This document shows, piece after piece, positions 1 through 64,000 of a stretch of DNA of 64,000 nt. This DNA is from Marinicella sp. (lineage in GTDB: Bacteria; Pseudomonadota; Gammaproteobacteria; Xanthomonadales; Marinicellaceae). Positions within the stretch are counted from its first letter, which is position 1, and every line of letters begins with the position of its first letter. The position numbers and the translations under genes are program-made. The notes under the pieces were generated by a model that saw only the letters and a program-made list of their open reading frames with translations, searched no databases and had not been told where the DNA came from. The stretch covers positions 2,880,001 through 2,944,000 of the forward strand of contig OZ246001.1 of NCBI GenBank assembly GCA_965230295.1. The letters run 5' to 3'.

Positions 1-28
1 CGACTTGGCAAGCCATTTTATGACATAA

Positions 29-73
29 AATCACGTCAGGTTTGAGGTTATTTGCCTTAAACCTGACGTGATT
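29..73. repeat. Long inverted repeat downstream of the FG-GAP gene (terminator or REP-like palindrome)
   Basis: AATCACGTCAGGTTTGAGG...CCTTAAACCTGACGTGATT: about 19-bp stem with one G-T pair, 14 nt past the stop codon; no clear U-tract. Confidence 0.6.
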
Positions 74-86
74 GAGCGAGTTAAAT

Positions 87-1676
87 TCATCCTTTAGATA
101 CAGCAAAGTCAAAACCATCTTTGTAAATAATATCCGGGTTGAGGTAAAACACCTCAAGTGCTGCTCCAGAGTCGATTTCATTATCAGCGGATTCATCACC
201 CGGTATGCCAATCAGTAAGGTGGGTCCAAGGTATCCATCACCATTGGTAAAGGAAAAACCAAAATTATCATCGGCTTGTTCGCCACTCAAAGAGCTGCTT
301 TCATTGAAATCCAGACCGGTTGCTATGCCAGGGATGATATAAACGATACCTGATTGGTTACCATTGAATGACTCGAATGGCACACCCACAATCACTTCTG
401 CCATTTGATTGACATCCAAGTCTGCTGTACTGACACTGAAACCAAACCAGTCATTAGTTTCTACAGAACCGGAAATGCCTGAAGTTTGTTGGCTGAAAGT
501 CAGACTACCTGTGCTTGTCAGCCCGGTCATTGAACCAGGCAGTAAATGTGCTGCGCCGGCGTCAACGATGTTGCCTATGTCTTCTAATGGGGTACCGATG
601 ATGAGGTCATCATGACCGTCACCATTGACATCACCTGTTGCCAAAGCATACCCAAAAACATCCAATGGTTCAGTGACTGCTCCGGTTATGTCGCTTTGTT
701 CCCAGATTTGATCATCGTTGATTAAACCCAACGAGTTGCCATAAATTACTTGGACTAAACCGGCAAATGTATCTCCACCAATGGTTTCATAAGGCACACC
801 AATGGCCAAATCATCATAGCCATTGTTGTTGAAATCACCTGCAGCTAAAGAAAATCCAAAAAAGTCATTGGTTTCACTGGTGCCAATGATGTTTGGGCTC
901 GATTGGCTTAGGCTGTCTCTGATGATGTGGCTCAGTCCCATGTTGGGTGTATTGACTTGTCCGCCGTAATAAATAAACACTGAACCTCCATTGTCCACGC
1001 CAGGAAAATTTTGACCAGGAGCACCGACCACCAAATCTGCAAACCCATCTTGGTTGAAATCTCCTGTGGTGAGTGATAAACCGAAGTTGGCAAATGCTTG
1101 TCTGTCAGTCCCCACTTGTGCATCGGCATCGGCATCAATGAATTGTCCTGTGACTGATATACCGTTGGCTGAGCCATAGTGAACATAAACGGCACCTGTG
1201 TCTTCAAATTCAACCATGGCTTGATTGATGAAGTTTTTAAAAGGGGCGCCGACTGCCAAATCATCAAAGCCATCGTTGTTATAGTCTCCAGTGGTTAAAC
1301 TGGTGCCAAATTCTTCACCTTCTTCTACAGCGCCACTGAGCAACAACATGCTGTCTGTATTGGTGATGCCATATTGTGCTCCATACATCACTATGATGGC
1401 ACCCGCGTCAGATAAAAAGAAGTTTCTTTTGGGGGCGCCAAAAACCACATCCATCAACCCATCTCCATTGAAATCGCCACTGGCCATTGTGTGACCAAAT
1501 CGATCACCCGGTTGTGTTTCATTGGCTCCTGCATTGGCTTGATCTATGTCCCATAAGGCACCAAAAAATGGATCAATGGTTTTTGTTGCCAATTCACCTG
1601 GAATGGATTGTGCAGTGGATTGTTCGCCAGATAAACACATGGCTGCAAAAAATGCTCCCGCAATAAATTTATTCAT
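87..1676 (-). CDS. Secreted FG-GAP repeat (integrin-alpha-like beta-propeller) protein
   Basis: About seven FG...GDFNxDGxxDLxxGAP repeats. Start moved from 1757 to ATG 1676 (GGAG RBS, signal peptide MNKFIAGAFFAAMCLS). Ends ...DIIYKDGFDFAVSKG. Confidence 0.9.
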   Translation of the reverse strand: MNKFIAGAFFAAMCLSGEQSTAQSIPGELATKTIDPFFGALWDIDQANAGANETQPGDRFGHTMASGDFNGDGLMDVVFGAPKRNFFLSDAGAIIVMYGAQYGITNTDSMLLLSGAVEEGEEFGTSLTTGDYNNDGFDDLAVGAPFKNFINQAMVEFEDTGAVYVHYGSANGISVTGQFIDADADAQVGTDRQAFANFGLSLTTGDFNQDGFADLVVGAPGQNFPGVDNGGSVFIYYGGQVNTPNMGLSHIIRDSLSQSSPNIIGTSETNDFFGFSLAAGDFNNNGYDDLAIGVPYETIGGDTFAGLVQVIYGNSLGLINDDQIWEQSDITGAVTEPLDVFGYALATGDVNGDGHDDLIIGTPLEDIGNIVDAGAAHLLPGSMTGLTSTGSLTFSQQTSGISGSVETNDWFGFSVSTADLDVNQMAEVIVGVPFESFNGNQSGIVYIIPGIATGLDFNESSSLSGEQADDNFGFSFTNGDGYLGPTLLIGIPGDESADNEIDSGAALEVFYLNPDIIYKDGFDFAVSKG

Positions 1677-1904
1677 ATAAGACTCCTGTTTTAGTGTGAA
1701 TAACTTAGAAGATGCATGTTTGTTGCTAATCGCACATGAGAAGTGGCAATTAATCATGCACAGGTGTCACGTTGAAAAAATTTCAGTGGGCTGTTCAAAG
1801 CATCATTGAAGTATCAGTCTGGATACATACACTGGGTATATAGCGAATCATGAGGGTGATGGATCAGTAAGGGCACAGTTTTCTGAAGCAAAGAAGCGTG
1901 TGAA

Positions 1905-4292
1905 TTAATGCTTCATGGCTGCCAGGTGCTTACCAGCACTCAATGTGGATGGGTCATCAGCACCAAGCACTGTTGTTTTGGTTTGAACCAACCGATCCAT
2001 CCGGTCTACAGCGTCAGGTTGTCCTTGCAAATGCTGCGACCAAATGAGGTGCTCTTCAATGTCTAGAGTCAAACGGTGCTGAACAGGTAATTGGCTGCCG
2101 GCTATTTGTAATAAATTTTGGGCAAGTGATACAGCTGCAGTTAATTTTTTTGATTCAGTATAGAAAATAACCAAATTAAGTCGGGCCTCTATGTGTTGTT
2201 GGCTGTCATCACCGTGCTTTAGTTTTTCGCTGGCAATGATTTCCTGGATGGTTTGTTCAGCCAAGACCCAATCACCATTTTTTTGATAATACCCAGCGAT
2301 CATGTTTTTAAATGTTAACGTCATACCACCATCCGGCCCGTATACTTGATATACATAAGGCATAAACGGCACGATGGTATCAATGGCTTGAAGGTGGTTA
2401 CCTGTTTGTGAATAAGCATCCGCCAGATTGATTCGGGCGATCAATGTGCTGGAATGTTCTTCACCCAAAAAACCAGTCATTTTTTTGACCACAGATTCCA
2501 GCTCTGTGATGCCTTTGTTGATTGTGTTTGTATCATAAGTCAACACAGTCGCTGCTGCGCCCATGGCAATCAGCGTGTCGAGATTTTTTTCACCATAATA
2601 AGTTGTGAAATTCTGAATCGACAGTTGATAAAAGTCATAAGCCTTGGCAAACTGCTCTTTGATTTCGTAATGATTTCCTTCCACCAAATAAATGTTGGCT
2701 AACGCAGCTTCTTTTTTTGCACTGCGTTGCCATAAGGTCTTGGCTTGTGCGATCAATGGTGGTACTTTGTCTAACTGGTAGCTTTCATTGTAAGTATATA
2801 TCAAAGTGATTAATGCACTGAGTTGAGCAGTTGCATCTTGGTCAGAGACGGGTTTGATTTTTATGGCCTCTAACAACAACGCTTCAGATTCTTGGTAATT
2901 TTTATTTTCATTCAAACCTGCACTTTTTTGCATCAACAAGTCTAAACGGTGTGACGAAGATAAATCTTTGTCGGCCAACAGTTGGGTTGCCAGATCAATG
3001 GCCATCTGATGTTTACCCTGGTGTCGGTAGGTTCTGACCAGTTGTAACAGGCTTTCAGAGCGTTGTTTTTTCGATATTTCATGGTTGTTGATCAGTAACG
3101 TTTCTGCTTCAGCCAAAACATCTACCAGCAAGACATCTTTACCTGATTCAATGGGTGATGATTTCATCAGTATGTTGCTTAAGATGGTGTTCATCGCTTG
3201 CGTTTCTTTTTGTGCCTGGGTTGTCTTGTAATTGCTGTACAGTGAGATCAAAGTAATGCCAGCTGCCAAGCTGAGTAGAGATGTGATGGCGATTCGTTTC
3301 GCTTTTCTGGCTGGGCTGCTAATGATCTTATTGATGGTTCGAGCTACTGAGTGTATGTGCGGCCTGTCAGATGGATTTGTTTGTACCATGGATAAAATCA
3401 ACTGACGCCAAGCTTTTGGCCCACGGATTTTGTGTTGCAGGGATGACAATGAGCCAATGTTTTGCTTGATGTCATTTAAAGCCATGTCGGCCAAAGGATG
3501 TGCTTCGGCAGACATGTGCCAAAACACCAGGCCAAGGGTAAAGACATCGGTGGCTTGTGATGCCATTTCTCCCAGAAATTGCTCTGGTGCCATTGCCATG
3601 GGGCTGGCTTGTTGAATGTATGCTTCTGTCGATTTTGTATCGTTTTTACGGCTCGATCCAAAGTCCAACAAAATGGCACCCCTTTCAGGTTGCAACATCA
3701 CATTCAGTGACTTGATGTCGCCGTGAACCAATTGGTTATTGTGAATGGCCGTGACAGCCTGAGTTAATTGATTGGCAAACTTCAATATTTGTGGCCAGTT
3801 CAGTGGTGTATTGGCCAGTTGTTCACTGAGCAACGTTCCATCCAGATAGTCACTCCAATATCCGGCAATATTTTGGTCGATTGTGGCTCCATGTATCGCC
3901 AGAACGTGTGGATGCCTGACCGTAGCCATATAACGGGCTTCGTCCAAAAACTGTTGCTGGCTGATATACAATTGACTTTTCTTACTTAAGAATTTAACCG
4001 CTACTTGGCTGTCTAGAATGGGGTCGTAGGCACAGTACACTTCGCCAATACCTCCATGACCAATTTTTTCGGTGATTTGCAGGTGAGCCCAATGGTCGCC
4101 AGATTTCATTTGTAAAGTTGCAAATTTCCCGTGCTTCCTGATATTTCTGGTGATGCGGTCAATTTTTTGCAATGCAGCCAAGATGTCATGATTTGAATTG
4201 GTCGAGGTTTTGTCTGCGAGATGATGGGTTTGTTCACCATCATTGATTTTTCCGGCAGCTTTCAAAATCTCTTCATCAGATGAGCCTGTCAT
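1905..4292 (-). CDS. Membrane-anchored Hanks-type Ser/Thr protein kinase with periplasmic TPR-like repeats
   Basis: GHGGIG loop, VAVK, HGDIKSLN, DFG and APE motifs; one TM (IAITSLLSLAAGITLISLY); helical repeats of the LGxxHxxTL type in the C-terminal half. Confidence 0.9.
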   Translation of the reverse strand: MTGSSDEEILKAAGKINDGEQTHHLADKTSTNSNHDILAALQKIDRITRNIRKHGKFATLQMKSGDHWAHLQITEKIGHGGIGEVYCAYDPILDSQVAVKFLSKKSQLYISQQQFLDEARYMATVRHPHVLAIHGATIDQNIAGYWSDYLDGTLLSEQLANTPLNWPQILKFANQLTQAVTAIHNNQLVHGDIKSLNVMLQPERGAILLDFGSSRKNDTKSTEAYIQQASPMAMAPEQFLGEMASQATDVFTLGLVFWHMSAEAHPLADMALNDIKQNIGSLSSLQHKIRGPKAWRQLILSMVQTNPSDRPHIHSVARTINKIISSPARKAKRIAITSLLSLAAGITLISLYSNYKTTQAQKETQAMNTILSNILMKSSPIESGKDVLLVDVLAEAETLLINNHEISKKQRSESLLQLVRTYRHQGKHQMAIDLATQLLADKDLSSSHRLDLLMQKSAGLNENKNYQESEALLLEAIKIKPVSDQDATAQLSALITLIYTYNESYQLDKVPPLIAQAKTLWQRSAKKEAALANIYLVEGNHYEIKEQFAKAYDFYQLSIQNFTTYYGEKNLDTLIAMGAAATVLTYDTNTINKGITELESVVKKMTGFLGEEHSSTLIARINLADAYSQTGNHLQAIDTIVPFMPYVYQVYGPDGGMTLTFKNMIAGYYQKNGDWVLAEQTIQEIIASEKLKHGDDSQQHIEARLNLVIFYTESKKLTAAVSLAQNLLQIAGSQLPVQHRLTLDIEEHLIWSQHLQGQPDAVDRMDRLVQTKTTVLGADDPSTLSAGKHLAAMKH

Positions 4293-4831
4293 GCCATGAC
4301 CTCTGCGAGTTTTACCAGAGCCCTGCTGATGAACATGCGAGTGGCGTTGGCCGAAGGCCGTTCCATCATGTCGCAGATTTCTTGATGTGAAAATCCAAAC
4401 TCCATGCGTAAAATGACTGCTTCGTTCTCATCAGTTGTGAGCTTGTTTAAGGCTTCATCATAAGCAATCAAGGTATTGAGGTCATTATCATAAGCCAGTT
4501 TTTGGTCATGACTGAATTGAGTGATGGATTGTTGGAATGGTTTGTTTTTGCGCAATTCTTGTTTGATTTGATTGATGAATATGGTGCGCAAGTAGGTGAA
4601 AAATGCACCTGGACGGTTGGCTTTGATGTTGTTGATGTTTTTGAAAGCCAGCATCATGGTGTCCTGGACGACATCTTCTGTCTCCATGAACCCCCTGGCT
4701 TGTGCAGGGATGCGACCATGGGCCCAGCGCAACAGAGCGGGTTGAAAGATGGCAAACAGCTGCTCACAAGACGCTTCATCCCCTTGTTTAAATTTTTTTA
4801 ACAGAATGGCGGTGGTTGAAAAGTCTTGCAA
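4289..4831 (-). CDS. ECF-family RNA polymerase sigma factor
   Basis: Region 2 (GDEASCEQL...ETEDVVQDT...YLRTI) and region 4 HTH (GFSHQEICDMM...RMFISRAL); ATGA overlap with the kinase gene. Confidence 0.88.
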   Translation of the reverse strand: MQDFSTTAILLKKFKQGDEASCEQLFAIFQPALLRWAHGRIPAQARGFMETEDVVQDTMMLAFKNINNIKANRPGAFFTYLRTIFINQIKQELRKNKPFQQSITQFSHDQKLAYDNDLNTLIAYDEALNKLTTDENEAVILRMEFGFSHQEICDMMERPSANATRMFISRALVKLAEVMA

Positions 4832-4907
4832 AATTAATGTCTGCTATTGAACAGACAATCATTATACACGTTAGCGTTGTCAGCTGCAGTGATCAGGAAT
4901 ACAAAGG

Positions 4908-5504
4908 TCAGTCCGTTGACCAGGAAGCAGTTTGTTCGGTGTTCTTGCCTTGCTTACATGGTTTGAAGGCGCAACTGTTGAGCGGGTCTCTGGTAACAAA
5001 AGTGCCATCAGCGCATTTTTTCACATCATCTGTACAAATCATGGGCTTGGCAGGTTTTGTTTCATTCGCACCAAGGCAAGGCTTGAAGGCACAATTGTTA
5101 TTGGAATCCCTGCCAACATAGCTGCCGTCAGGACATTGTTTTACTTCTTGGGTACACATCATCGGTACTTTAGGGAAGGATTCTTTGGGGTCAGGAGTTG
5201 AATCGACCTGATCAGGACATGCCTTAAACTCACAATGGTTGTTTTGGTCCCTGAAGACGAAAGTACCATCAGGACATTGCTTCATGTCTTCTGGGCATGC
5301 CGTGACTTCGCGAGGTGCCGGGCAATCAAAAAATTCGCATTGATTGTTGGGGTCACGGCCGACAGTTTGGCCGTCGTCACACACCTTCAAGTCTTTGGTG
5401 CACGCTTTGAATGCAATGGCTTCTTCTGTGGTTTCTGATTGTTTGCTTTGTTGTTGACACGCAGACAGGGCCACCCATAGGGTGACAAGTATGATATTTT
5501 TCAC
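4908..5504 (-). CDS. Lipoprotein with four tandem 4-Cys repeats
   Basis: Lipobox LSAC; four copies of C-x6-C-x-DG-x2-V-x-RD-x4-C-x-F-x2-C; GTG start overlaps the upstream stop (GTGA). Confidence 0.85.
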   Translation of the reverse strand: MKNIILVTLWVALSACQQQSKQSETTEEAIAFKACTKDLKVCDDGQTVGRDPNNQCEFFDCPAPREVTACPEDMKQCPDGTFVFRDQNNHCEFKACPDQVDSTPDPKESFPKVPMMCTQEVKQCPDGSYVGRDSNNNCAFKPCLGANETKPAKPMICTDDVKKCADGTFVTRDPLNSCAFKPCKQGKNTEQTASWSTD

Positions 5505-5983
5505 AGGCCTTTTTCCCAGAACATGGCGGCACCATTGCTGTCATCCAGCTTGTATTGGTTGAAACCATATTTTTCATAAGCGGATTGAGCGATGGAGTTG
5601 CCTTCCAAGACCTCAAGGGTCAGTTTGCAACAGCCTTTGTCTTTGGCGAGCTGTTCCACCTCATCAAACATTTTTCGACTGATGCCCATACGGCGGTACT
5701 CACTGGCCACCACCACATCATGGATGTTCACCAATGGTTTGCAGGCAAATGTAGAAAACCCTTCAAAGCAATTGGTGAGGCCAGCTGGTTGGCCATCCAC
5801 ATAAGCAATTAAGCTGAATGCATCGGTACGCTTGGCCAACTCCGGGACCAAGTTTTGTGCAGTGAAATCACTCAAGGCCACACCACCGCCCATCGGGTCG
5901 GTGGCATAGCAATCTAACAACTCAATCATGTGTAAAGCATGTTGTGGGTTGTCGTAATCAACTTGAACGATTTCAATACCCAT
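5501..5983 (-). CDS. GNAT family N-acetyltransferase
   Basis: NIHDVVV..YRRMGI acetyl-CoA loop, KLTLEVLEGN, AYEKYGF. Confidence 0.9.
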   Translation of the reverse strand: MGIEIVQVDYDNPQHALHMIELLDCYATDPMGGGVALSDFTAQNLVPELAKRTDAFSLIAYVDGQPAGLTNCFEGFSTFACKPLVNIHDVVVASEYRRMGISRKMFDEVEQLAKDKGCCKLTLEVLEGNSIAQSAYEKYGFNQYKLDDSNGAAMFWEKGL

Positions 5984-5986
5984 TGA

Positions 5987-6763
5987 TCAGTCGTTTTGGA
6001 ACCTGGCCAACAAACGCAACAGCTCGATATACAACCAAACGATGGTAACCATCAAGCCGAAAGCACCATACCATTCCATAAATTTAGGTGTGTTTTGCTC
6101 TGAAGCCCGTTCAATGAAGTCAAAATCTAAAACCAAACTCAACGCAGCAACACCAACAATCACCAGGTTTAAACCGATGTTGAACAGGCTGTTGTTGCCG
6201 ATTTCAAAATAACTTGGGGCGGCGCCAAAGAAATGAGCAATGAAGCTCACCAAGTAAAACAAGCCGATGCCCATAATGGCAAAAGCCATGATTTTTTTGA
6301 ATGTGCCGGTCACTTTGATGATGCCAGTGCGGTAGCAAAATAACATGGAAAACATCACAGCTGCTGTCAATCCCAAAGCTTGTATGACTAAACCTGGGTA
6401 AACAGATTCAAATACAGCTGAAATGGCACCAACAAATAATCCTTCGAAGACTGCTACAATGGGTGCTCCAATGGGTGCTGTGGTGGGTTTAAAAGAAACC
6501 ACCAGACTGGCAACCAAGGCACCAATAATTCCTGTTATAACCAGCCCATAGCCCAAACCTGGGTTGGTCAGGATGGTGTTCCAGGAAAAGGCACCCACTG
6601 CCACCACGATCATCAGCAAAATACCGGTTTTATTAACCGTGCCATTGATCGTCATGCGTTGGTTGTCGTCGACTATCAGTTCATCCACTGGTCCAAGACT
6701 CAGGGATTGTTGTTCCATTTTAGCCATCGCCGGGTTCGATGATTTCATTCCATTTAAGTTCAT
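5987..6763 (-). CDS. Bax inhibitor-1/YccA family membrane protein
   Basis: About 7 TM; MT..GTVNKT, LVLDFDFIE, EWYGAFGLMVTIVWLYIELLRLL signature. Confidence 0.88.
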   Translation of the reverse strand: MNLNGMKSSNPAMAKMEQQSLSLGPVDELIVDDNQRMTINGTVNKTGILLMIVVAVGAFSWNTILTNPGLGYGLVITGIIGALVASLVVSFKPTTAPIGAPIVAVFEGLFVGAISAVFESVYPGLVIQALGLTAAVMFSMLFCYRTGIIKVTGTFKKIMAFAIMGIGLFYLVSFIAHFFGAAPSYFEIGNNSLFNIGLNLVIVGVAALSLVLDFDFIERASEQNTPKFMEWYGAFGLMVTIVWLYIELLRLLARFQND

Positions 6764-6941
6764 AGGTCATACCTCATTAATTAATTTTAGGGTTAAATCA
6801 TTATAGCAATGATTCATTCATGCGCTCAAGTCATTATATGGGTGCCATTCGTCACGAATCAATCATTACTGGCTGCATTTTCTTGCTTCATCTGTAACTC
6901 TTTGGCCTTTCTTGCGTTTATCGGGTAACAGCTTTGTTACA

Positions 6942-8039
6942 TCACGACCTTTGATTCATATATGACTTGGCTTGGGTCATGATGTTAACAAAAGCAGCTT
7001 GGTTGTCCTGATGAATCATCTGTATGATTCTTTGCACCGCATCTGACAGGGCATTGAGTGTGGTTGGACTGTAGTGATTGAGTTTTTGAATCTCGTAATA
7101 CAGGTTTGGATTCTCATTGGAGACACTGCTGGCAATACCCAACTGGGCATCGAATGTGGTGCTGGAAAGTTTGGACAGTGCATCAGCAGCTTCACCAGAT
7201 TCAGACAGCACTGTCATAAAGGCGATGTTGATCACGTGTGATAAACCAAGTACATAAGCAATGAGGCGGTCATGATCTTCGAATTTCATGTCGATCCGTT
7301 CTGCCATGGTCGGTTGAAACAGTTGTTTGACCTGATTGACCGCTTCTTCATTGCCCATATCGATAAAAATCACATGTTTACCTGACATCAACTGAATGTC
7401 TGGGCCAAACATGGGGTGAATCGACACCACTTTACAGCCAGAGTCAGCCAATTGCCGCAAAGGTAAGCGCAACGGGCTTTTGATGGAACTGATGTCCAAA
7501 ACAATGCCAGATGGTTTTAAATGGCATAATTGTTGAATGATCTCTGCACTTTTTTGAATCGGGGTGGCAATGATGACATAGTCATGGTCCAAATCTATTG
7601 AGGTGTAATCAGCAACAAAATTTTGTTGGTTACTCAACGGTTCCAGGTCGCTGATATAAACATCAAAGTTTTGTGAGGTCAGAAAGTGGGCAAACCATTG
7701 TCCCATTTTGCCATTACCACCAATGATCAATGCTGATTTGTTGGAGCCATAATTGGATTCTTTCACTTTCTGAATTTCTTGTTTACTCAGTGATGTTTCT
7801 ATCACCAGCTCAAAGATACGTTGTGCGATTTCAGGATCCAAGCCTTGGTCCCTGGCATGATTTTTAATCTTATTAATGACCTGTTTTTCCCGTTGATAGT
7901 CCCTGGTGGGTGAATTTGTGCTCAACTTCACGTTTCCGATTTGTTCAACATTAAACTGACGTTCAGCTATCAACGATATAATTTGTCCATCGATTTCATC
8001 TAATTTTCTGCGTAATTGGTCAAGTTTTTTATTATCCAT
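6942..8039 (-). CDS. tyrA: Bifunctional chorismate mutase/prephenate dehydrogenase
   Basis: N-terminal AroQ-type CM domain (LRRKLDEID..LIAER..IG..K, RDYQRE); GGNGKMG, DISSIK, SIHPMFGP, HDRLIA. Confidence 0.9.
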   Translation of the reverse strand: MDNKKLDQLRRKLDEIDGQIISLIAERQFNVEQIGNVKLSTNSPTRDYQREKQVINKIKNHARDQGLDPEIAQRIFELVIETSLSKQEIQKVKESNYGSNKSALIIGGNGKMGQWFAHFLTSQNFDVYISDLEPLSNQQNFVADYTSIDLDHDYVIIATPIQKSAEIIQQLCHLKPSGIVLDISSIKSPLRLPLRQLADSGCKVVSIHPMFGPDIQLMSGKHVIFIDMGNEEAVNQVKQLFQPTMAERIDMKFEDHDRLIAYVLGLSHVINIAFMTVLSESGEAADALSKLSSTTFDAQLGIASSVSNENPNLYYEIQKLNHYSPTTLNALSDAVQRIIQMIHQDNQAAFVNIMTQAKSYMNQRS

Positions 8040-8119
8040 GATTGATTGTCAGCAAAAATAGGAGTAGATTGTTACAGTATATGAATTATTTATCAAATGT
8101 TTTATCTGGGAGAAGAGAT

Positions 8120-8821
8120 ATGAAAAAATTATTATTAATTATTGCGGCCGTGATGGTGTCAGGCTCTGGAATAGCCAAAGACCGTGCTGTTGTTGCAGTG
8201 TTGGATTTCACCAACGAAACCCGTGCCCATTGGTGGCAGACCGATGTGGGTCGTGAGCTCGGTGGCATGTTGGCCAATGAATTGGTTTCAACTGGTGCTT
8301 TCAAAGTGGTCGAAAGACAAAAATTAAACAGTGTGTTGAGCGAACAAGATCTGGGAGCCTCAGGGCGGGTATCAAAGTCTTCAGCTGCCAAAATGGGTAA
8401 GGTTACCGGTGCACAGTACTTGATCACTGGTAATGTGGCAGCCTATGAAGAAAACACTTCTGGTGGCGGTGGTGGTATCAGCATCAAAGGTATTTCATTG
8501 GGCGGCAAGCGCAACAAGGCTTATTTGGCCATTGATTTACGCGTCGTTAACGCAACCACTGGTGAAGTTGAGTATGTCAGAACCGTTGAAGGCCATTCAA
8601 AAGGTGGTGGTATGAGCGTGGGATTCCACCGTGGTGGTTTTGGTGGTTCTTTAGGCGGCCATAAAAAGACCCCTGCGGGTAAAGCCATTCGTGCCGCTTT
8701 GATTGAAGCCACAGATTACCTGGCTTGTGTGATGTATGACCAAGACAGTTGTATGAAAGAGTACCGTGACAAAGAAAGAAATCGTCGCAAGAAATCTAAA
8801 TCTTCGTTGTCACTTGATTGA
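8120..8821 (+). CDS. CsgG/HfaB-family exported protein
   Basis: VAVLDF, FKVVERQKLNSVLSEQDL, GKVTGAQYLITG, IDLRVVNATTGEV. Start moved to ATG 8120 (signal peptide MKKLLLIIAAVMV). Confidence 0.85.
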   Translation: MKKLLLIIAAVMVSGSGIAKDRAVVAVLDFTNETRAHWWQTDVGRELGGMLANELVSTGAFKVVERQKLNSVLSEQDLGASGRVSKSSAAKMGKVTGAQYLITGNVAAYEENTSGGGGGISIKGISLGGKRNKAYLAIDLRVVNATTGEVEYVRTVEGHSKGGGMSVGFHRGGFGGSLGGHKKTPAGKAIRAALIEATDYLACVMYDQDSCMKEYRDKERNRRKKSKSSLSLD

Positions 8822-8840
8822 TCAGCTGATTGAGTCAAAT

Positions 8841-8871
8841 AAAAAAGACCGATTGAATCGGTCTTTTTTTT
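8841..8871. terminator. Bidirectional rho-independent terminator
   Basis: AAAAAAGACCGATT-G-AATCGGTCTTTTTTTT between convergent genes. Confidence 0.9.
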
Positions 8872-8888
8872 GGTCAAAATTTTATTAT

Positions 8889-9407
8889 TTAGGGAGTCGT
8901 TGGCGGCAAGATCACAGTATCAATCACGTGAATGACACCATTTGAAGTGCCAATGTCAGTGGTCACAACATTGCTGTTACCATTCAATACCACACCACCG
9001 TCTTTGACCATGATGTCTACGTTGGAACCTTGAACCGTTGTGGCTTCAGTTAAATTGACCACATCTTTGGCTTTCACTTTGCCTGATACCACGTGATAAG
9101 TCAGGATGGCAGCCAATTGATCTTTGTTCTCAGGTTTCAATAAGTTTTCGATGGTGCCAGCTGGTAACTTGGCGAAAGCCTCATCAGTTGGGGCGAAAAC
9201 AGTGAACGGGCCATCACCCTTTAATGTATCAACCAAACCAGCGGCTTTTACAGCTGCCACCAAGGTATTGAATGAGCCGGCAGATACCGCGGTATCAACA
9301 ATGTCTTTGCTCTTTTTCTTGTAGCTACCACCGGCGATGGCACTCATGGTGAAAATGGCCATCATGGCGATGGTTAATAGTTTTGAAGTTTTGGTCATAA
9401 TATTCAT
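8889..9407 (-). CDS. Secreted fasciclin (FAS1) domain protein
   Basis: [18 protein letters not shown] and [13 protein letters not shown] motifs; signal peptide. Confidence 0.95.
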
Positions 9408-9580
9408 TTTTATTTCTCTTATAGTTAGGTAAAAAGTCTTTACATCCGATTTTAATTAAATCGTGCTGTACATATTAAAACCGCGTTTGTCGATGATCTG
9501 TGAGGAATGGAGTGGAATCAGTTCACGCTGAATTCACAGGAAGCAGATAGATTAAATACCCTTGTTAAATTCAGGCTGTA

Positions 9581-10129
9581 TTGCTTATGATTGGATTATT
9601 ACTGACTGTTTTCATCAGCAGTCACCATGACAACATGAATACTTTTAACTTCAACCAGCTTAAACAGGATCAGTACATGATTCTCAATGATGGGGTGATG
9701 GGCGGTCGATCTCAAAGCCAATTGATCAAAGACGAAGGGGCAGCTAACTTCAGCGGTACCGTTTCATTGGAAAACAATGGTGGATTCGCCTCAGTCAGAA
9801 TGATTTGGCCATTTATTTCTGATGATCAAGCAACATCAGCAACAGTGTTGAGCTTAAAAGTCAAAGGTGATGGCTTGCGCTATCAGTTCAGGCTGCGCAC
9901 CAACCGTGGTTTTGACGGTGCCGCCTACAGTTATGCTTTTGATACCGTCAAAGACCAAGAGCAAACGGTCTATATTCCAGTGGATCAATTTGTGCCCACT
10001 TTCAGAGGGCGGGTTCTGAGAGACATGCCTCAATTACGTTTTGCTGATGTTCAGCAAATGGGGGTTTTGATTTCAGACAAGCAAGTGGGTGGGTTTTCTA
10101 TAGAGTTGTACCAAGTCTCATTGGATTGA
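9581..10129 (+). CDS. CIA30 (NDUFAF1-like) family protein; start codon uncertain
   Basis: NDGVMGGRS, SLENNGGFASVR, GDGLRY, PTFRGR. Confidence 0.9.
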   Translation: MLMIGLLLTVFISSHHDNMNTFNFNQLKQDQYMILNDGVMGGRSQSQLIKDEGAANFSGTVSLENNGGFASVRMIWPFISDDQATSATVLSLKVKGDGLRYQFRLRTNRGFDGAAYSYAFDTVKDQEQTVYIPVDQFVPTFRGRVLRDMPQLRFADVQQMGVLISDKQVGGFSIELYQVSLD

Positions 10130-10150
10130 GGTTGTCACCAAGTCCCCATT

Positions 10151-10179
10151 AAAAAAGGCCACAACATGTGGCCTTTTTT
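10151..10179. terminator. Bidirectional rho-independent terminator (CIA30 gene and sucAB-lpdA operon)
   Basis: AAAAAAGGCCACA-ACA-TGTGGCCTTTTTT. Confidence 0.9.
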
Positions 10180-10194
10180 ACGAGATTATATAGT

Positions 10195-10843
10195 CAAGTA
10201 CGATTCCTTAATGGCTTTCGGTTGGTCGCACAGCGATCAGAGAAAACTCATTTAAGCCATCACGTGCAGCCGGTTTTGTTGTGTAGCAACAAAGAAGTCA
10301 AGTACGATTCCTTAATGGCTTTCGGTTGGTCGCACAGCGATCAGAGAAAACTCATTTAAGCCATCACGTGCAGCCGGTTTTGTTGTGTAGCAACAAAGAA
10401 GGCAAGTACGATTCCTCAATGGCTTTCGGTTGGTCGCACAGCGATCAGAGAAAACTCATTTAAGCCATCACGTGCAGCCGGTTTTGTTGTGTAGCAACAA
10501 AGAAGGCAAGTACGATTCCTTAATGGCTTTCGGTTGGTCGCACAGCGATCAGAGAAAACTCATTTAAGCCATCACGTGCAGCCGGTTTTGTTGTGTAGCA
10601 ACAAAGAAGGCAAGTACGATTCCTTAATGGCTTTCGGTTGGTCGCACAGCGATCAGAGAAAACTTATTTAAGCCATCACGTGCAGCCGGTTTTGTTGTGT
10701 AGCAACAAAGAAGGCAAGTACGATTCCTTAATGGCTTTCGGTTGGTCGCACAGCGATCAGAGAAAACTTATTTAAGCCATCACGTGCAGCCGGTTTTGTT
10801 GTGTAGCAACAAAGAAGGCAAGTACGATTCCTTAATTGGCTTT
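10195..10843. repeat. Non-coding tandem array: 6 x 104 bp plus a partial 7th unit overlapping the lpdA stop codon
   Basis: CAAGTACGATTCC recurs at 10195, 10299, 10403, 10507, 10611, 10715 and 10819; only three variant positions seen; no spacers. Confidence 0.97.
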
Positions 10844-12253
10844 ATGGATCGCCCGTTTGTCGACATTCATGGCGGCTTCAAACACGGCTTCAGACAAGGT
10901 TGGGTGCGCATGCACAATGCGTGCCAAGTCTTCGGCACAGCCTTTGAACTCCATGGCAACCACACACTCTGACAACAGATCAGCCGCATTGGCCGCATAA
11001 ATGTGTGCGCCCAAAAGCTCATCAGTTTCCTTATCTGCGATTAATTTGACCATTCCTGTGGGTTCATTCATGGCCAAGGCACGGCCATTGGCCGCAAACG
11101 GGAATGTGCCTACTTTGTATTCAACGCCGGCTTCTTTCAACTGCTCTTCGGTTTTACCCACCCAAGCAATTTCCGGTTCGGTATAAATCACCCAAGGGAT
11201 GGTGTTGAAGTCAATGTGTCCATGTTGGCCAGCAATGGTCTCAACCACAGCTGATGCCTCTTCAGAACCTTTGTGTGCCAGCATGGGACCACGAACGGCA
11301 TCACCCACTGCCCATACATTGGGCACCGAGGTGCGGCAATCGTCATCGACATCAATTTGTCCACGCTCAGTCAGTTGCACACCACAGTCTTCACTGAGTA
11401 GGCCAGAGGTTTCGGCTTTTCTGCCCACAGCAACCAATAATTTATCGTAAACAGCGGCGGTTTGTTCGCCTTTCTTTTCATACACCACTTCCACTTTGCC
11501 GTCTTTAACAGTGGCCGATTTAACAAAGGTCGATAAGTGGATATCCAAACCTTGTTTTTTGAATTCACGGGCGGCCATCTTTGCAATGGTCTGGTCACAA
11601 GCCGCCAGGAAGGTATCCATGGCTTCAAACACGGTCACTTCAGAACCCAAACGATTCCAAACACTGCCCAATTCCAAGCCGATCACTCCGGCGCCGATAA
11701 CGCCCAGTTTGGCTGGCACTTGATCCACATCCAAGCCACCTGCATTATCTAAAATGTACTCGTTGTCCACTTCAACATTCGGTATGTTGATGGGTACCGA
11801 GCCACTGGCCAGGATGATGTGTTCGCCTTGAACGATTTCCGTTCCATCTTCGTTGGTGATTTCAACATGACGGTCTTTCAACAATTTGCCGCTGCCGGCT
11901 TTGTAGTTGACTTTATTGGCTTTGAACAACTGAGCGATACCACCGGTCAGTTGTTTAACAATTTTGTCTTTGCGACCAATCATGGTGGGAACGTCAATGG
12001 CGGCATTTTCAAATGAAATACCATGAACGTCATAATGTTTGGTCATTTGCTCGTAATGCTTTGAAGAATCAAGCAAAGCTTTGGATGGGATACAGCCTAC
12101 ATTCAGGCAAGTACCACCCAAAGAGTATTTACCGTCTTTGCCTTTGAACCGGTCAATACACAAAGTGTTGAAACCCATTTGTGCTGCACGAATGGCTGCC
12201 ACGTAGCCCGCTGGGCCGCCGCCAATCACTACCACATCATATTTTTCTGTCAT
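10832..12253 (-). CDS. lpdA: Dihydrolipoyl dehydrogenase (E3)
   Basis: GGGPAG, GGTCLNVGCIPSK, GPMLAHKG, HAHPTLSE. Confidence 0.98.
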   Translation of the reverse strand: MTEKYDVVVIGGGPAGYVAAIRAAQMGFNTLCIDRFKGKDGKYSLGGTCLNVGCIPSKALLDSSKHYEQMTKHYDVHGISFENAAIDVPTMIGRKDKIVKQLTGGIAQLFKANKVNYKAGSGKLLKDRHVEITNEDGTEIVQGEHIILASGSVPINIPNVEVDNEYILDNAGGLDVDQVPAKLGVIGAGVIGLELGSVWNRLGSEVTVFEAMDTFLAACDQTIAKMAAREFKKQGLDIHLSTFVKSATVKDGKVEVVYEKKGEQTAAVYDKLLVAVGRKAETSGLLSEDCGVQLTERGQIDVDDDCRTSVPNVWAVGDAVRGPMLAHKGSEEASAVVETIAGQHGHIDFNTIPWVIYTEPEIAWVGKTEEQLKEAGVEYKVGTFPFAANGRALAMNEPTGMVKLIADKETDELLGAHIYAANAADLLSECVVAMEFKGCAEDLARIVHAHPTLSEAVFEAAMNVDKRAIHKAN

Positions 12254-12264
12254 TTCATGTCTCC

Positions 12265-13434
12265 TTACAGGTTCAACAGCATGCGAGCTGGGTCTTCTAA
12301 CATTTCTTTGACTGCCACCAAGAACAACACAGCGTCTTTACCATCAATGATTCTGTGGTCATACGTCAAAGCCAGGTACATCATCGGTCGCACCACAATT
12401 TCACCATTAACCACCACGGGTCTTTCCTTGATGGTGTGCATGCCCAAAATGGCACTTTGTGGCATGTTCAAAATGGGTGTAGACATCAATGAACCGAAGG
12501 TGCCACCGTTGGTGATGGTGAAGGTGCCGCCGGTTAAATCATCCATGGTCAGTTTGCCAGCATTACCAGCCACTGCAAAGTCGCGGATGGTGGCATCAAT
12601 GTCAGCCAAGCCCATGGCATTGGTGTTTTTCAACACAGGGACCACCAAGCCACGTTCTGTGGCCACAGCAATACCGATGTTTTGTTGTTTGTGGTAAACC
12701 ACATCAGTGCCTTCAACGGAAGCATTGATGACAGGGAATTGTTTCAAAGCTTCAGTGGCTGCCTTGACGAAGAAGCTCATCAAGCCCAATTTGATGCCGT
12801 GCTTTTGAATGAATTCTTCTTTGTATTTGCGGCGGATGTCCATCACCGCTTTCAAATCAACTTCGTTGAATGAAGTCAACATGGCTGCAGTTGATTGGGC
12901 TTCGACCATGCGGTCTGCAATTTTCTGGCGCAAACGGCTCATGGGCACACGTTCTTCCATTGGTGTGTTGGCCACGGTTTGTACATCTGGTTTGGTGATT
13001 CGACCACCGCGACCAGAGCCACTGACTTGTGAGGCATCGATGTTATTCTCATGCATCATTTTGCGTGCTGCAGGACCGGCCGAACCGGTGTCAATCGCTG
13101 GTGCTGGATCGTTGGATGGCGCAGCAGCTGCAGGAGCAGCCGGTGCAGAACTGGCTTTCGGTGCCACAGATTCTTCCACTTTCTCAGCTGGAATTTCTCC
13201 TTCCTTAACCACGCCCAAGACTTGGTTGGCCTCAACCACATCGCCCGATTCAACGGCGATTGATTCCAACACGCCATCGGCTGGAGCTGGCACTTCAAGC
13301 ACCACTTTATCGGTTTCTAAATCAACCAGATTTTCATCGCGTTTGACGAAATCACCCGGTTTTTTATACCATGTGGCGACTGTCGCATCGGTGACTGATT
13401 CTGGTAAAACGGGCACTTTTACATCAATGCTCAT
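12265..13434 (-). CDS. sucB: Dihydrolipoyllysine-residue succinyltransferase (E2 of 2-oxoglutarate dehydrogenase)
   Basis: Lipoyl domain ETDKV, E3-binding [10 protein letters not shown], catalytic YDHRIIDG. Confidence 0.98.
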
Positions 13435-13441
13435 ACTTATA

Positions 13442-16273
13442 TTACTCCGCGTCTATGGCCGATCCATGTTCCCCATGAATGGCATCTTTAACTAATAGTT
13501 GTTGTTCTCTGTTGTGTACTTTCAATGCGCCCACTGCAGGAGAGGGTGATCCTTTTCTGCCCGCGTAATACAGCGGAAAGCGATCGGCAATACAATGTTG
13601 TAAGTGGTGTCTGATTTGGAACCAGGCCCCTTGGTTGATGGGCTCTTCCTGACACCAAATCACTTCTTTGGCATTGGGATAGCTGTCTAATTGTTTGGTT
13701 AACTCCTTTCTTGGGAACGGGTACAGTTGTTCAACCCGTGCCAAAGCGATGGTCTTGTTGTCTTCATCGGTCAATTGTTCCAACAAGTCATAATAGACTT
13801 TGCCTGAGCAAAAAATAATGCGTTTAACATCTTTGGCTTTCACTCTGCGGTCTGGAATAACGGTCTGGAACTGGCCTTCGGTCAATTGTTCTTTGGTCGA
13901 AGTGGCCAATTTATGTCGCAATAAACTTTTGGGTGTCATCACAATCAATGGCTTGCGCGCTTTGCGCAACATCTGACGCCTGATCATGTGGAAGGTTTGA
14001 GCAGGTGTGGATGGCATACACACTTGCATATTGTTCACTGCACACAACTGTAAGAACCGTTCCAATCTGGCTGATGAATGTTCGGGGCCTTGGCCTTCAA
14101 AGCCATGTGGTAAGAACATCACCAGACCACTCAACCGACCCCATTTGGCTTCTCCGGATGAGATGAACTGATCTATCACCACTTGGGCACCATTGACGAA
14201 ATCGCCAAATTGACCTTCCCATATCACCAAAGCGGTTGGTTCGGTGGTGGCATAGCCATATTCAAATCCCAGGACGGCTTCTTCTGAAAGCACTGAGTTG
14301 ATGATGTCAATTTTGTTTTTATCTGATTCCAGTTGACTCAATGGCGTGTAGTTTTCGTTCATGTCCACATTGTGAATCACCGCATGACGATGGAAAAAAG
14401 TACCGCGCTGTGAGTCTTGGCCATCCAACCGGATCTGGAACCCTTCATCCAAGATGCTGGCATATGCCATGGTTTCAGCCATGCCCCAGTCCATTGGAAT
14501 TTCTCCATTGAGCATTTTGATGCGATCTTGGTTGATTTTATTGACCCTGGGGTGTGGTTTTAAGTCGCCGGGCAGGGTGGTGATCACTTCGCCATATTTT
14601 TTAAAATTTTCCGCGGTGATGGTGGTATCCACCTGTTCAGTCAATTCGCCCTTGATGTAAGGTGACCAATCAACCGCAAATTTATCGTTGTTGTGAGTGG
14701 GGCCAAATTCGACGATGTCCTCTTTGTTGTCCAGGCGATCGCGGTAACGATCAACCATGTCACGAATTTGATTGGTATCAACCAGACCGGCTCTTTGTAA
14801 TTTGTCGGCATAAATTTCACGCGGAGATTGATGTGCCTTGATCAATTTATACATGTGTGGTTGGGTTGCCGAAGGTTCATCGGCTTCATTGTGCCCGTGT
14901 TTGCGGTAACAAACCAAGTCGATCACCACATCCATTCCAAAGGTTTGGCGGTAATCTGCAGCCACTTGCGTGGCGAACACCACCGCTTCCGGGTCATCGC
15001 CATTGACGTGGAAAATGGGTGCTTGCACCATTTTGGCGATCTCGGTGCAGTAAAGGCCCGCTTTTTTGTCCAAAGCATGGGTGGTGGTGAAACCAATCTG
15101 GTTGTTAACCACAACATGAATGGTACCACCCACATCGTAGCCTTCAACCATAGACATGTTGAACAATTCCATGTTCACACCTTGTCCTTCGAAGGCCGCG
15201 TCACCATGAATCAAAACCGGAACAACCACATTCTTGCCTTCGTCTTTGCGTCGCACTTGACGGGCGCGTACCGAGCCTAAGACCACTGGGTTGATGATTT
15301 CCAAATGAGATGGGTTGAATGCCATGGCCAAATGCACATCACCACCGGGTGTGGGCACATCTGAGGAATAACCTTTGTGGTACTTGACATCACCTGAATT
15401 GACATTGTCTAACTCGTCGGCTTTGACCCCATCAAACTCATCAAACAATTCAGCGGGTGATTTACCCAAGATGTTGACCAACATGTTGAGCCGGCCTCGG
15501 TGGGCCATACCAATCACCAACTCTTTGGTTTTTTGAGCGCCCAAATGCTGGATCAAAAAGGCCATTTGTGGAATCAAGGCATCGCCGCCTTCCAAAGAGA
15601 AACGTTTCTGGCCAACATATTTGGTGTGTAAATAGCGCTCCATGCCTTCTGCTTTGGTCAGGCATGACAACATGTGTAATTTATCTTCCTCGTTGAAAGG
15701 GAAGGCGCCCCCTTGTTTTTCCAGGCGTTGTTGTAACCATTCACGTTTGTTGATGTCCGTGATGTGCATGTACTCGGCACCAATGTGCTGACAGTAAATG
15801 TTTTCTAACAGATCAATGATGTCCTTCAGCTTCATTTGCTCAGGGGCCACCAGTGATCCGGTGTTGAATTCTGTGTTTAAATCGGCTTCATGTAAATCAT
15901 GAAATGCCAGGGTCAAATCCGGGGTGTCTGGACGTTTTGAATATTTGATCGGATCCAGGTCGGCTTTTTGATGACCACGCAAGCGGTAAGAATTGATTAA
16001 GCGCAACACATCTGCTTGTTTTTGGGCATGGGCCGCATCTCCTGATACCATGCCAGCACCTGCGGGCAGTCGACCGGCCTGTTCGAACCTTTCGATGATT
16101 GGCAAGTGACGCACATCGGGTTCAGCCTGGTCGAACTGTTTGAACAAGGCTTGAAGTTCAGGCGTGACTGAGTTTGGGTCCTCTAAGTAGAGGTCGTAAT
16201 ATTGTTCCAACCAGCTCGAATTGCTGCCAAAAAAAGCAGCCGATTGTTGTTTTTCTTTAATCCAGCTTCCCAA
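13442..16273 (-). CDS. sucA: 2-oxoglutarate dehydrogenase E1 (TTG start predicted)
   Basis: [45 protein letters not shown]. Confidence 0.98.
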
Positions 16274-16668
16274 GGGGTGTCTCTGTGTCAGTCAATGAAA
16301 ACGCGTATTATAAAGGAATGTTCTTGGGACTTCATTCACTTTTGGTACACAAAAGTGAAAGCGGCCGCTTCGAACATGTTTTTTGACCGCACACAACCCT
16401 TCTGACAAGCAATAGCTCGCCAATCAGGGCTGTGATTCGAGCTGAAATCAGCCCTCAATTCACCATTGCAGGGTAAAAGACCAACGGGGGGATTAAGTGT
16501 AAAAAAATGCAAAGTTTTTCTGGATCTGGAAAGCAGAGAGTAAGTATGGATTTTAACCTTGAATGGATGGGTATTCTCTTGTTTACTGAGGGATGAGTCA
16601 CAGAATCTGTTCACCACTCGATCACAAGTAAATCGGTCATGTATAATTGAGTGGTAGTGAGTTAATCT

Positions 16669-18405
16669 GTGGGCATGAATCAAGCGGTGGGTAAAAGAAC
16701 TTTCAAAGCGATCCATATCTATGTGGCAGGCATTTTGTTGTTGGCAATTGCTTATGGTTTTTTGCGCATTGGTGATGATTTCAGTTTGCCGGATTTGACC
16801 ACTTGGGTGTTGGGTACGACCAGCATGCTACTGGTTTGGCAGTGCGGTGTACGGATGCCTTATTTGGGCATGATTTCGATGGAGCGCCTGGTGCAATTTC
16901 ATTTGCTGTTAACCATGCCCATTTCCGAGACCCTGGCCATCACCACTGTGGCCAGTTTGATCATGCCATTCATCAATAAATCCTATCGGATGAATTCATA
17001 TCGGATTGCTGCGATCCGTGCCATCAACAACCTTTCCATGAATATAATCATGTTGCTGACTGGTTCATGGATTTTAAGCCACTGGCTATCCATACCATTG
17101 ACTGTGTTAGATGCTGAAGCCATTTATGTCATAGCTGGTGCCGCATTGGTAATGCAGGTGATCAACATTGGTATGATCTTTATTTATTTTTCTTTTGATA
17201 AAAAGAAAATCTCTAAATTGTTCACTCCGGCCTATATATTTGCGGATCTGGTTTTTGTCCCGGCGGGTGTGTTATCGGCTTTGTTGTGGATGACTGTTCC
17301 CATGGAAATGTTTATTCTGTTTGCCTTGTTTATGGTTGTATTGTTGGTCAGTTTTCATGGATTCAATCAAAAAACTGAAGACAGCGGTCCCATCACTTTA
17401 CACAAAGGCACCGAATACCCCACCAGTTTCCTGGACATCAATCATGTGGCCTCAGCCATCCATTCTCGCTGTGATCATTTATTTAACTGTCAGGCCATCT
17501 TTTTGATTGAAAAAGATGGCAAAGAAGGCAACACGCATTTCCTATTGAATGTTAATAACACCAACATCCCTGATTTAGATGAATTCGCAGAACAATTAGA
17601 CACCTTGCAAGATGCCGAGTTGGGTCAACAGTTTGTGGGGGAGTATCCGATTGATTTCATGGTGGCACAGTTTGTGGATCATGATGGGGTGTTTGCCCGG
17701 ATGGTGTTGATCAGGGACAACCAAGTACCTTACACCAATCCTGATTTGAATTTATTGCGATTATTTGTGCAGCGATATAGGCCCGGTTTGTCCTATGCGT
17801 TGACCTTTGCCAAACTGTCTGAATACAAGAGCAATCTGGAAGAGAAAGTTGCTGAGCGGACCCAGCAATTGGAAAACGCCAACCGTGAAAAGAGTGACTT
17901 GGTCAATAAACTGAAAATGATATCCAATTCGGATGCACTGACTCAGTTGTATAACCGCCGCTTTTTTGATTCGATGATCAAACATTTTTCAGCCCAACCG
18001 CCACCCTATTTATCACTGGCCATTTTGGATATTGACCACTTCAAGCGGATCAATGACAGTTTTGGTCATGAGGTTGGTGATCAAGTACTGAAAACCATTG
18101 CCCATGTCATCAAATCTTGGTCAAGTGAGGGGGTCACATTGGTGCGGTATGGTGGTGAAGAATTTGTCATCGTCTTGAAAAATTGCCAGCTTGAACAAGC
18201 CACAGCGATGTTGCATCAATTGTTGTTGGATGTATCAAGTTTTGATTGGTCAACGTTGGCTTTGAATCAGACAGTAACAGTCAGTATTGGCTTAGCGGGT
18301 TACCCTGGAACGGCGGTGACTGATTTGTTCGAACAGGCCGATGCGGCCTTGTATCGCGCCAAGGCCAATGGTCGCAATCAAGTTCAAGTGCACAGTAACA
18401 AATAA
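16669..18405 (+). CDS. Membrane-bound diguanylate cyclase (multi-TM sensor, GAF-like region, coiled coil, GGDEF)
   Basis: DALTQLYNRR, DIDHFKRINDSFGH, RYGGEEF, ADAALYRAK; hydrophobic N-terminal third; start could be 16675. Confidence 0.92.
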   Translation: MGMNQAVGKRTFKAIHIYVAGILLLAIAYGFLRIGDDFSLPDLTTWVLGTTSMLLVWQCGVRMPYLGMISMERLVQFHLLLTMPISETLAITTVASLIMPFINKSYRMNSYRIAAIRAINNLSMNIIMLLTGSWILSHWLSIPLTVLDAEAIYVIAGAALVMQVINIGMIFIYFSFDKKKISKLFTPAYIFADLVFVPAGVLSALLWMTVPMEMFILFALFMVVLLVSFHGFNQKTEDSGPITLHKGTEYPTSFLDINHVASAIHSRCDHLFNCQAIFLIEKDGKEGNTHFLLNVNNTNIPDLDEFAEQLDTLQDAELGQQFVGEYPIDFMVAQFVDHDGVFARMVLIRDNQVPYTNPDLNLLRLFVQRYRPGLSYALTFAKLSEYKSNLEEKVAERTQQLENANREKSDLVNKLKMISNSDALTQLYNRRFFDSMIKHFSAQPPPYLSLAILDIDHFKRINDSFGHEVGDQVLKTIAHVIKSWSSEGVTLVRYGGEEFVIVLKNCQLEQATAMLHQLLLDVSSFDWSTLALNQTVTVSIGLAGYPGTAVTDLFEQADAALYRAKANGRNQVQVHSNK

Positions 18406-18497
18406 ACTTTTATGTGTTGCAGGCTTCGACTCCTGCCAGTCTTGAGTCTGCCGAAGGGCTCAGCCAACGGAAAGTATGGTTTTGACTCAGAAGAATA

Positions 18498-18589
18498 TGT
18501 CATTGCGAGGGAGGGACGACCGCGGCAATCTCATGAATCTGGCTAACTTGTAAGGAGATTGCCACGTCGCTACGCTCCTCGCAATGACA
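18498..18589. repeat. REP/MITE-like palindromic element (GTCATTGCGAG...CTCGCAATGAC type)
   Basis: Terminal inverted repeat TGTCATTGCGAGG / CCTCGCAATGACA with inner stem GGCAATCTC / GAGATTGCC, between convergent genes. Confidence 0.85.
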
Positions 18590-18590
18590 A

Positions 18591-19457
18591 TCAATTCAAA
18601 GCAATCATCGCCTTGGCGGTAGCCGCTGTGCGGTTATTGACTTCGAGTTTGCGGTAAATTTGTTCCAAATGTTTGTTCACAGTGCGTTCGCTGATGTTGA
18701 GAATCTGGGCGATTTCCCAATCGGTTTTGCCTTTCGCTACCCAGAACAACACTTCCGCTTCGCGGCGGGTGATTTTGAGTTTGTTCTTCAGGGTTTGGGT
18801 TTCCAACTTTAAATTGTGGGCTTTGAATTTGAGCAGGTGTGAGCCATCGGTCTGTGGTGATACATAACTGATGATCAGGGTGGTTGACCCTTGTTGTACT
18901 TCCATGGTGTCGTCAACTTCAGCCTGTCTGAGCCAATCCAATAACTGTGTATGCTCTTTGCTGCTGAAAGAATCGATAAAGGTTTGTGCCTGATCGGTGG
19001 TCCAAATTTGCTGGCCCTTCGAGTTAACGGCAGCCATATGCTGGCCGGTTGAATCCAGGGCCAGTTTGGTACTGTTGGTCAGTTTGGCGTTGTTGATGTG
19101 TACTTCAACCCGTGCCAATAATTCTGAGTGATCCAATGGTTTAACCAGATAGTCAACGGCACCCGAAGACAAGCCTTTGACAATGTGCTCGGTTTCGCTC
19201 AAACCCGTCATGAATATGATCGGTAAATCCGGATGCGATTGCTTCATCAATTCACAGGTGGCAAAACCATCCATTTCCGGCATGATGGCATCCAGTAACA
19301 CCAGGTGTGGCGTGGCCTTTTCCAGTATATTCAATGCAGTGGCTCCGCTGTTGGCCACCAATACGGTGTAGGATTGTTCGCTCAGGGTTTGGTACAGCAA
19401 GCTCAGATTATCGGTGTTGTCATCAACGGCTAATATGATTTGGTTAAGCGGTTTCAT
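18591..19457 (-). CDS. Response regulator (REC + LuxR-type HTH)
   Basis: VDD, LLDAIMPEMDG, YLVKP; TRREAEVLFWVAKGKTDWEIAQILNISERTVNKHLEQIYRKL. Confidence 0.93.
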   Translation of the reverse strand: MKPLNQIILAVDDNTDNLSLLYQTLSEQSYTVLVANSGATALNILEKATPHLVLLDAIMPEMDGFATCELMKQSHPDLPIIFMTGLSETEHIVKGLSSGAVDYLVKPLDHSELLARVEVHINNAKLTNSTKLALDSTGQHMAAVNSKGQQIWTTDQAQTFIDSFSSKEHTQLLDWLRQAEVDDTMEVQQGSTTLIISYVSPQTDGSHLLKFKAHNLKLETQTLKNKLKITRREAEVLFWVAKGKTDWEIAQILNISERTVNKHLEQIYRKLEVNNRTAATAKAMIALN

Positions 19458-20985
19458 GCTGAATCAGTTGCTTGAATATGTTGAGGTTGGCATGTTTGAC
19501 GGGTTTAAGTAAATGTAAGTAGTCAGCTTCTATCAGGTGTTCGTCAGCATACAATTGTTGTAGGTAATTTTCAATGCCATTGATGTGACCAATTTCGACC
19601 ATGTTGAGCAAGGCGGTGATGTGTTCATTGGTCAAAGTCAGTTGTAATTCATTGGTTTCATGTTTGGGTGTAAGTGAAGCTTGTTGCCAGCCGAGGTTTA
19701 ACAGCTCATTCAATTGGTTCAAAAGCTGGTTGATTTTGATGGGCTTGGTGAGGTAGGCATCATGTGGCTGGTGTTGGTTAGATTCCATGTCTCTGGGGTT
19801 GGCAGACAACATCATGATTTGGGTGGTTGGTGATTGTTGCTTAAGCCACTTCGCCAGTTGCCACCCGGACATGCCTGGCATGGATACGTCGAGGATGGCC
19901 AGGTCAACCACTTCTTCATCAGTCAGCTTGTTGATGATGTGTTGCGCAGCTTTTCCTTGGTCTGCATGCAGTACATTGAATTCATAAGGCGAAAGAATAT
20001 TGGCGATCAGATCACGGTGTGACTGTTCATCATCAACCAATAGTAAGGTGTGTTGAGCACAGGATTCTATGGTTTGACTGTTTTGCTCTGAAGCGATGGA
20101 TGCGTTGCCCATGGCTTGGGTTGAGAGCATGATTTTGAAAATGAATTCGCTGCCATGGCCTGGTATGCTTTTGACCTGGATGTCACCGCCTAACAGATCA
20201 ACCAACAGTTGCGTGATGGACAAACCCAGACCTGTACCGGTGATGTGTTTTTGACCTTGTTCAATGCGCTCAAATGGTTTGAAGATGCGAGACAAGTCTT
20301 CGGTTTTGATGCCACATCCGCTGTCTTTGATAGTAAAAGAAGCCACTTGGTTGCGGTAGGAGGTGTTGAACTCAATCAACCCTTGATCGGTGAATTTAAT
20401 CGCGTTTGACAGTAAGTTAATCAGTATTTGTTGTAATCGTTTTTGATCCGTCTTTACCCGCTTGGGCATGTTTTCAGTAAGCTGGGTCACGAATTTAAGG
20501 CCCTTTTGCTCAGCTTGTGTTTTGAACATCAGGCTGAGGTTGTCTAATAATTCGTGCAAGTTGAAATCATCATATTGAACCTTCAGTTTGCCAGACTCAA
20601 TGGCTGAAAATTCCAGGATGCCTTCAATCAAATGAGCCAGGTGTTCACAATTGTGCCGCATCAAGCTGAATTTTTCTTTGTTGGGGTCGCTTTCACCGGC
20701 TTGGTTTTCCAGTAATTGGGCATAACCCATGATGACATTCAACGGGGTGCGCAATTCATGTGAAATGCCTGAAAGGTAACGGTTTTTGGCTTGGTTGGCT
20801 GCTTCGGCATCGGCTTTGGCAGTATCCAGCTGTTGCTGTTTGGTGGTCAGTTGTTGCAATTGATCTTGGGTGTTGATGATGACTTGATTGGCAGTTTTCA
20901 GTTTATGGTAAAGCCACCAAACAACGCCCATCAAAATAAAGGCAGTTAGCAACAAAGCAACAATGCTGAAGGGACTGGTCATCAT
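19444..20985 (-). CDS. Hybrid histidine kinase (single TM, HisKA, HATPase, REC)
   Basis: SHELRTPLN, NLLSNAIKFT, DSGCGI, GTGLGL, C-terminal REC LDVSMPGMSG. Confidence 0.93.
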   Translation of the reverse strand: MMTSPFSIVALLLTAFILMGVVWWLYHKLKTANQVIINTQDQLQQLTTKQQQLDTAKADAEAANQAKNRYLSGISHELRTPLNVIMGYAQLLENQAGESDPNKEKFSLMRHNCEHLAHLIEGILEFSAIESGKLKVQYDDFNLHELLDNLSLMFKTQAEQKGLKFVTQLTENMPKRVKTDQKRLQQILINLLSNAIKFTDQGLIEFNTSYRNQVASFTIKDSGCGIKTEDLSRIFKPFERIEQGQKHITGTGLGLSITQLLVDLLGGDIQVKSIPGHGSEFIFKIMLSTQAMGNASIASEQNSQTIESCAQHTLLLVDDEQSHRDLIANILSPYEFNVLHADQGKAAQHIINKLTDEEVVDLAILDVSMPGMSGWQLAKWLKQQSPTTQIMMLSANPRDMESNQHQPHDAYLTKPIKINQLLNQLNELLNLGWQQASLTPKHETNELQLTLTNEHITALLNMVEIGHINGIENYLQQLYADEHLIEADYLHLLKPVKHANLNIFKQLIQHETA

Positions 20986-21207
20986 GCTGGTATATTAACA
21001 CCATCCCCACAACAGCTGCAGATAAAGTCATAAAAACCGACCTTCTGTGGGTGTTTAATTTTGCATGGCATAATTGATCATAATGAAGTCATAATTTAGT
21101 CATTTTTAACAGGCAAGATGAATTGTAAAACAGTATGGCGGAACATATAAAATGCATTGCTTATGTTATAATTTCCGCATAAATTCAATTTTGTTAGGAG
21201 AGAAACA

Positions 21208-22332
21208 ATGAAGAAAAAACTACTGGCTATATCCCTGTCTTGTTTGGCAGGTGCAGCCTTGGCCAATGACCATGATGACCGTTGGATGCTGTCACCCAGC
21301 TTGATTTTTACAGCTGCAGATGGTGCTAAGAATGTTGAAGATGACTTTGGTTTTGGTTTGGGGCTGGGTAAATTCCTGAATGAAAAATGGTCACTTGACT
21401 TCGAATTGGACTCTACAAATTTTGATGACAAGAACAGCAGCGGATCGATAGACCAGACTGGTTTGGGTTTGATGGCCAGGTATCATTTCAATACCGATGA
21501 CAGCATGCGTCCATTTCTGGGAGTGGGGGCAGGTTATTTGGATCACAATGGCAGTGGCGCTGCCCGGGGAGTTGATTCATCTGACTTCATGTTGAACTTG
21601 AGTGCAGGTTTGCGCAAAAACATCAACGAGCGTGTGGGCTTCATCACTGAAATTAAATACCGCTTGGATACCGATGATTACGTTGGTACCAACAGCAGTT
21701 ATGACGACTACTTGTTCAGTATGGGGTTGAACATCGCATTGGGTGCCGCCAAATCTGCACCTGAAGCGGCGGCTCCACTGGTTGAACCAGCACCTCAGTT
21801 AGATTCTGATGGTGATGGTGTCAGTGACCAAAACGATCGTTGTCCTGATACACCTGCTGGTTTGAAGGTAAATGCCCAAGGTTGTCATGACCATGATCAC
21901 GACAAAGATGGGGTGATGAACGTTAAAGACAAATGTCCTGATTCCAGCCCTGGAGCTGTGGTCAATGCAGATGGTTGTGAAGAAGCGGCACAAGTGGTGA
22001 TTGAACTACAAGGTGTGTACTTTGATTTAGACAAAGCGACTTTGAAACCTGAATCCATTGCGATCTTAGATGCGGCTGTTAAAACCATGGGTGCACACGG
22101 TACTTTGGTGGTTGAAGTGGCTGGTCATACCGACTCAAGTGCCTCAGAAGCTTACAACCAAAATTTATCTGAACGTCGTGCCAAAGTGGTATATGACTAC
22201 TTGGTTGATCAAGGCGTTGCCGCTGATCGCATGACTTGGAAAGGTTATGGTGAGTTGAATCCGATTGCCCCGAATGACACGGAAGAGGGTCGAGCGAAAA
22301 ACAGAAGAACTGAATTGGTCATTCAAGACTGA
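21208..22332 (+). CDS. OmpA/OprF-family outer membrane protein with thrombospondin type-3-like repeats
   Basis: Signal peptide, beta-barrel N-domain, DSDGDGV..D.CP repeats, GHTDS..YNQNLSERRA..NRRTE. Confidence 0.93.
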   Translation: MKKKLLAISLSCLAGAALANDHDDRWMLSPSLIFTAADGAKNVEDDFGFGLGLGKFLNEKWSLDFELDSTNFDDKNSSGSIDQTGLGLMARYHFNTDDSMRPFLGVGAGYLDHNGSGAARGVDSSDFMLNLSAGLRKNINERVGFITEIKYRLDTDDYVGTNSSYDDYLFSMGLNIALGAAKSAPEAAAPLVEPAPQLDSDGDGVSDQNDRCPDTPAGLKVNAQGCHDHDHDKDGVMNVKDKCPDSSPGAVVNADGCEEAAQVVIELQGVYFDLDKATLKPESIAILDAAVKTMGAHGTLVVEVAGHTDSSASEAYNQNLSERRAKVVYDYLVDQGVAADRMTWKGYGELNPIAPNDTEEGRAKNRRTELVIQD

Positions 22333-22348
22333 TCAGTTCCTTTCAATC

Positions 22349-22380
22349 AAAAAAAGCCCGAGTTATTCGGGCTTTTTTTT
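22349..22380. terminator. Bidirectional rho-independent terminator overlapping the comEC stop
   Basis: AAAAAAAGCCCGAG-TTA-TTCGGGCTTTTTTTT. Confidence 0.88.
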
Positions 22381-24624
22381 GCGCCAAATTCGAGGTTGGT
22401 CCTTGCGCAAGCTGTTGATTTTCAGTGCTGGAAAAGTCTGCAATGTGATTAAACCACTGGTTTGGGTATCGGTGATGGGCAGGCCTAACTGATGGTACCT
22501 TTCAACAACTGTTGCAGCAGGGTGGTTGAATGGATTGAATTGGCCAGAAGAATTGATCACCTGTTTTGGACTCACTGCAACAATAAAATCTTCAGTTGAT
22601 GATGTTTTGCTGCCATGGTGTGGCATCAACAGCACATCAGCGGTCAGTTCATCGTGTTGCATCTGTGACAGCCGATATTCTACCGGGGCTTCAATGTCGC
22701 CTGTCAGCAGTAAGCCAAGATTACTGGCCCTGATTTTCAACACACAGGAACTGTTGTTGTGCAAATACGGCGTTAAATTCAAAGGACTCAAAAAGCTGAA
22801 TTCAACCCCGTCCCAAGTCCATTTTTCACCAGCATAACAAGGTTGGTGTTGATTTTCTGTACCCCAGGTTTTAACCACTGGCATGGCTTTTTGGAACCGC
22901 TGTGCAGCACCAGAATGATCGTTGTCCTGATGAGAGAGGATCAAGGCATCTATCTGTTTGATGTGATGGTTTTGCAAAAATGGCAGCACAACGGCATCTG
23001 CCATATTAAAGCCACTGTCATAAGTCGCACCCACATCATAGACCATGGTGTGATTTTGGGTTTCAATCACCACTGAAAGCCCTTGCCCAACATCGAGGAA
23101 AGAGGCCTTGAAATGACCCTCGGGTGGTTTGTCTGTGGGAGAGAGTAGTCCAAGTAACACCAGTAACACCCCCCAATACCGTTGTGGTATTGCTTTGGGC
23201 AAGGTCAGTAACAAGGCGCCCATGATCAAAACCAAATACTGCCACCAATGATTGATGGCCAGTTGCAAGGTAACCTGGTCAAATTGGTTGAACCAGCTGA
23301 GCAGTGATAACAGGTGGCTACTGCAAATGTTGAGCAGTTTGACCAAAACTGCCGGAAATTCTTGCCACAAGCTGCCAGTCAATAACAACAACATCAACAA
23401 TGGGATCAATACAAAGGACATCAATGGAATCATGATTAAATTGACCATGGGTGACAACAAGTTGATTCTGGAAAAGAATGCCAAGCTTAGCGGCAGCATC
23501 CCAACCAACAAGGACAGTTGCATTTGCAGAAAAGTTTGGCTCTTGGCTTGCTTCATGGGACTGCCATTGAATGCCAGAATCAAGACAGCAACTGCAGTGA
23601 AAGAGAGCCAGAAACCACCATCAAGTACATTCAAAGGATCGATCAACATAACCAACAACAAACTCATTGACCAAACATCCCAGGCATAACTGGTTCGCCG
23701 ACTCATTTTAAAAAAGCCATAAACACCTAACATGATCAAAGCCCTTTGTGTGGCCACGGTGAATCCAGCCAACCCGGCATAAAAAGTAGCAAACAATAAA
23801 CCAAAAATGACTTGAATCACTGGTCTCGTGTGATTTTGTCGTGGCCACATAAAAAACACCAATCCACCAACTAACCACCCAAACATGGCCACCATACCAA
23901 TGTGTAATCCGGAGATGGCAATCAAATGTGCTGTGCCCGTGTTTTGGAACATCAGTCGACTCTGTTGATCAAAATGTGATTTATCACCAATTGATAAGGC
24001 ATGAATCAATGCATTGACCGGAGGATCGGTGAAATGCTGGTTGATTTCATTTGAGAACCAGGAGCGCCAAGGGTCAATCGATAAACCGTGGTTGGGTTTT
24101 TGTTTGTCTATCTGAACGGCAGTGATACTTCCGATGCCATCGATTCCATGCCGGAATAACCATTTTTCACGGTCAAAGCCGACACCATTGGCCATCCCAT
24201 GGGGTGGTTTTAGGTTGGCTGTGATGTTATATATCGCATTGGTTTGATAGTTAATGATTGGTCGAGAGCTGGTCAAATAATGATTCAGCAAATACCTGTG
24301 ACCAGTCACTGTGTCGGTACCGATGAAGCTGACTTTATTGGATGTGAATTTAGGTAAACCATCGATCCGAACATGGATGTCTTTGGTGGTCGGTGAAGGT
24401 AATTGTTGCTGTAGTTGAATATGACAAAACAGCAGGGCATACAACAAACCCGCTGATAGCCAAATCAGAGGCTTGACTGATTTGAATTTAAGGTGAATGG
24501 CTGTCAGTAAGACCAGGGCTGATGTCAGTGTGAGCAAACCAGGCACAGAAATTTCTTCAGGCAGCCACAAGATTTGTGCGGCGCCCAGCAAAAACAACAA
24601 GGCGTAAACAGGTTTAAAAATCAA
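22363..24624 (-). CDS. comEC: DNA internalization competence protein ComEC/Rec2
   Basis: GTAHLIAISGLHIG, FLDVGQG, SHQDNDHSG, TGDIE, PHHGSKTSS; located after lolD. Confidence 0.93.
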   Translation of the reverse strand: MIFKPVYALLFLLGAAQILWLPEEISVPGLLTLTSALVLLTAIHLKFKSVKPLIWLSAGLLYALLFCHIQLQQQLPSPTTKDIHVRIDGLPKFTSNKVSFIGTDTVTGHRYLLNHYLTSSRPIINYQTNAIYNITANLKPPHGMANGVGFDREKWLFRHGIDGIGSITAVQIDKQKPNHGLSIDPWRSWFSNEINQHFTDPPVNALIHALSIGDKSHFDQQSRLMFQNTGTAHLIAISGLHIGMVAMFGWLVGGLVFFMWPRQNHTRPVIQVIFGLLFATFYAGLAGFTVATQRALIMLGVYGFFKMSRRTSYAWDVWSMSLLLVMLIDPLNVLDGGFWLSFTAVAVLILAFNGSPMKQAKSQTFLQMQLSLLVGMLPLSLAFFSRINLLSPMVNLIMIPLMSFVLIPLLMLLLLTGSLWQEFPAVLVKLLNICSSHLLSLLSWFNQFDQVTLQLAINHWWQYLVLIMGALLLTLPKAIPQRYWGVLLVLLGLLSPTDKPPEGHFKASFLDVGQGLSVVIETQNHTMVYDVGATYDSGFNMADAVVLPFLQNHHIKQIDALILSHQDNDHSGAAQRFQKAMPVVKTWGTENQHQPCYAGEKWTWDGVEFSFLSPLNLTPYLHNNSSCVLKIRASNLGLLLTGDIEAPVEYRLSQMQHDELTADVLLMPHHGSKTSSTEDFIVAVSPKQVINSSGQFNPFNHPAATVVERYHQLGLPITDTQTSGLITLQTFPALKINSLRKDQPRIWRKKKPE

Positions 24625-24634
24625 TTTTTACTTT

Positions 24635-25321
24635 TTAAAGGACGTGTTCCAGGGTCCCATGGTTTAACAAATATTTTTTATGCATCTGGCTGGCAACTTT
24701 TTGGTCATGAGTTACCAACACCAATGCCGTGTTGTACTGTTCTTTTAAGTCAATGAATAACTGCATCACGGACGCAGCGGTGTCTTCATCCAGGTTGCCA
24801 GTGGGTTCATCGGCCAAGATGCAGGCTGGTTGGGTGACCATGGCACGAGCAATGGCTGCTCTTTGTCTTTCTCCACCAGACAATTGAGCGGGGCGATGAG
24901 TCAGCCGATCTGACAGGCCCACTTGATCCAGTAATTCTTTGGCCTTGATTTTGGCTTCGGTTTTGGCTGTCTTACCGATCAACAAAGGCATCATGACGTT
25001 TTCCAATGCTGAAAATTCAGGCAACAGGTGATGGAATTGATACACAAAGCCCAGATGCCGGTTCCTTAATACGCCACGCTGTTTGTTGTTTAATGTGGAA
25101 AGTGCTTTGCCATTGATATGAATGTCGCCTTTGCTGGGCGAATCCAAACCACCCAGCAGGTGTAATAAAGTACTTTTACCGGTTCCGGATGCACCCATGA
25201 TGGCCACGGTTTCACCTGCTTCAATAGAAAAATTCAAATTTTCAAATATCTCAATGGTTTTTTCGCCATCTGTGAAGTGCTTGGCCAGATGCTCACAACT
25301 CAATACGATTGGATTACTCAT
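24635..25321 (-). CDS. lolD: Lipoprotein-releasing ABC transporter ATPase
   Basis: GASGTGKS, GFVYQFHHLLPEFSALENV, LSGGERQR, ADEPTGNLD. Confidence 0.96.
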   Translation of the reverse strand: MSNPIVLSCEHLAKHFTDGEKTIEIFENLNFSIEAGETVAIMGASGTGKSTLLHLLGGLDSPSKGDIHINGKALSTLNNKQRGVLRNRHLGFVYQFHHLLPEFSALENVMMPLLIGKTAKTEAKIKAKELLDQVGLSDRLTHRPAQLSGGERQRAAIARAMVTQPACILADEPTGNLDEDTAASVMQLFIDLKEQYNTALVLVTHDQKVASQMHKKYLLNHGTLEHVL

Positions 25322-26558
25322 ACCTCAATGCCTCCGCTGGTTCTACCCGCGATGCACGCCATGCTGGGTATAAAGTTGCCAAGATTGAAAGGCCAAATGC
25401 AATACCAACTATGGTCACCACATCATAAGTTTGTAAATCGGCAGAAATCTCAGTGATGTAATAAACATCTTTGGATAAAAACTCAGTATTGAACCACCCT
25501 TCAAGTGTTTGAATGATGCTGTTGATATTGATGGCAAACAAGATGCCCAAAACTGTTCCAATGGTGGTGCCGATCAAACCAATTAAGGTGCCAGATACCA
25601 TAAATATGCCCATGATTTGGCTGCCTGACATGCCTAATGTGCGCAAAATGGCCACATCAGATTGCTTCTCTGTCACCAGCATCACCAATGTAGATAAAAT
25701 ATTGAATGCTGCCACTGCCACGATCATCGATAAAATGATGAACATCACCATGCGTTCGGTGCGGGTGGCCTTGAAAAAATTGACATGTTCTTGGGTCCAG
25801 TCACGGATGCGGTAAAACCCTTCCAAGTCTGGTGCCAATTCTCGAGCAATTTGTGGCGCTTGCATCAAGTCATCCACTTTGATCCTGACCCCTTCAGCTG
25901 AACCTTCAGGAATGCGCATGAGTTTTCTGGCATCTTCAAGGTGAATCAAAGCCATTTTGAAATCATATTCATACATACCCACTTCAAAGATCCCGCTAAC
26001 GGTAAACCGCTTAAGCCTGGGTGTCACTCCAACAGCAGTGGTTCTGAACTCAGGTACATACAATGTAACGGTGTCTCCAGGGATGACGCCCAAGTGGGCC
26101 GCCAGATCAATTCCTAAAATGATGTTGAATTCACCACTTTTGAGGTCATCTAAGACGCCATTTCGCATGGCATCTTGAAACTCAGTCACTTGAGTTTCTA
26201 ATTCTGGCAACACGCCTTGAATCAAAGCACCCTCTGTTCTGAATCCTTGAAGCATACCTTCTGTCTGGATATAAGGGGCTGCTCCAACGACTTTAGGGTT
26301 GTTCTTTACCTGATCAATGGCGTTTTTCCAGTCATCTAAATGTTCACCCTTAAAGGCTGAAATGGTGGCATGAGATACGGTACTGAGCATCCTTTGTTGG
26401 AATTCTTTGTTGAATCCATTCATCACCGAAATGACCACAATCACGGTCATGACCCCCAATGCAATGCCAGCCATTGAGATCAACGAAATAAACGAAATGA
26501 AATGGTTTTTTCGTTTGGCTTTGGTGTATCTGAGTCCAATAAATAAGGGTAAGTTCAT
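25314..26558 (-). CDS. lolC: Lipoprotein-releasing ABC transporter permease, LolC/E family (single copy at this locus)
   Basis: FISFISLISMAGIALGV, SVMNGF, AILRTLG, YPAWRASRVEPAEALRYE; ATG 26558 preferred over GTG 26570. Confidence 0.93.
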   Translation of the reverse strand: MNLPLFIGLRYTKAKRKNHFISFISLISMAGIALGVMTVIVVISVMNGFNKEFQQRMLSTVSHATISAFKGEHLDDWKNAIDQVKNNPKVVGAAPYIQTEGMLQGFRTEGALIQGVLPELETQVTEFQDAMRNGVLDDLKSGEFNIILGIDLAAHLGVIPGDTVTLYVPEFRTTAVGVTPRLKRFTVSGIFEVGMYEYDFKMALIHLEDARKLMRIPEGSAEGVRIKVDDLMQAPQIARELAPDLEGFYRIRDWTQEHVNFFKATRTERMVMFIILSMIVAVAAFNILSTLVMLVTEKQSDVAILRTLGMSGSQIMGIFMVSGTLIGLIGTTIGTVLGILFAININSIIQTLEGWFNTEFLSKDVYYITEISADLQTYDVVTIVGIAFGLSILATLYPAWRASRVEPAEALRYE

Positions 26559-26662
26559 AAACAGTTCCACTGAATCAGCTGTATTGTGGCCTAAACAGCC
26601 TATAGACTCAATGTATTAATAAAAGTTTTGTTGGCAGGTTCCATTTGTAAATCAATGGGCAT

Positions 26663-26697
26663 AAAAAAAGCCGTTCACTGTTATGAGTGACGGCTTT
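26663..26697 (-). terminator. Rho-independent terminator after the acidic lipoprotein gene
   Basis: AAAAAAAGCCGTTCACT...AGTGACGGCTTT; U-tract on the minus strand. Confidence 0.8.
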
Positions 26698-26719
26698 AAT
26701 TTTTGGTGAGAAGATGAGG

Positions 26720-27145
26720 TCAGTTATCTGTATCGTCATCTTCAACCAAATCTTCGGCTTTGTCCTGGGCGGCATCGACCATATCTTCGGCCTTGTCCTG
26801 TGCCGCATCAACCAATTCATCTGCTTTTTCCGAGGCGGCATCAACCACATCTTCAGCTTGGTTCTTGACAGCATCTACCACGTCCGCTGTTTTATCGACC
26901 CCATCCTCGTACAATTCATCGACTTGATCTGCCATAGCTTTCCCGGCTTCAGCGGCGTCTTGAACACCAGACTCAACGGCATCGCTGATCGCATCTACTT
27001 GCTGTTCTGTCTTGTCAGCTACTTTTTGCATTTCTGTTTTGGTTTTTTCCATGGCTGTGTCATTAGACTTGGCAGCCTCTTCACCACAGGCTGATAAGCC
27101 CAAAATCACCACACTACTGATCATTAAATATTTTATTAATTGCAT
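26720..27145 (-). CDS. Small acidic lipoprotein with 11-residue helical repeats
   Basis: Lipobox LSAC; repeats AEDVVDAASEK / ADELVDAAQDK / AEDMVDAAQDK. Confidence 0.85.
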   Translation of the reverse strand: MQLIKYLMISSVVILGLSACGEEAAKSNDTAMEKTKTEMQKVADKTEQQVDAISDAVESGVQDAAEAGKAMADQVDELYEDGVDKTADVVDAVKNQAEDVVDAASEKADELVDAAQDKAEDMVDAAQDKAEDLVEDDDTDN

Positions 27146-27280
27146 ACTCTTTTACTCCTCAACAATGATTCAATTTCATAGTCATTCAACAGTTGTTCAT
27201 GACTAAGCGCCATACACTATATCAAATCATTTTGGATAAAAAGTAGAACCGGTCACAATTAACAGTGGTTTACATTCATT

Positions 27281-27296
27281 TGGCACAACTGGTGCT
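27281..27296 (+). promoter_or_regulatory. Putative sigma54 (-24/-12) promoter
   Basis: TGGCACAACTGGTGCT: exact GG-N10-GC spacing, close to consensus TGGCAC-N5-TTGCW. Confidence 0.65.
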
Positions 27297-27306
27297 AGAC
27301 TACTCG

Positions 27307-27412
27307 GATAAATTGGAAAGTGCGCGAGCACTGTTTGATTTATGTTTATTTTTCATGGATCTTAGGATCCAAATTCCCCCTTTAACCCAGGATCCTTTCC
27401 TGGGTTTTTTTT
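27307..27412 (+). ncRNA. Candidate small regulatory RNA (about 105 nt)
   Basis: Follows the sigma54-like promoter; hairpins AGTGC-GCGA-GCACT and TGGATC-TTAG-GATCCA, a U-rich linker, a CCCCC tract and an orphan terminator AACCCAGGA...TCCTGGGTTTTTTTT with no upstream + strand CDS. Confidence 0.6.
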
Positions 27413-27467
27413 GACTCAAAACAGACGGCCTCATGCTATCATGTGATTTTGCCAATTGACCCCCATT

Positions 27468-29303
27468 ATGAGCCAGAAGAAACCCACCCCAATTAAGGTA
27501 TCATTGTTGTTGATTTTATCGATGATCGGCATGAACACTGTGCAGGCTGGTAATATATGTGACCAACAAACCACAGCCATTCAAGACATTCAGGGAGATC
27601 AGAAAGCCAGCACCATGCCAGGACAAAGTGTTTGGGTCAAAGGGGTCATGACCGGTGATTTTCGTGGGCCTGATTCCTTGGGTGGGTTTTTCCTGCAGAA
27701 CCCAAGTCACCACCCAAACCTGAAAAAATCATCGGGGTTGTTCATCAGTCATTCACTGACGGATACTCCGGTTAAAGCTGGAGATATGGTGTTGGTGCAG
27801 GGCGTGGTTTCTGAAGAATTTGATGTTACCCACCTCACGGAAGTTAAAGTCATCAGGGTTTGTCAGTCTGGTTTGGCTTTGCCTGAACCGGTAGCATTGC
27901 AACTTCCGATGAATCTACCACAGTTGGAAGCCACAGAAGGCATGCGTGTAACCCTGGCTCAACCCCATGTTGTGACTGATGTGTATAACTACCTCAGATT
28001 TGGTGAACTGGTCGTATCTCAAGATTTGATGTTGAGTCCTACAGCACAGTATCGGCCTGGTAGTCAGGTCAAGAAACACGCTAAATTGATCAAAAAAAGC
28101 CAATTGATCATTGATGATGGGTTACTAAGCAAATACCCTTTGAGCTCCATCAAAGGAGCCGATGGTCAGTCTGCCATCACTGCCTCCAACCCAATTCGAA
28201 TCGGACATACCATTCAGGCAACCGGCATCATGCACTATGCCTTTGGTCGTTTTAAACTGCAAGCCACCGAAGCCCTTAAACTGGGTGATGCGTTAGCCAG
28301 TAGTGCAGCCCAGCCTGACATGCCCCAAGGTGCATTGCGTGTGGGTACTTTCAACGTTGAAAATTTTTTTAACTCTTTGGATCTTAATGAAAACAAGTGT
28401 GGACCACTGAAGGATTTTGGCTGTCGCGGGGCAGACAGTAGCCAAGAATTTAAACGCCAACTGGCCAAACTGGTGGCAGTGATCAACAGCACAGATGCAT
28501 CGGTTTTGGGAATCCAGGAGTTGGAAAACAACGATGACCAATCGATCAAAGCCTTGGTGGAGGGTTTGAATGCGGCAGCTGGAGAAGCCAGGTGGGCGTA
28601 CATTGACACCGGTGCATTGGGCGAAGATGTCATTAAGGTTGGACTGATTTATCAACCCAAAATGTTGCAACCAAAAGGATCGTTCGCGTTGTTGAATCAA
28701 GCAGCAGATCCCGAATTTTTGGAACACAGAAATCGCATTGTTGTGACTCAAACCTTCGAGCATGCATCCGGACATGCGGTCAATGTGGCAACCGTACATT
28801 TCAAATCGAAAAGTTGTCGGGATGCGGTTGACCTGGATCTGGACCAAAAAGATGGTCAAAGTTGTTTCAACCCAACCCGCATTCAGGTGGCCAATCAAGT
28901 GGCCAGGTGGTTGGCCAAAGACCCAACAGGTCAAGGTGCCCAAGCGACATTTCTGGTGGGTGATTTTAATTCGTACCAAAAAGAAGATCCCATGCAGGCG
29001 CTTTGGGAACATGGCTACGTCAATACAGCAGCCCACTACCTGGGTGAAAAGAACTGGACAGCCAGTTACCGCGGTATGCTTGGTTCATTGGATTATGTAC
29101 TGGCCAATCAAGCAGCCATGAAATTGACCAAAGGCGCCAGCCAATGGCACATCAACTCAGTTTCTTCACGCGATTTTGGTTACAACCTGGAACCACTGGA
29201 TGAAGGCGTATTCAGGCCAGTCACGTATTATCAAGCAGACCCATACAGTTCATCCGATCATGATGTTGTGTTGACAGGTTTTGATTTTCCAACCAAGCAA
29301 TGA
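27468..29303 (+). CDS. ExeM/NucH family extracellular endonuclease
   Basis: IQDIQG OB-fold start, EGMRV, TFNVENFF, IQELEN, HFKSK, GDFNSY, SLDY, SSDHD; signal peptide. Confidence 0.92.
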   Translation: MSQKKPTPIKVSLLLILSMIGMNTVQAGNICDQQTTAIQDIQGDQKASTMPGQSVWVKGVMTGDFRGPDSLGGFFLQNPSHHPNLKKSSGLFISHSLTDTPVKAGDMVLVQGVVSEEFDVTHLTEVKVIRVCQSGLALPEPVALQLPMNLPQLEATEGMRVTLAQPHVVTDVYNYLRFGELVVSQDLMLSPTAQYRPGSQVKKHAKLIKKSQLIIDDGLLSKYPLSSIKGADGQSAITASNPIRIGHTIQATGIMHYAFGRFKLQATEALKLGDALASSAAQPDMPQGALRVGTFNVENFFNSLDLNENKCGPLKDFGCRGADSSQEFKRQLAKLVAVINSTDASVLGIQELENNDDQSIKALVEGLNAAAGEARWAYIDTGALGEDVIKVGLIYQPKMLQPKGSFALLNQAADPEFLEHRNRIVVTQTFEHASGHAVNVATVHFKSKSCRDAVDLDLDQKDGQSCFNPTRIQVANQVARWLAKDPTGQGAQATFLVGDFNSYQKEDPMQALWEHGYVNTAAHYLGEKNWTASYRGMLGSLDYVLANQAAMKLTKGASQWHINSVSSRDFGYNLEPLDEGVFRPVTYYQADPYSSSDHDVVLTGFDFPTKQ

Positions 29304-29392
29304 TCGGACACAGTCATGACTTTTGCATGATGTAAGCAGCCGGCATGAGCATTAACATAAACACACAATCGATTGTCCACTGGAGGACTCAC

Positions 29393-32245
29393 ATGAAAAA
29401 ACTAATCACTCCTTTCATCTTGTTGGCTTTGACAGGCTGTCAAACCAAGCAACATACTCAAATTCAACCGTCATCTGATGCCCAATCTGCGAACCAATTG
29501 GTTCAGATTGCGCATGAAACCATGGTCTTGGATAATGGTTTGACGGTTATTTTGCATCAAGACACCTCAGATCCCATCGTGGCATTTTCGACCATTGTGC
29601 ATGTGGGGTCCAGCCGGGAAAAGAAAGGTCGAACTGGTTTTGCGCACTTCTTTGAACACATGTCTTTCAACGATTCAGAAAATGTACCCATGGGAGCCAA
29701 CAGAAAAATGATTCCAGAACTGGGTGGAACCAGAAATGGCGGAACTTGGAGTGATGGCACCATTTATTATGAAGTGGTACCCAAAGATGCCTTTGAAAAA
29801 TTGATGTGGATTGATTCTGATCGTTTTGGTTACATGATCAATACCGTGAAAGAAGCCACTTTAGAACGTGAAAAGCAAGTGGTTAAGAATGAGAAGCGCC
29901 AACGTGTAGACAACCGTGCCTATGGACACACTTCACACGTCATAAAAAAAGCGTTATACCCAGAATCACACCCTTATAATTGGACCGTGATTGGTGATTT
30001 GGAAGACCTGCAAAATGCCACTTTGGCTGATGTCAGAGAATTTTATGATAAATACTACACACCAGCCAATGCCACTTTAGTGATTGCTGGTGATATTGAC
30101 ATCGAAGCCACCAAAGCATCGGTTCAACGCTGGTTTGGAGAAATCAAAGCAGGACCAGCCGTGCCAGATATGGCTCCCATGCCAGTGACTTTAACTGAGA
30201 CAAAGAAGTTGTATCATTTGGATAACTTTGCTCAATTACCTGAAATCAGATTGACATTTCCCACTGTTGAACAATATCACCCAGATGCATACGCTTTGGA
30301 TGCGTTGGGAGAAATTTTGTCTTTCGGTAAACAAGCGCCGATGTTCACCACTTTGGTTGAAGAACAGAAGTTGTCATCAAGTGTTTCGGCATACAATGAT
30401 TCGGAAGAATTAACAGGTACTTTCACCCTGCGTGTCAGGGCCAATGCAGGGATTGACTTGGACGATGTCAACCAGGCCATCAATGCCTCATTAGAAAAAT
30501 TTGAAACAGAAGGTATCAGAGACAATGCCCTGACCAAGATCAAAGCCAGGCAAGAAACCAGTTTTTACAACGGAATTTCAAGTGTTTTGAATAAAGCCTA
30601 CCAATTGGGCCTGTATCAAGAGTTTACCGGTGACCCAGATTATTACTTGAAAGACATCGCCAACATCAAAGCAGTCACCAAGGGTGATGTGTTGCGTGTG
30701 TATAACAAATACATCAAAAATCAGCCTTACATCATGACCAGTTTTGTTCCCAAGGATCGGCCAGATTTAACTGTCGAAGGGTCAACTCAAGCAGCTGTTG
30801 TTGAAGAGCAAATAGTACAAGGCAAAGAAAAAGAATTTGTTGAAGATCCCAATGCAACCTTTGAAAAAACGGTGACCAAACATGACCGCTCAGAACCTCC
30901 ATTGAGTGAATTACCAGTCATGTCATCCCCTGAAATTTGGCAGGCTTCTACGAAACATGGGATTCCTATTTATGGCATTGAGCATTCAGAAGTTCCTTTG
31001 GTGCGGTTTTCATTGCGCATTCAAGGTGGGCAAGCACTGGATCAAGCCGACAAACAAGGAACAGCCTCCTTGCTGGCAGCCATGATGACTGAAGGCACTG
31101 CCAACAAAACGCCAGCTGAACTTGAAGACGCCATTGGTTTGTTGGGTTCAAGCATTTCAATCTCAGCATCCGCTACGGGTATCAATGTCACTGGTTCATC
31201 ATTGACAAGGAATTTCCCGGCAACCATAGATTTGGTGACTGAGATGTTAACCCAACCGAGGTTTGATGAGGCCGATTTTGATCGCATAAAGACACGTCGT
31301 TTGGCCACCATTAAATCTGGCTTGGGTAACCCAAATACCATTGCCAATCAAGTGTTTGCCAAGTTGTTATATGGTGAACAACATGTGGCGGGCCAAATCA
31401 TTGGTGGTAATGAAGCTCAAGTTAACAACATCACCTTAGACGATTTAAAAGCCTGGTATCAAAGTAACCTCAGCGCCAGCATGGCCACCTTTAATGTGGT
31501 GGGAGCAGTTGATGCCTCAAACGTCACAACCGCTTTGGTTGAGCTTGATAAAAAGTGGCCCCGGTTTGACGTCGATTTTCCATCATTTGAAGCGCCTGCA
31601 GCCAATGAAAAACAACAGGTGTATTTCATCGATTTTCCCGATGCCAAACAATCCGTTTTGATGGTAGGTAAAACATCAGTCACTTCTACAGATGAAGATT
31701 ACAACCGGATCAGAATTGTGAACAACAGGTTGGGAACTGGGTCCAGTGCACGATTGACCCAAACATTGCGTATCAACAAAGGGTATACCTATGGTGCTTT
31801 CTCTTATTTACAGCCCAGAAGGTATTATCCAGGTGCTTATGTAGCCACCACTCAAGTGCGCAGCAATGTGACTTTAGAATCTTTACAAATCTTACAGGAC
31901 TTGATTGGTAATTATGCCGATACATTTGAGCAAGCCGATCTGGACACCACCAAAAACTTATTGAGAAAAGGCAACACCAGAAGGTTTGAGACTTTGAATC
32001 AGTTATTAGGTGAAGTCACTCGTTTCAGCATGAATCAATTGTCCAATGATTACTTGGAACAAGAACAAGCCGAGTTGATGAATATGGATTTGACCGAGGC
32101 TAAAGCTTTGATCAACCAACACATCGACGAAAGTGCCATGATTTATTTGGTTGTGGGCGATGCCAAAACTCAACTGCAGAGGATTAAGGATTTGGGTTAT
32201 GGTGATCCGATTGTGCTGGATAAAGCAGGCCATGTGATTGAGTAA
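29393..32245 (+). CDS. M16 family (pitrilysin-like) zinc protease, lipoprotein
   Basis: Inverted zinc motif HFFEH, VVKNEKRQR, LRINKGYTYG; start moved to ATG 29393 (GGAGG RBS, lipobox LTGC). Confidence 0.93.
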   Translation: MKKLITPFILLALTGCQTKQHTQIQPSSDAQSANQLVQIAHETMVLDNGLTVILHQDTSDPIVAFSTIVHVGSSREKKGRTGFAHFFEHMSFNDSENVPMGANRKMIPELGGTRNGGTWSDGTIYYEVVPKDAFEKLMWIDSDRFGYMINTVKEATLEREKQVVKNEKRQRVDNRAYGHTSHVIKKALYPESHPYNWTVIGDLEDLQNATLADVREFYDKYYTPANATLVIAGDIDIEATKASVQRWFGEIKAGPAVPDMAPMPVTLTETKKLYHLDNFAQLPEIRLTFPTVEQYHPDAYALDALGEILSFGKQAPMFTTLVEEQKLSSSVSAYNDSEELTGTFTLRVRANAGIDLDDVNQAINASLEKFETEGIRDNALTKIKARQETSFYNGISSVLNKAYQLGLYQEFTGDPDYYLKDIANIKAVTKGDVLRVYNKYIKNQPYIMTSFVPKDRPDLTVEGSTQAAVVEEQIVQGKEKEFVEDPNATFEKTVTKHDRSEPPLSELPVMSSPEIWQASTKHGIPIYGIEHSEVPLVRFSLRIQGGQALDQADKQGTASLLAAMMTEGTANKTPAELEDAIGLLGSSISISASATGINVTGSSLTRNFPATIDLVTEMLTQPRFDEADFDRIKTRRLATIKSGLGNPNTIANQVFAKLLYGEQHVAGQIIGGNEAQVNNITLDDLKAWYQSNLSASMATFNVVGAVDASNVTTALVELDKKWPRFDVDFPSFEAPAANEKQQVYFIDFPDAKQSVLMVGKTSVTSTDEDYNRIRIVNNRLGTGSSARLTQTLRINKGYTYGAFSYLQPRRYYPGAYVATTQVRSNVTLESLQILQDLIGNYADTFEQADLDTTKNLLRKGNTRRFETLNQLLGEVTRFSMNQLSNDYLEQEQAELMNMDLTEAKALINQHIDESAMIYLVVGDAKTQLQRIKDLGYGDPIVLDKAGHVIE

Positions 32246-32262
32246 CTTGATTGATTACGATG

Positions 32263-32288
32263 AAAAGGCCGGCATTTCTGGCTTTTTT
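32263..32288 (+). terminator. Rho-independent terminator
   Basis: AAAAGGCCGG-CATTT-CTGGCTTTTTT (stem includes G-U pairs). Confidence 0.7.
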
Positions 32289-32387
32289 ACGCTCAAAATT
32301 TGAGGTCAAATAATTCATGACCTACAGCCCATGTGGATGAAATACCTGCCCTCTATAATGTTTAGACTTTATTTTTGGTAATCAGAC

Positions 32388-34145
32388 ATGCACAAAAAAT
32401 TCAAATTCGTCACCCTGCTGGTGATCATCACATTCAATGTCCAGGTTTGGGCAGAAGAACAAGACTGGGTCAAGCGATCCAATGACATTGCTTATAAAAT
32501 TTTAGAATCAGGAGCCAAATTTGCCCCTGAGTTTTCTGGTCAAACCGGTGTTGATGGCTATGATGAAGAGATATTCGACCTCAGGGATGATTTGGTTAAG
32601 CGCCAGTTACAGAATGCTGAAAGTAACTTAAAAATGCTCAATGAATTATTGGCCAAAGAGCAAGACGCCAGGGTTAAGCAAGACATCGAAATCATGATCC
32701 AATCGGTGAATGACAACATCGAAGCCACCAAAATCAATGATGCCAAAGTATTACCCTATGGCAATGTGATTGGTTTGGTTTTCGCCGGTTTCAATGGGTT
32801 GCTAGACAAACAAGTGCCTTTTGAAAGGCAGCAAGCTGCGTTGGTGCGATTGAAAAAATACACCGGAGCAGCCAAGGGTTATGAACCTTTGGTGGAGTTG
32901 GCCAAAAAACGTTTAACAGAACGCATGGGTGAAAAGGATTTGATCAAACCTTATAAGGGTGAAGTTGAACAAGACATTCAACGGTCATCGATATTTATTG
33001 ATGGCTTAACTCAAGTGTTTGCCGCCACTGATTTAACAGGCTATGAAGATGACTTAAAAACCTTGCAAGGACAGTTGTCTGATTACAATGAATGGGTCAA
33101 AGCCAATATCTTGCCCAACACCCGAGAAAGCGCGGTATTACCTCGAGAACTGTATGAATTACAACTGAAAAACTATGGTGTTGATGCTTCTCCTGAAGAG
33201 TTGATGAAAATTGGCCAAACTGCATTCATGAATATACGCTTTGAAATGATGGCTTTGGCACCTTTGGTGGCTGAAAAGTTTGGTTATGAAACCAATGATT
33301 ATCGTGAAGTTATGGAGTTGCTCAAAGAAGACCAGGTGCATGGTGAAGCTTTGATGGAAGAATATGCCGCGGTGATGAAAGAGCTGGATAAAATCATCAA
33401 CAAGCATCAGCTGATTTCTTTACCCAATGAACCTGCGCGTGCCAGGATGGCAACGGCTGCTGAAACCGCCCAACAACCAGCAGCTCATTTAGATGTCCCG
33501 CGATTGGTTGGTAATACGGGTGAATTTCCGGAGTTCATTGTGCCCCGCATTGAGCAGAATGAAGATGGTTCCTGGCCTAAGAATGATTATGCCTTCAAAG
33601 CCATGATGTGGACTTTGTCTGCCCATGAAGCCAGACCAGGTCATGAACTACAGTTCACCACCATGCTCAGAGGCGGCGTGACCACGGCCAGGGCATTGTT
33701 TGCTTTTAACTCAGCCAACGTTGAAGGCTGGGCCCTGTATGCTGAAGCCATCAGTAAAGAGTACATGCCTTTGGAAGGTCAGTTGTATTCTCTCCAGGCA
33801 CGTTTGTTGCGGGCGGCCAGAATCTGGCTGGATCCCATGTTGAATTTGGGTTTGATCACACCTGCTGAGGCCAAACGTGTGTTGATGGAAGATGTGGGTG
33901 AGGATGATTTGAATGCCCAAACTGAGATTGACCGGTACACATTCAGATCACCTGCCCAAGCAACAGCCTATTATTATGGTTATGAAAAACTGTTGGTGTT
34001 GAGGGCAGAAACTGAATTGAAGTTAAAGGACAAATTCAATCAGAAAGCTTTTCATGACTTTATTTTGAAGCAAGGTTTGTTACCACCTGACTTGTTGAGA
34101 AAAGCCGTCATTGAGCATTTCATAACACCACAAATGATTGAATAA
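32388..34145 (+). CDS. DUF885 family exported protein (putative metallopeptidase-like fold)
   Basis: AHEARPGHELQ, EGWALYAE, EIDRY...PAQATAYYYG, FHDFILKQG. Confidence 0.88.
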   Translation: MHKKFKFVTLLVIITFNVQVWAEEQDWVKRSNDIAYKILESGAKFAPEFSGQTGVDGYDEEIFDLRDDLVKRQLQNAESNLKMLNELLAKEQDARVKQDIEIMIQSVNDNIEATKINDAKVLPYGNVIGLVFAGFNGLLDKQVPFERQQAALVRLKKYTGAAKGYEPLVELAKKRLTERMGEKDLIKPYKGEVEQDIQRSSIFIDGLTQVFAATDLTGYEDDLKTLQGQLSDYNEWVKANILPNTRESAVLPRELYELQLKNYGVDASPEELMKIGQTAFMNIRFEMMALAPLVAEKFGYETNDYREVMELLKEDQVHGEALMEEYAAVMKELDKIINKHQLISLPNEPARARMATAAETAQQPAAHLDVPRLVGNTGEFPEFIVPRIEQNEDGSWPKNDYAFKAMMWTLSAHEARPGHELQFTTMLRGGVTTARALFAFNSANVEGWALYAEAISKEYMPLEGQLYSLQARLLRAARIWLDPMLNLGLITPAEAKRVLMEDVGEDDLNAQTEIDRYTFRSPAQATAYYYGYEKLLVLRAETELKLKDKFNQKAFHDFILKQGLLPPDLLRKAVIEHFITPQMIE

Positions 34146-34170
34146 ATCAGTTTAGGTTTTCTATAATGAT

Positions 34171-34197
34171 AAAGGCCCATAGAAATGGGCCTTTTTT
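34171..34197 (+). terminator. Rho-independent terminator
   Basis: AAAGGCCCAT-AGAA-ATGGGCCTTTTTT. Confidence 0.88.
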
Positions 34198-34339
34198 GTA
34201 ACTGCCGATCGAAATGATCGCCAAAATAAATTAAATTTGGCATCTTTGTATTGATATTTACAATTATCAATATAATTATAACTTTGAAACCATGTTCTGT
34301 TTTAGAATTATTGAGTTAAGTTAATCAATAGGGGTTTCA

Positions 34340-37300
34340 ATGAAAATCAAAGTTCTCATATTAACCAGTCTGATTGTGTTTGGTGTCTATGAACTGGCAC
34401 CCATGATCAAACCCAGCAAACAAACCACTGAGTCTGCCACATTGGTGGCCAAGCCTGAATGGCAAGAGCTGGAACCGGATGAAGTAATCAACCCTTTGGT
34501 TCCAGTTGTGAGCCCTGATACAAAAGGAATCGTTGTAGATGGCATCACTTTACAACCACAAGTCAGGTACAATAATTTAAACCCAGAATTGGCTGGTCAG
34601 CTGAGTTCAGAATTTACACCAACTCCGAAAAAAAGAACTGGTGGTTATCGCTACCAGAAAGCCAACCCTGACGAAATCACACAAAATCATGCCAAGCTGG
34701 ATGAAGGGCTGCCAGTAACCCGCAGTCTTGTGTCATCCATTGATGCCGGTGGACAAGCAACAAATGGTGTCAACACTGGCTTCCTTTTTATCCCTGCAGA
34801 CCCTCATGGTGCTGCTGGTCCCAATCATGTGGTCAACGTCTTCAACACATCCATTGAGTTTTATCAAACCGATGGCACTGCCAATGGCAGTCAGTCATTG
34901 CAAAGTTTTTTCGCCCCTTTATCACCGGTAAACTTTACCTTCGATCCCAAGGTTCTGTATGACCAATATGAGCAGCGTTTTGTGGTTGTGACTCTGGAAA
35001 GACAAGACACTGCTGCCGGTGATCCCACCAATTCATCTCGTGTCTTGGTGGCTGTATCTGATGATGCAAACCCTAATGGCACTTGGTTCATGCATGCCAT
35101 CAACACCAACGTGAATATTGGCGGCACCCCCAGCTGGTTCGATTACCCGGGATTGGCCATCGATGAGGAGGTCATTTACTTAACCGGAAACCAATTCACT
35201 TACGGGGTTTCCAACTCTTTTCAAGGGGTTCGCTTGTGGGCCATACAAAAAACCGGTTTTTACAGCGGTGGGGCAGCTACAGTGGTTGGGTCTCTGGACC
35301 CTTTTGCTGGCGTTTCTCCCAATTTGCCGAATACCACCCAGCCTGCACATACCTATGGCAACGCGCCTGCTGGTTTGGGAACTTACCTGGTTTCTTATTC
35401 ACGCATCAACAACGGAACCAGTGAATTTTGGCAATTGATTCGCTTGGATAACCCTTTGGGTGTGCCGTCCTTCACCCATCAGTTCATCAATGTGGGCGAC
35501 ATCGAACCCAATGCCATTAATGGACCGCCATTTCCACTGGCTCCACAGTCAGGCACTGCATTAACCCTCGCGACCAATGACCCACGAGCCCTGGATGCGG
35601 TGTGGCGCGATGGCCAAATATTTGCAACAGCCACCATTGAAAGCCAAAGTGAATTGGGTGAAACTTCAGCATCCTGGTGGGTTTTTGATGGTGTTGGGGG
35701 CGCAGCAGCATTCAACGACACCGGCATCATAGATGGTGAAGACATTGCTGCGGGAACTTTCACCTTCTTTCCTTCCATTGCAGTCAATGCCGATGGCGGG
35801 GTCGGTGTGGGTTTTTCAGCCTCAGCGCCGAGCATCTTTCCCAGTTCATATTTCGCGGTCAGGTCTCCAGGGGATGCGGCAGGTACAATGAGGCCATCAC
35901 AGTTGATTCGTTCGGGCACTGATTTCTATCACCGTACTTTTGGTGGTCCAAGCAATCGATGGGGTGACTATACTTCGGTTGCCGTTGATCCGAATGACGA
36001 ATGTTTCTGGGTATACAACAAACATGCAGTGAACAGAAGCAGCGGTGCTGCCAGTGAAAATGGTATGTATGGAACTGCTTTTGGTGAGTTTTGTAACCAA
36101 GATCCGACTGCAGGGAATGACAGCATCAATGTTGATGAAGGTGCCACCTCAACGGCATTGGTGGGTGGATTCACAACTGTGTTGAACAACGATTCGGATC
36201 CCGATGCAGCAGACAGTATTGGTGCTATTTTAGTATCAGGCCCAGCCGATGCCAGTAGTTTCAACTTGAATGTCAATGGTACATTCAGTTATACCCACAA
36301 TGGCGACGAAGCACCTACTGATTCATTCACTTACAATGCTTGTGACGATGGTACCCCGGTTAAGTGTGATCTGGCTACAGTCAACATCAGTGTCAACCCA
36401 ATTGATGATGATCCCACCGCTGTGGACGACACTGCCACAGTGGATGAAAACACCAGCAACAACACCATCAATGTGTTGACCAACGACACCGATGTAGATG
36501 GTGGACCCTTACAAGTGACCGGAGTGACCCAGCCAACCAATGGCACAACTTCATTCACTGCCAGTAACGTCAGTTACACCCCTGATACAGACTACTGTAA
36601 CGATGGCGTGACCACTGATGATTTTGATTACACCATCAATGGTGGTTCCTCTGCCACAGTAGAAGTGACGGTTACTTGTCAGGCCAATCAAGATCCGGTG
36701 GCCAATAACGATGCAGTCAATACCGATGAGGACGTGTTGGTATCGGTCAATGTGTTGGCCAACGACAACGATCCGGATGCGGGCGATACCTTGAGTGTGA
36801 CGTCTTGTTCAGCCCCCAGTAACGGTACGGTGGTGCAAAACGGTAACAACTGTGATTTCACGCCCAGCCTGAACTTCAATGGTGCAGGTGGTTTCAGCTA
36901 TGCCATCAGTGACGGCAATGGGGGCACCGATACGGCCACAGTGACCGTGACGGTGGATCCGGTTAATGATGACCCTGTAGCAGTTAATGACAATGCCAAT
37001 ACCAATGAGGACACCTTGGTTTCAGTGGCAGTGTTGACTGGCGACTCAGATGTGGACACCGGTGACACCCTGAGTGTGACCTCATGTTCGGCCCCGAGCA
37101 ACGGAACGGTGGTGTTGAACGGCAACAACTGTGACTTCACCCCAAGCTTGAACTTCAACGGTTCGGGTGGTTTCAGTTATGCGATCAGTGATGGCAATGG
37201 CGGTACCGACACCGCAACAGTCACGGTCACGGTCGATGCGGTGAATGATGATCCGGTGGCTGTTAATGACAACGCCACCACTGACGAAGACACCTTGGTT

Positions 37301-38458
37301 TCGGTGGCCGTGTTGTCTGGTGATTCCGATGTGGATACGGGAGATACCTTGAGTGTCACGTCATGTTCCGCACCGAGCAATGGTACGGTGGTGCAAAACG
37401 GCAACAACTGTGATTTCACGCCCGGCCTGAATTTCAATGGCAGCGGAGGCTTCACTTATGCCATCAGCGACGGCAATGGTGGCAGCGACAGTGCCACGGT
37501 TTCAGTGACTGTGAACGCTGTGAATGACGATCCTGTGGCAGTCAACGACAATGCCAATACCAATGAAGACACCTTGGTATCGGTGGCTGTGCTGGCTGGT
37601 GACAGCGACCCGGATTCAGGCGATACCTTGAGTGTGACTTCATGTTCTGGTTCCAGCAACGGTACAGTGGTGCTCAATGGTAATAATTGTGACTACACAC
37701 CCAGCCTGAACTTCAACGGCACCGGTGGTTTCAGTTATGCCATCAGTGACGGCAATGGTGGCACCGACAGTGCCACGGTGACAGTATCGGTGGCAGCGGT
37801 TAACGATGATCCACTGGCGGTTAATGACAATGCCAATGCCAATGAAGATGGCGCTGTCTCAGTGGCGGTTTTGACTGGTGACAGTGATCCGGATAGTGGT
37901 GATACTTTGAGTGTAACTGCTTGTTCAGGCGCCAGTGATGGTTCAGTGGTACTCAACGGTAATAATTGTGATTTTACGCCGAGTTCGGATTTCAATGGCC
38001 AGGCCACATTTGATTACAGCATCAGCGATGGTAATGGTGGTTCAGACACCGCTTCGGTGACTGTTGATGTGGCTGCTGTAAATGATGAACCGAGCATGTC
38101 GGTGAATGATCAGGTATATGTCAGCTTGGCAGACATTGGCAGCCCGCCAGCACAAAACCTGGCTTGTCAATTTGACTTCGGTCCTGCCGACGAAGATGCC
38201 AGTCAGGCTGTTGCTGACATGATTGTCAGCATCACCAATGACCCTGACGGTATTTTGAGTTCAATCGATGTGGATAACAGCGGTGCTCTCAATTATACAT
38301 TTACCGGCAGTGCAGGGGTGGCAGAAGTGACTGTCTCGCTGCAAGATGATGGTGGCACCAGCAATGGTGGTGATGACACATCGGTGGCCTATACGTTCTT
38401 GGTCAATGTGCAGGATTACGTGTTCAGAAGTGACTTTGAAGCGCAAGTCTGTCCATAA
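34340..38458 (+). CDS. Large exported protein with an uncharacterised N-terminal domain and tandem cadherin-like (Big_9/tandem-95) repeats
   Basis: N-terminal hydrophobic leader; PADPHGAAGPNH...FDPKVLYD...RWGDY domain; NDxPxAxND...FSYAISDGNGGTD repeats; ends ...DYVFRSDFEAQVCP. Confidence 0.88.
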   Translation: MKIKVLILTSLIVFGVYELAPMIKPSKQTTESATLVAKPEWQELEPDEVINPLVPVVSPDTKGIVVDGITLQPQVRYNNLNPELAGQLSSEFTPTPKKRTGGYRYQKANPDEITQNHAKLDEGLPVTRSLVSSIDAGGQATNGVNTGFLFIPADPHGAAGPNHVVNVFNTSIEFYQTDGTANGSQSLQSFFAPLSPVNFTFDPKVLYDQYEQRFVVVTLERQDTAAGDPTNSSRVLVAVSDDANPNGTWFMHAINTNVNIGGTPSWFDYPGLAIDEEVIYLTGNQFTYGVSNSFQGVRLWAIQKTGFYSGGAATVVGSLDPFAGVSPNLPNTTQPAHTYGNAPAGLGTYLVSYSRINNGTSEFWQLIRLDNPLGVPSFTHQFINVGDIEPNAINGPPFPLAPQSGTALTLATNDPRALDAVWRDGQIFATATIESQSELGETSASWWVFDGVGGAAAFNDTGIIDGEDIAAGTFTFFPSIAVNADGGVGVGFSASAPSIFPSSYFAVRSPGDAAGTMRPSQLIRSGTDFYHRTFGGPSNRWGDYTSVAVDPNDECFWVYNKHAVNRSSGAASENGMYGTAFGEFCNQDPTAGNDSINVDEGATSTALVGGFTTVLNNDSDPDAADSIGAILVSGPADASSFNLNVNGTFSYTHNGDEAPTDSFTYNACDDGTPVKCDLATVNISVNPIDDDPTAVDDTATVDENTSNNTINVLTNDTDVDGGPLQVTGVTQPTNGTTSFTASNVSYTPDTDYCNDGVTTDDFDYTINGGSSATVEVTVTCQANQDPVANNDAVNTDEDVLVSVNVLANDNDPDAGDTLSVTSCSAPSNGTVVQNGNNCDFTPSLNFNGAGGFSYAISDGNGGTDTATVTVTVDPVNDDPVAVNDNANTNEDTLVSVAVLTGDSDVDTGDTLSVTSCSAPSNGTVVLNGNNCDFTPSLNFNGSGGFSYAISDGNGGTDTATVTVTVDAVNDDPVAVNDNATTDEDTLVSVAVLSGDSDVDTGDTLSVTSCSAPSNGTVVQNGNNCDFTPGLNFNGSGGFTYAISDGNGGSDSATVSVTVNAVNDDPVAVNDNANTNEDTLVSVAVLAGDSDPDSGDTLSVTSCSGSSNGTVVLNGNNCDYTPSLNFNGTGGFSYAISDGNGGTDSATVTVSVAAVNDDPLAVNDNANANEDGAVSVAVLTGDSDPDSGDTLSVTACSGASDGSVVLNGNNCDFTPSSDFNGQATFDYSISDGNGGSDTASVTVDVAAVNDEPSMSVNDQVYVSLADIGSPPAQNLACQFDFGPADEDASQAVADMIVSITNDPDGILSSIDVDNSGALNYTFTGSAGVAEVTVSLQDDGGTSNGGDDTSVAYTFLVNVQDYVFRSDFEAQVCP
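36686..38080 (+). repeat. Five intragenic 279-bp (93-aa) repeats
   Basis: NQDP/NDDP unit starts every 279 bp; two Cys per unit; many synonymous differences. Confidence 0.92.
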
Positions 38459-38475
38459 CCAGTATCAACAGAACC

Positions 38476-38504
38476 AAAAAAACCGGGCCATGCCCGGTTT
38501 TTTT
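38476..38504. terminator. Bidirectional rho-independent terminator
   Basis: AAAAAAACCGGGC-CAT-GCCCGGTTTTTTT between convergent genes. Confidence 0.9.
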
Positions 38505-38524
38505 GTGCTTGATTGATGACTGGA

Positions 38525-39730
38525 TCAGCGAGCGGCAAATGTTTGCAACTTGTATTTGCTCAAGGAATCAGCAAATTCTTGCAGCAGTTTATTGCCACTT
38601 TGTTCAGCTTTGATACACCATGCTTTGAAATCAGCAATCATTTCTTCCACTGACTTGGTGTTGTTGTCCCATATGGCTTGTAACTCTGATTTGTACTGTA
38701 ATAAGTTTTTCAAGGACTTGCTGTCTTCGAAATAACTGCTCCATTTGGTTTTGATGTCGGCTTTTAAAAACTGTGGGTCCAAGGACAAATGGTGGGTGTA
38801 TTTTTTGATTCGCTTGTTAAATTTGTTTGATGCATTTTGGTATTCTTCGGCCAGTGAGGGTTTAATCACATCTTTGATGTAAACCTGTAGCACATTGAAT
38901 TTATGAGTCAAAATGGCTTTGACTGTTTCCCCGTCCAATTCCTGATTTTCGTTGTCAACATACAAATCAGGCACGACTTTCTTAATTTTACACAAGCCTA
39001 GTTTGTTCAGTACCCTGATGACATACCAACCCAAATCATGTTCGCCTTTTTTGTGAGCAAATTTACTTGAGGAAGGAAAGGCGTGGTGATTGTTGTGTAA
39101 TTCTTCTCCAAAAATAAAGAAGGCAAAGCGATAAATGTTACGGGATGAGTCATCGGTGCGGTAATTTCGATAACCGACAAAATGACCAACTCCATTGATG
39201 ACGCCTGCAGCGAAAAAAGGAATCCACAGCATTTGAATGGCATAAATCAACAAGCCAATCACACCAAATAGGGCAATGTTCATGAATGCCAATAACACGA
39301 TTCCGAGGTAATGAAATCGTGTGTAGATATTTCTTTCAACCCAGTCTTCAGGGGTTCCCTGACCGTACTTTTCCATGGTCTGTGGATTTTTTCTTTCCTT
39401 CGTGTATAAATTCACGCCATGGAACAACACTTTCTTGATGCCATGGATTTGCGGGCTGTGTGGATCGTCTTCTGTTTCACAAAAAGCGTGGTGCTTGCGA
39501 TGTATGGCTACCCATTCTTTGGTTAACATACCGGTGGTGAACCACAACCAAAAACGATAAAAATGTTGAAGGACCGGATTCATTTGAATCCCACGATGAG
39601 TTTGCTCACGGTGCAGGTAGAGGCTGACACCTGATAAGGTGACTTGCACCACAATAAAAGTATAGAGAACCATCTGCCAGGCAGAAAAGTTGAGTAAACC
39701 AGTTTCAAGAAAATCTAAAAATTGATACAT
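38525..39730 (-). CDS. desA: Delta-9 fatty acid desaturase, Pseudomonas DesA type
   Basis: Three His boxes HREQTH, HRKHH and HNNHH; long helical C-terminal extension. Confidence 0.9.
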   Translation of the reverse strand: MYQFLDFLETGLLNFSAWQMVLYTFIVVQVTLSGVSLYLHREQTHRGIQMNPVLQHFYRFWLWFTTGMLTKEWVAIHRKHHAFCETEDDPHSPQIHGIKKVLFHGVNLYTKERKNPQTMEKYGQGTPEDWVERNIYTRFHYLGIVLLAFMNIALFGVIGLLIYAIQMLWIPFFAAGVINGVGHFVGYRNYRTDDSSRNIYRFAFFIFGEELHNNHHAFPSSSKFAHKKGEHDLGWYVIRVLNKLGLCKIKKVVPDLYVDNENQELDGETVKAILTHKFNVLQVYIKDVIKPSLAEEYQNASNKFNKRIKKYTHHLSLDPQFLKADIKTKWSSYFEDSKSLKNLLQYKSELQAIWDNNTKSVEEMIADFKAWCIKAEQSGNKLLQEFADSLSKYKLQTFAAR

Positions 39731-39812
39731 AAATAGTGGTTTGTTTTATAAGGAATGCTCACTATAATGAATTAAATTTGCAATAGCCAGAGAAAAACAC
39801 GTACCTTTTCGT

Positions 39813-40532
39813 ATGGAAATAAACCCACAAACTGCTAACCAATTGAAGTTAAACAAACTTTGTTTAACCCGCTCAAACCAAAAAATCCTGCATGGTGTTG
39901 ATGTCGAGTTGCCCACACCTGGGGTGACCGTTTTGCTTGGAGCCAATGGCGCAGGGAAGTCCACATTGCTTAATATCTTGGCTGGCGTCACTCAAGCAGA
40001 TTCGGGCCAGATTGACGCGCCATCACAAAACAAGGCATGTTTAATGCCTGAACCAGCGGTTTTTTATCCACATTTGACGGTTGAAGAACAATTGAAATAT
40101 GTAGCAGAATTGTTTGGTGTTGATGGAGGTGTTGCCTCAGTCATAGATTTGTGGCAATTGAATTCGGAAGCCAAAAAACTAACCAGGCATTTATCCTTGG
40201 GTTATCGACAGCGCTTGTCATTGGCTCAATTAATGGTATCCCAGGCAGACCTCTTGTTGTTAGATGAACCCATGAATGGTATGGATCCTGAAGTCATGGC
40301 AGTCTTTAAACAACAAATGGATATCTGGCGCCAATCCAAAACCATCATCATGGCGACCCACATCATGCACGAAGCACAAAATATGGCGGACTGGGTGGTT
40401 ATTATGCACCAAGGTCAAGTCATCCAATCCTCTGCTTATCAACATGAAATGAGTTTCAATGAGTTGTATCAAAATGCCATCAACCAACACCACAGATTGT
40501 TGATACAGGATCAAGAGGTGGCGAGTCAATGA
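39813..40532 (+). CDS. ABC transporter ATPase (GldA-like)
   Basis: GANGAGKS, signature variant LSLGYRQR, LLLDEP, ATH. Confidence 0.88.
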   Translation: MEINPQTANQLKLNKLCLTRSNQKILHGVDVELPTPGVTVLLGANGAGKSTLLNILAGVTQADSGQIDAPSQNKACLMPEPAVFYPHLTVEEQLKYVAELFGVDGGVASVIDLWQLNSEAKKLTRHLSLGYRQRLSLAQLMVSQADLLLLDEPMNGMDPEVMAVFKQQMDIWRQSKTIIMATHIMHEAQNMADWVVIMHQGQVIQSSAYQHEMSFNELYQNAINQHHRLLIQDQEVASQ

Positions 40533-41275
40533 ACATCACTGAAAAAGACATCAAGACCATTTGGCGATCCCCCATCATCTGGTTGTTGTTGGCTGTTGTC
40601 AGTTTTATGAGTGCCTGGCTGTTTTGGCAGATGATAGATCGATATGCCAGTTTACAAACCAGTTTAATCAACCTGCCCAACCCGCCAACCATCACCCAAT
40701 CCTTGTGGCTGCCCTTTATATTGACTTTGGCAAAGTTTTTGATGCTGTTGGTGGCGTATACTGCGGGTGTCTCAATGGCCCAGGAGAGGTCACAACACAC
40801 CATGTGGTATTTGTTGATCAATCGGCAACAAACAATCACTGTAGTCACCGCGAAATTCAAAGCTCAGCTGATGATCATGGGTTTTGTGTTGTTACTATGC
40901 TTGATCACTGCCTTTTTGTTGGCTACTGGCGGTGCGGTTAATTGGTTGCAAATCATGGCAGGCATTTTGGGTTTGCTTTTGTTTGTAACCTGGTTGATTG
41001 CATTGGGGCTATTGGTTTCAAGTTATTGTCAATCTTCAGGTACCGCTGTGCTCATGAACGTGGTGCTCTTTATCTTCTTGTGGATGCTTGGTGGCGACGT
41101 CATCAGTCAGGATTATGGCTTGAATTGGTTAATTCTAGCCTCTCCGGCACACCACTTGCGGTGGTTTGGTGCTGGTGAAATTGGGATCAGTTCTTTGTGC
41201 TATTTTGTTTTGGGTGCGGTGATTTTTATTGGGTTAACAGCCCGTAAGTTAGAACAACTGAGGCGGGTTTTATGA
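40529..41275 (+). CDS. ABC-2 type permease (GldF-like)
   Basis: About 6 TM, KDIKTIWRSPIIW start, MAQERSQHT loop; ATGA-coupled to both neighbours. Confidence 0.8.
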   Translation: MNITEKDIKTIWRSPIIWLLLAVVSFMSAWLFWQMIDRYASLQTSLINLPNPPTITQSLWLPFILTLAKFLMLLVAYTAGVSMAQERSQHTMWYLLINRQQTITVVTAKFKAQLMIMGFVLLLCLITAFLLATGGAVNWLQIMAGILGLLLFVTWLIALGLLVSSYCQSSGTAVLMNVVLFIFLWMLGGDVISQDYGLNWLILASPAHHLRWFGAGEIGISSLCYFVLGAVIFIGLTARKLEQLRRVL

Positions 41276-42423
41276 GCAGGTTCTTGCTTCTTTTGGTTTG
41301 GATGTTTTTGGTGTTTCTGGCAGCAAGACTGATTCCCAATTGGCAACTGCGGCCAAGTTATGCAGACCTGTTGCCGACTTCTGCTCAACAAGTCTTGGCC
41401 CAACAGCCACCACTCTCTGTAGATGTTTTTGCTTTACCTGACTCGCCAGCGGCAAATTTGGTGGATAACTTTCTTGAACCTTTGATCTCTGGGTTATCAG
41501 AGGTAGAGGTGAATTACCTGGACGTCAGCAACAACCTTGAGCTGGTCAAGCAACACCAAATCAACAAGCAAGGTGAAATGCTGATCAGCAGTAAACAGGC
41601 CCATTTCAAGTTATCAACACTGTCATACGAAGCATTTTTCAATGGCTTAAAAAAAATGAGCCAACCACGGGACCAGTGGGTTGTTTTTCTTGAAAATATA
41701 GAGGGTAAACCTTTCAGTTCAGGCCAAGTTGGCAGCCTCAGTGATTGGTTAGCGGCCTTAAAGTCAGCCAACTACTCATCTATGGTGCTGTCATGGCATG
41801 AACAATTAGCCTTACCCCAACAAGCCAAACTGTTGATACTTGCTTCGCCATCAGCGCCTTTTGATCAAGCCAAAATGACTTGGTTGGAGGACCAAATTAA
41901 AGCTGGTAAAAGTGTGTTGTGGTTGACTGATCCGCAGACTGTGATTGTTCAACCTGAGCTGTCATTACTTTTTGATGTCATGAGGACAGATTCCTTTCAT
42001 GCTGGCCATTTGGTGGTGAAGGATTATCCAGAACATGGAATCAATCAGTTTTTTGATCGGCCGATTGACTTGGTTGATGTGGTGCCGTTTGAAACGGCCA
42101 ACGAATCCCTCTGGGTGAATGAACAAAAACAGACTTTAGCAGCTACCAATGAATTGGGTAACAGCCGCCTGATGGTTATTGGTGACAGTGATTTCTTAAG
42201 CAATGAGTTTTTGAGCAGTGGAGGCAACCTTGAAATGTCATTTCGATTGGTTGATTGGCTATTAAAACATGACAATCGGATAGATTTGCCCAGCATTGGT
42301 TTGGGCCAAACACAGCTGTTTTTCAGCCAATCAGAGGTGTTGTCATTTGCAGGAATTATGTTGGTATTGATTCCACTGTTATTTTTAATCCTGGGCGTTT
42401 ATCATTGGCGAAAAAACAAATGA
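41272..42423 (+). CDS. GldG-like ABC auxiliary protein (N- and C-terminal TM, periplasmic domain)
   Basis: LILASP..PF, GKSVLWLTDP, SRLMVIGDSDFLSN, GN...LVDWL, C-terminal TM followed by WRKNK. Confidence 0.78.
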   Translation: MSRFLLLLVWMFLVFLAARLIPNWQLRPSYADLLPTSAQQVLAQQPPLSVDVFALPDSPAANLVDNFLEPLISGLSEVEVNYLDVSNNLELVKQHQINKQGEMLISSKQAHFKLSTLSYEAFFNGLKKMSQPRDQWVVFLENIEGKPFSSGQVGSLSDWLAALKSANYSSMVLSWHEQLALPQQAKLLILASPSAPFDQAKMTWLEDQIKAGKSVLWLTDPQTVIVQPELSLLFDVMRTDSFHAGHLVVKDYPEHGINQFFDRPIDLVDVVPFETANESLWVNEQKQTLAATNELGNSRLMVIGDSDFLSNEFLSSGGNLEMSFRLVDWLLKHDNRIDLPSIGLGQTQLFFSQSEVLSFAGIMLVLIPLLFLILGVYHWRKNK

Positions 42424-42430
42424 GGTTTGT

Positions 42431-43066
42431 ATGGATATAGGGGATATCAGGAATGAGTATACAAAGCATGGATTGAGCCGTGCCGAATTACAAGATGATC
42501 CTTTTGAACAGTTCAACCTGTGGTTCGAACAAGCCAGACAGGCTGAAATTAAAGAAGTGAATGCGATGAGCATAGCCACAGTCAGATCAGATGGCATGCC
42601 GCAAGTCAGAACCGTGTTGTTGAAACTGTTTGATGCCAATGGTTTTGTGTTTTTTACCAATTACAACAGCGCCAAAGCCGTGGAAATTCAACACAACCCA
42701 AAAGCATCGGTTTTATTTCCTTGGTTGGACCTTGAACGACAAGTCAGAATCAGCGGGCGGGTTGAGAAGATTTCTAAAATGGAATCCTTCAAATATTTCA
42801 CATCAAGGCCCAGGGGGTCGCAATTGGGAGCCTGGATCTCTGAACAAAGTCAAGTTATCTCCAACAGAACAGTTTTAAAGACTTTGATGAGCCAGATCAA
42901 AGAAAAATTCAAAGAAGGTGAAGTGCCTTTACCTGATGCTTGGGGAGGGTATCGAATCATTCCTGAATCTTTCGAATTTTGGCAAGGGCGTGCCAATAGA
43001 CTACATGACAGATTTAAATACACCCGATCTGAAACAGGGTGGCACATCAACCGATTGGCTCCCTGA
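42431..43066 (+). CDS. pdxH: Pyridoxine/pyridoxamine 5'-phosphate oxidase
   Basis: RTVLLK, FFTNYNSAK, RQVRI, EFWQGRANRLHDR. Confidence 0.97.
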   Translation: MDIGDIRNEYTKHGLSRAELQDDPFEQFNLWFEQARQAEIKEVNAMSIATVRSDGMPQVRTVLLKLFDANGFVFFTNYNSAKAVEIQHNPKASVLFPWLDLERQVRISGRVEKISKMESFKYFTSRPRGSQLGAWISEQSQVISNRTVLKTLMSQIKEKFKEGEVPLPDAWGGYRIIPESFEFWQGRANRLHDRFKYTRSETGWHINRLAP

Positions 43067-43257
43067 TAGTTAATAGGATTGATTTTCGGATTGATTTTTT
43101 CCAATAGATTGATTGATCCATTTGGTTAAATTTAATATCAATCAATCAATTTATTCAGCCATATTCTCGAATATTCAACTGTTTATTCCTCAAGATTTGA
43201 TCAAAAATATTTACCTCACTGAATTCTAAATTCAATTAATTTTTATAGGGATTAACT

Positions 43258-44274
43258 ATGAGATTATTTATTTTCTGGGTGTGGGTAACTGTCATGTCTT
43301 TTTTGGTTGCAAAACCACATATTGCGTCAGCCAATAATGATGAATTCAATGACATGATTGTGGCCACTGAAAAAATTGATTTTTACAGTAATTATTGGAT
43401 TAATTTACATCATTATTTATTCAGGCTAGCTAAAAACAGCAGTCGCCAGACATCCTATTTATCTGAACTGCCATTGTTTAAGAACCTGAATGAACATGAG
43501 AGCAAAACACTCACAGAGGCAATTGACTACTATCAAACCCATTTGATTGGTAAGGATTTGCTGTTTAATCAGGACATGTTCAATATTAAGTTGGCTTTGA
43601 GTCAAAAACAAGCCAACCAATCTTTAAATTCGATTGTTAGTGATCAAGACTTGGTTGATCAATTGTCAGCTGCATCGCCAATCTATCAAAGTTATGTTTG
43701 GCCTCGGCATGATCAACAGAACCGAAATACTGTGAATAAATACATTGATTTAATAAAATCGAATGAAGTGGCATTTCTGCAAAAGTTGGAAGATCTTTCA
43801 GGTCAGTCCTGGCCCACAAATAGAATCCGCATTGATATGACATACTATGCTAACTGGGCTGAGGCATACACCACCATCAAACCAAAAATTCACGCAGTGA
43901 TCAGTTCGCTACACTACCAAGACAATCATGATTTTATTGAATTGTTGTGGCATGAATCCAGCCATGGAATTATTGCGCCGCAAGAATTTAACATGGCAAA
44001 AGAAATTAAGTACATTGCTGATCAATTAAAAGTTCAAGTTCCGAATCAATTGTGGCATGGAATTTTATTCTATCTTGCAGGTGCCACAACGAAAGAAATC
44101 TTACGCGATGAGGGCATCAAGTATGAGTTAATTATGGTGCGGAAGAACATCTTTAGCAGCCAAATTCCTTATTTGGTCAAGTACATGCAACCTTATGTTG
44201 ATGGACAAATATCTTTGCATGATGCCATAAAAGGGATTTTGATGGCCTATCAAACAGATACAAAGGATGGATAG
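43258..44274 (+). CDS. Exported hypothetical protein with an HExxH motif (possible zincin)
   Basis: Signal peptide; WINLHHYL; ELLWHESSHG followed by LWHGILFY. Confidence 0.65.
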   Translation: MRLFIFWVWVTVMSFLVAKPHIASANNDEFNDMIVATEKIDFYSNYWINLHHYLFRLAKNSSRQTSYLSELPLFKNLNEHESKTLTEAIDYYQTHLIGKDLLFNQDMFNIKLALSQKQANQSLNSIVSDQDLVDQLSAASPIYQSYVWPRHDQQNRNTVNKYIDLIKSNEVAFLQKLEDLSGQSWPTNRIRIDMTYYANWAEAYTTIKPKIHAVISSLHYQDNHDFIELLWHESSHGIIAPQEFNMAKEIKYIADQLKVQVPNQLWHGILFYLAGATTKEILRDEGIKYELIMVRKNIFSSQIPYLVKYMQPYVDGQISLHDAIKGILMAYQTDTKDG

Positions 44275-44306
44275 GAACGTCTTTGAGTTGAGGATGCATG
44301 TAGATT

Positions 44307-44345
44307 AAAAAAGGCCGGTTTGTACGTCGTCAACCCGGCCTTTTT
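44307..44345. terminator. Bidirectional rho-independent terminator
   Basis: AAAAAAGGCCGG...CCGGCCTTTTT between convergent genes. Confidence 0.85.
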
Positions 44346-44393
44346 CTAACGCCATTCTTAATTTCTATAAGCGTTTGAAGTTGTGATTTATCA

Positions 44394-47300
44394 TCAGTTC
44401 AAAAATGACTCCAATTGTCTGGTGGTGGAACCGATGGTTCCAGGTAAATCACATTCAAACGTATCCTTGAATACGAACTGGTAAATCAAATCGCTGTCTT
44501 CAGCAACATTGTTTAACAGGTTAACATCAGTGGTACCTGCTGGCATATCAACTGAACTTTGTACATCAATAAAATCAAACAGCGAACCAGTGACCGTTGA
44601 GTCAAACAAATAGACTAATTGAGAACCAACTGGCAAGTTAACCAACTCATTGACCACATCTCCAGTGCCTGCGTTATCGTCACAAGAAGCCCCTCCAGTT
44701 TCCATGCATATCCAATCAGGTGTACTGATGTTTGGACTTAAAGTTGCATTAATCAAAGCACCGTTGATGTCGATGTTACCTGAGTTATTGATGGTTAATT
44801 CATACAACAACTGTTCATTTTGATCCACACCTTTAACACAGTTGGTGAAGAATATGGTTAAATCAGGACGGTAAGCAACGGTTGCAGTGGCAGGCCCTGA
44901 TACATTATTCGCTGTGTCAGTTTGTGTGGCTGTTGCCGTTTCACCATCTACGGGTTCTGGGCTTAAGTCACAAGTCCAATTTCCACTGCCATCAACCAAA
45001 GCTGAACAACTGGCACCGGAAGTGGTGCTGACATTAACAGTGGCGCCAATTTCACCTGTACCAGAGACGGTTAAGCCATTACTCGGGTCGTTGATGGTTG
45101 GCGGATTGGGAACCGTATCATCAAATGTGAAGCTGGCAGGCGTGGTGTTGGTGTTGCCAGCAACGTCTTGTATGGTGGCAACCTCATCCCCATCAACACC
45201 ATTCTGTCCAGCAGTGGCGTTACAAATCACTACATTGCCAGATTCAAGTCCACAACTGTAGCCAGGTATGGTCAAAGTGGCATCCGTTTCAACACCTGTA
45301 CAAGTGGCTGTTACGGGTGTGCCATTTCCGGCAGGATCAGGTGTGACAGTACAAACTGGTGCAGCTGGTGGCGTGGTATCTATGCCACCAACTTCTGTGG
45401 TTGGAGGCGAGGTGTTGCCCGCTGGATCTGTTTGGTCAGCCGTGATGTCTTCGCCATCTACTGGAGGACCAACCAAGGTGCACGACCAGGTGCCATCAGG
45501 TTGAACCAATGCCATACAGGTGGATCCTGATGGGGTGGTGACAGTTACGGTTGCTCCAGGTTCACCTGTCCCGGTCACAGGTGCGCCATTGGTTGGAACA
45601 TTGATGACTGGAGCCAGAGGCGGTAATGTATCAACTTCGATAGTTACAGTACTGGCCGGTGATGTATTGCCCACCTCATCTGTGGCTGTGGCAGTCAACT
45701 GATTGGACCCATCTTGTAAGGCTGGGCTGATTTGACATGACCAATCTCCATTGACATCGGCTTGTACTGTACAGCTTTCACCCAAAGGTCCGGTCACATC
45801 CACTGTAGAAAATGGCTCAGCAGTACCAACTACCACTGGATCATTGATGTTAGTGATGGCCCCATCCAGAGGGGCAGTGATGACTGGTGCAGCCGGTGCT
45901 TGTGCATCTACAGTGACCTCAGTAGGCAAGGATGAGTTGCCGTTGTCATCGGTGACAAACACACTGAGCACATCGTTGTGTGCAGGTGCTGGGATCACTG
46001 GTGAACAAGAGAAGTTACCTGCTGCATCAGCTGTGGTGGTACACAGGACATTGCCCTGATTATCCAACACCGTGATGTCGCCATTGGGGATGGTGGTACC
46101 CGTAACAGGATCACCATCGGTTGGGTTCACTTGAGGTGCAGGAGGTGCTGTGACATTCGGATCAAACACCGTGGTGGTTACCGGCGGTGATGCCAACAAG
46201 CCAGATTGAGTGGCCGTTGCACTGATCACATTGCCAGTGGCCGGTACTGGTGATGGTGAGTCACACACCCAGTTACCTGAAGCATCGACCGTTACAGGTG
46301 CGTTGCTACAAGTGATGCCAGCCAAATCAATGGTTGAATCAGGTACCGCAGAACCGGTGATTTCAGTGGCACCATCGGCCACAGGATCAATGGTTGGGCT
46401 GACTGATTGGGTCGCTGAATCGGCCACTGTGGTGCTGGTTGGGCCAGACTCGTTACCCGCGGCATCGGTGGCCGTTGCCGTGATCAGGGTGCCCGGAACC
46501 AAAGGTGCAGAGGTGGTCACATCACAAGACCACACCCCGTTCACATCAGCAAACACAGGGGCGTTGTCACACACGATGCCACTCAAAGTGATCAGAGCAC
46601 CAGGTTCTGCCAAACCAGTGACTGGGTTGGTGTTTTCATCAACCGGATCAATGGTCGGTGCGGTTGGTGCGGTGGTATCCAACACCAATTCACCGGATGT
46701 GGCATCTGGAGGAGAGGTGTTGCCGGCCGCATCAGTGGCTGTGACTGTGACATCATTGACACCGTTCAGATCCAGGTTCAAAGTACCTGAGTCTGGAGTG
46801 GCAGAAGCCAGATCCAACGACCAGTTGCCTGAACCGTCGGCAGTGGTGGTGTAAGTCGCACCACCAACCACGATGGTCACGGTGCTATCAGCTTCGGCTG
46901 TACCGTTAAGCACTGGAGTCGGGTTGTTGGTGGTTTGTGAAACAACCGTTGGCGCAGCCGGTGCTTGTGCATCTACAGTGACCTCAGTAGGCAAGGATGA
47001 GTTGCCGTTGTCATCGGTGACAAACACACTGAGCACATCGTTGTGTGCAGGTGCTGGGATCACTGGTGAACAAGAGAAGTTACCTGCTGCATCAGCTGTG
47101 GTGGTACACAGGACATTGCCCTGATTATCCAACACCGTGATGTCGCCATTGGGGATGGTGGTACCCGTAACAGGATCACCATCGGTTGGGTTCACTTGAG
47201 GTGCAGGAGGTGCTGTGACATTCGGATCAAACACCGTGGTGGTTACCGGCGGTGATGCCAACAAGCCAGATTGAGTGGCCGTTGCACTGATCACATTGCC

Positions 47301-50300
47301 AGTGGCCGGTACTGGTGATGGTGAGTCACACACCCAGTTACCTGAAGCATCGGCCGTTACAGGTGCGTTGCTACAAGTGATGCCAGCCAAATCAATGGTT
47401 GAATCAGGTACCGCAGAACCGGTGATTTCAGTGGCACCATCGGCCACAGGATCAATGGTTGGGCTGACTGATTGGGTCGCTGAATCGGCCACTGTGGTGC
47501 TGGTTGGGCCAGACTCGTTACCCGCGGCATCGGTGGCCGTTGCCGTGATCAGGGTGCCCGGAACCAAAGGTGCAGAGGTGGTCACATCACAAGACCACAC
47601 CCCGTTCACATCAGCAAACACAGGGGCGTTGTCACACACGATGCCACTCAAAGTGATCAGAGCACCAGGTTCTGCCAAACCAGTGACTGGGTTGGTGTTT
47701 TCATCAACCGGATCAATGGTCGGTGCGGTTGGTGCGGTGGTATCCAACACCAATTCACCGGATGTGGCATCTGGAGGAGAGGTGTTGCCGGCCGCATCAG
47801 TGGCTGTGACTGTGACATCATTGACACCGTTCAGATCCAGGTTCAAAGTACCTGAGTCTGGAGTGGCAGAAGCCAGATCCAACGACCAGTTGCCTGAACC
47901 GTCGGCAGTGGTGGTGTAAGTCGCACCACCAACCACGATGGTCACGGTGCTATCAGCTTCGGCTGTACCGTTAAGCACTGGAGTCGGGTTGTTGGTGGTT
48001 TGTGAAACAACCGTTGGCGCAGCCGGTGCTTGTGCATCTACAGTGACCTCAGTAGGCAAGGATGAGTTGCCGTTGTCATCGGTGACAAACACACTGAGCA
48101 CATCGTTGTGTGCAGGTGCTGGGATCACTGGTGAACAAGAGAAGTTACCTGCTGCATCAGCTGTGGTGGCACACAGGACATTGCCCTGATTATCCAACAC
48201 CGTGATGTCGCCATTGGGGATGGTGGTACCCGTAACAGGATCACCATCGGTTGGGTTCACTTGAGGTGCAGGAGGTGCTGTGACATTCGGATCAAACACC
48301 GTGGTGGTTACCGGCGGTGATGCCAACAAGCCAGATTGAGTGGCCGTTGCACTGATCACATTGCCAGTGGCCGGTACTGGTGATGGTGAGTCACACACCC
48401 AGTTACCTGAAGCATCGGCCGTTACAGGTGCGTTGCTACAAGTGATGCCAGCCAAATCAATGGTTGAATCAGGTACCGCAGAACCGGTGATTTCAGTGGC
48501 ACCATCGGCCACAGGATCAATGGTTGGGCTGACTGATTGGGTCGCTGAATCGGCCACTGTGGTGCTGGTTGGGCCAGACTCGTTACCCGCGGCATCGGTG
48601 GCCGTTGCCGTGATCAGGGTGCCCGGAACCAAAGGTGCAGAGGTGGTCACATCACAAGACCACACCCCGTTCACATCAGCAAACACAGGGGCGTTGTCAC
48701 ACACGATGCCACTCAAAGTGATCAGAGCACCAGGTTCTGCCAAACCAGTGACTGGGTTGGTGTTTTCATCAACCGGATCAATGGTCGGTGCGGTTGGTGC
48801 GGTGGTATCCAACACCAATTCACCGGATGTGGCATCTGGAGGAGAGGTGTTGCCGGCCGCATCAGTGGCTGTGACTGTGACATCATTGACACCGTTCAGA
48901 TCCAGGTTCAAAGTACCTGAGTCTGGAGTGGCAGAAGCCAGATCCAACGACCAGTTGCCTGAACCGTCGGCAGTGGTGGTGTAAGTCGCACCACCAACCA
49001 CGATGGTCACGGTGCTATCAGCTTCGGCTGTACCGTTAAGCACTGGAGTCGGGTTGTTGGTGGTTTGTGAAACAACCGTTGGTGCAGCCGGTGCGCTCAA
49101 ATCAATGCCACCTGCAACTGTGGTTGGAGGAGACGTATTGCCTGCTGCATCTTCTTGGGTTGCAGTGATGTCTTCACCGTCCACAGGTGTTGGAGACAAG
49201 GTACAAGACCAAGTGCCATCCAGTTGAACTGTTGCTGTACAAGTGGCGCCCGATGGTGTGGTTACCGTAACGGTGGCACCTGGTTCGCCAGTACCGGTTA
49301 CCGGTGCACCTGTAGTAGGTGCATTGATCACCGGAGCTGGAGGTGCATCATTATCCAAAGTGAAGTTGGCAGGCGTGGTTGCTGTGTTACCAGCCGCATC
49401 AGTTGCGGTGGCCGTTTCATCACCGTCAACACCAGCTGTGCCGACAGTACCGGTACAAGACCAGTTACCAGAACCATTGTCGGTACAGGCATAGCCTGGA
49501 ATGGTTAATGTAGCACCGGCTTCAACGCCAGTACAGTTGGCTGTAACGGCTGTGCCGTTGTTGGCAGGATCTGGAGTTACGGTACAGGTTCCGATGGTGG
49601 GCGGGGTGTTATCTAAAGTAAATGTAGCAGGAGTGGTGGCAGTATTGCCAGCAGCATCTGTGGCCGTGGCGGTTTCATCACCGTCAACACCAGCCGTACC
49701 CACGGTACCGGTACAAGACCAGTTGCCTGAGCCGTTATCGGTACAGGCATAGCCTGGGATGGTTAATGTAGAACCGGCTTCAACACCCGTACAGTTGGCT
49801 GTAACGGCTGTGCCGTTGTTGGCAGGATCTGGAGTAACCGTACAAGTGCCAATCGAAGGAGGCGTATTATCCAGTGTGAAATTAGCTGGAGTGGTGGCTG
49901 TGTTGCCAGCGGCATCGGTAGCTGTGGCGGTTTCATCACCGTCAACACCAGCTGTGCCGACAGTACCGGTACAAGACCAGTTACCAGAACCATTGTCGGT
50001 ACAGGCATAGCCTGGAATGGTTAATGTAGCACCGGCTTCAACGCCAGTACAGTTGGCTGTAACGGCTGTGCCGTTGTTGGCAGGATCTGGAGTTACGGTA
50101 CAGGTTCCGATGGTGGGCGGGGTGTTATCTAAAGTAAATGTAGCAGGAGTGGTGGCAGTATTGCCAGCAGTATCTGTGGCCGTGGCCGTTTCATCACCGT
50201 CAACACCAGCTGTGCCCACGGTACCGGTACAAGACCAGTTGCCTGAGCCATTGTCGGTACAGGCATAGCCTGGAATGGTTAATGTAGCACCGGCTTCAAC

Positions 50301-53300
50301 GCCAGTACAGTTGGCTGTAACGGCTGTGCCGTTGTTGGCAGGATCTGGAGTAACCGTACAAGTTCCGATCGCTGGTGGCGTATTATCCAGTGTGAAATTA
50401 GCAGGAGTGGTGGCAGTATTGCCAGCAGTATCTGTGGCCGTGGCCGTTTCATCACCGTCAACACCAGCCGTACCCACGGTACCGGTACAAGACCAGTTGC
50501 CTGAGCCGTTATCGGTACAGGCATAGCCTGGAATGGTTAAGGTAGCACCGGCTTCCACACCGGTACAGTTGGCTGTAACAGCGGTGCCGTTGTTGGCAGG
50601 ATCTGGAGTTACGGTACAGGTTCCGATGGTGGGTGGGGTGTTGTCTAAGGTAAAGGTAGCAGGCGTTGTTGCTGTGTTGCCCGCGGCATCAGTTGCGGTG
50701 GCCGTTTCATCACCGTCAACACCAGCCGTACCCACGGTACCGGTACAAGACCAGTTGCCTGAGCCATTGTCGGTACAGGCATAGCCTGGGATGGTTAAGG
50801 TAGCACCACCTTCCACACCCGTACAGTTGGCCGTAACGGCAGTGCCATTATTGGCTGGGTCTGGAGTAACCGTACACGTACCAATCGAAGGCGGCGTGTT
50901 GTCCAATGTGAAATTAGCTGGAGTCGTTGCTGTGTTACCAGCCGCATCAGTTGCGGTGGCCGTTTCATCGCCATCAACACCAGCCGTACCCACGGTACCG
51001 GTACAAGACCAGTTGCCTGAGCCATTGTCGGTACAGGCATAGCCTGGAATGGTTAAGGTAGCACCCGCTTCAACACCCGTACAGTTGGCTGTAACAGCGG
51101 TGCCATTGTTGGCTGGATCTGGAGTTACGGTACACGTTCCAATCGCAGGAGGCGTATTATCCAGTGTGAAATTAGCAGGCGTTGTTGCTGTGTTGCCCGC
51201 GGCATCAGTTGCGGTGGCCGTTTCATCACCGTCAACACCAGCTGTGCCCACGGTACCGGTACAAGACCAGTTGCCTGAGCCGTTATCGGTACAGGCATAG
51301 CCTGGAATGGTTAAGGTAGCACCGGCTTCAACGCCAGTACAGTTGGCTGTAACGGCTGTGCCGTTGTTGGCAGGATCTGGAGTAACCGTACAAGTTCCGA
51401 TCGCAGGAGGCGTATTATCCAGTGTGAAATTAGCAGGCGTTGTTGCTGTGTTGCCCGCGGCATCAGTTGCGGTGGCCGTTTCATCGCCATCAACACCAGC
51501 CGTACCCACGGTACCGGTACAAGACCAGTTGCCTGAGCCATTGTCGGTACAGGCATAGCCTGGAATGGTTAAGGTAGCACCACCTTCCACACCCGTACAG
51601 TTGGCCGTAACGGCAGTGCCATTATTGGCTGGGTCTGGAGTAACCGTACACGTACCAATCGAAGGCGGCGTGTTGTCCAATGTGAAATTAGCTGGAGTCG
51701 TTGCTGTGTTACCAGCCGCATCAGTTGCGGTGGCCGTTTCATCGCCATCAACACCAGCCGTACCCACGGTACCGGTACAAGACCAGTTGCCTGAGCCATT
51801 GTCGGTACAGGCATAGCCTGGAATGGTTAAGGTAGCACCCGCTTCAACACCCGTACAGTTGGCTGTAACAGCGGTGCCATTGTTGGCTGGATCTGGAGTT
51901 ACGGTACAGGTTCCGATGGTGGGAGGTGTGATGTCATTAAGGGTTACCGTTGCCGTGTCTTGAAAGGTGAAATCAGTGGTGGGCAATTGGGTTGAGTTTG
52001 AGTTGATGGTGACAATATTGTCGATATCACCTGTGGGTGCTGCCGCATCAATTTGGGCTTGAAATCTCACCACAACTTGTTCACCTGGGGCAATTTCGCC
52101 ACCGTTGCTGTTATCAGCATTCAAACCGACTCGGAACACCACTTGATCGTTGCCGCTGTCATATTCAGCTGCATCATCACCAACTGTGTCAGTCAAACTA
52201 CCGGTTGGGCCGGCATCGGCGCTGACGATTTCCAATGAGTTTGGCACATAGGTCATGTTGGCAGGAATGGGGTCTGTAACAACGGTGTTGATGGCATCGT
52301 CGGAACCGTCATTGGTGAAACTGATGTCATAGGTGATCACATCGTTTCTGCCAATATCGCCGCCATTGTCATCGGTGGCGGTCTTTGTCAAAGATGAACT
52401 GAAGTCCGGTACATTGAGGTCGGTAACAAATGTTAAATAGTTCGGGTAATAGGAATCACCATTGGTCTGAAACTCAATGTTGGCTTCTATCTCTGAGTTG
52501 CCCCAAATGGCCAATGGAATGTCATGGAAATCTACGTCCATACCCAGTTGATTGACGTAGTTGGGCGTTTTGTTGGTGATTTGAGCGCCACTTTTGGTGA
52601 TCGAGCTGTTCCAAAAGTTATCAACTGGATTGATGCCAGTGGTGAACAAGTCAGTGCCTTCAAAACGGAATCGATCCCCTGAAATGTTTTGATCACCTTC
52701 CCAAACCAAGGCCCCGACAGATGCTGTGACGTCTCCTGATGCCGGTGTGAGCAATCCACCAATGGTCACTGCGACAGGCGTGGTACCCGTGACCCGTGCG
52801 GCCCCATCGTACAAAGCCAAGCGCCGGAATGGTAGTGTACTGTCTTCATAAACAACCACAATAGACCAGCCGCCATAAAATCCCAGCCCATCGGCACCGT
52901 TGTTGGCAGATAAACCACCAACGAAGTAAACACCTGAACCATTGGTTTGAACCATGGTGGTGATGTCTGCCCAGACTTGATAAGGTCTGTTGCCAGCAGA
53001 GCCTTGAGTTGAAAAATCATCTAAGTTGCCCGCGCCTACATTGATGCTGCTGTAACTACCGGCAAGTGGAGGCTTGATATTGATGGTACGTCGAGCGTTG
53101 GAACCACCACCACTGTCAGCAAATCGTCCACCCCAGTATAAACCGGCGTACAAGACATTACTGCCGGCTGGCAGCGTGAGGGTGGCGCTGGAGGAATTGG
53201 TAAAACCGCCAGGCACGTCTTCGTTGACATAGCGGGTTTGGATGTTGTTGTTGCCGTTAACGGTACCGCTTTGTCTATCGGCACAATCGGTTGTCGTTGC

Positions 53301-53456
53301 TTCATCACAAGTGATCAATACATTACCGATCAATTCAATGCCCCCATTGGTGTCAACACTGAATCGACTGGTGAAGTTACGGTCAATTTGGGCTTGAACC
53401 GAAGAAAAAACAAGTAAAAGGACAGCAAAAACGCTGTATTTGGATTTAACGCTCAT
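44394..53456 (-). CDS. Giant (about 3020 aa) Sec-exported adhesin-like protein: N-terminal head domain, DUF11 and many Cys-containing Ig-like repeats
   Basis: Signal peptide MSVKSKYSVFAVLLLVFSSVQA (ATG 53456); head with AGLYWGG and YGGWSIVVVYE; DUF11 (ITYDISFTN..VVTDPIP); T-D-x-A-G-N Ig repeats; ...QFVFKDTFEC near the C-terminus. Confidence 0.92.
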   Translation of the reverse strand: MSVKSKYSVFAVLLLVFSSVQAQIDRNFTSRFSVDTNGGIELIGNVLITCDEATTTDCADRQSGTVNGNNNIQTRYVNEDVPGGFTNSSSATLTLPAGSNVLYAGLYWGGRFADSGGGSNARRTINIKPPLAGSYSSINVGAGNLDDFSTQGSAGNRPYQVWADITTMVQTNGSGVYFVGGLSANNGADGLGFYGGWSIVVVYEDSTLPFRRLALYDGAARVTGTTPVAVTIGGLLTPASGDVTASVGALVWEGDQNISGDRFRFEGTDLFTTGINPVDNFWNSSITKSGAQITNKTPNYVNQLGMDVDFHDIPLAIWGNSEIEANIEFQTNGDSYYPNYLTFVTDLNVPDFSSSLTKTATDDNGGDIGRNDVITYDISFTNDGSDDAINTVVTDPIPANMTYVPNSLEIVSADAGPTGSLTDTVGDDAAEYDSGNDQVVFRVGLNADNSNGGEIAPGEQVVVRFQAQIDAAAPTGDIDNIVTINSNSTQLPTTDFTFQDTATVTLNDITPPTIGTCTVTPDPANNGTAVTANCTGVEAGATLTIPGYACTDNGSGNWSCTGTVGTAGVDGDETATATDAAGNTATTPANFTLDNTPPSIGTCTVTPDPANNGTAVTANCTGVEGGATLTIPGYACTDNGSGNWSCTGTVGTAGVDGDETATATDAAGNTATTPANFTLDNTPPAIGTCTVTPDPANNGTAVTANCTGVEAGATLTIPGYACTDNGSGNWSCTGTVGTAGVDGDETATATDAAGNTATTPANFTLDNTPPAIGTCTVTPDPANNGTAVTANCTGVEAGATLTIPGYACTDNGSGNWSCTGTVGTAGVDGDETATATDAAGNTATTPANFTLDNTPPSIGTCTVTPDPANNGTAVTANCTGVEGGATLTIPGYACTDNGSGNWSCTGTVGTAGVDGDETATATDAAGNTATTPATFTLDNTPPTIGTCTVTPDPANNGTAVTANCTGVEAGATLTIPGYACTDNGSGNWSCTGTVGTAGVDGDETATATDTAGNTATTPANFTLDNTPPAIGTCTVTPDPANNGTAVTANCTGVEAGATLTIPGYACTDNGSGNWSCTGTVGTAGVDGDETATATDTAGNTATTPATFTLDNTPPTIGTCTVTPDPANNGTAVTANCTGVEAGATLTIPGYACTDNGSGNWSCTGTVGTAGVDGDETATATDAAGNTATTPANFTLDNTPPSIGTCTVTPDPANNGTAVTANCTGVEAGSTLTIPGYACTDNGSGNWSCTGTVGTAGVDGDETATATDAAGNTATTPATFTLDNTPPTIGTCTVTPDPANNGTAVTANCTGVEAGATLTIPGYACTDNGSGNWSCTGTVGTAGVDGDETATATDAAGNTATTPANFTLDNDAPPAPVINAPTTGAPVTGTGEPGATVTVTTPSGATCTATVQLDGTWSCTLSPTPVDGEDITATQEDAAGNTSPPTTVAGGIDLSAPAAPTVVSQTTNNPTPVLNGTAEADSTVTIVVGGATYTTTADGSGNWSLDLASATPDSGTLNLDLNGVNDVTVTATDAAGNTSPPDATSGELVLDTTAPTAPTIDPVDENTNPVTGLAEPGALITLSGIVCDNAPVFADVNGVWSCDVTTSAPLVPGTLITATATDAAGNESGPTSTTVADSATQSVSPTIDPVADGATEITGSAVPDSTIDLAGITCSNAPVTADASGNWVCDSPSPVPATGNVISATATQSGLLASPPVTTTVFDPNVTAPPAPQVNPTDGDPVTGTTIPNGDITVLDNQGNVLCATTADAAGNFSCSPVIPAPAHNDVLSVFVTDDNGNSSLPTEVTVDAQAPAAPTVVSQTTNNPTPVLNGTAEADSTVTIVVGGATYTTTADGSGNWSLDLASATPDSGTLNLDLNGVNDVTVTATDAAGNTSPPDATSGELVLDTTAPTAPTIDPVDENTNPVTGLAEPGALITLSGIVCDNAPVFADVNGVWSCDVTTSAPLVPGTLITATATDAAGNESGPTSTTVADSATQSVSPTIDPVADGATEITGSAVPDSTIDLAGITCSNAPVTADASGNWVCDSPSPVPATGNVISATATQSGLLASPPVTTTVFDPNVTAPPAPQVNPTDGDPVTGTTIPNGDITVLDNQGNVLCTTTADAAGNFSCSPVIPAPAHNDVLSVFVTDDNGNSSLPTEVTVDAQAPAAPTVVSQTTNNPTPVLNGTAEADSTVTIVVGGATYTTTADGSGNWSLDLASATPDSGTLNLDLNGVNDVTVTATDAAGNTSPPDATSGELVLDTTAPTAPTIDPVDENTNPVTGLAEPGALITLSGIVCDNAPVFADVNGVWSCDVTTSAPLVPGTLITATATDAAGNESGPTSTTVADSATQSVSPTIDPVADGATEITGSAVPDSTIDLAGITCSNAPVTVDASGNWVCDSPSPVPATGNVISATATQSGLLASPPVTTTVFDPNVTAPPAPQVNPTDGDPVTGTTIPNGDITVLDNQGNVLCTTTADAAGNFSCSPVIPAPAHNDVLSVFVTDDNGNSSLPTEVTVDAQAPAAPVITAPLDGAITNINDPVVVGTAEPFSTVDVTGPLGESCTVQADVNGDWSCQISPALQDGSNQLTATATDEVGNTSPASTVTIEVDTLPPLAPVINVPTNGAPVTGTGEPGATVTVTTPSGSTCMALVQPDGTWSCTLVGPPVDGEDITADQTDPAGNTSPPTTEVGGIDTTPPAAPVCTVTPDPAGNGTPVTATCTGVETDATLTIPGYSCGLESGNVVICNATAGQNGVDGDEVATIQDVAGNTNTTPASFTFDDTVPNPPTINDPSNGLTVSGTGEIGATVNVSTTSGASCSALVDGSGNWTCDLSPEPVDGETATATQTDTANNVSGPATATVAYRPDLTIFFTNCVKGVDQNEQLLYELTINNSGNIDINGALINATLSPNISTPDWICMETGGASCDDNAGTGDVVNELVNLPVGSQLVYLFDSTVTGSLFDFIDVQSSVDMPAGTTDVNLLNNVAEDSDLIYQFVFKDTFECDLPGTIGSTTRQLESFLN
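45900..49094 (-). repeat. Three near-identical intragenic 1065-bp (355-aa) repeats
   Basis: Antisense ORFs recur at 46210, 47275 and 48340; only about three nucleotide differences seen. Confidence 0.95.
49356..51935 (-). repeat. Ten intragenic 258-bp (86-aa) repeats, four Cys each
   Basis: D[IN]TPPxIGTCTVTPDPANNG...ATATD[AT]AGNTATTPA[NT]FTL x10, period 258. Confidence 0.95.
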
Positions 53457-53484
53457 AGACACACACACTATCTGTTGATTAATG

Positions 53485-53500
53485 TGTGATTTATATCACA
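53485..53500. promoter_or_regulatory. Perfect CRP/Clp-family binding box upstream of the giant adhesin gene
   Basis: TGTGA-TTTATA-TCACA; a second box with one mismatch, TGTGA-ACTAAT-TAACA, at 53536-53551. Confidence 0.65.
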
Positions 53501-53671
53501 GAAAATCTGAAAATAAAGGCTGTAAGTGGGAAAACTGTGAACTAATTAACAGTTTGTGACATTTGGTCAATATATATGGCACAAAGTTATAGCTAAGATG
53601 ACGTATCTTCAACTAATTTGACAAATCATGTCACTCAATAATAGAACAGTAAAATCAGTCAATTAAGTTGG

Positions 53672-54208
53672 TTACTTTACTTGTTGTGGTACCATCAGTA
53701 TGTCACTGGCTCTGTAACCTTCATCCACCGCTATGTTGACCAGTTTTTCTAACTCACGAGGATCAATTTGCGGTTTTCTGGCCATGATCCACAAGTAATC
53801 ACGTTTGGTTCTGCCGATGATGGTGTATTCATAGGCTGGATCAACATACACAATGATGAACTCTGATTTGAAGGGCCACAGGAATTGCATTTTCCATTCC
53901 GCATTGGATGGATTTTCAGTGACGACAAAACCGGTTGGGTTGTATTCTTTTTTGGGGCCGGTGAAGCTGTCTTTGTTGAAGCTGAATTGGGTGTCGATCA
54001 CTGTGTCTGACTTTTTGGTATAACTTTCTATGGCGTTATGTGCCCCTTTTTCAATGAAAGTGGGTATGTTGGCAATCACATACCAATCACCCATAAACAA
54101 ATCCAGATTGACCCGTTCAGCCATCCGGATGGGTGGTCCTTGGCGACAAGATTGGAATGCAAATATTGACACAAGCAACATGATTCCTAAACCGATGATT
54201 TTCTTCAT
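53672..54208 (-). CDS. blc: Bacterial lipocalin (Blc-like lipoprotein)
   Basis: Lipobox-like FQSC; F.GDWYVIA, QFLWPFK, YLWIMARKP. Confidence 0.9.
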   Translation of the reverse strand: MKKIIGLGIMLLVSIFAFQSCRQGPPIRMAERVNLDLFMGDWYVIANIPTFIEKGAHNAIESYTKKSDTVIDTQFSFNKDSFTGPKKEYNPTGFVVTENPSNAEWKMQFLWPFKSEFIIVYVDPAYEYTIIGRTKRDYLWIMARKPQIDPRELEKLVNIAVDEGYRASDILMVPQQVK

Positions 54209-54325
54209 TTGTATTCAACCTGAAAAATACCCATGTTAAATGCTGTGATGTGAAAATTGGGTCAAGCCATTGGCATAAGGAATGTCTTTAGGACTTCACT
54301 GAAATTGTTCCAAACAAAAGTGAAT

Positions 54326-54451
54326 GGAGACCACGGCGAACATAACTTGCTACCTCGCACGCACTACGACATTCAAATCGGGCTTCTTTATCTTCGATAA
54401 AACCGCCCAACTTTCATTGCCTGTGCTGGTCGAACTGTCCGACAGTTCTCC
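54326..54451. other. Structured intergenic element (candidate ncRNA or small palindromic repeat)
   Basis: Ends can pair (GGAGACCA...TGGTC..TCC); internal hairpins GGGC..TTTATC-TTC-GATAAA..GCCC and GAACTGT-CCG-ACAGTTC. Confidence 0.4.
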
Positions 54452-54462
54452 TAAGTTGAAGT

Positions 54463-54492
54463 ATAAAAGCGTTTCAATTGAAACGCTTTTAT
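54463..54492. terminator. Perfect 30-bp palindrome, likely terminator
   Basis: ATAAAAGCGTTTCAA|TTGAAACGCTTTTAT, 20 nt past the stop of the 1166-aa gene. Confidence 0.8.
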
Positions 54493-54511
54493 GTATCACA
54501 GGTGTCAACGA

Positions 54512-57500
54512 TCAGTTGTTTTCTAAACCGTCTTTAAAGATCAAGTCAGTTTCTATCATTGAAAAAGCATCCAGGTTATATTCGAAAACAGTTCCATCTG
54601 GATTGCCTACGATCACAGCACAGAATGCTGAAGACGTGTTGTCGGGTAGCAATAACCTGCTGCTGTTTGTTTGCCATTGTGGTGTTGGCGATGCGGGTAT
54701 AACAAACTCTTCCATGTGATTTGGACCAGTGCCATTGCCATTACAATCGGCATCCTCTAACAAGGCACAAATCAAAAACAACTCTAAATTGTTTGCTTGA
54801 GATGGAACGCCCAGTCCTGATACAGATAAAGTGTGGCTGCCGGGCGATTCAAAATTAATACACTGTTCTATGCCAAGTTGAGGTGAGTTGAGGCTTTTCA
54901 TGTATACGGATCCAGACAAGGAAGAATCATCAAAGTCAACAGTACTGTCAGCAACTATGATATCAGGATTTTGTCCAATAATATTGAATGTGTTGAGTGA
55001 AATAGGACTGTCACCACAATCATCCAAATATGCGTTTGTCATCAAATTGTCTGGTTCTACTCTGAACTGGCGCTTTAAGTTACCACCCGGGGTGCCATTC
55101 AGATCACCATCGATCGCATTGCCGGCTGCATCTGTGATGTCATCACAAACCATCAACACATATTGACCAGCCGTTAAAGGTGCATCTAAGGTTAATGTGG
55201 CATCCGGGTTTGTCGGGGTACCTCCTGTGGTGAACGTATTGATGTTAATGAAACTGTCATCACCCATTACACTGTCACAAGATAAGGTTTGCAAATCTTG
55301 ATCTAATCCAGTATCGATGAGGGCGTAATTCAGGTTGTCATCGACCCCAATGAGCCCAGGGTTGTCATCCTGAAATGAAACCACGATTGCAGAAATTTGA
55401 TCATTATTTTGGCTACAAGACAAAATTTCTGTGATAGAAGGGTTGGCATCGATCAAGGTCACAACCGGAATGATTTGATCAACTGGTGTCAACTCCGTAT
55501 CGGCATCATTGTCGATGGCGTTAAAGGCAGACAAGGTAGCGGTGTTTGACAATTCGGTCACGCCTGGATCCAGGCTCTCATCCACCTTAACCGCAAAGAA
55601 GACGGTGTCTTTACCAGAAAGACCAGGTAAACCACCGATGTCATAGGTACAGGTTGAACCTGCTGAATTGTCCGGCACGCAAGCCCATCCAGCGGTACTG
55701 CCGGGGGGATAGAATGTGGTGTTGTCAGGAACCGTTTCTGTGATGAGGGCATTCAAAGCATCCCGATCCCCTTCATTGAAATTAATGAGGGTGTAGTTGA
55801 TGACTTTGCCCAGTGCTGCGGTAACGCCTCCATCGGTTTTAACAATCCTCAAATCCACTTCAGCATCAATGGGCGTGGTGTCCTGAGCATTCGCTGCAGT
55901 GGCATTGCTGGCATCCATCACCACCGTGTTGGTCAATTGAGAAAAAATACCGGGTACCGGGGTGTTGAGCGTCAATGCAAAATCTGCTGAACCGTTTGTG
56001 CCACCGCCCACAGTGCCTAAGTCAAAGGTACAAGTACTGCCAGCTGTGTTGTCAGGTAAACATACCCATCCTGCCGTACTGGCAGCCGCATCGAATACAG
56101 TCTCTGTCAAGACCGTTTCACTCAATGTGGCGCTGTCAGCATCCTGATCACCTGTGTTGCCATAATCAATCTGATAAACCACTGTGGAACCGGGTGTTAG
56201 GCTGATGTCGCCATCGGTTTTACTGACACTCAAAACAGCTGCCGATGTAACTGGTGTTGAATCTGATGCCATGTCATCGCTGGCATTGTCAGCACTCAGC
56301 GTAACGCTGTTACTTATCTGTGTGGTACCGGCAGGTACTGAGCTGATGATCTGAACATCGAAAGTGGTGGAAAAATTTGTTCCTGCCAGATTGCTTGGCA
56401 AAGTCGTACACGTAGATCCCGCGCTATTGTCGGGCAAGCAAGTCCAATCGAAGGGTGCGGTTGGTACATAGTTGGTATTGGTTGGTACCACTTCCGTTAA
56501 AACGGCATTACTGGCCACTTGATTACCTGTGTTGGTGGCGACGATGTCGTAGGTAATTGTGTCACCAGGAACGGCATTGATTAAATCATTGTCTGTTTTG
56601 GTGACTGATAAGACTGCAGCTGAGGTGATGGGGGTGGTGTCAGCTGCCATGACATCATTGATGGCGTTGTTGGCACCCAATGTCACGCTGTTGCTGACAG
56701 CTGTTACGCCGACGCTGACATAATCATCAACCTGGACCGCGAAGGTGGCTGAATCTGAACCACCAGGTCCGAGTTCAGCGGGTGTCAAAGTACAAGTGGA
56801 TCCTGCCATATTATCAGGCAAACAAGCCCATCCAACCGTGCTGCTGCCAGGTAAAAAAGTGGTCTCAGCAGGTACGGTTTCGGTTAAGGTAATTCCAGAT
56901 GTGGCTCCTGCACCTGCTGCATTGGCATAATTCAATGTGTAAGTGATGGTGCCACCAGGTGCTGTATTGGTCACATCACCGTCAGATTTGGTGATGGACA
57001 ATTCAGGTCCGGGCAAAACTTCAATGCCGGCATATCCATTGGTTTGGACCAGACTGGCATTTTCAATGTCGACGTTGGTGCTGGACTCATTAATCAGGTC
57101 GATGGTATACATGCTCCATTTGTTGGCATTGGGACCAGTCGAAGGGCGTCCGAAGAAAAAATATTGACTCGATTGGTAATTCAGGGCCGATAAGCCACTG
57201 GCAGTGGTGATTGGATCGCCAAAATCAATTTCAATGTTGGTGTTGACTTCAGGCTCCCCGCCATCAGAAATATCTCCTTCAATTTTTGCCAAGCTGCGAG
57301 CGCCTCCACCCGGGCTATAAAGCACCCAAAGCGCATCACTGGATTGGTCCCATTCGAGACCAAAAATATTGCTGGGAGTGAAATCGCCCCAGAAATCATC
57401 CAGAATGAGTGAAAAGTGTTCGTCAGTATTGGCAGTTGAAATGACATACAATTCGCCGTCACCGATGAAAAATGCGCGTTGTCCGGTCGAGTCACCAGTC

Positions 57501-58012
57501 AGCAGGCCAGAACCCAGTGCCACACCAGATCCAACAATGGCGCTGTGTTGTTGGGTCACATTGCCATTGGTTGGATCAATGATCGCCAATTCAATAGCAA
57601 CCCCGCGATCAAATAATGCGTACAAAACAGCATTGGGTTCGTCGTACCAGATCCCCCAGTTGTTGGATGTGGTATAACCGGCTGTCAAGGCAGGGTTGGT
57701 GTCAGTGATTCCAGTGGTTAAATCCACCGTATAGATTCGATCCACATTGAGGTCATCTCTACCAATGAAGTAAGATTTATTGTTTGCCACGTTGAGTGCA
57801 GTTGCTCCAGTGGTCATGTCCAACATACCGGTTTCTACTGAGGAGTCTGTACCCAGTAATGTGATGGTACCTGTGGTAGGGTCAACAGTTCCGATTTGTT
57901 TTTCGCCCAAATCTGTTGCAGGTGGCAGTCCAAAAAACCCATAAACTTCTTGAGCAATGGCAGATTGACCACACAAACAGATAAGAAGAATAAGTAATGC
58001 GCATGATTTCAT
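54512..58012 (-). CDS. Large exported protein: propeller-like N-domain, four DUF11 domains and further beta-sandwich domains
   Basis: Signal peptide; four LSxxKxDG...PGxTxxY...LTETVP...WxCxPDNxAGSTCT units; ends ...DLIFKDGLENN. Confidence 0.88.
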   Translation of the reverse strand: MKSCALLILLICLCGQSAIAQEVYGFFGLPPATDLGEKQIGTVDPTTGTITLLGTDSSVETGMLDMTTGATALNVANNKSYFIGRDDLNVDRIYTVDLTTGITDTNPALTAGYTTSNNWGIWYDEPNAVLYALFDRGVAIELAIIDPTNGNVTQQHSAIVGSGVALGSGLLTGDSTGQRAFFIGDGELYVISTANTDEHFSLILDDFWGDFTPSNIFGLEWDQSSDALWVLYSPGGGARSLAKIEGDISDGGEPEVNTNIEIDFGDPITTASGLSALNYQSSQYFFFGRPSTGPNANKWSMYTIDLINESSTNVDIENASLVQTNGYAGIEVLPGPELSITKSDGDVTNTAPGGTITYTLNYANAAGAGATSGITLTETVPAETTFLPGSSTVGWACLPDNMAGSTCTLTPAELGPGGSDSATFAVQVDDYVSVGVTAVSNSVTLGANNAINDVMAADTTPITSAAVLSVTKTDNDLINAVPGDTITYDIVATNTGNQVASNAVLTEVVPTNTNYVPTAPFDWTCLPDNSAGSTCTTLPSNLAGTNFSTTFDVQIISSVPAGTTQISNSVTLSADNASDDMASDSTPVTSAAVLSVSKTDGDISLTPGSTVVYQIDYGNTGDQDADSATLSETVLTETVFDAAASTAGWVCLPDNTAGSTCTFDLGTVGGGTNGSADFALTLNTPVPGIFSQLTNTVVMDASNATAANAQDTTPIDAEVDLRIVKTDGGVTAALGKVINYTLINFNEGDRDALNALITETVPDNTTFYPPGSTAGWACVPDNSAGSTCTYDIGGLPGLSGKDTVFFAVKVDESLDPGVTELSNTATLSAFNAIDNDADTELTPVDQIIPVVTLIDANPSITEILSCSQNNDQISAIVVSFQDDNPGLIGVDDNLNYALIDTGLDQDLQTLSCDSVMGDDSFININTFTTGGTPTNPDATLTLDAPLTAGQYVLMVCDDITDAAGNAIDGDLNGTPGGNLKRQFRVEPDNLMTNAYLDDCGDSPISLNTFNIIGQNPDIIVADSTVDFDDSSLSGSVYMKSLNSPQLGIEQCINFESPGSHTLSVSGLGVPSQANNLELFLICALLEDADCNGNGTGPNHMEEFVIPASPTPQWQTNSSRLLLPDNTSSAFCAVIVGNPDGTVFEYNLDAFSMIETDLIFKDGLENN

Positions 58013-58094
58013 GATTTTCCCCGAGATTTTTTTATTTATTATAGCCCACGAACAGAAAAATATGCATGAAACTAACTTGATCTAGGTCATACTA

Positions 58095-58649
58095 ATGTCT
58101 CAATTATCATCATCTAAACAGCAAATGACTCAAAACGCCAAGTCTTGGTATGGAAACAAATACCTCAGTTTACTCCGTGATGTCTTGTTGATCGTTTTAC
58201 TGATGTCAGCGATTTCCTGGTGGCTTAACCGGGGTTCATTGGCCGCAGCTGGACAATTAGCACCGGCTTTCACCTTGTCCACACTGACAGGTGAAATCAC
58301 ATCTCTGAAGGAACATCAAGGCAAACAGGTGTTGCTGTATTTTTTTGCACCTTGGTGTTCTGTTTGTCGCTTGTCTGCTGACAACCTGAATGACCTAAGG
58401 GCCGCACGTGAAGATGAGGAGTTATCAATTCTGATGGTGGCTTTATCCTATGAAAGCCGCGCTGAGGTTGAGGCTTTTGTGGCAGACCTGGATTTACAGG
58501 TACCTGTGTTATTGGGTACTGCACAACAATTCAATGACTATCAAATTGTTGGCTTTCCAACTTATTATGTGATCGATGAAGCAGGCAACTTGGCTTCTAA
58601 ATCCATGGGTTACAGTACAGAATTGGGCATGCGAGTCAGAACCTGGTGA
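58095..58649 (+). CDS. Membrane-anchored thioredoxin-like (TlpA/redoxin family) protein
   Basis: N-terminal TM, APAFTL, YFFAPWCSVC, GFPTYYVID. Confidence 0.88.
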   Translation: MSQLSSSKQQMTQNAKSWYGNKYLSLLRDVLLIVLLMSAISWWLNRGSLAAAGQLAPAFTLSTLTGEITSLKEHQGKQVLLYFFAPWCSVCRLSADNLNDLRAAREDEELSILMVALSYESRAEVEAFVADLDLQVPVLLGTAQQFNDYQIVGFPTYYVIDEAGNLASKSMGYSTELGMRVRTW

Positions 58650-58715
58650 GTTTTGCTCACAAAGCCAGATAACAAGGCAATCACAGCTTTACCATCACTG
58701 GTTGAAACCGTATAA

Positions 58716-61717
<3,002 letters not shown>

Positions 61718-61727
61718 CCTCAGATAA

Positions 61728-62732
61728 ATGAAATTATATTTCAACCAACTGGAAACACAGCTGAAACAACAACTGCTACCGGTGTATTTGTTGGTGGGTG
61801 ATGAACCCTTACAGTTACAAGAAGCTGGTGATGCCATCAAAAAAACAGCACTGAAACAGGGTTTTACAGAACGTGAAGCCCATTTGGTAGATAACAGTTT
61901 TCAATGGCATGAACTACAAAACAGTGCCGGAAACATGTCATTGTTTGCTACTCAGCGCATCATTGATTTACACATGCCTACTGGCAAGCCGGGTACCAAA
62001 GGTTCTGCCAGCATTGTTGGTTTCATCGAAAACATGCCTACTGATGTCATGCTGATCATCCGTTGTGACGAATGGAATGCCGGTAATGACAAGACCAAAT
62101 GGGTCAAAACCATCATCGAAAAAGGCGCCTTTTTGCGTGTCTACCAACCCAAAGCAGCAGAATTACCCAAATGGATCAGACAGCGGTGTCAAAACATCGG
62201 TTTGAAAGTTGATAATGATGCCATCGGATTACTCAGCATGCGCCTGGAAGGCAATTTATTGGCCGCTGCACAAGAACTTGAAAAGTTGAAGATGCGTTAC
62301 GTCAACCAAACAGTGACTGGTCATGATGTGGCCAGTTTGGTGGCTGACAATGCCAGGTTTGATGTGTTCAGATTAACGGATGCTTTGTTCGACAACCAAC
62401 CGGTCAGGGCGATCAGAATCCTGCGATCGTTACAAAAAAACGACTTGTCAGCAGTCATCATCCATTGGGCATTGGAACGGGAAACCAGAATGTTGTGCGA
62501 GTTGTCATTCATTCGTTCTCAGAAGCGCAATGTGAGTGCCGCTGATTACCGCCGGTTTGGGATTTGGCAAAATCGCCAGGCCACCATTCAAAAAACCTTG
62601 AATCACAGGCCATTGCCACATTGGGAACAGTGTTTGCAAGAGCTCTCAGTCATTGATCGCATGATCAAGGGCCGCAAGAAAGGCAATGTTTGGCTAGCCA
62701 TTGAAAACTGGGTCATCTTGTTTGTGAGTTGA
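61728..62732 (+). CDS. holA: DNA polymerase III delta subunit
   Basis: PVYLLVGDEPL, MSLFA, EGNLLAAAQELEKL, FDVFRLTDA. Confidence 0.95.
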   Translation: MKLYFNQLETQLKQQLLPVYLLVGDEPLQLQEAGDAIKKTALKQGFTEREAHLVDNSFQWHELQNSAGNMSLFATQRIIDLHMPTGKPGTKGSASIVGFIENMPTDVMLIIRCDEWNAGNDKTKWVKTIIEKGAFLRVYQPKAAELPKWIRQRCQNIGLKVDNDAIGLLSMRLEGNLLAAAQELEKLKMRYVNQTVTGHDVASLVADNARFDVFRLTDALFDNQPVRAIRILRSLQKNDLSAVIIHWALERETRMLCELSFIRSQKRNVSAADYRRFGIWQNRQATIQKTLNHRPLPHWEQCLQELSVIDRMIKGRKKGNVWLAIENWVILFVS

Positions 62733-62733
62733 T

Positions 62734-64000
62734 ATGCTGTTCAACTCAATCACATTTTTGCTGTTTTTTGCTTGGGTGATTTTGGTTCATTATTCGGCAT
62801 TGAATTGGTCATTGAAGAAATCGCATTTGTTGATGGCAAGCTACCTGTTTTATGCCGCATGGAACCCACCCTTTGTGATTTTGTTGTGGCTATCAACCTT
62901 GGTGGATTGGCAGGTGGCCAACAAAATTCATCAACAGCAAGACCCCAAAAAACGCAAACACTGGCTTTGGCTCAGTTTGGGCGTCAACCTGGGGATGTTG
63001 GTGGTGTTCAAATATGCAGGCTTCCTGCTGGCTAATTTCAATGCGCTGTTACAGTCTTTAAACATTGAAATCACTTTCGCAGACCCGGGGTTGATTCTGC
63101 CCATGGGCATTTCATTTTTTACCTTTCAAACACTGTCATATACGCTGGATGTGTATTACAAAAGACTAAAACCTTGGCACAGTTTCAAAGATTACGCCCT
63201 GTTTGTCAGCTTTTTTCCTCAATTGGTCGCAGGTCCCATTGTGAGGGCAAGGAACTTTTTACCCCAGTTAGTCTCCCAGAGCAAAATTGCTTTCAACCAG
63301 TTTTCAGTCGGGATCTGCTTTTTCATCATAGGTTTGTTTCAAAAGTCTGTCATGGCAGATGGTTTTTTCGCGCCTGTGGTGGATCAGGTGTTTGCCAACC
63401 ACGAATCACTGGATTCGACTTCATCATGGTTGGGGTCACTGTTTTTCAGTGCCCAGATCTTTTGTGATTTCTCTGGATATTCTTTGTGCGCCATCGGCGT
63501 GGCCATGTGTTTGGGCTTTCAATTACCCATCAACTTCAAGTCACCATTTGCGGCCATCGGTTTTTCAGATTTGTGGCGCCGGTGGCACATCTCCTTGTCT
63601 TCATGGTTAAGAGATTATTTATACATTCCATTGGGTGGAAACCGTAATGGTCAACTCAAGCGCTATCGGAATTTGATGTTGACCATGTTGTTAGGTGGTT
63701 TGTGGCATGGGGCGGCATGGACATTCGTTTTGTGGGGTGTGTTACATGGATCCTTTTTAATCATTGAGCAGCTGTTGAAAAAATGGGTTCCTGCTGATGG
63801 AGTCCATACTTCAAAGTTGGGGCAATTTGTTCTGGGTCTGTTAACATTTTTTGCTGTTATGCTGGCCTTTGTGGTCTTCAGGGCTGAGAATGTAACACAA
63901 GCTTGGCACATCATATCTGCCATGTTCGTCTCTAACAGTACACGACCATTGATTCAACAAGATGCGTGGTTATGGATTGTTTTGAGTGCATTTTTATTGA
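62734..64000 (+). CDS. MBOAT family O-acyltransferase (AlgI/DltB-like); runs off the window end and is absent from the ORF track
   Basis: Read manually from ATG 62734: MLFNSITFLLFF...LPMGISFFTFQTLSY...FFPQLVAGPIVR...QIFCDFSGYS...LWRRWHISLSSWLRDYLYIPLGGNR...GGLWHGAAW. Confidence 0.93.
   Translation, partial: MLFNSITFLLFFAWVILVHYSALNWSLKKSHLLMASYLFYAAWNPPFVILLWLSTLVDWQVANKIHQQQDPKKRKHWLWLSLGVNLGMLVVFKYAGFLLANFNALLQSLNIEITFADPGLILPMGISFFTFQTLSYTLDVYYKRLKPWHSFKDYALFVSFFPQLVAGPIVRARNFLPQLVSQSKIAFNQFSVGICFFIIGLFQKSVMADGFFAPVVDQVFANHESLDSTSSWLGSLFFSAQIFCDFSGYSLCAIGVAMCLGFQLPINFKSPFAAIGFSDLWRRWHISLSSWLRDYLYIPLGGNRNGQLKRYRNLMLTMLLGGLWHGAAWTFVLWGVLHGSFLIIEQLLKKWVPADGVHTSKLGQFVLGLLTFFAVMLAFVVFRAENVTQAWHIISAMFVSNSTRPLIQQDAWLWIVLSAFLL

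Follow-up and report, generated by a model that had tools for sequence, protein, structure and literature searches.

The window, by which we mean the whole 64-kb stretch of DNA that was analysed, encodes four proteins that match different domain models and share a 9-residue motif at or near the C-terminus (Table 1). In the case of the FG-GAP protein, the likely start within the ORF is an internal Met, which in the translation opens the leader MNKFIAGAFFAAMCLSG. The positions of the four motifs and their distances from the stop codon, as given in the first-pass annotation, were all reproduced in the translations, and its statements that the four proteins have hydrophobic N-terminal leaders and no match to barrel, RTX, T9SS-CTD or OmpA models also held. 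The motif of the 3024-aa protein has the lowest score of the four, and the best C-terminal score with the same weight matrix among the other 35 crude genes of the window was -0.6 or lower.

Table 1. Tag instances and their host proteins (window coordinates), and genes of the second T2SS set (genome coordinates).
Feature	Coordinates	Strand	Details
Tag instance DIIYKDGFD	108..134	-	6 residues before stop; weight-matrix score 21.1 bits
FG-GAP repeat protein, 556-aa ORF	87..1757	-	Pfam FG-GAP 1.4e-58
Tag instance DYVFRSDFE, followed by AQVCP	38414..38440	+	5 aa from end; score 19.1 bits
1372-aa protein, seven cadherin-like/Big_9 'tandem-95' repeats, hydrophobic N-terminus	34340..38458	+	Domain models
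Tag instance QFVFKDTFE, weak, near-terminal	44454..44480	-	19 residues before stop; score 10.0 bits
3024-aa Ig-repeat (Big_6/Big_13) adhesin-like protein, Sec leader	44394..53468	-	Domain models
Tag instance DLIFKDGLE, followed by NN	54521..54547	-	2 aa from end; score 23.0 bits
1166-aa DUF11-repeat protein, Sec leader	54512..58012	-	Domain models
T2SS set 2, gspC-D-E-F	genome 654-660 kb
T2SS set 2, gspG-H-I-J-K	genome 2608-2611 kb
Set-2 gspC, candidate reader	genome 658963-659829		Pfam T2SSC 3e-16 and PDZ_2 3.7e-07

The abundance of the motif was studied in the whole 4.0-Mb genome of this marine, non-pathogenic Marinicella-like bacterium. When the regular expression of the first-pass annotation was run on its 12,181 ORFs of at least 60 aa, 87 matches were found, compared with about 2 expected by chance on a rough estimate from amino-acid frequencies. 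The motif was the very end of the protein in 51 matches and was followed by 1-19 residues in a further 31, in such a way that 82 of the 87 lie within 20 residues of the C-terminus, as had been anticipated, and 5 are internal. For a 9-position weight matrix, the 49 strict members ending exactly in the motif served as the training set, which makes the matrix partly circular; at 14 bits or more it detected 133 matches among 1,177,386 nine-mers, of which 68 are terminal, 45 lie 1-5 aa and 8 lie 6-20 aa before the end, and 12 are internal. This gives 121 tagged proteins, compared with 4 matches on reversed sequences. At 10 bits or more, the genome contains 134 terminal and 21 internal matches. The consensus is D-[LV]-I-F-x-[DN]-[GD]-F-[ED], at the C-terminus or a few residues from it, and in 53 of the 121 tagged proteins, all four window proteins among them, the motif is followed by 1-12 or more residues. 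Among the training tails, 49 in number, the last two residues are [F/L]-[E/D], the final E or D being present in 49/49 by construction of the regular expression. In the crude proteome FE is the commonest C-terminal dipeptide (55/3241) and FD the third (37/3241). A few internal and tandem copies of the tag exist.

The proteins that carry the tail were compared with the rest of the proteome. With a crude home-made signal-peptide detector whose background rate is 30%, leader-like N-termini were called in 63 of 80 tagged proteins and in 943 of 3161 untagged ones (Fisher p = 7e-19), in line with the enrichment on leader-bearing proteins that had been proposed. Most of the 17 tagged proteins missed by the detector have leaders when inspected by eye, so that nearly all tagged proteins appear to be Sec-exported, with one Tat-like. 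Their bodies include proteases and FG-GAP, beta-helix, Ig/cadherin-repeat and choice-of-anchor proteins. Choice-of-anchor Q was found in 7/73 scanned tagged proteins and choice-of-anchor I in 1/73; these families owe their name to the different sorting tails that they bear in different lineages. A loose-variant member of 3682 aa was also found, and cargo of this size, or of the 3024 aa seen in the window, is unusual for a T2SS. The 73 scanned proteins gave 58 Pfam families, and in their alignment conservation was limited to the tail columns, with none upstream; the tail is not the last strand of a shared domain, an outcome that the first-pass annotation had named as a refutation of its reading. 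At the DNA level, the flanks of the tag contain 0.11 and 0.08 bits per position and the synonymous codons vary, so selection acts on the peptide. These data confirm that exported proteins of this genome share a C-terminal tail, and exclude chance as its origin. No known family model for the tail was found, nor a published description in the literature searched, which covered the main texts of non-subscription journals.

The taxonomic range was surveyed in 201 genomes of the order with a DNA pattern made of the tag plus a stop codon, which was present in 92 of them; the reversed pattern gave 0 matches in each of the 201. The distribution is patchy: one family (f1) has the tag in 26/27 genomes, with 6-53 matches each, and another (f2) in 0/28. 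When the tail was sought without the stop codon in 5 tag-free genomes there were 0 matches, so it is not hidden internally there. Abundance is very high in Marinicellaceae and moderate in relatives of Dokdonella and Rudaea. Among the matches listed (at least 80 loci), the tag-carrying genera and families are Marinicella, Dokdonella, Rudaea, Rhodanobacteraceae, Aquimonas, Ahniella and Pseudolysobacter, which bears out the statement of the first-pass annotation that similar tails occur in Xanthomonadales-related genomes. From these loci, again among the matches listed, 92 complete tagged ORFs were obtained, 59 of them leader-like with the crude detector. Judging from the matches listed in a scan of the whole collection, on which the range outside the order rests, the tail is apparently confined to lineages of Lysobacterales.

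The same genome encodes two T2SS sets. PDZ scans matched the set-2 GspC and found nothing in the cluster of set 1. The set-2 protein has the make-up of a GspC, namely an N-terminal TM helix, an HR (T2SSC) domain and a C-terminal PDZ domain, and its gene lies beside gspD/E/F; one or more of the adjoining ORFs (627, 495 and 405 aa) encode a secretin. Its profile matches the OutC, EpsC and PulC chains in the PDB, and its Marinicella homologues carry the names T2SS protein C or N.

The presence of the tag tracks this second T2SS with a PDZ-bearing GspC. In a hand tally of 200 genomes, in which related genomes are not independent, 76 genomes had both the tag and a PDZ-type GspC, 91 had neither, 15 had the tag only and 18 had GspC only. 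Both features vary together within narrow groups as well: of the 27 genomes of family f12, the 7 with the tag are also the 7 with GspC, and in genus g42 one genome (G109) has both and another (G094) neither. On closer search the disagreement lessened in 7 of the 33 discordant genomes. A profile search found an HR+PDZ GspC in all 5 of the 'tag only' genomes re-searched (from the 15) and in none of 5 tag-free genomes, and both 'GspC only' genomes of family f6 contained 5 relaxed tags each, compared with 0 control matches; G100, of that family, had only 1 relaxed match. For the T2SS, named in the first-pass annotation as a possible secretion machine, the comparison of genomes is supportive, and the support concerns the second system, the one of PDZ type. 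The comparison covered four PDZ candidates and one T2SS-1 control, and some other gene could track the tag as well as gspC, or better.

The other candidates compared were rejected. The first (Xps-like) T2SS does not discriminate, with GspL in 196/201 genomes, including 24/28 of the tag-free family f2. A 2xPDZ protein (L126), whose gene follows an ECF sigma/anti-sigma pair, gave cross-matches in 140/201 genomes (12/28 in f2 and 20/27 in f8) and none in the tag-rich G162 and G196. The search for an Asp-protease+PDZ protein (L124) gave nothing in G024, G065 or G087, and a PDZ+alpha/beta-hydrolase protein (L123) was found only in G024.

Taken as a whole, the tail is very probably a genuine sorting or secretion tag, and the first-pass reading, in which a secretion machine recognises a soluble sorting tag at the C-terminus, is supported, its function being what we infer from the sequence comparisons. 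In the mechanism that we propose, the cargo would be exported to the periplasm and would fold there with its tail left free; the PDZ domain of the set-2 GspC would bind the free tail as a class IV ligand, and this binding would recruit unrelated cargo to the set-2 secretin for passage through the outer membrane. The ends of the tails agree with such a ligand, with an aromatic second-to-last and an acidic last residue, and 68 of the 121 tagged proteins end exactly in the motif. The other 53 have trailing residues, to which a reader of the free carboxylate would be blind unless the tails are trimmed or the motif is bound internally. A predicted complex of residues 186-288 of GspC, its PDZ domain, with the 40 C-terminal residues of a protein bearing a canonical tag scored 0.02 against a mark of 0.32 (38-row alignment, this pair alone), a score that bears on binding in neither direction. 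On balance, the proposal that the tag is a portable signal routing Sec-exported cargo through the GspC PDZ of the second T2SS is one that could equally well prove right or wrong, and for that PDZ domain as the reader we lean slightly to the doubtful side.

A genuine sorting or retention tag could have another reader, such as a chaperone of the periplasm, a factor that loads vesicles, or a surface or outer-membrane scaffold onto which it docks by strand addition, and the link with the T2SS would then be indirect, for example through a shared secretome-rich lifestyle. The evidence on position, leaders and cargo fits such a reader as well as it fits GspC; the 53 tags that are not exactly terminal suit strand addition better than carboxylate capture, many of the cargos are repeat proteins of adhesin-like type, whose expected place is the cell surface, and the 18 genomes with GspC and no strict tag are a point against the PDZ-GspC reader. 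However, the three other PDZ proteins failed the phyletic test and no candidate receptor was identified, and the co-variation of tag and gspC within f12 and g42 would have to be a coincidence, so that we consider a different reader unlikely, if the strongest of the alternatives.

Two explanations dispense with sorting. The tail could be a periplasmic proteostasis signal, either an acidic cap against tail-specific proteases or a degron or handle for Prc, a tricorn-like protease or DegP/Q. The genome does have genes for Prc, DegP/Q/S, a tricorn-like protease of family S41 and a PDZ-bearing M61 peptidase, Prc prefers apolar C-termini in E. coli, a preference also stated in a preprint, and the last residue of the tail is acidic almost without variation, a regularity fixed by construction of the regular expression. 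But an acidic end alone would protect, which makes the conserved D-x-I-F ... F pattern superfluous, and such proteases are widespread and presumably occur in the tag-free families too, so they would leave the patchiness of the tag unexplained; this role is improbable. Even less credible, to the point of being very improbable, is a tail with no sorting role at all, which could be a lineage-specific structural or calcium-binding cap, in agreement with its several acidic residues, or the remnant of a recombining gene-end cassette, in agreement with the few internal and tandem copies. Since neither the DNA flanks nor the synonymous positions are conserved, it is not a mobile DNA cassette, and its restriction to leader-bearing proteins, its place at the extreme C-terminus of unrelated folds and its retention across several families point to selection for a trans-acting reader.

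How the T2SS chooses its folded substrates is a long-standing question, and to our knowledge no linear T2SS secretion signal is known. The tail described here is short, defined in sequence and extremely abundant, and its candidate reader comes and goes with it across genomes. It may tentatively be put forward, with more doubt than confidence, as the first linear, transplantable T2SS secretion signal, a 9-residue class IV-type PDZ ligand for GspC carried by about 4% of the proteome and served by a second T2SS dedicated to it, both in Marinicellaceae and in several further lineages of Lysobacterales. Whatever its reader, the tag could help to predict the secretomes of Marinicella, Dokdonella, Rudaea and their relatives, and is a candidate for engineered secretion; even with another reader, it would be a new class of sorting tail beside PEP-CTERM, GlyGly-CTERM and the T9SS CTD.

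The tail was compared with known C-terminal signals. A T1SS/RTX system, whose substrates lack a Sec leader and have a C-terminal signal, often together with GGxGxD nonapeptides, does not fit, given the leaders on the four window proteins and on 63/80 tagged proteins and the lack of any RTX model match. The T9SS C-terminal domain of Bacteroidota is likewise a proteome-wide C-terminal label on leader-bearing hydrolases and giant adhesins. It is a folded beta-sandwich domain of roughly 70-100 residues, whereas the conserved part here is just 9 residues, and T9SS CTD models were found neither in the four window proteins nor among the 25 commonest families of the 73 scanned proteins. The OMP beta-signal and the Y-x-F-COOH ends that activate DegS/DegP through their PDZ domains are terminal aromatic ends of beta-barrel proteins. 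They resemble the tail as C-terminal strands containing aromatic residues that are read in the periplasm, partly by PDZ domains; however, they end in an aromatic residue on barrels, whereas the motif closes with E or D and sits on soluble bodies, and barrel domains were detected neither in the four window proteins nor among the 25 commonest Pfam families of the 73.

Closer in logic are GlyGly-CTERM/rhombosortase (V. cholerae VesB), PEP-CTERM, MYXO-CTERM and IPTL-CTERM, in which a short homologous tail is also found on many unrelated Sec-exported proteases and adhesins of a single genome. GlyGly-CTERM cargo exits through the T2SS, and body domains that bear PEP-CTERM-type tags elsewhere (choice-of-anchor, tandem-95) are shared by proteins tagged here. 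These tags combine a motif with a transmembrane helix and a basic cluster, and undergo processing by a membrane sortase. The present tails, in contrast, are 9 soluble acidic/aromatic residues followed by 0-19 more with no hydrophobic stretch, which sets them apart from the GlyGly/PEP-CTERM type, and -CTERM sorting-domain models matched no tail, either in the four window proteins or among the 25 commonest families of the 73.

With regard to the proposed reader, class IV PDZ ligands have the form -X-aromatic-[D/E]-COOH, and binding to internal motifs is described for some PDZ domains (PMC4006718). The 68 exact-terminal tails end alike, in [G/D/S]-F-[E/D]-COOH. That scheme was drawn up for eukaryotic domains; here D-x-I-F extends past the usual ligand of 4-5 residues and 53/121 tags are not terminal. 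A precedent is the EpsC PDZ domain of V. cholerae, which is required for one substrate only, VesB, in a dependence that is transferable; the signal of VesB lies in a folded Ig-like domain (PMC12369372). There, the PDZ domain of a GspC picks out part of the T2SS cargo by a transferable signal, as would be the case in the system proposed here; the VesB signal belongs to one substrate, whereas the putative signal of this genome is a linear 9-residue peptide on about 120 substrates.

The first-pass annotation had proposed that a nine-residue C-terminal motif of the D-x-I-F-x-D-G-F-E type (the tag) marks exported proteins, with a proteome scan as its check. For this, its regular expression was run against the full set of 12,181 ORFs (60 aa or longer) of the genome, a single 4,008,074-bp contig with 44% G+C that holds the window, and 87 matches were found (51 exactly terminal, 31 with 1–19 residues behind and 5 internal), around 2 being the rough chance expectation from residue frequencies. 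The aligned tails give the consensus D-[LV]-I-F-x-[DN]-[GD]-F-[ED], and no conservation was detected upstream of them. A weight matrix trained on the 49 members with an exactly terminal tail in a crude set of 3241 genes was used to score 1,177,386 nine-mers, and at 14 bits or more it produced 133 matches (68 terminal, 45 at 1–5 residues from the end, 8 at 6–20 and 12 internal), with 4 in the reversed-sequence control. This gives 121 tagged proteins, 3.7% of the crude gene set, a total that is approximate because the matrix counts the members that trained it. A looser regular expression, independent of the matrix, added around 45 variant tails, and FE and FD rank first and third among the C-terminal dipeptides of the gene set.

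The four large ORFs of the window translate as previously described, with the nine-residue patterns exactly where they had been placed and hydrophobic N-terminal leaders in all four, that of the 556-aa ORF beginning after an internal Met. Their bodies do differ (FG-GAP repeats, cadherin-like/Big_9 'tandem-95', Big_6/Big_13 Ig repeats and DUF11 repeats), and Pfam and NCBIfam models for barrel, RTX, T9SS-CTD and OmpA domains had no match in them, so that the first-pass claims on both points hold. The motifs score 21.1, 19.1, 10.0 and 23.0 bits, in window order, and the other 35 crude genes there reach -0.6 at most; the copy of the 3024-aa protein is the least certain because of its 10.0-bit score. 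This protein contains around ten near-identical Cys-containing repeats of about 107 aa and three near-identical super-repeats of about 355 aa, in a region with a G+C of 0.51–0.55 vs 0.44 for the genome.

Coordinates of the tagged proteins, secretion genes and related features
Feature	Sequence	Position (strand)	Detail
556-aa protein	window	87-1757 (-)	6 residues between motif and stop
1372-aa protein	window	34340-38458 (+)	5 residues
3024-aa protein	window	44394-53468 (-)	19 residues
1166-aa protein	window	54512-58012 (-)	2 residues
Post-tag extensions	window	38441-38455; 44397-44453	
Tagged paralogue	genome	495996-497468 (+)	490 aa
ECF sigma factor, anti-sigma factor, periplasmic 2xPDZ protein	genome	617266-619584 (+)	in a row
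T2SS set 2	genome	654-660 kb	gspC(PDZ)-D-E-F
T2SS set 2	genome	2608-2611 kb	G-H-I-J-K; L, M genes not located
Untagged paralogue	genome	855496-856917 (-)	473 aa
T2SS set 1	genome	857-868 kb	complete E-F-G-H-I-J-K-L-M-(N/C)-D
Tandem double tag	genome	1123089-1124372 (-)	
Tag plus long extension	genome	1421560-1424421 (+); 3172793-3178705 (+)	
Tagged cluster	genome, outside window	3,786,000-3,861,000	at least 13 tagged genes

The expected enrichment on leader-bearing proteins was found with a crude detector of 30% background rate, 63/80 strict-tag proteins (those matching the regular expression) being leader-like vs 943/3161 others (odds ratio 8.7, p = 7e-19). Most of the 17 missed also have leaders by eye. 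A Tat-like leader was seen on one tagged protein and a lipobox-like leader on another. Among 73 strict-tag proteins of 150–1400 aa outside the window (9/82 were excluded by these criteria), 58 Pfam families were detected, such as FG-GAP (12 proteins), beta-helix (4), GSDH, Big_9, LTD and DUF11 (3 each), and subtilase, M28, reprolysin-like and LRR (2 each). NCBIfam models matched choice-of-anchor Q (7) and I (1), and myxosortase-, rhombosortase- and T9SS-dependent M36 (5, 5 and 2); we do not call the latter M36 enzymes, because a window protein's match of that kind covers the repeat region and not the peptidase domain. Choice-of-anchor families owe their name to bearing different sorting tails in different lineages, and in this genome they bear the nine-residue tail. 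No -CTERM sorting model fell on the tails, either among all matches of the four proteins of the window or among the 25 families matched most often by the 73. Many genes of the dense tagged cluster encode FG-GAP-type paralogues of about 530 aa with similar leaders. Elsewhere, a tagged and an untagged paralogue share the N-terminal motif GEVLIYPYY, the untagged one having the set-1 secretin and a lipoprotein of 144 aa as neighbours.

Selection on the tail acts at the peptide level, because the DNA flanks of the 49 exact-terminal tails are low in information (0.11 bits/position over 30 bases upstream, 0.08 over 40 downstream), third codon positions vary (e.g., GAT 32/GAC 13, TTT 36/TTC 11) and each of the three stop codons is used; the tails are not copies of a repeated DNA element. 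Cys is present in 9/31 post-tag extensions (e.g., CI, CN, CFKRF, AQVCP, CDLPG..., SGDTSAWSASCP), which may point to a longer form of the tail, as its remnant or as a link to it. Tandem double tags end a protein of this genome (...PIIFKSGFEGDLIFATGFEGPV...) and one of an uncultured Marinicella (locus L077, ...DLIFKNGFESDIIFKDGFE). In two further proteins the tag is followed by a similar extension of about 85–90 aa terminating in a DxDGDG-type acidic motif, which could represent the tag plus an added module. In many lineages (loci L004, L010, L013, L017, L021, L022 and others) the tag is directly preceded by a '...CD[IV]GA[FY]E...' motif, with which a beta-helix/choice-of-anchor Q-type domain presumably ends.

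The range of the tag was studied with a degenerate DNA pattern of tail plus stop codon, which matched 34 times in this genome, in 35/41 relatives and in 92/201 genomes that were drawn from across the order and are at least 90% complete; the reversed pattern gave 0 matches in every genome searched, and the tail was absent from internal positions in five tag-free genomes. With one genome per GTDB species, at least 120 stretches matched, and the 80 loci listed comprise Marinicella/Marinicellaceae (14), Dokdonella (16), Rudaea (5), Rhodanobacteraceae (6), Lysobacterales (7), Lysobacteraceae (2), Aquimonas (2), Ahniella, Pseudolysobacter and a Xanthomonas-labelled MAG (1 each), MAGs labelled Alcanivoracaceae (6) and unclassified proteobacterial MAGs (19), with no further named order among the matches listed. 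At 120 of these loci, 125 tails terminate ORFs whose ends are unrelated to one another. The crude detector called 59/92 complete tagged ORFs leader-like, but it is handicapped by over-long ORF starts in high-GC genomes.

The confinement of the tail to the protein end suggests a C-terminus-binding module. The PDZ proteins of the genome are DegP, DegQ, DegS, RseP, Prc, a tricorn-like protease, an M61 peptidase, PDZ+hydrolase, Asp-protease+PDZ and 2xPDZ proteins, and one GspC; DegP, DegS and RseP were assigned solely by the length of the ORF and its number of PDZ domains. Three secretins are encoded, PilQ and two GspD-type; PDZ scans of the genome detected no such domain in the cluster of T2SS set 1, and the proposed reader, the set-2 GspC, is a bona fide GspC. 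Tagged cargo would be exported by Sec (rarely Tat) and fold in the periplasm, where the PDZ domain of this GspC would capture the exposed tail and the cargo would be handed to the set-2 secretin. A tail ending in X-Phe-Glu/Asp-COOH has the class IV PDZ-ligand form, as described in PMC4006718. [quoted passage not shown] Against the PDZ reading stand the trailing residues on 53/121 tails, including all four window copies; among PDZ domains, some can bind an internal motif as well (PMC4006718). The giant size of some cargos is a weak point of the T2SS reading.

Tag (tail-plus-stop pattern) and set-2 GspC by coded family, in genomes
Family	Tag	Set-2 GspC
f1	26/27 (6-53 matches each)	27/27
f2	0/28	0/28
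f3	7/7	6/7
f4	22/27	16/27
f5	2/2	2/2
f6	0/2	2/2
f7	4/27	11/27
f8	2/27	2/27
f9	7/10	8/10
f11	14/16	13/16
f12	7/27	7/27

Among the candidate readers, the 2xPDZ protein, also used as a control, does not follow the tag, and the Asp-protease+PDZ and PDZ+hydrolase proteins failed the distribution test. The row of ECF sigma, anti-sigma and 2xPDZ genes could be an envelope sensor, by analogy with DegS/RseA. The set-2 GspC, searched at E <= 1e-8 in the same 200 genomes as the tag tally, passes this test, in such a way that a hand tally gave both in 76 genomes, tag only in 15, GspC only in 18 and neither in 91. Its homologues bear names from Marinicella, which belongs to Lysobacterales. Agreement was found in 27/30 genera listed; in f12 both occur in the same seven genomes, and genus g42 has one genome with both and one (G094) with neither, its GspC absence being confirmed. 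With a profile built from 38 sequences, an HR+PDZ GspC was found in 5/5 re-tested 'tag only' genomes and 0/5 tag-free genomes. Relaxed tails (F-x-[DN]-[DGE]-F-[DE]-stop) numbered 5 in each of the two f6 'GspC only' genomes vs 0 control matches, 4 in G154 vs 2, and 1 each in G100 and G067. As a further control, set-1 GspL was found in 196/201 genomes. The co-occurrence is thus a lead with real support, short of proof because related genomes are non-independent and few candidates were tested.

No model of the tail was found in NCBIfam or Pfam, and no published description was found in a literature search covering material other than supplements and subscription journals. If the PDZ–T2SS reading is true, the tail would represent the first linear signal for a T2SS. 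It resembles PEP-CTERM, GlyGly-CTERM and the T9SS CTD in being one homologous tail on many unrelated exported proteins, but lacks the TM helix and basic cluster that define the first two and the folded CTD that defines T9SS cargo. The leaders of tagged proteins set them apart from T1SS/RTX cargo, and the acidic end of the tail differs from the aromatic end of the OMP beta-signal. As a class, the tail probably belongs with C-terminal sorting tags.
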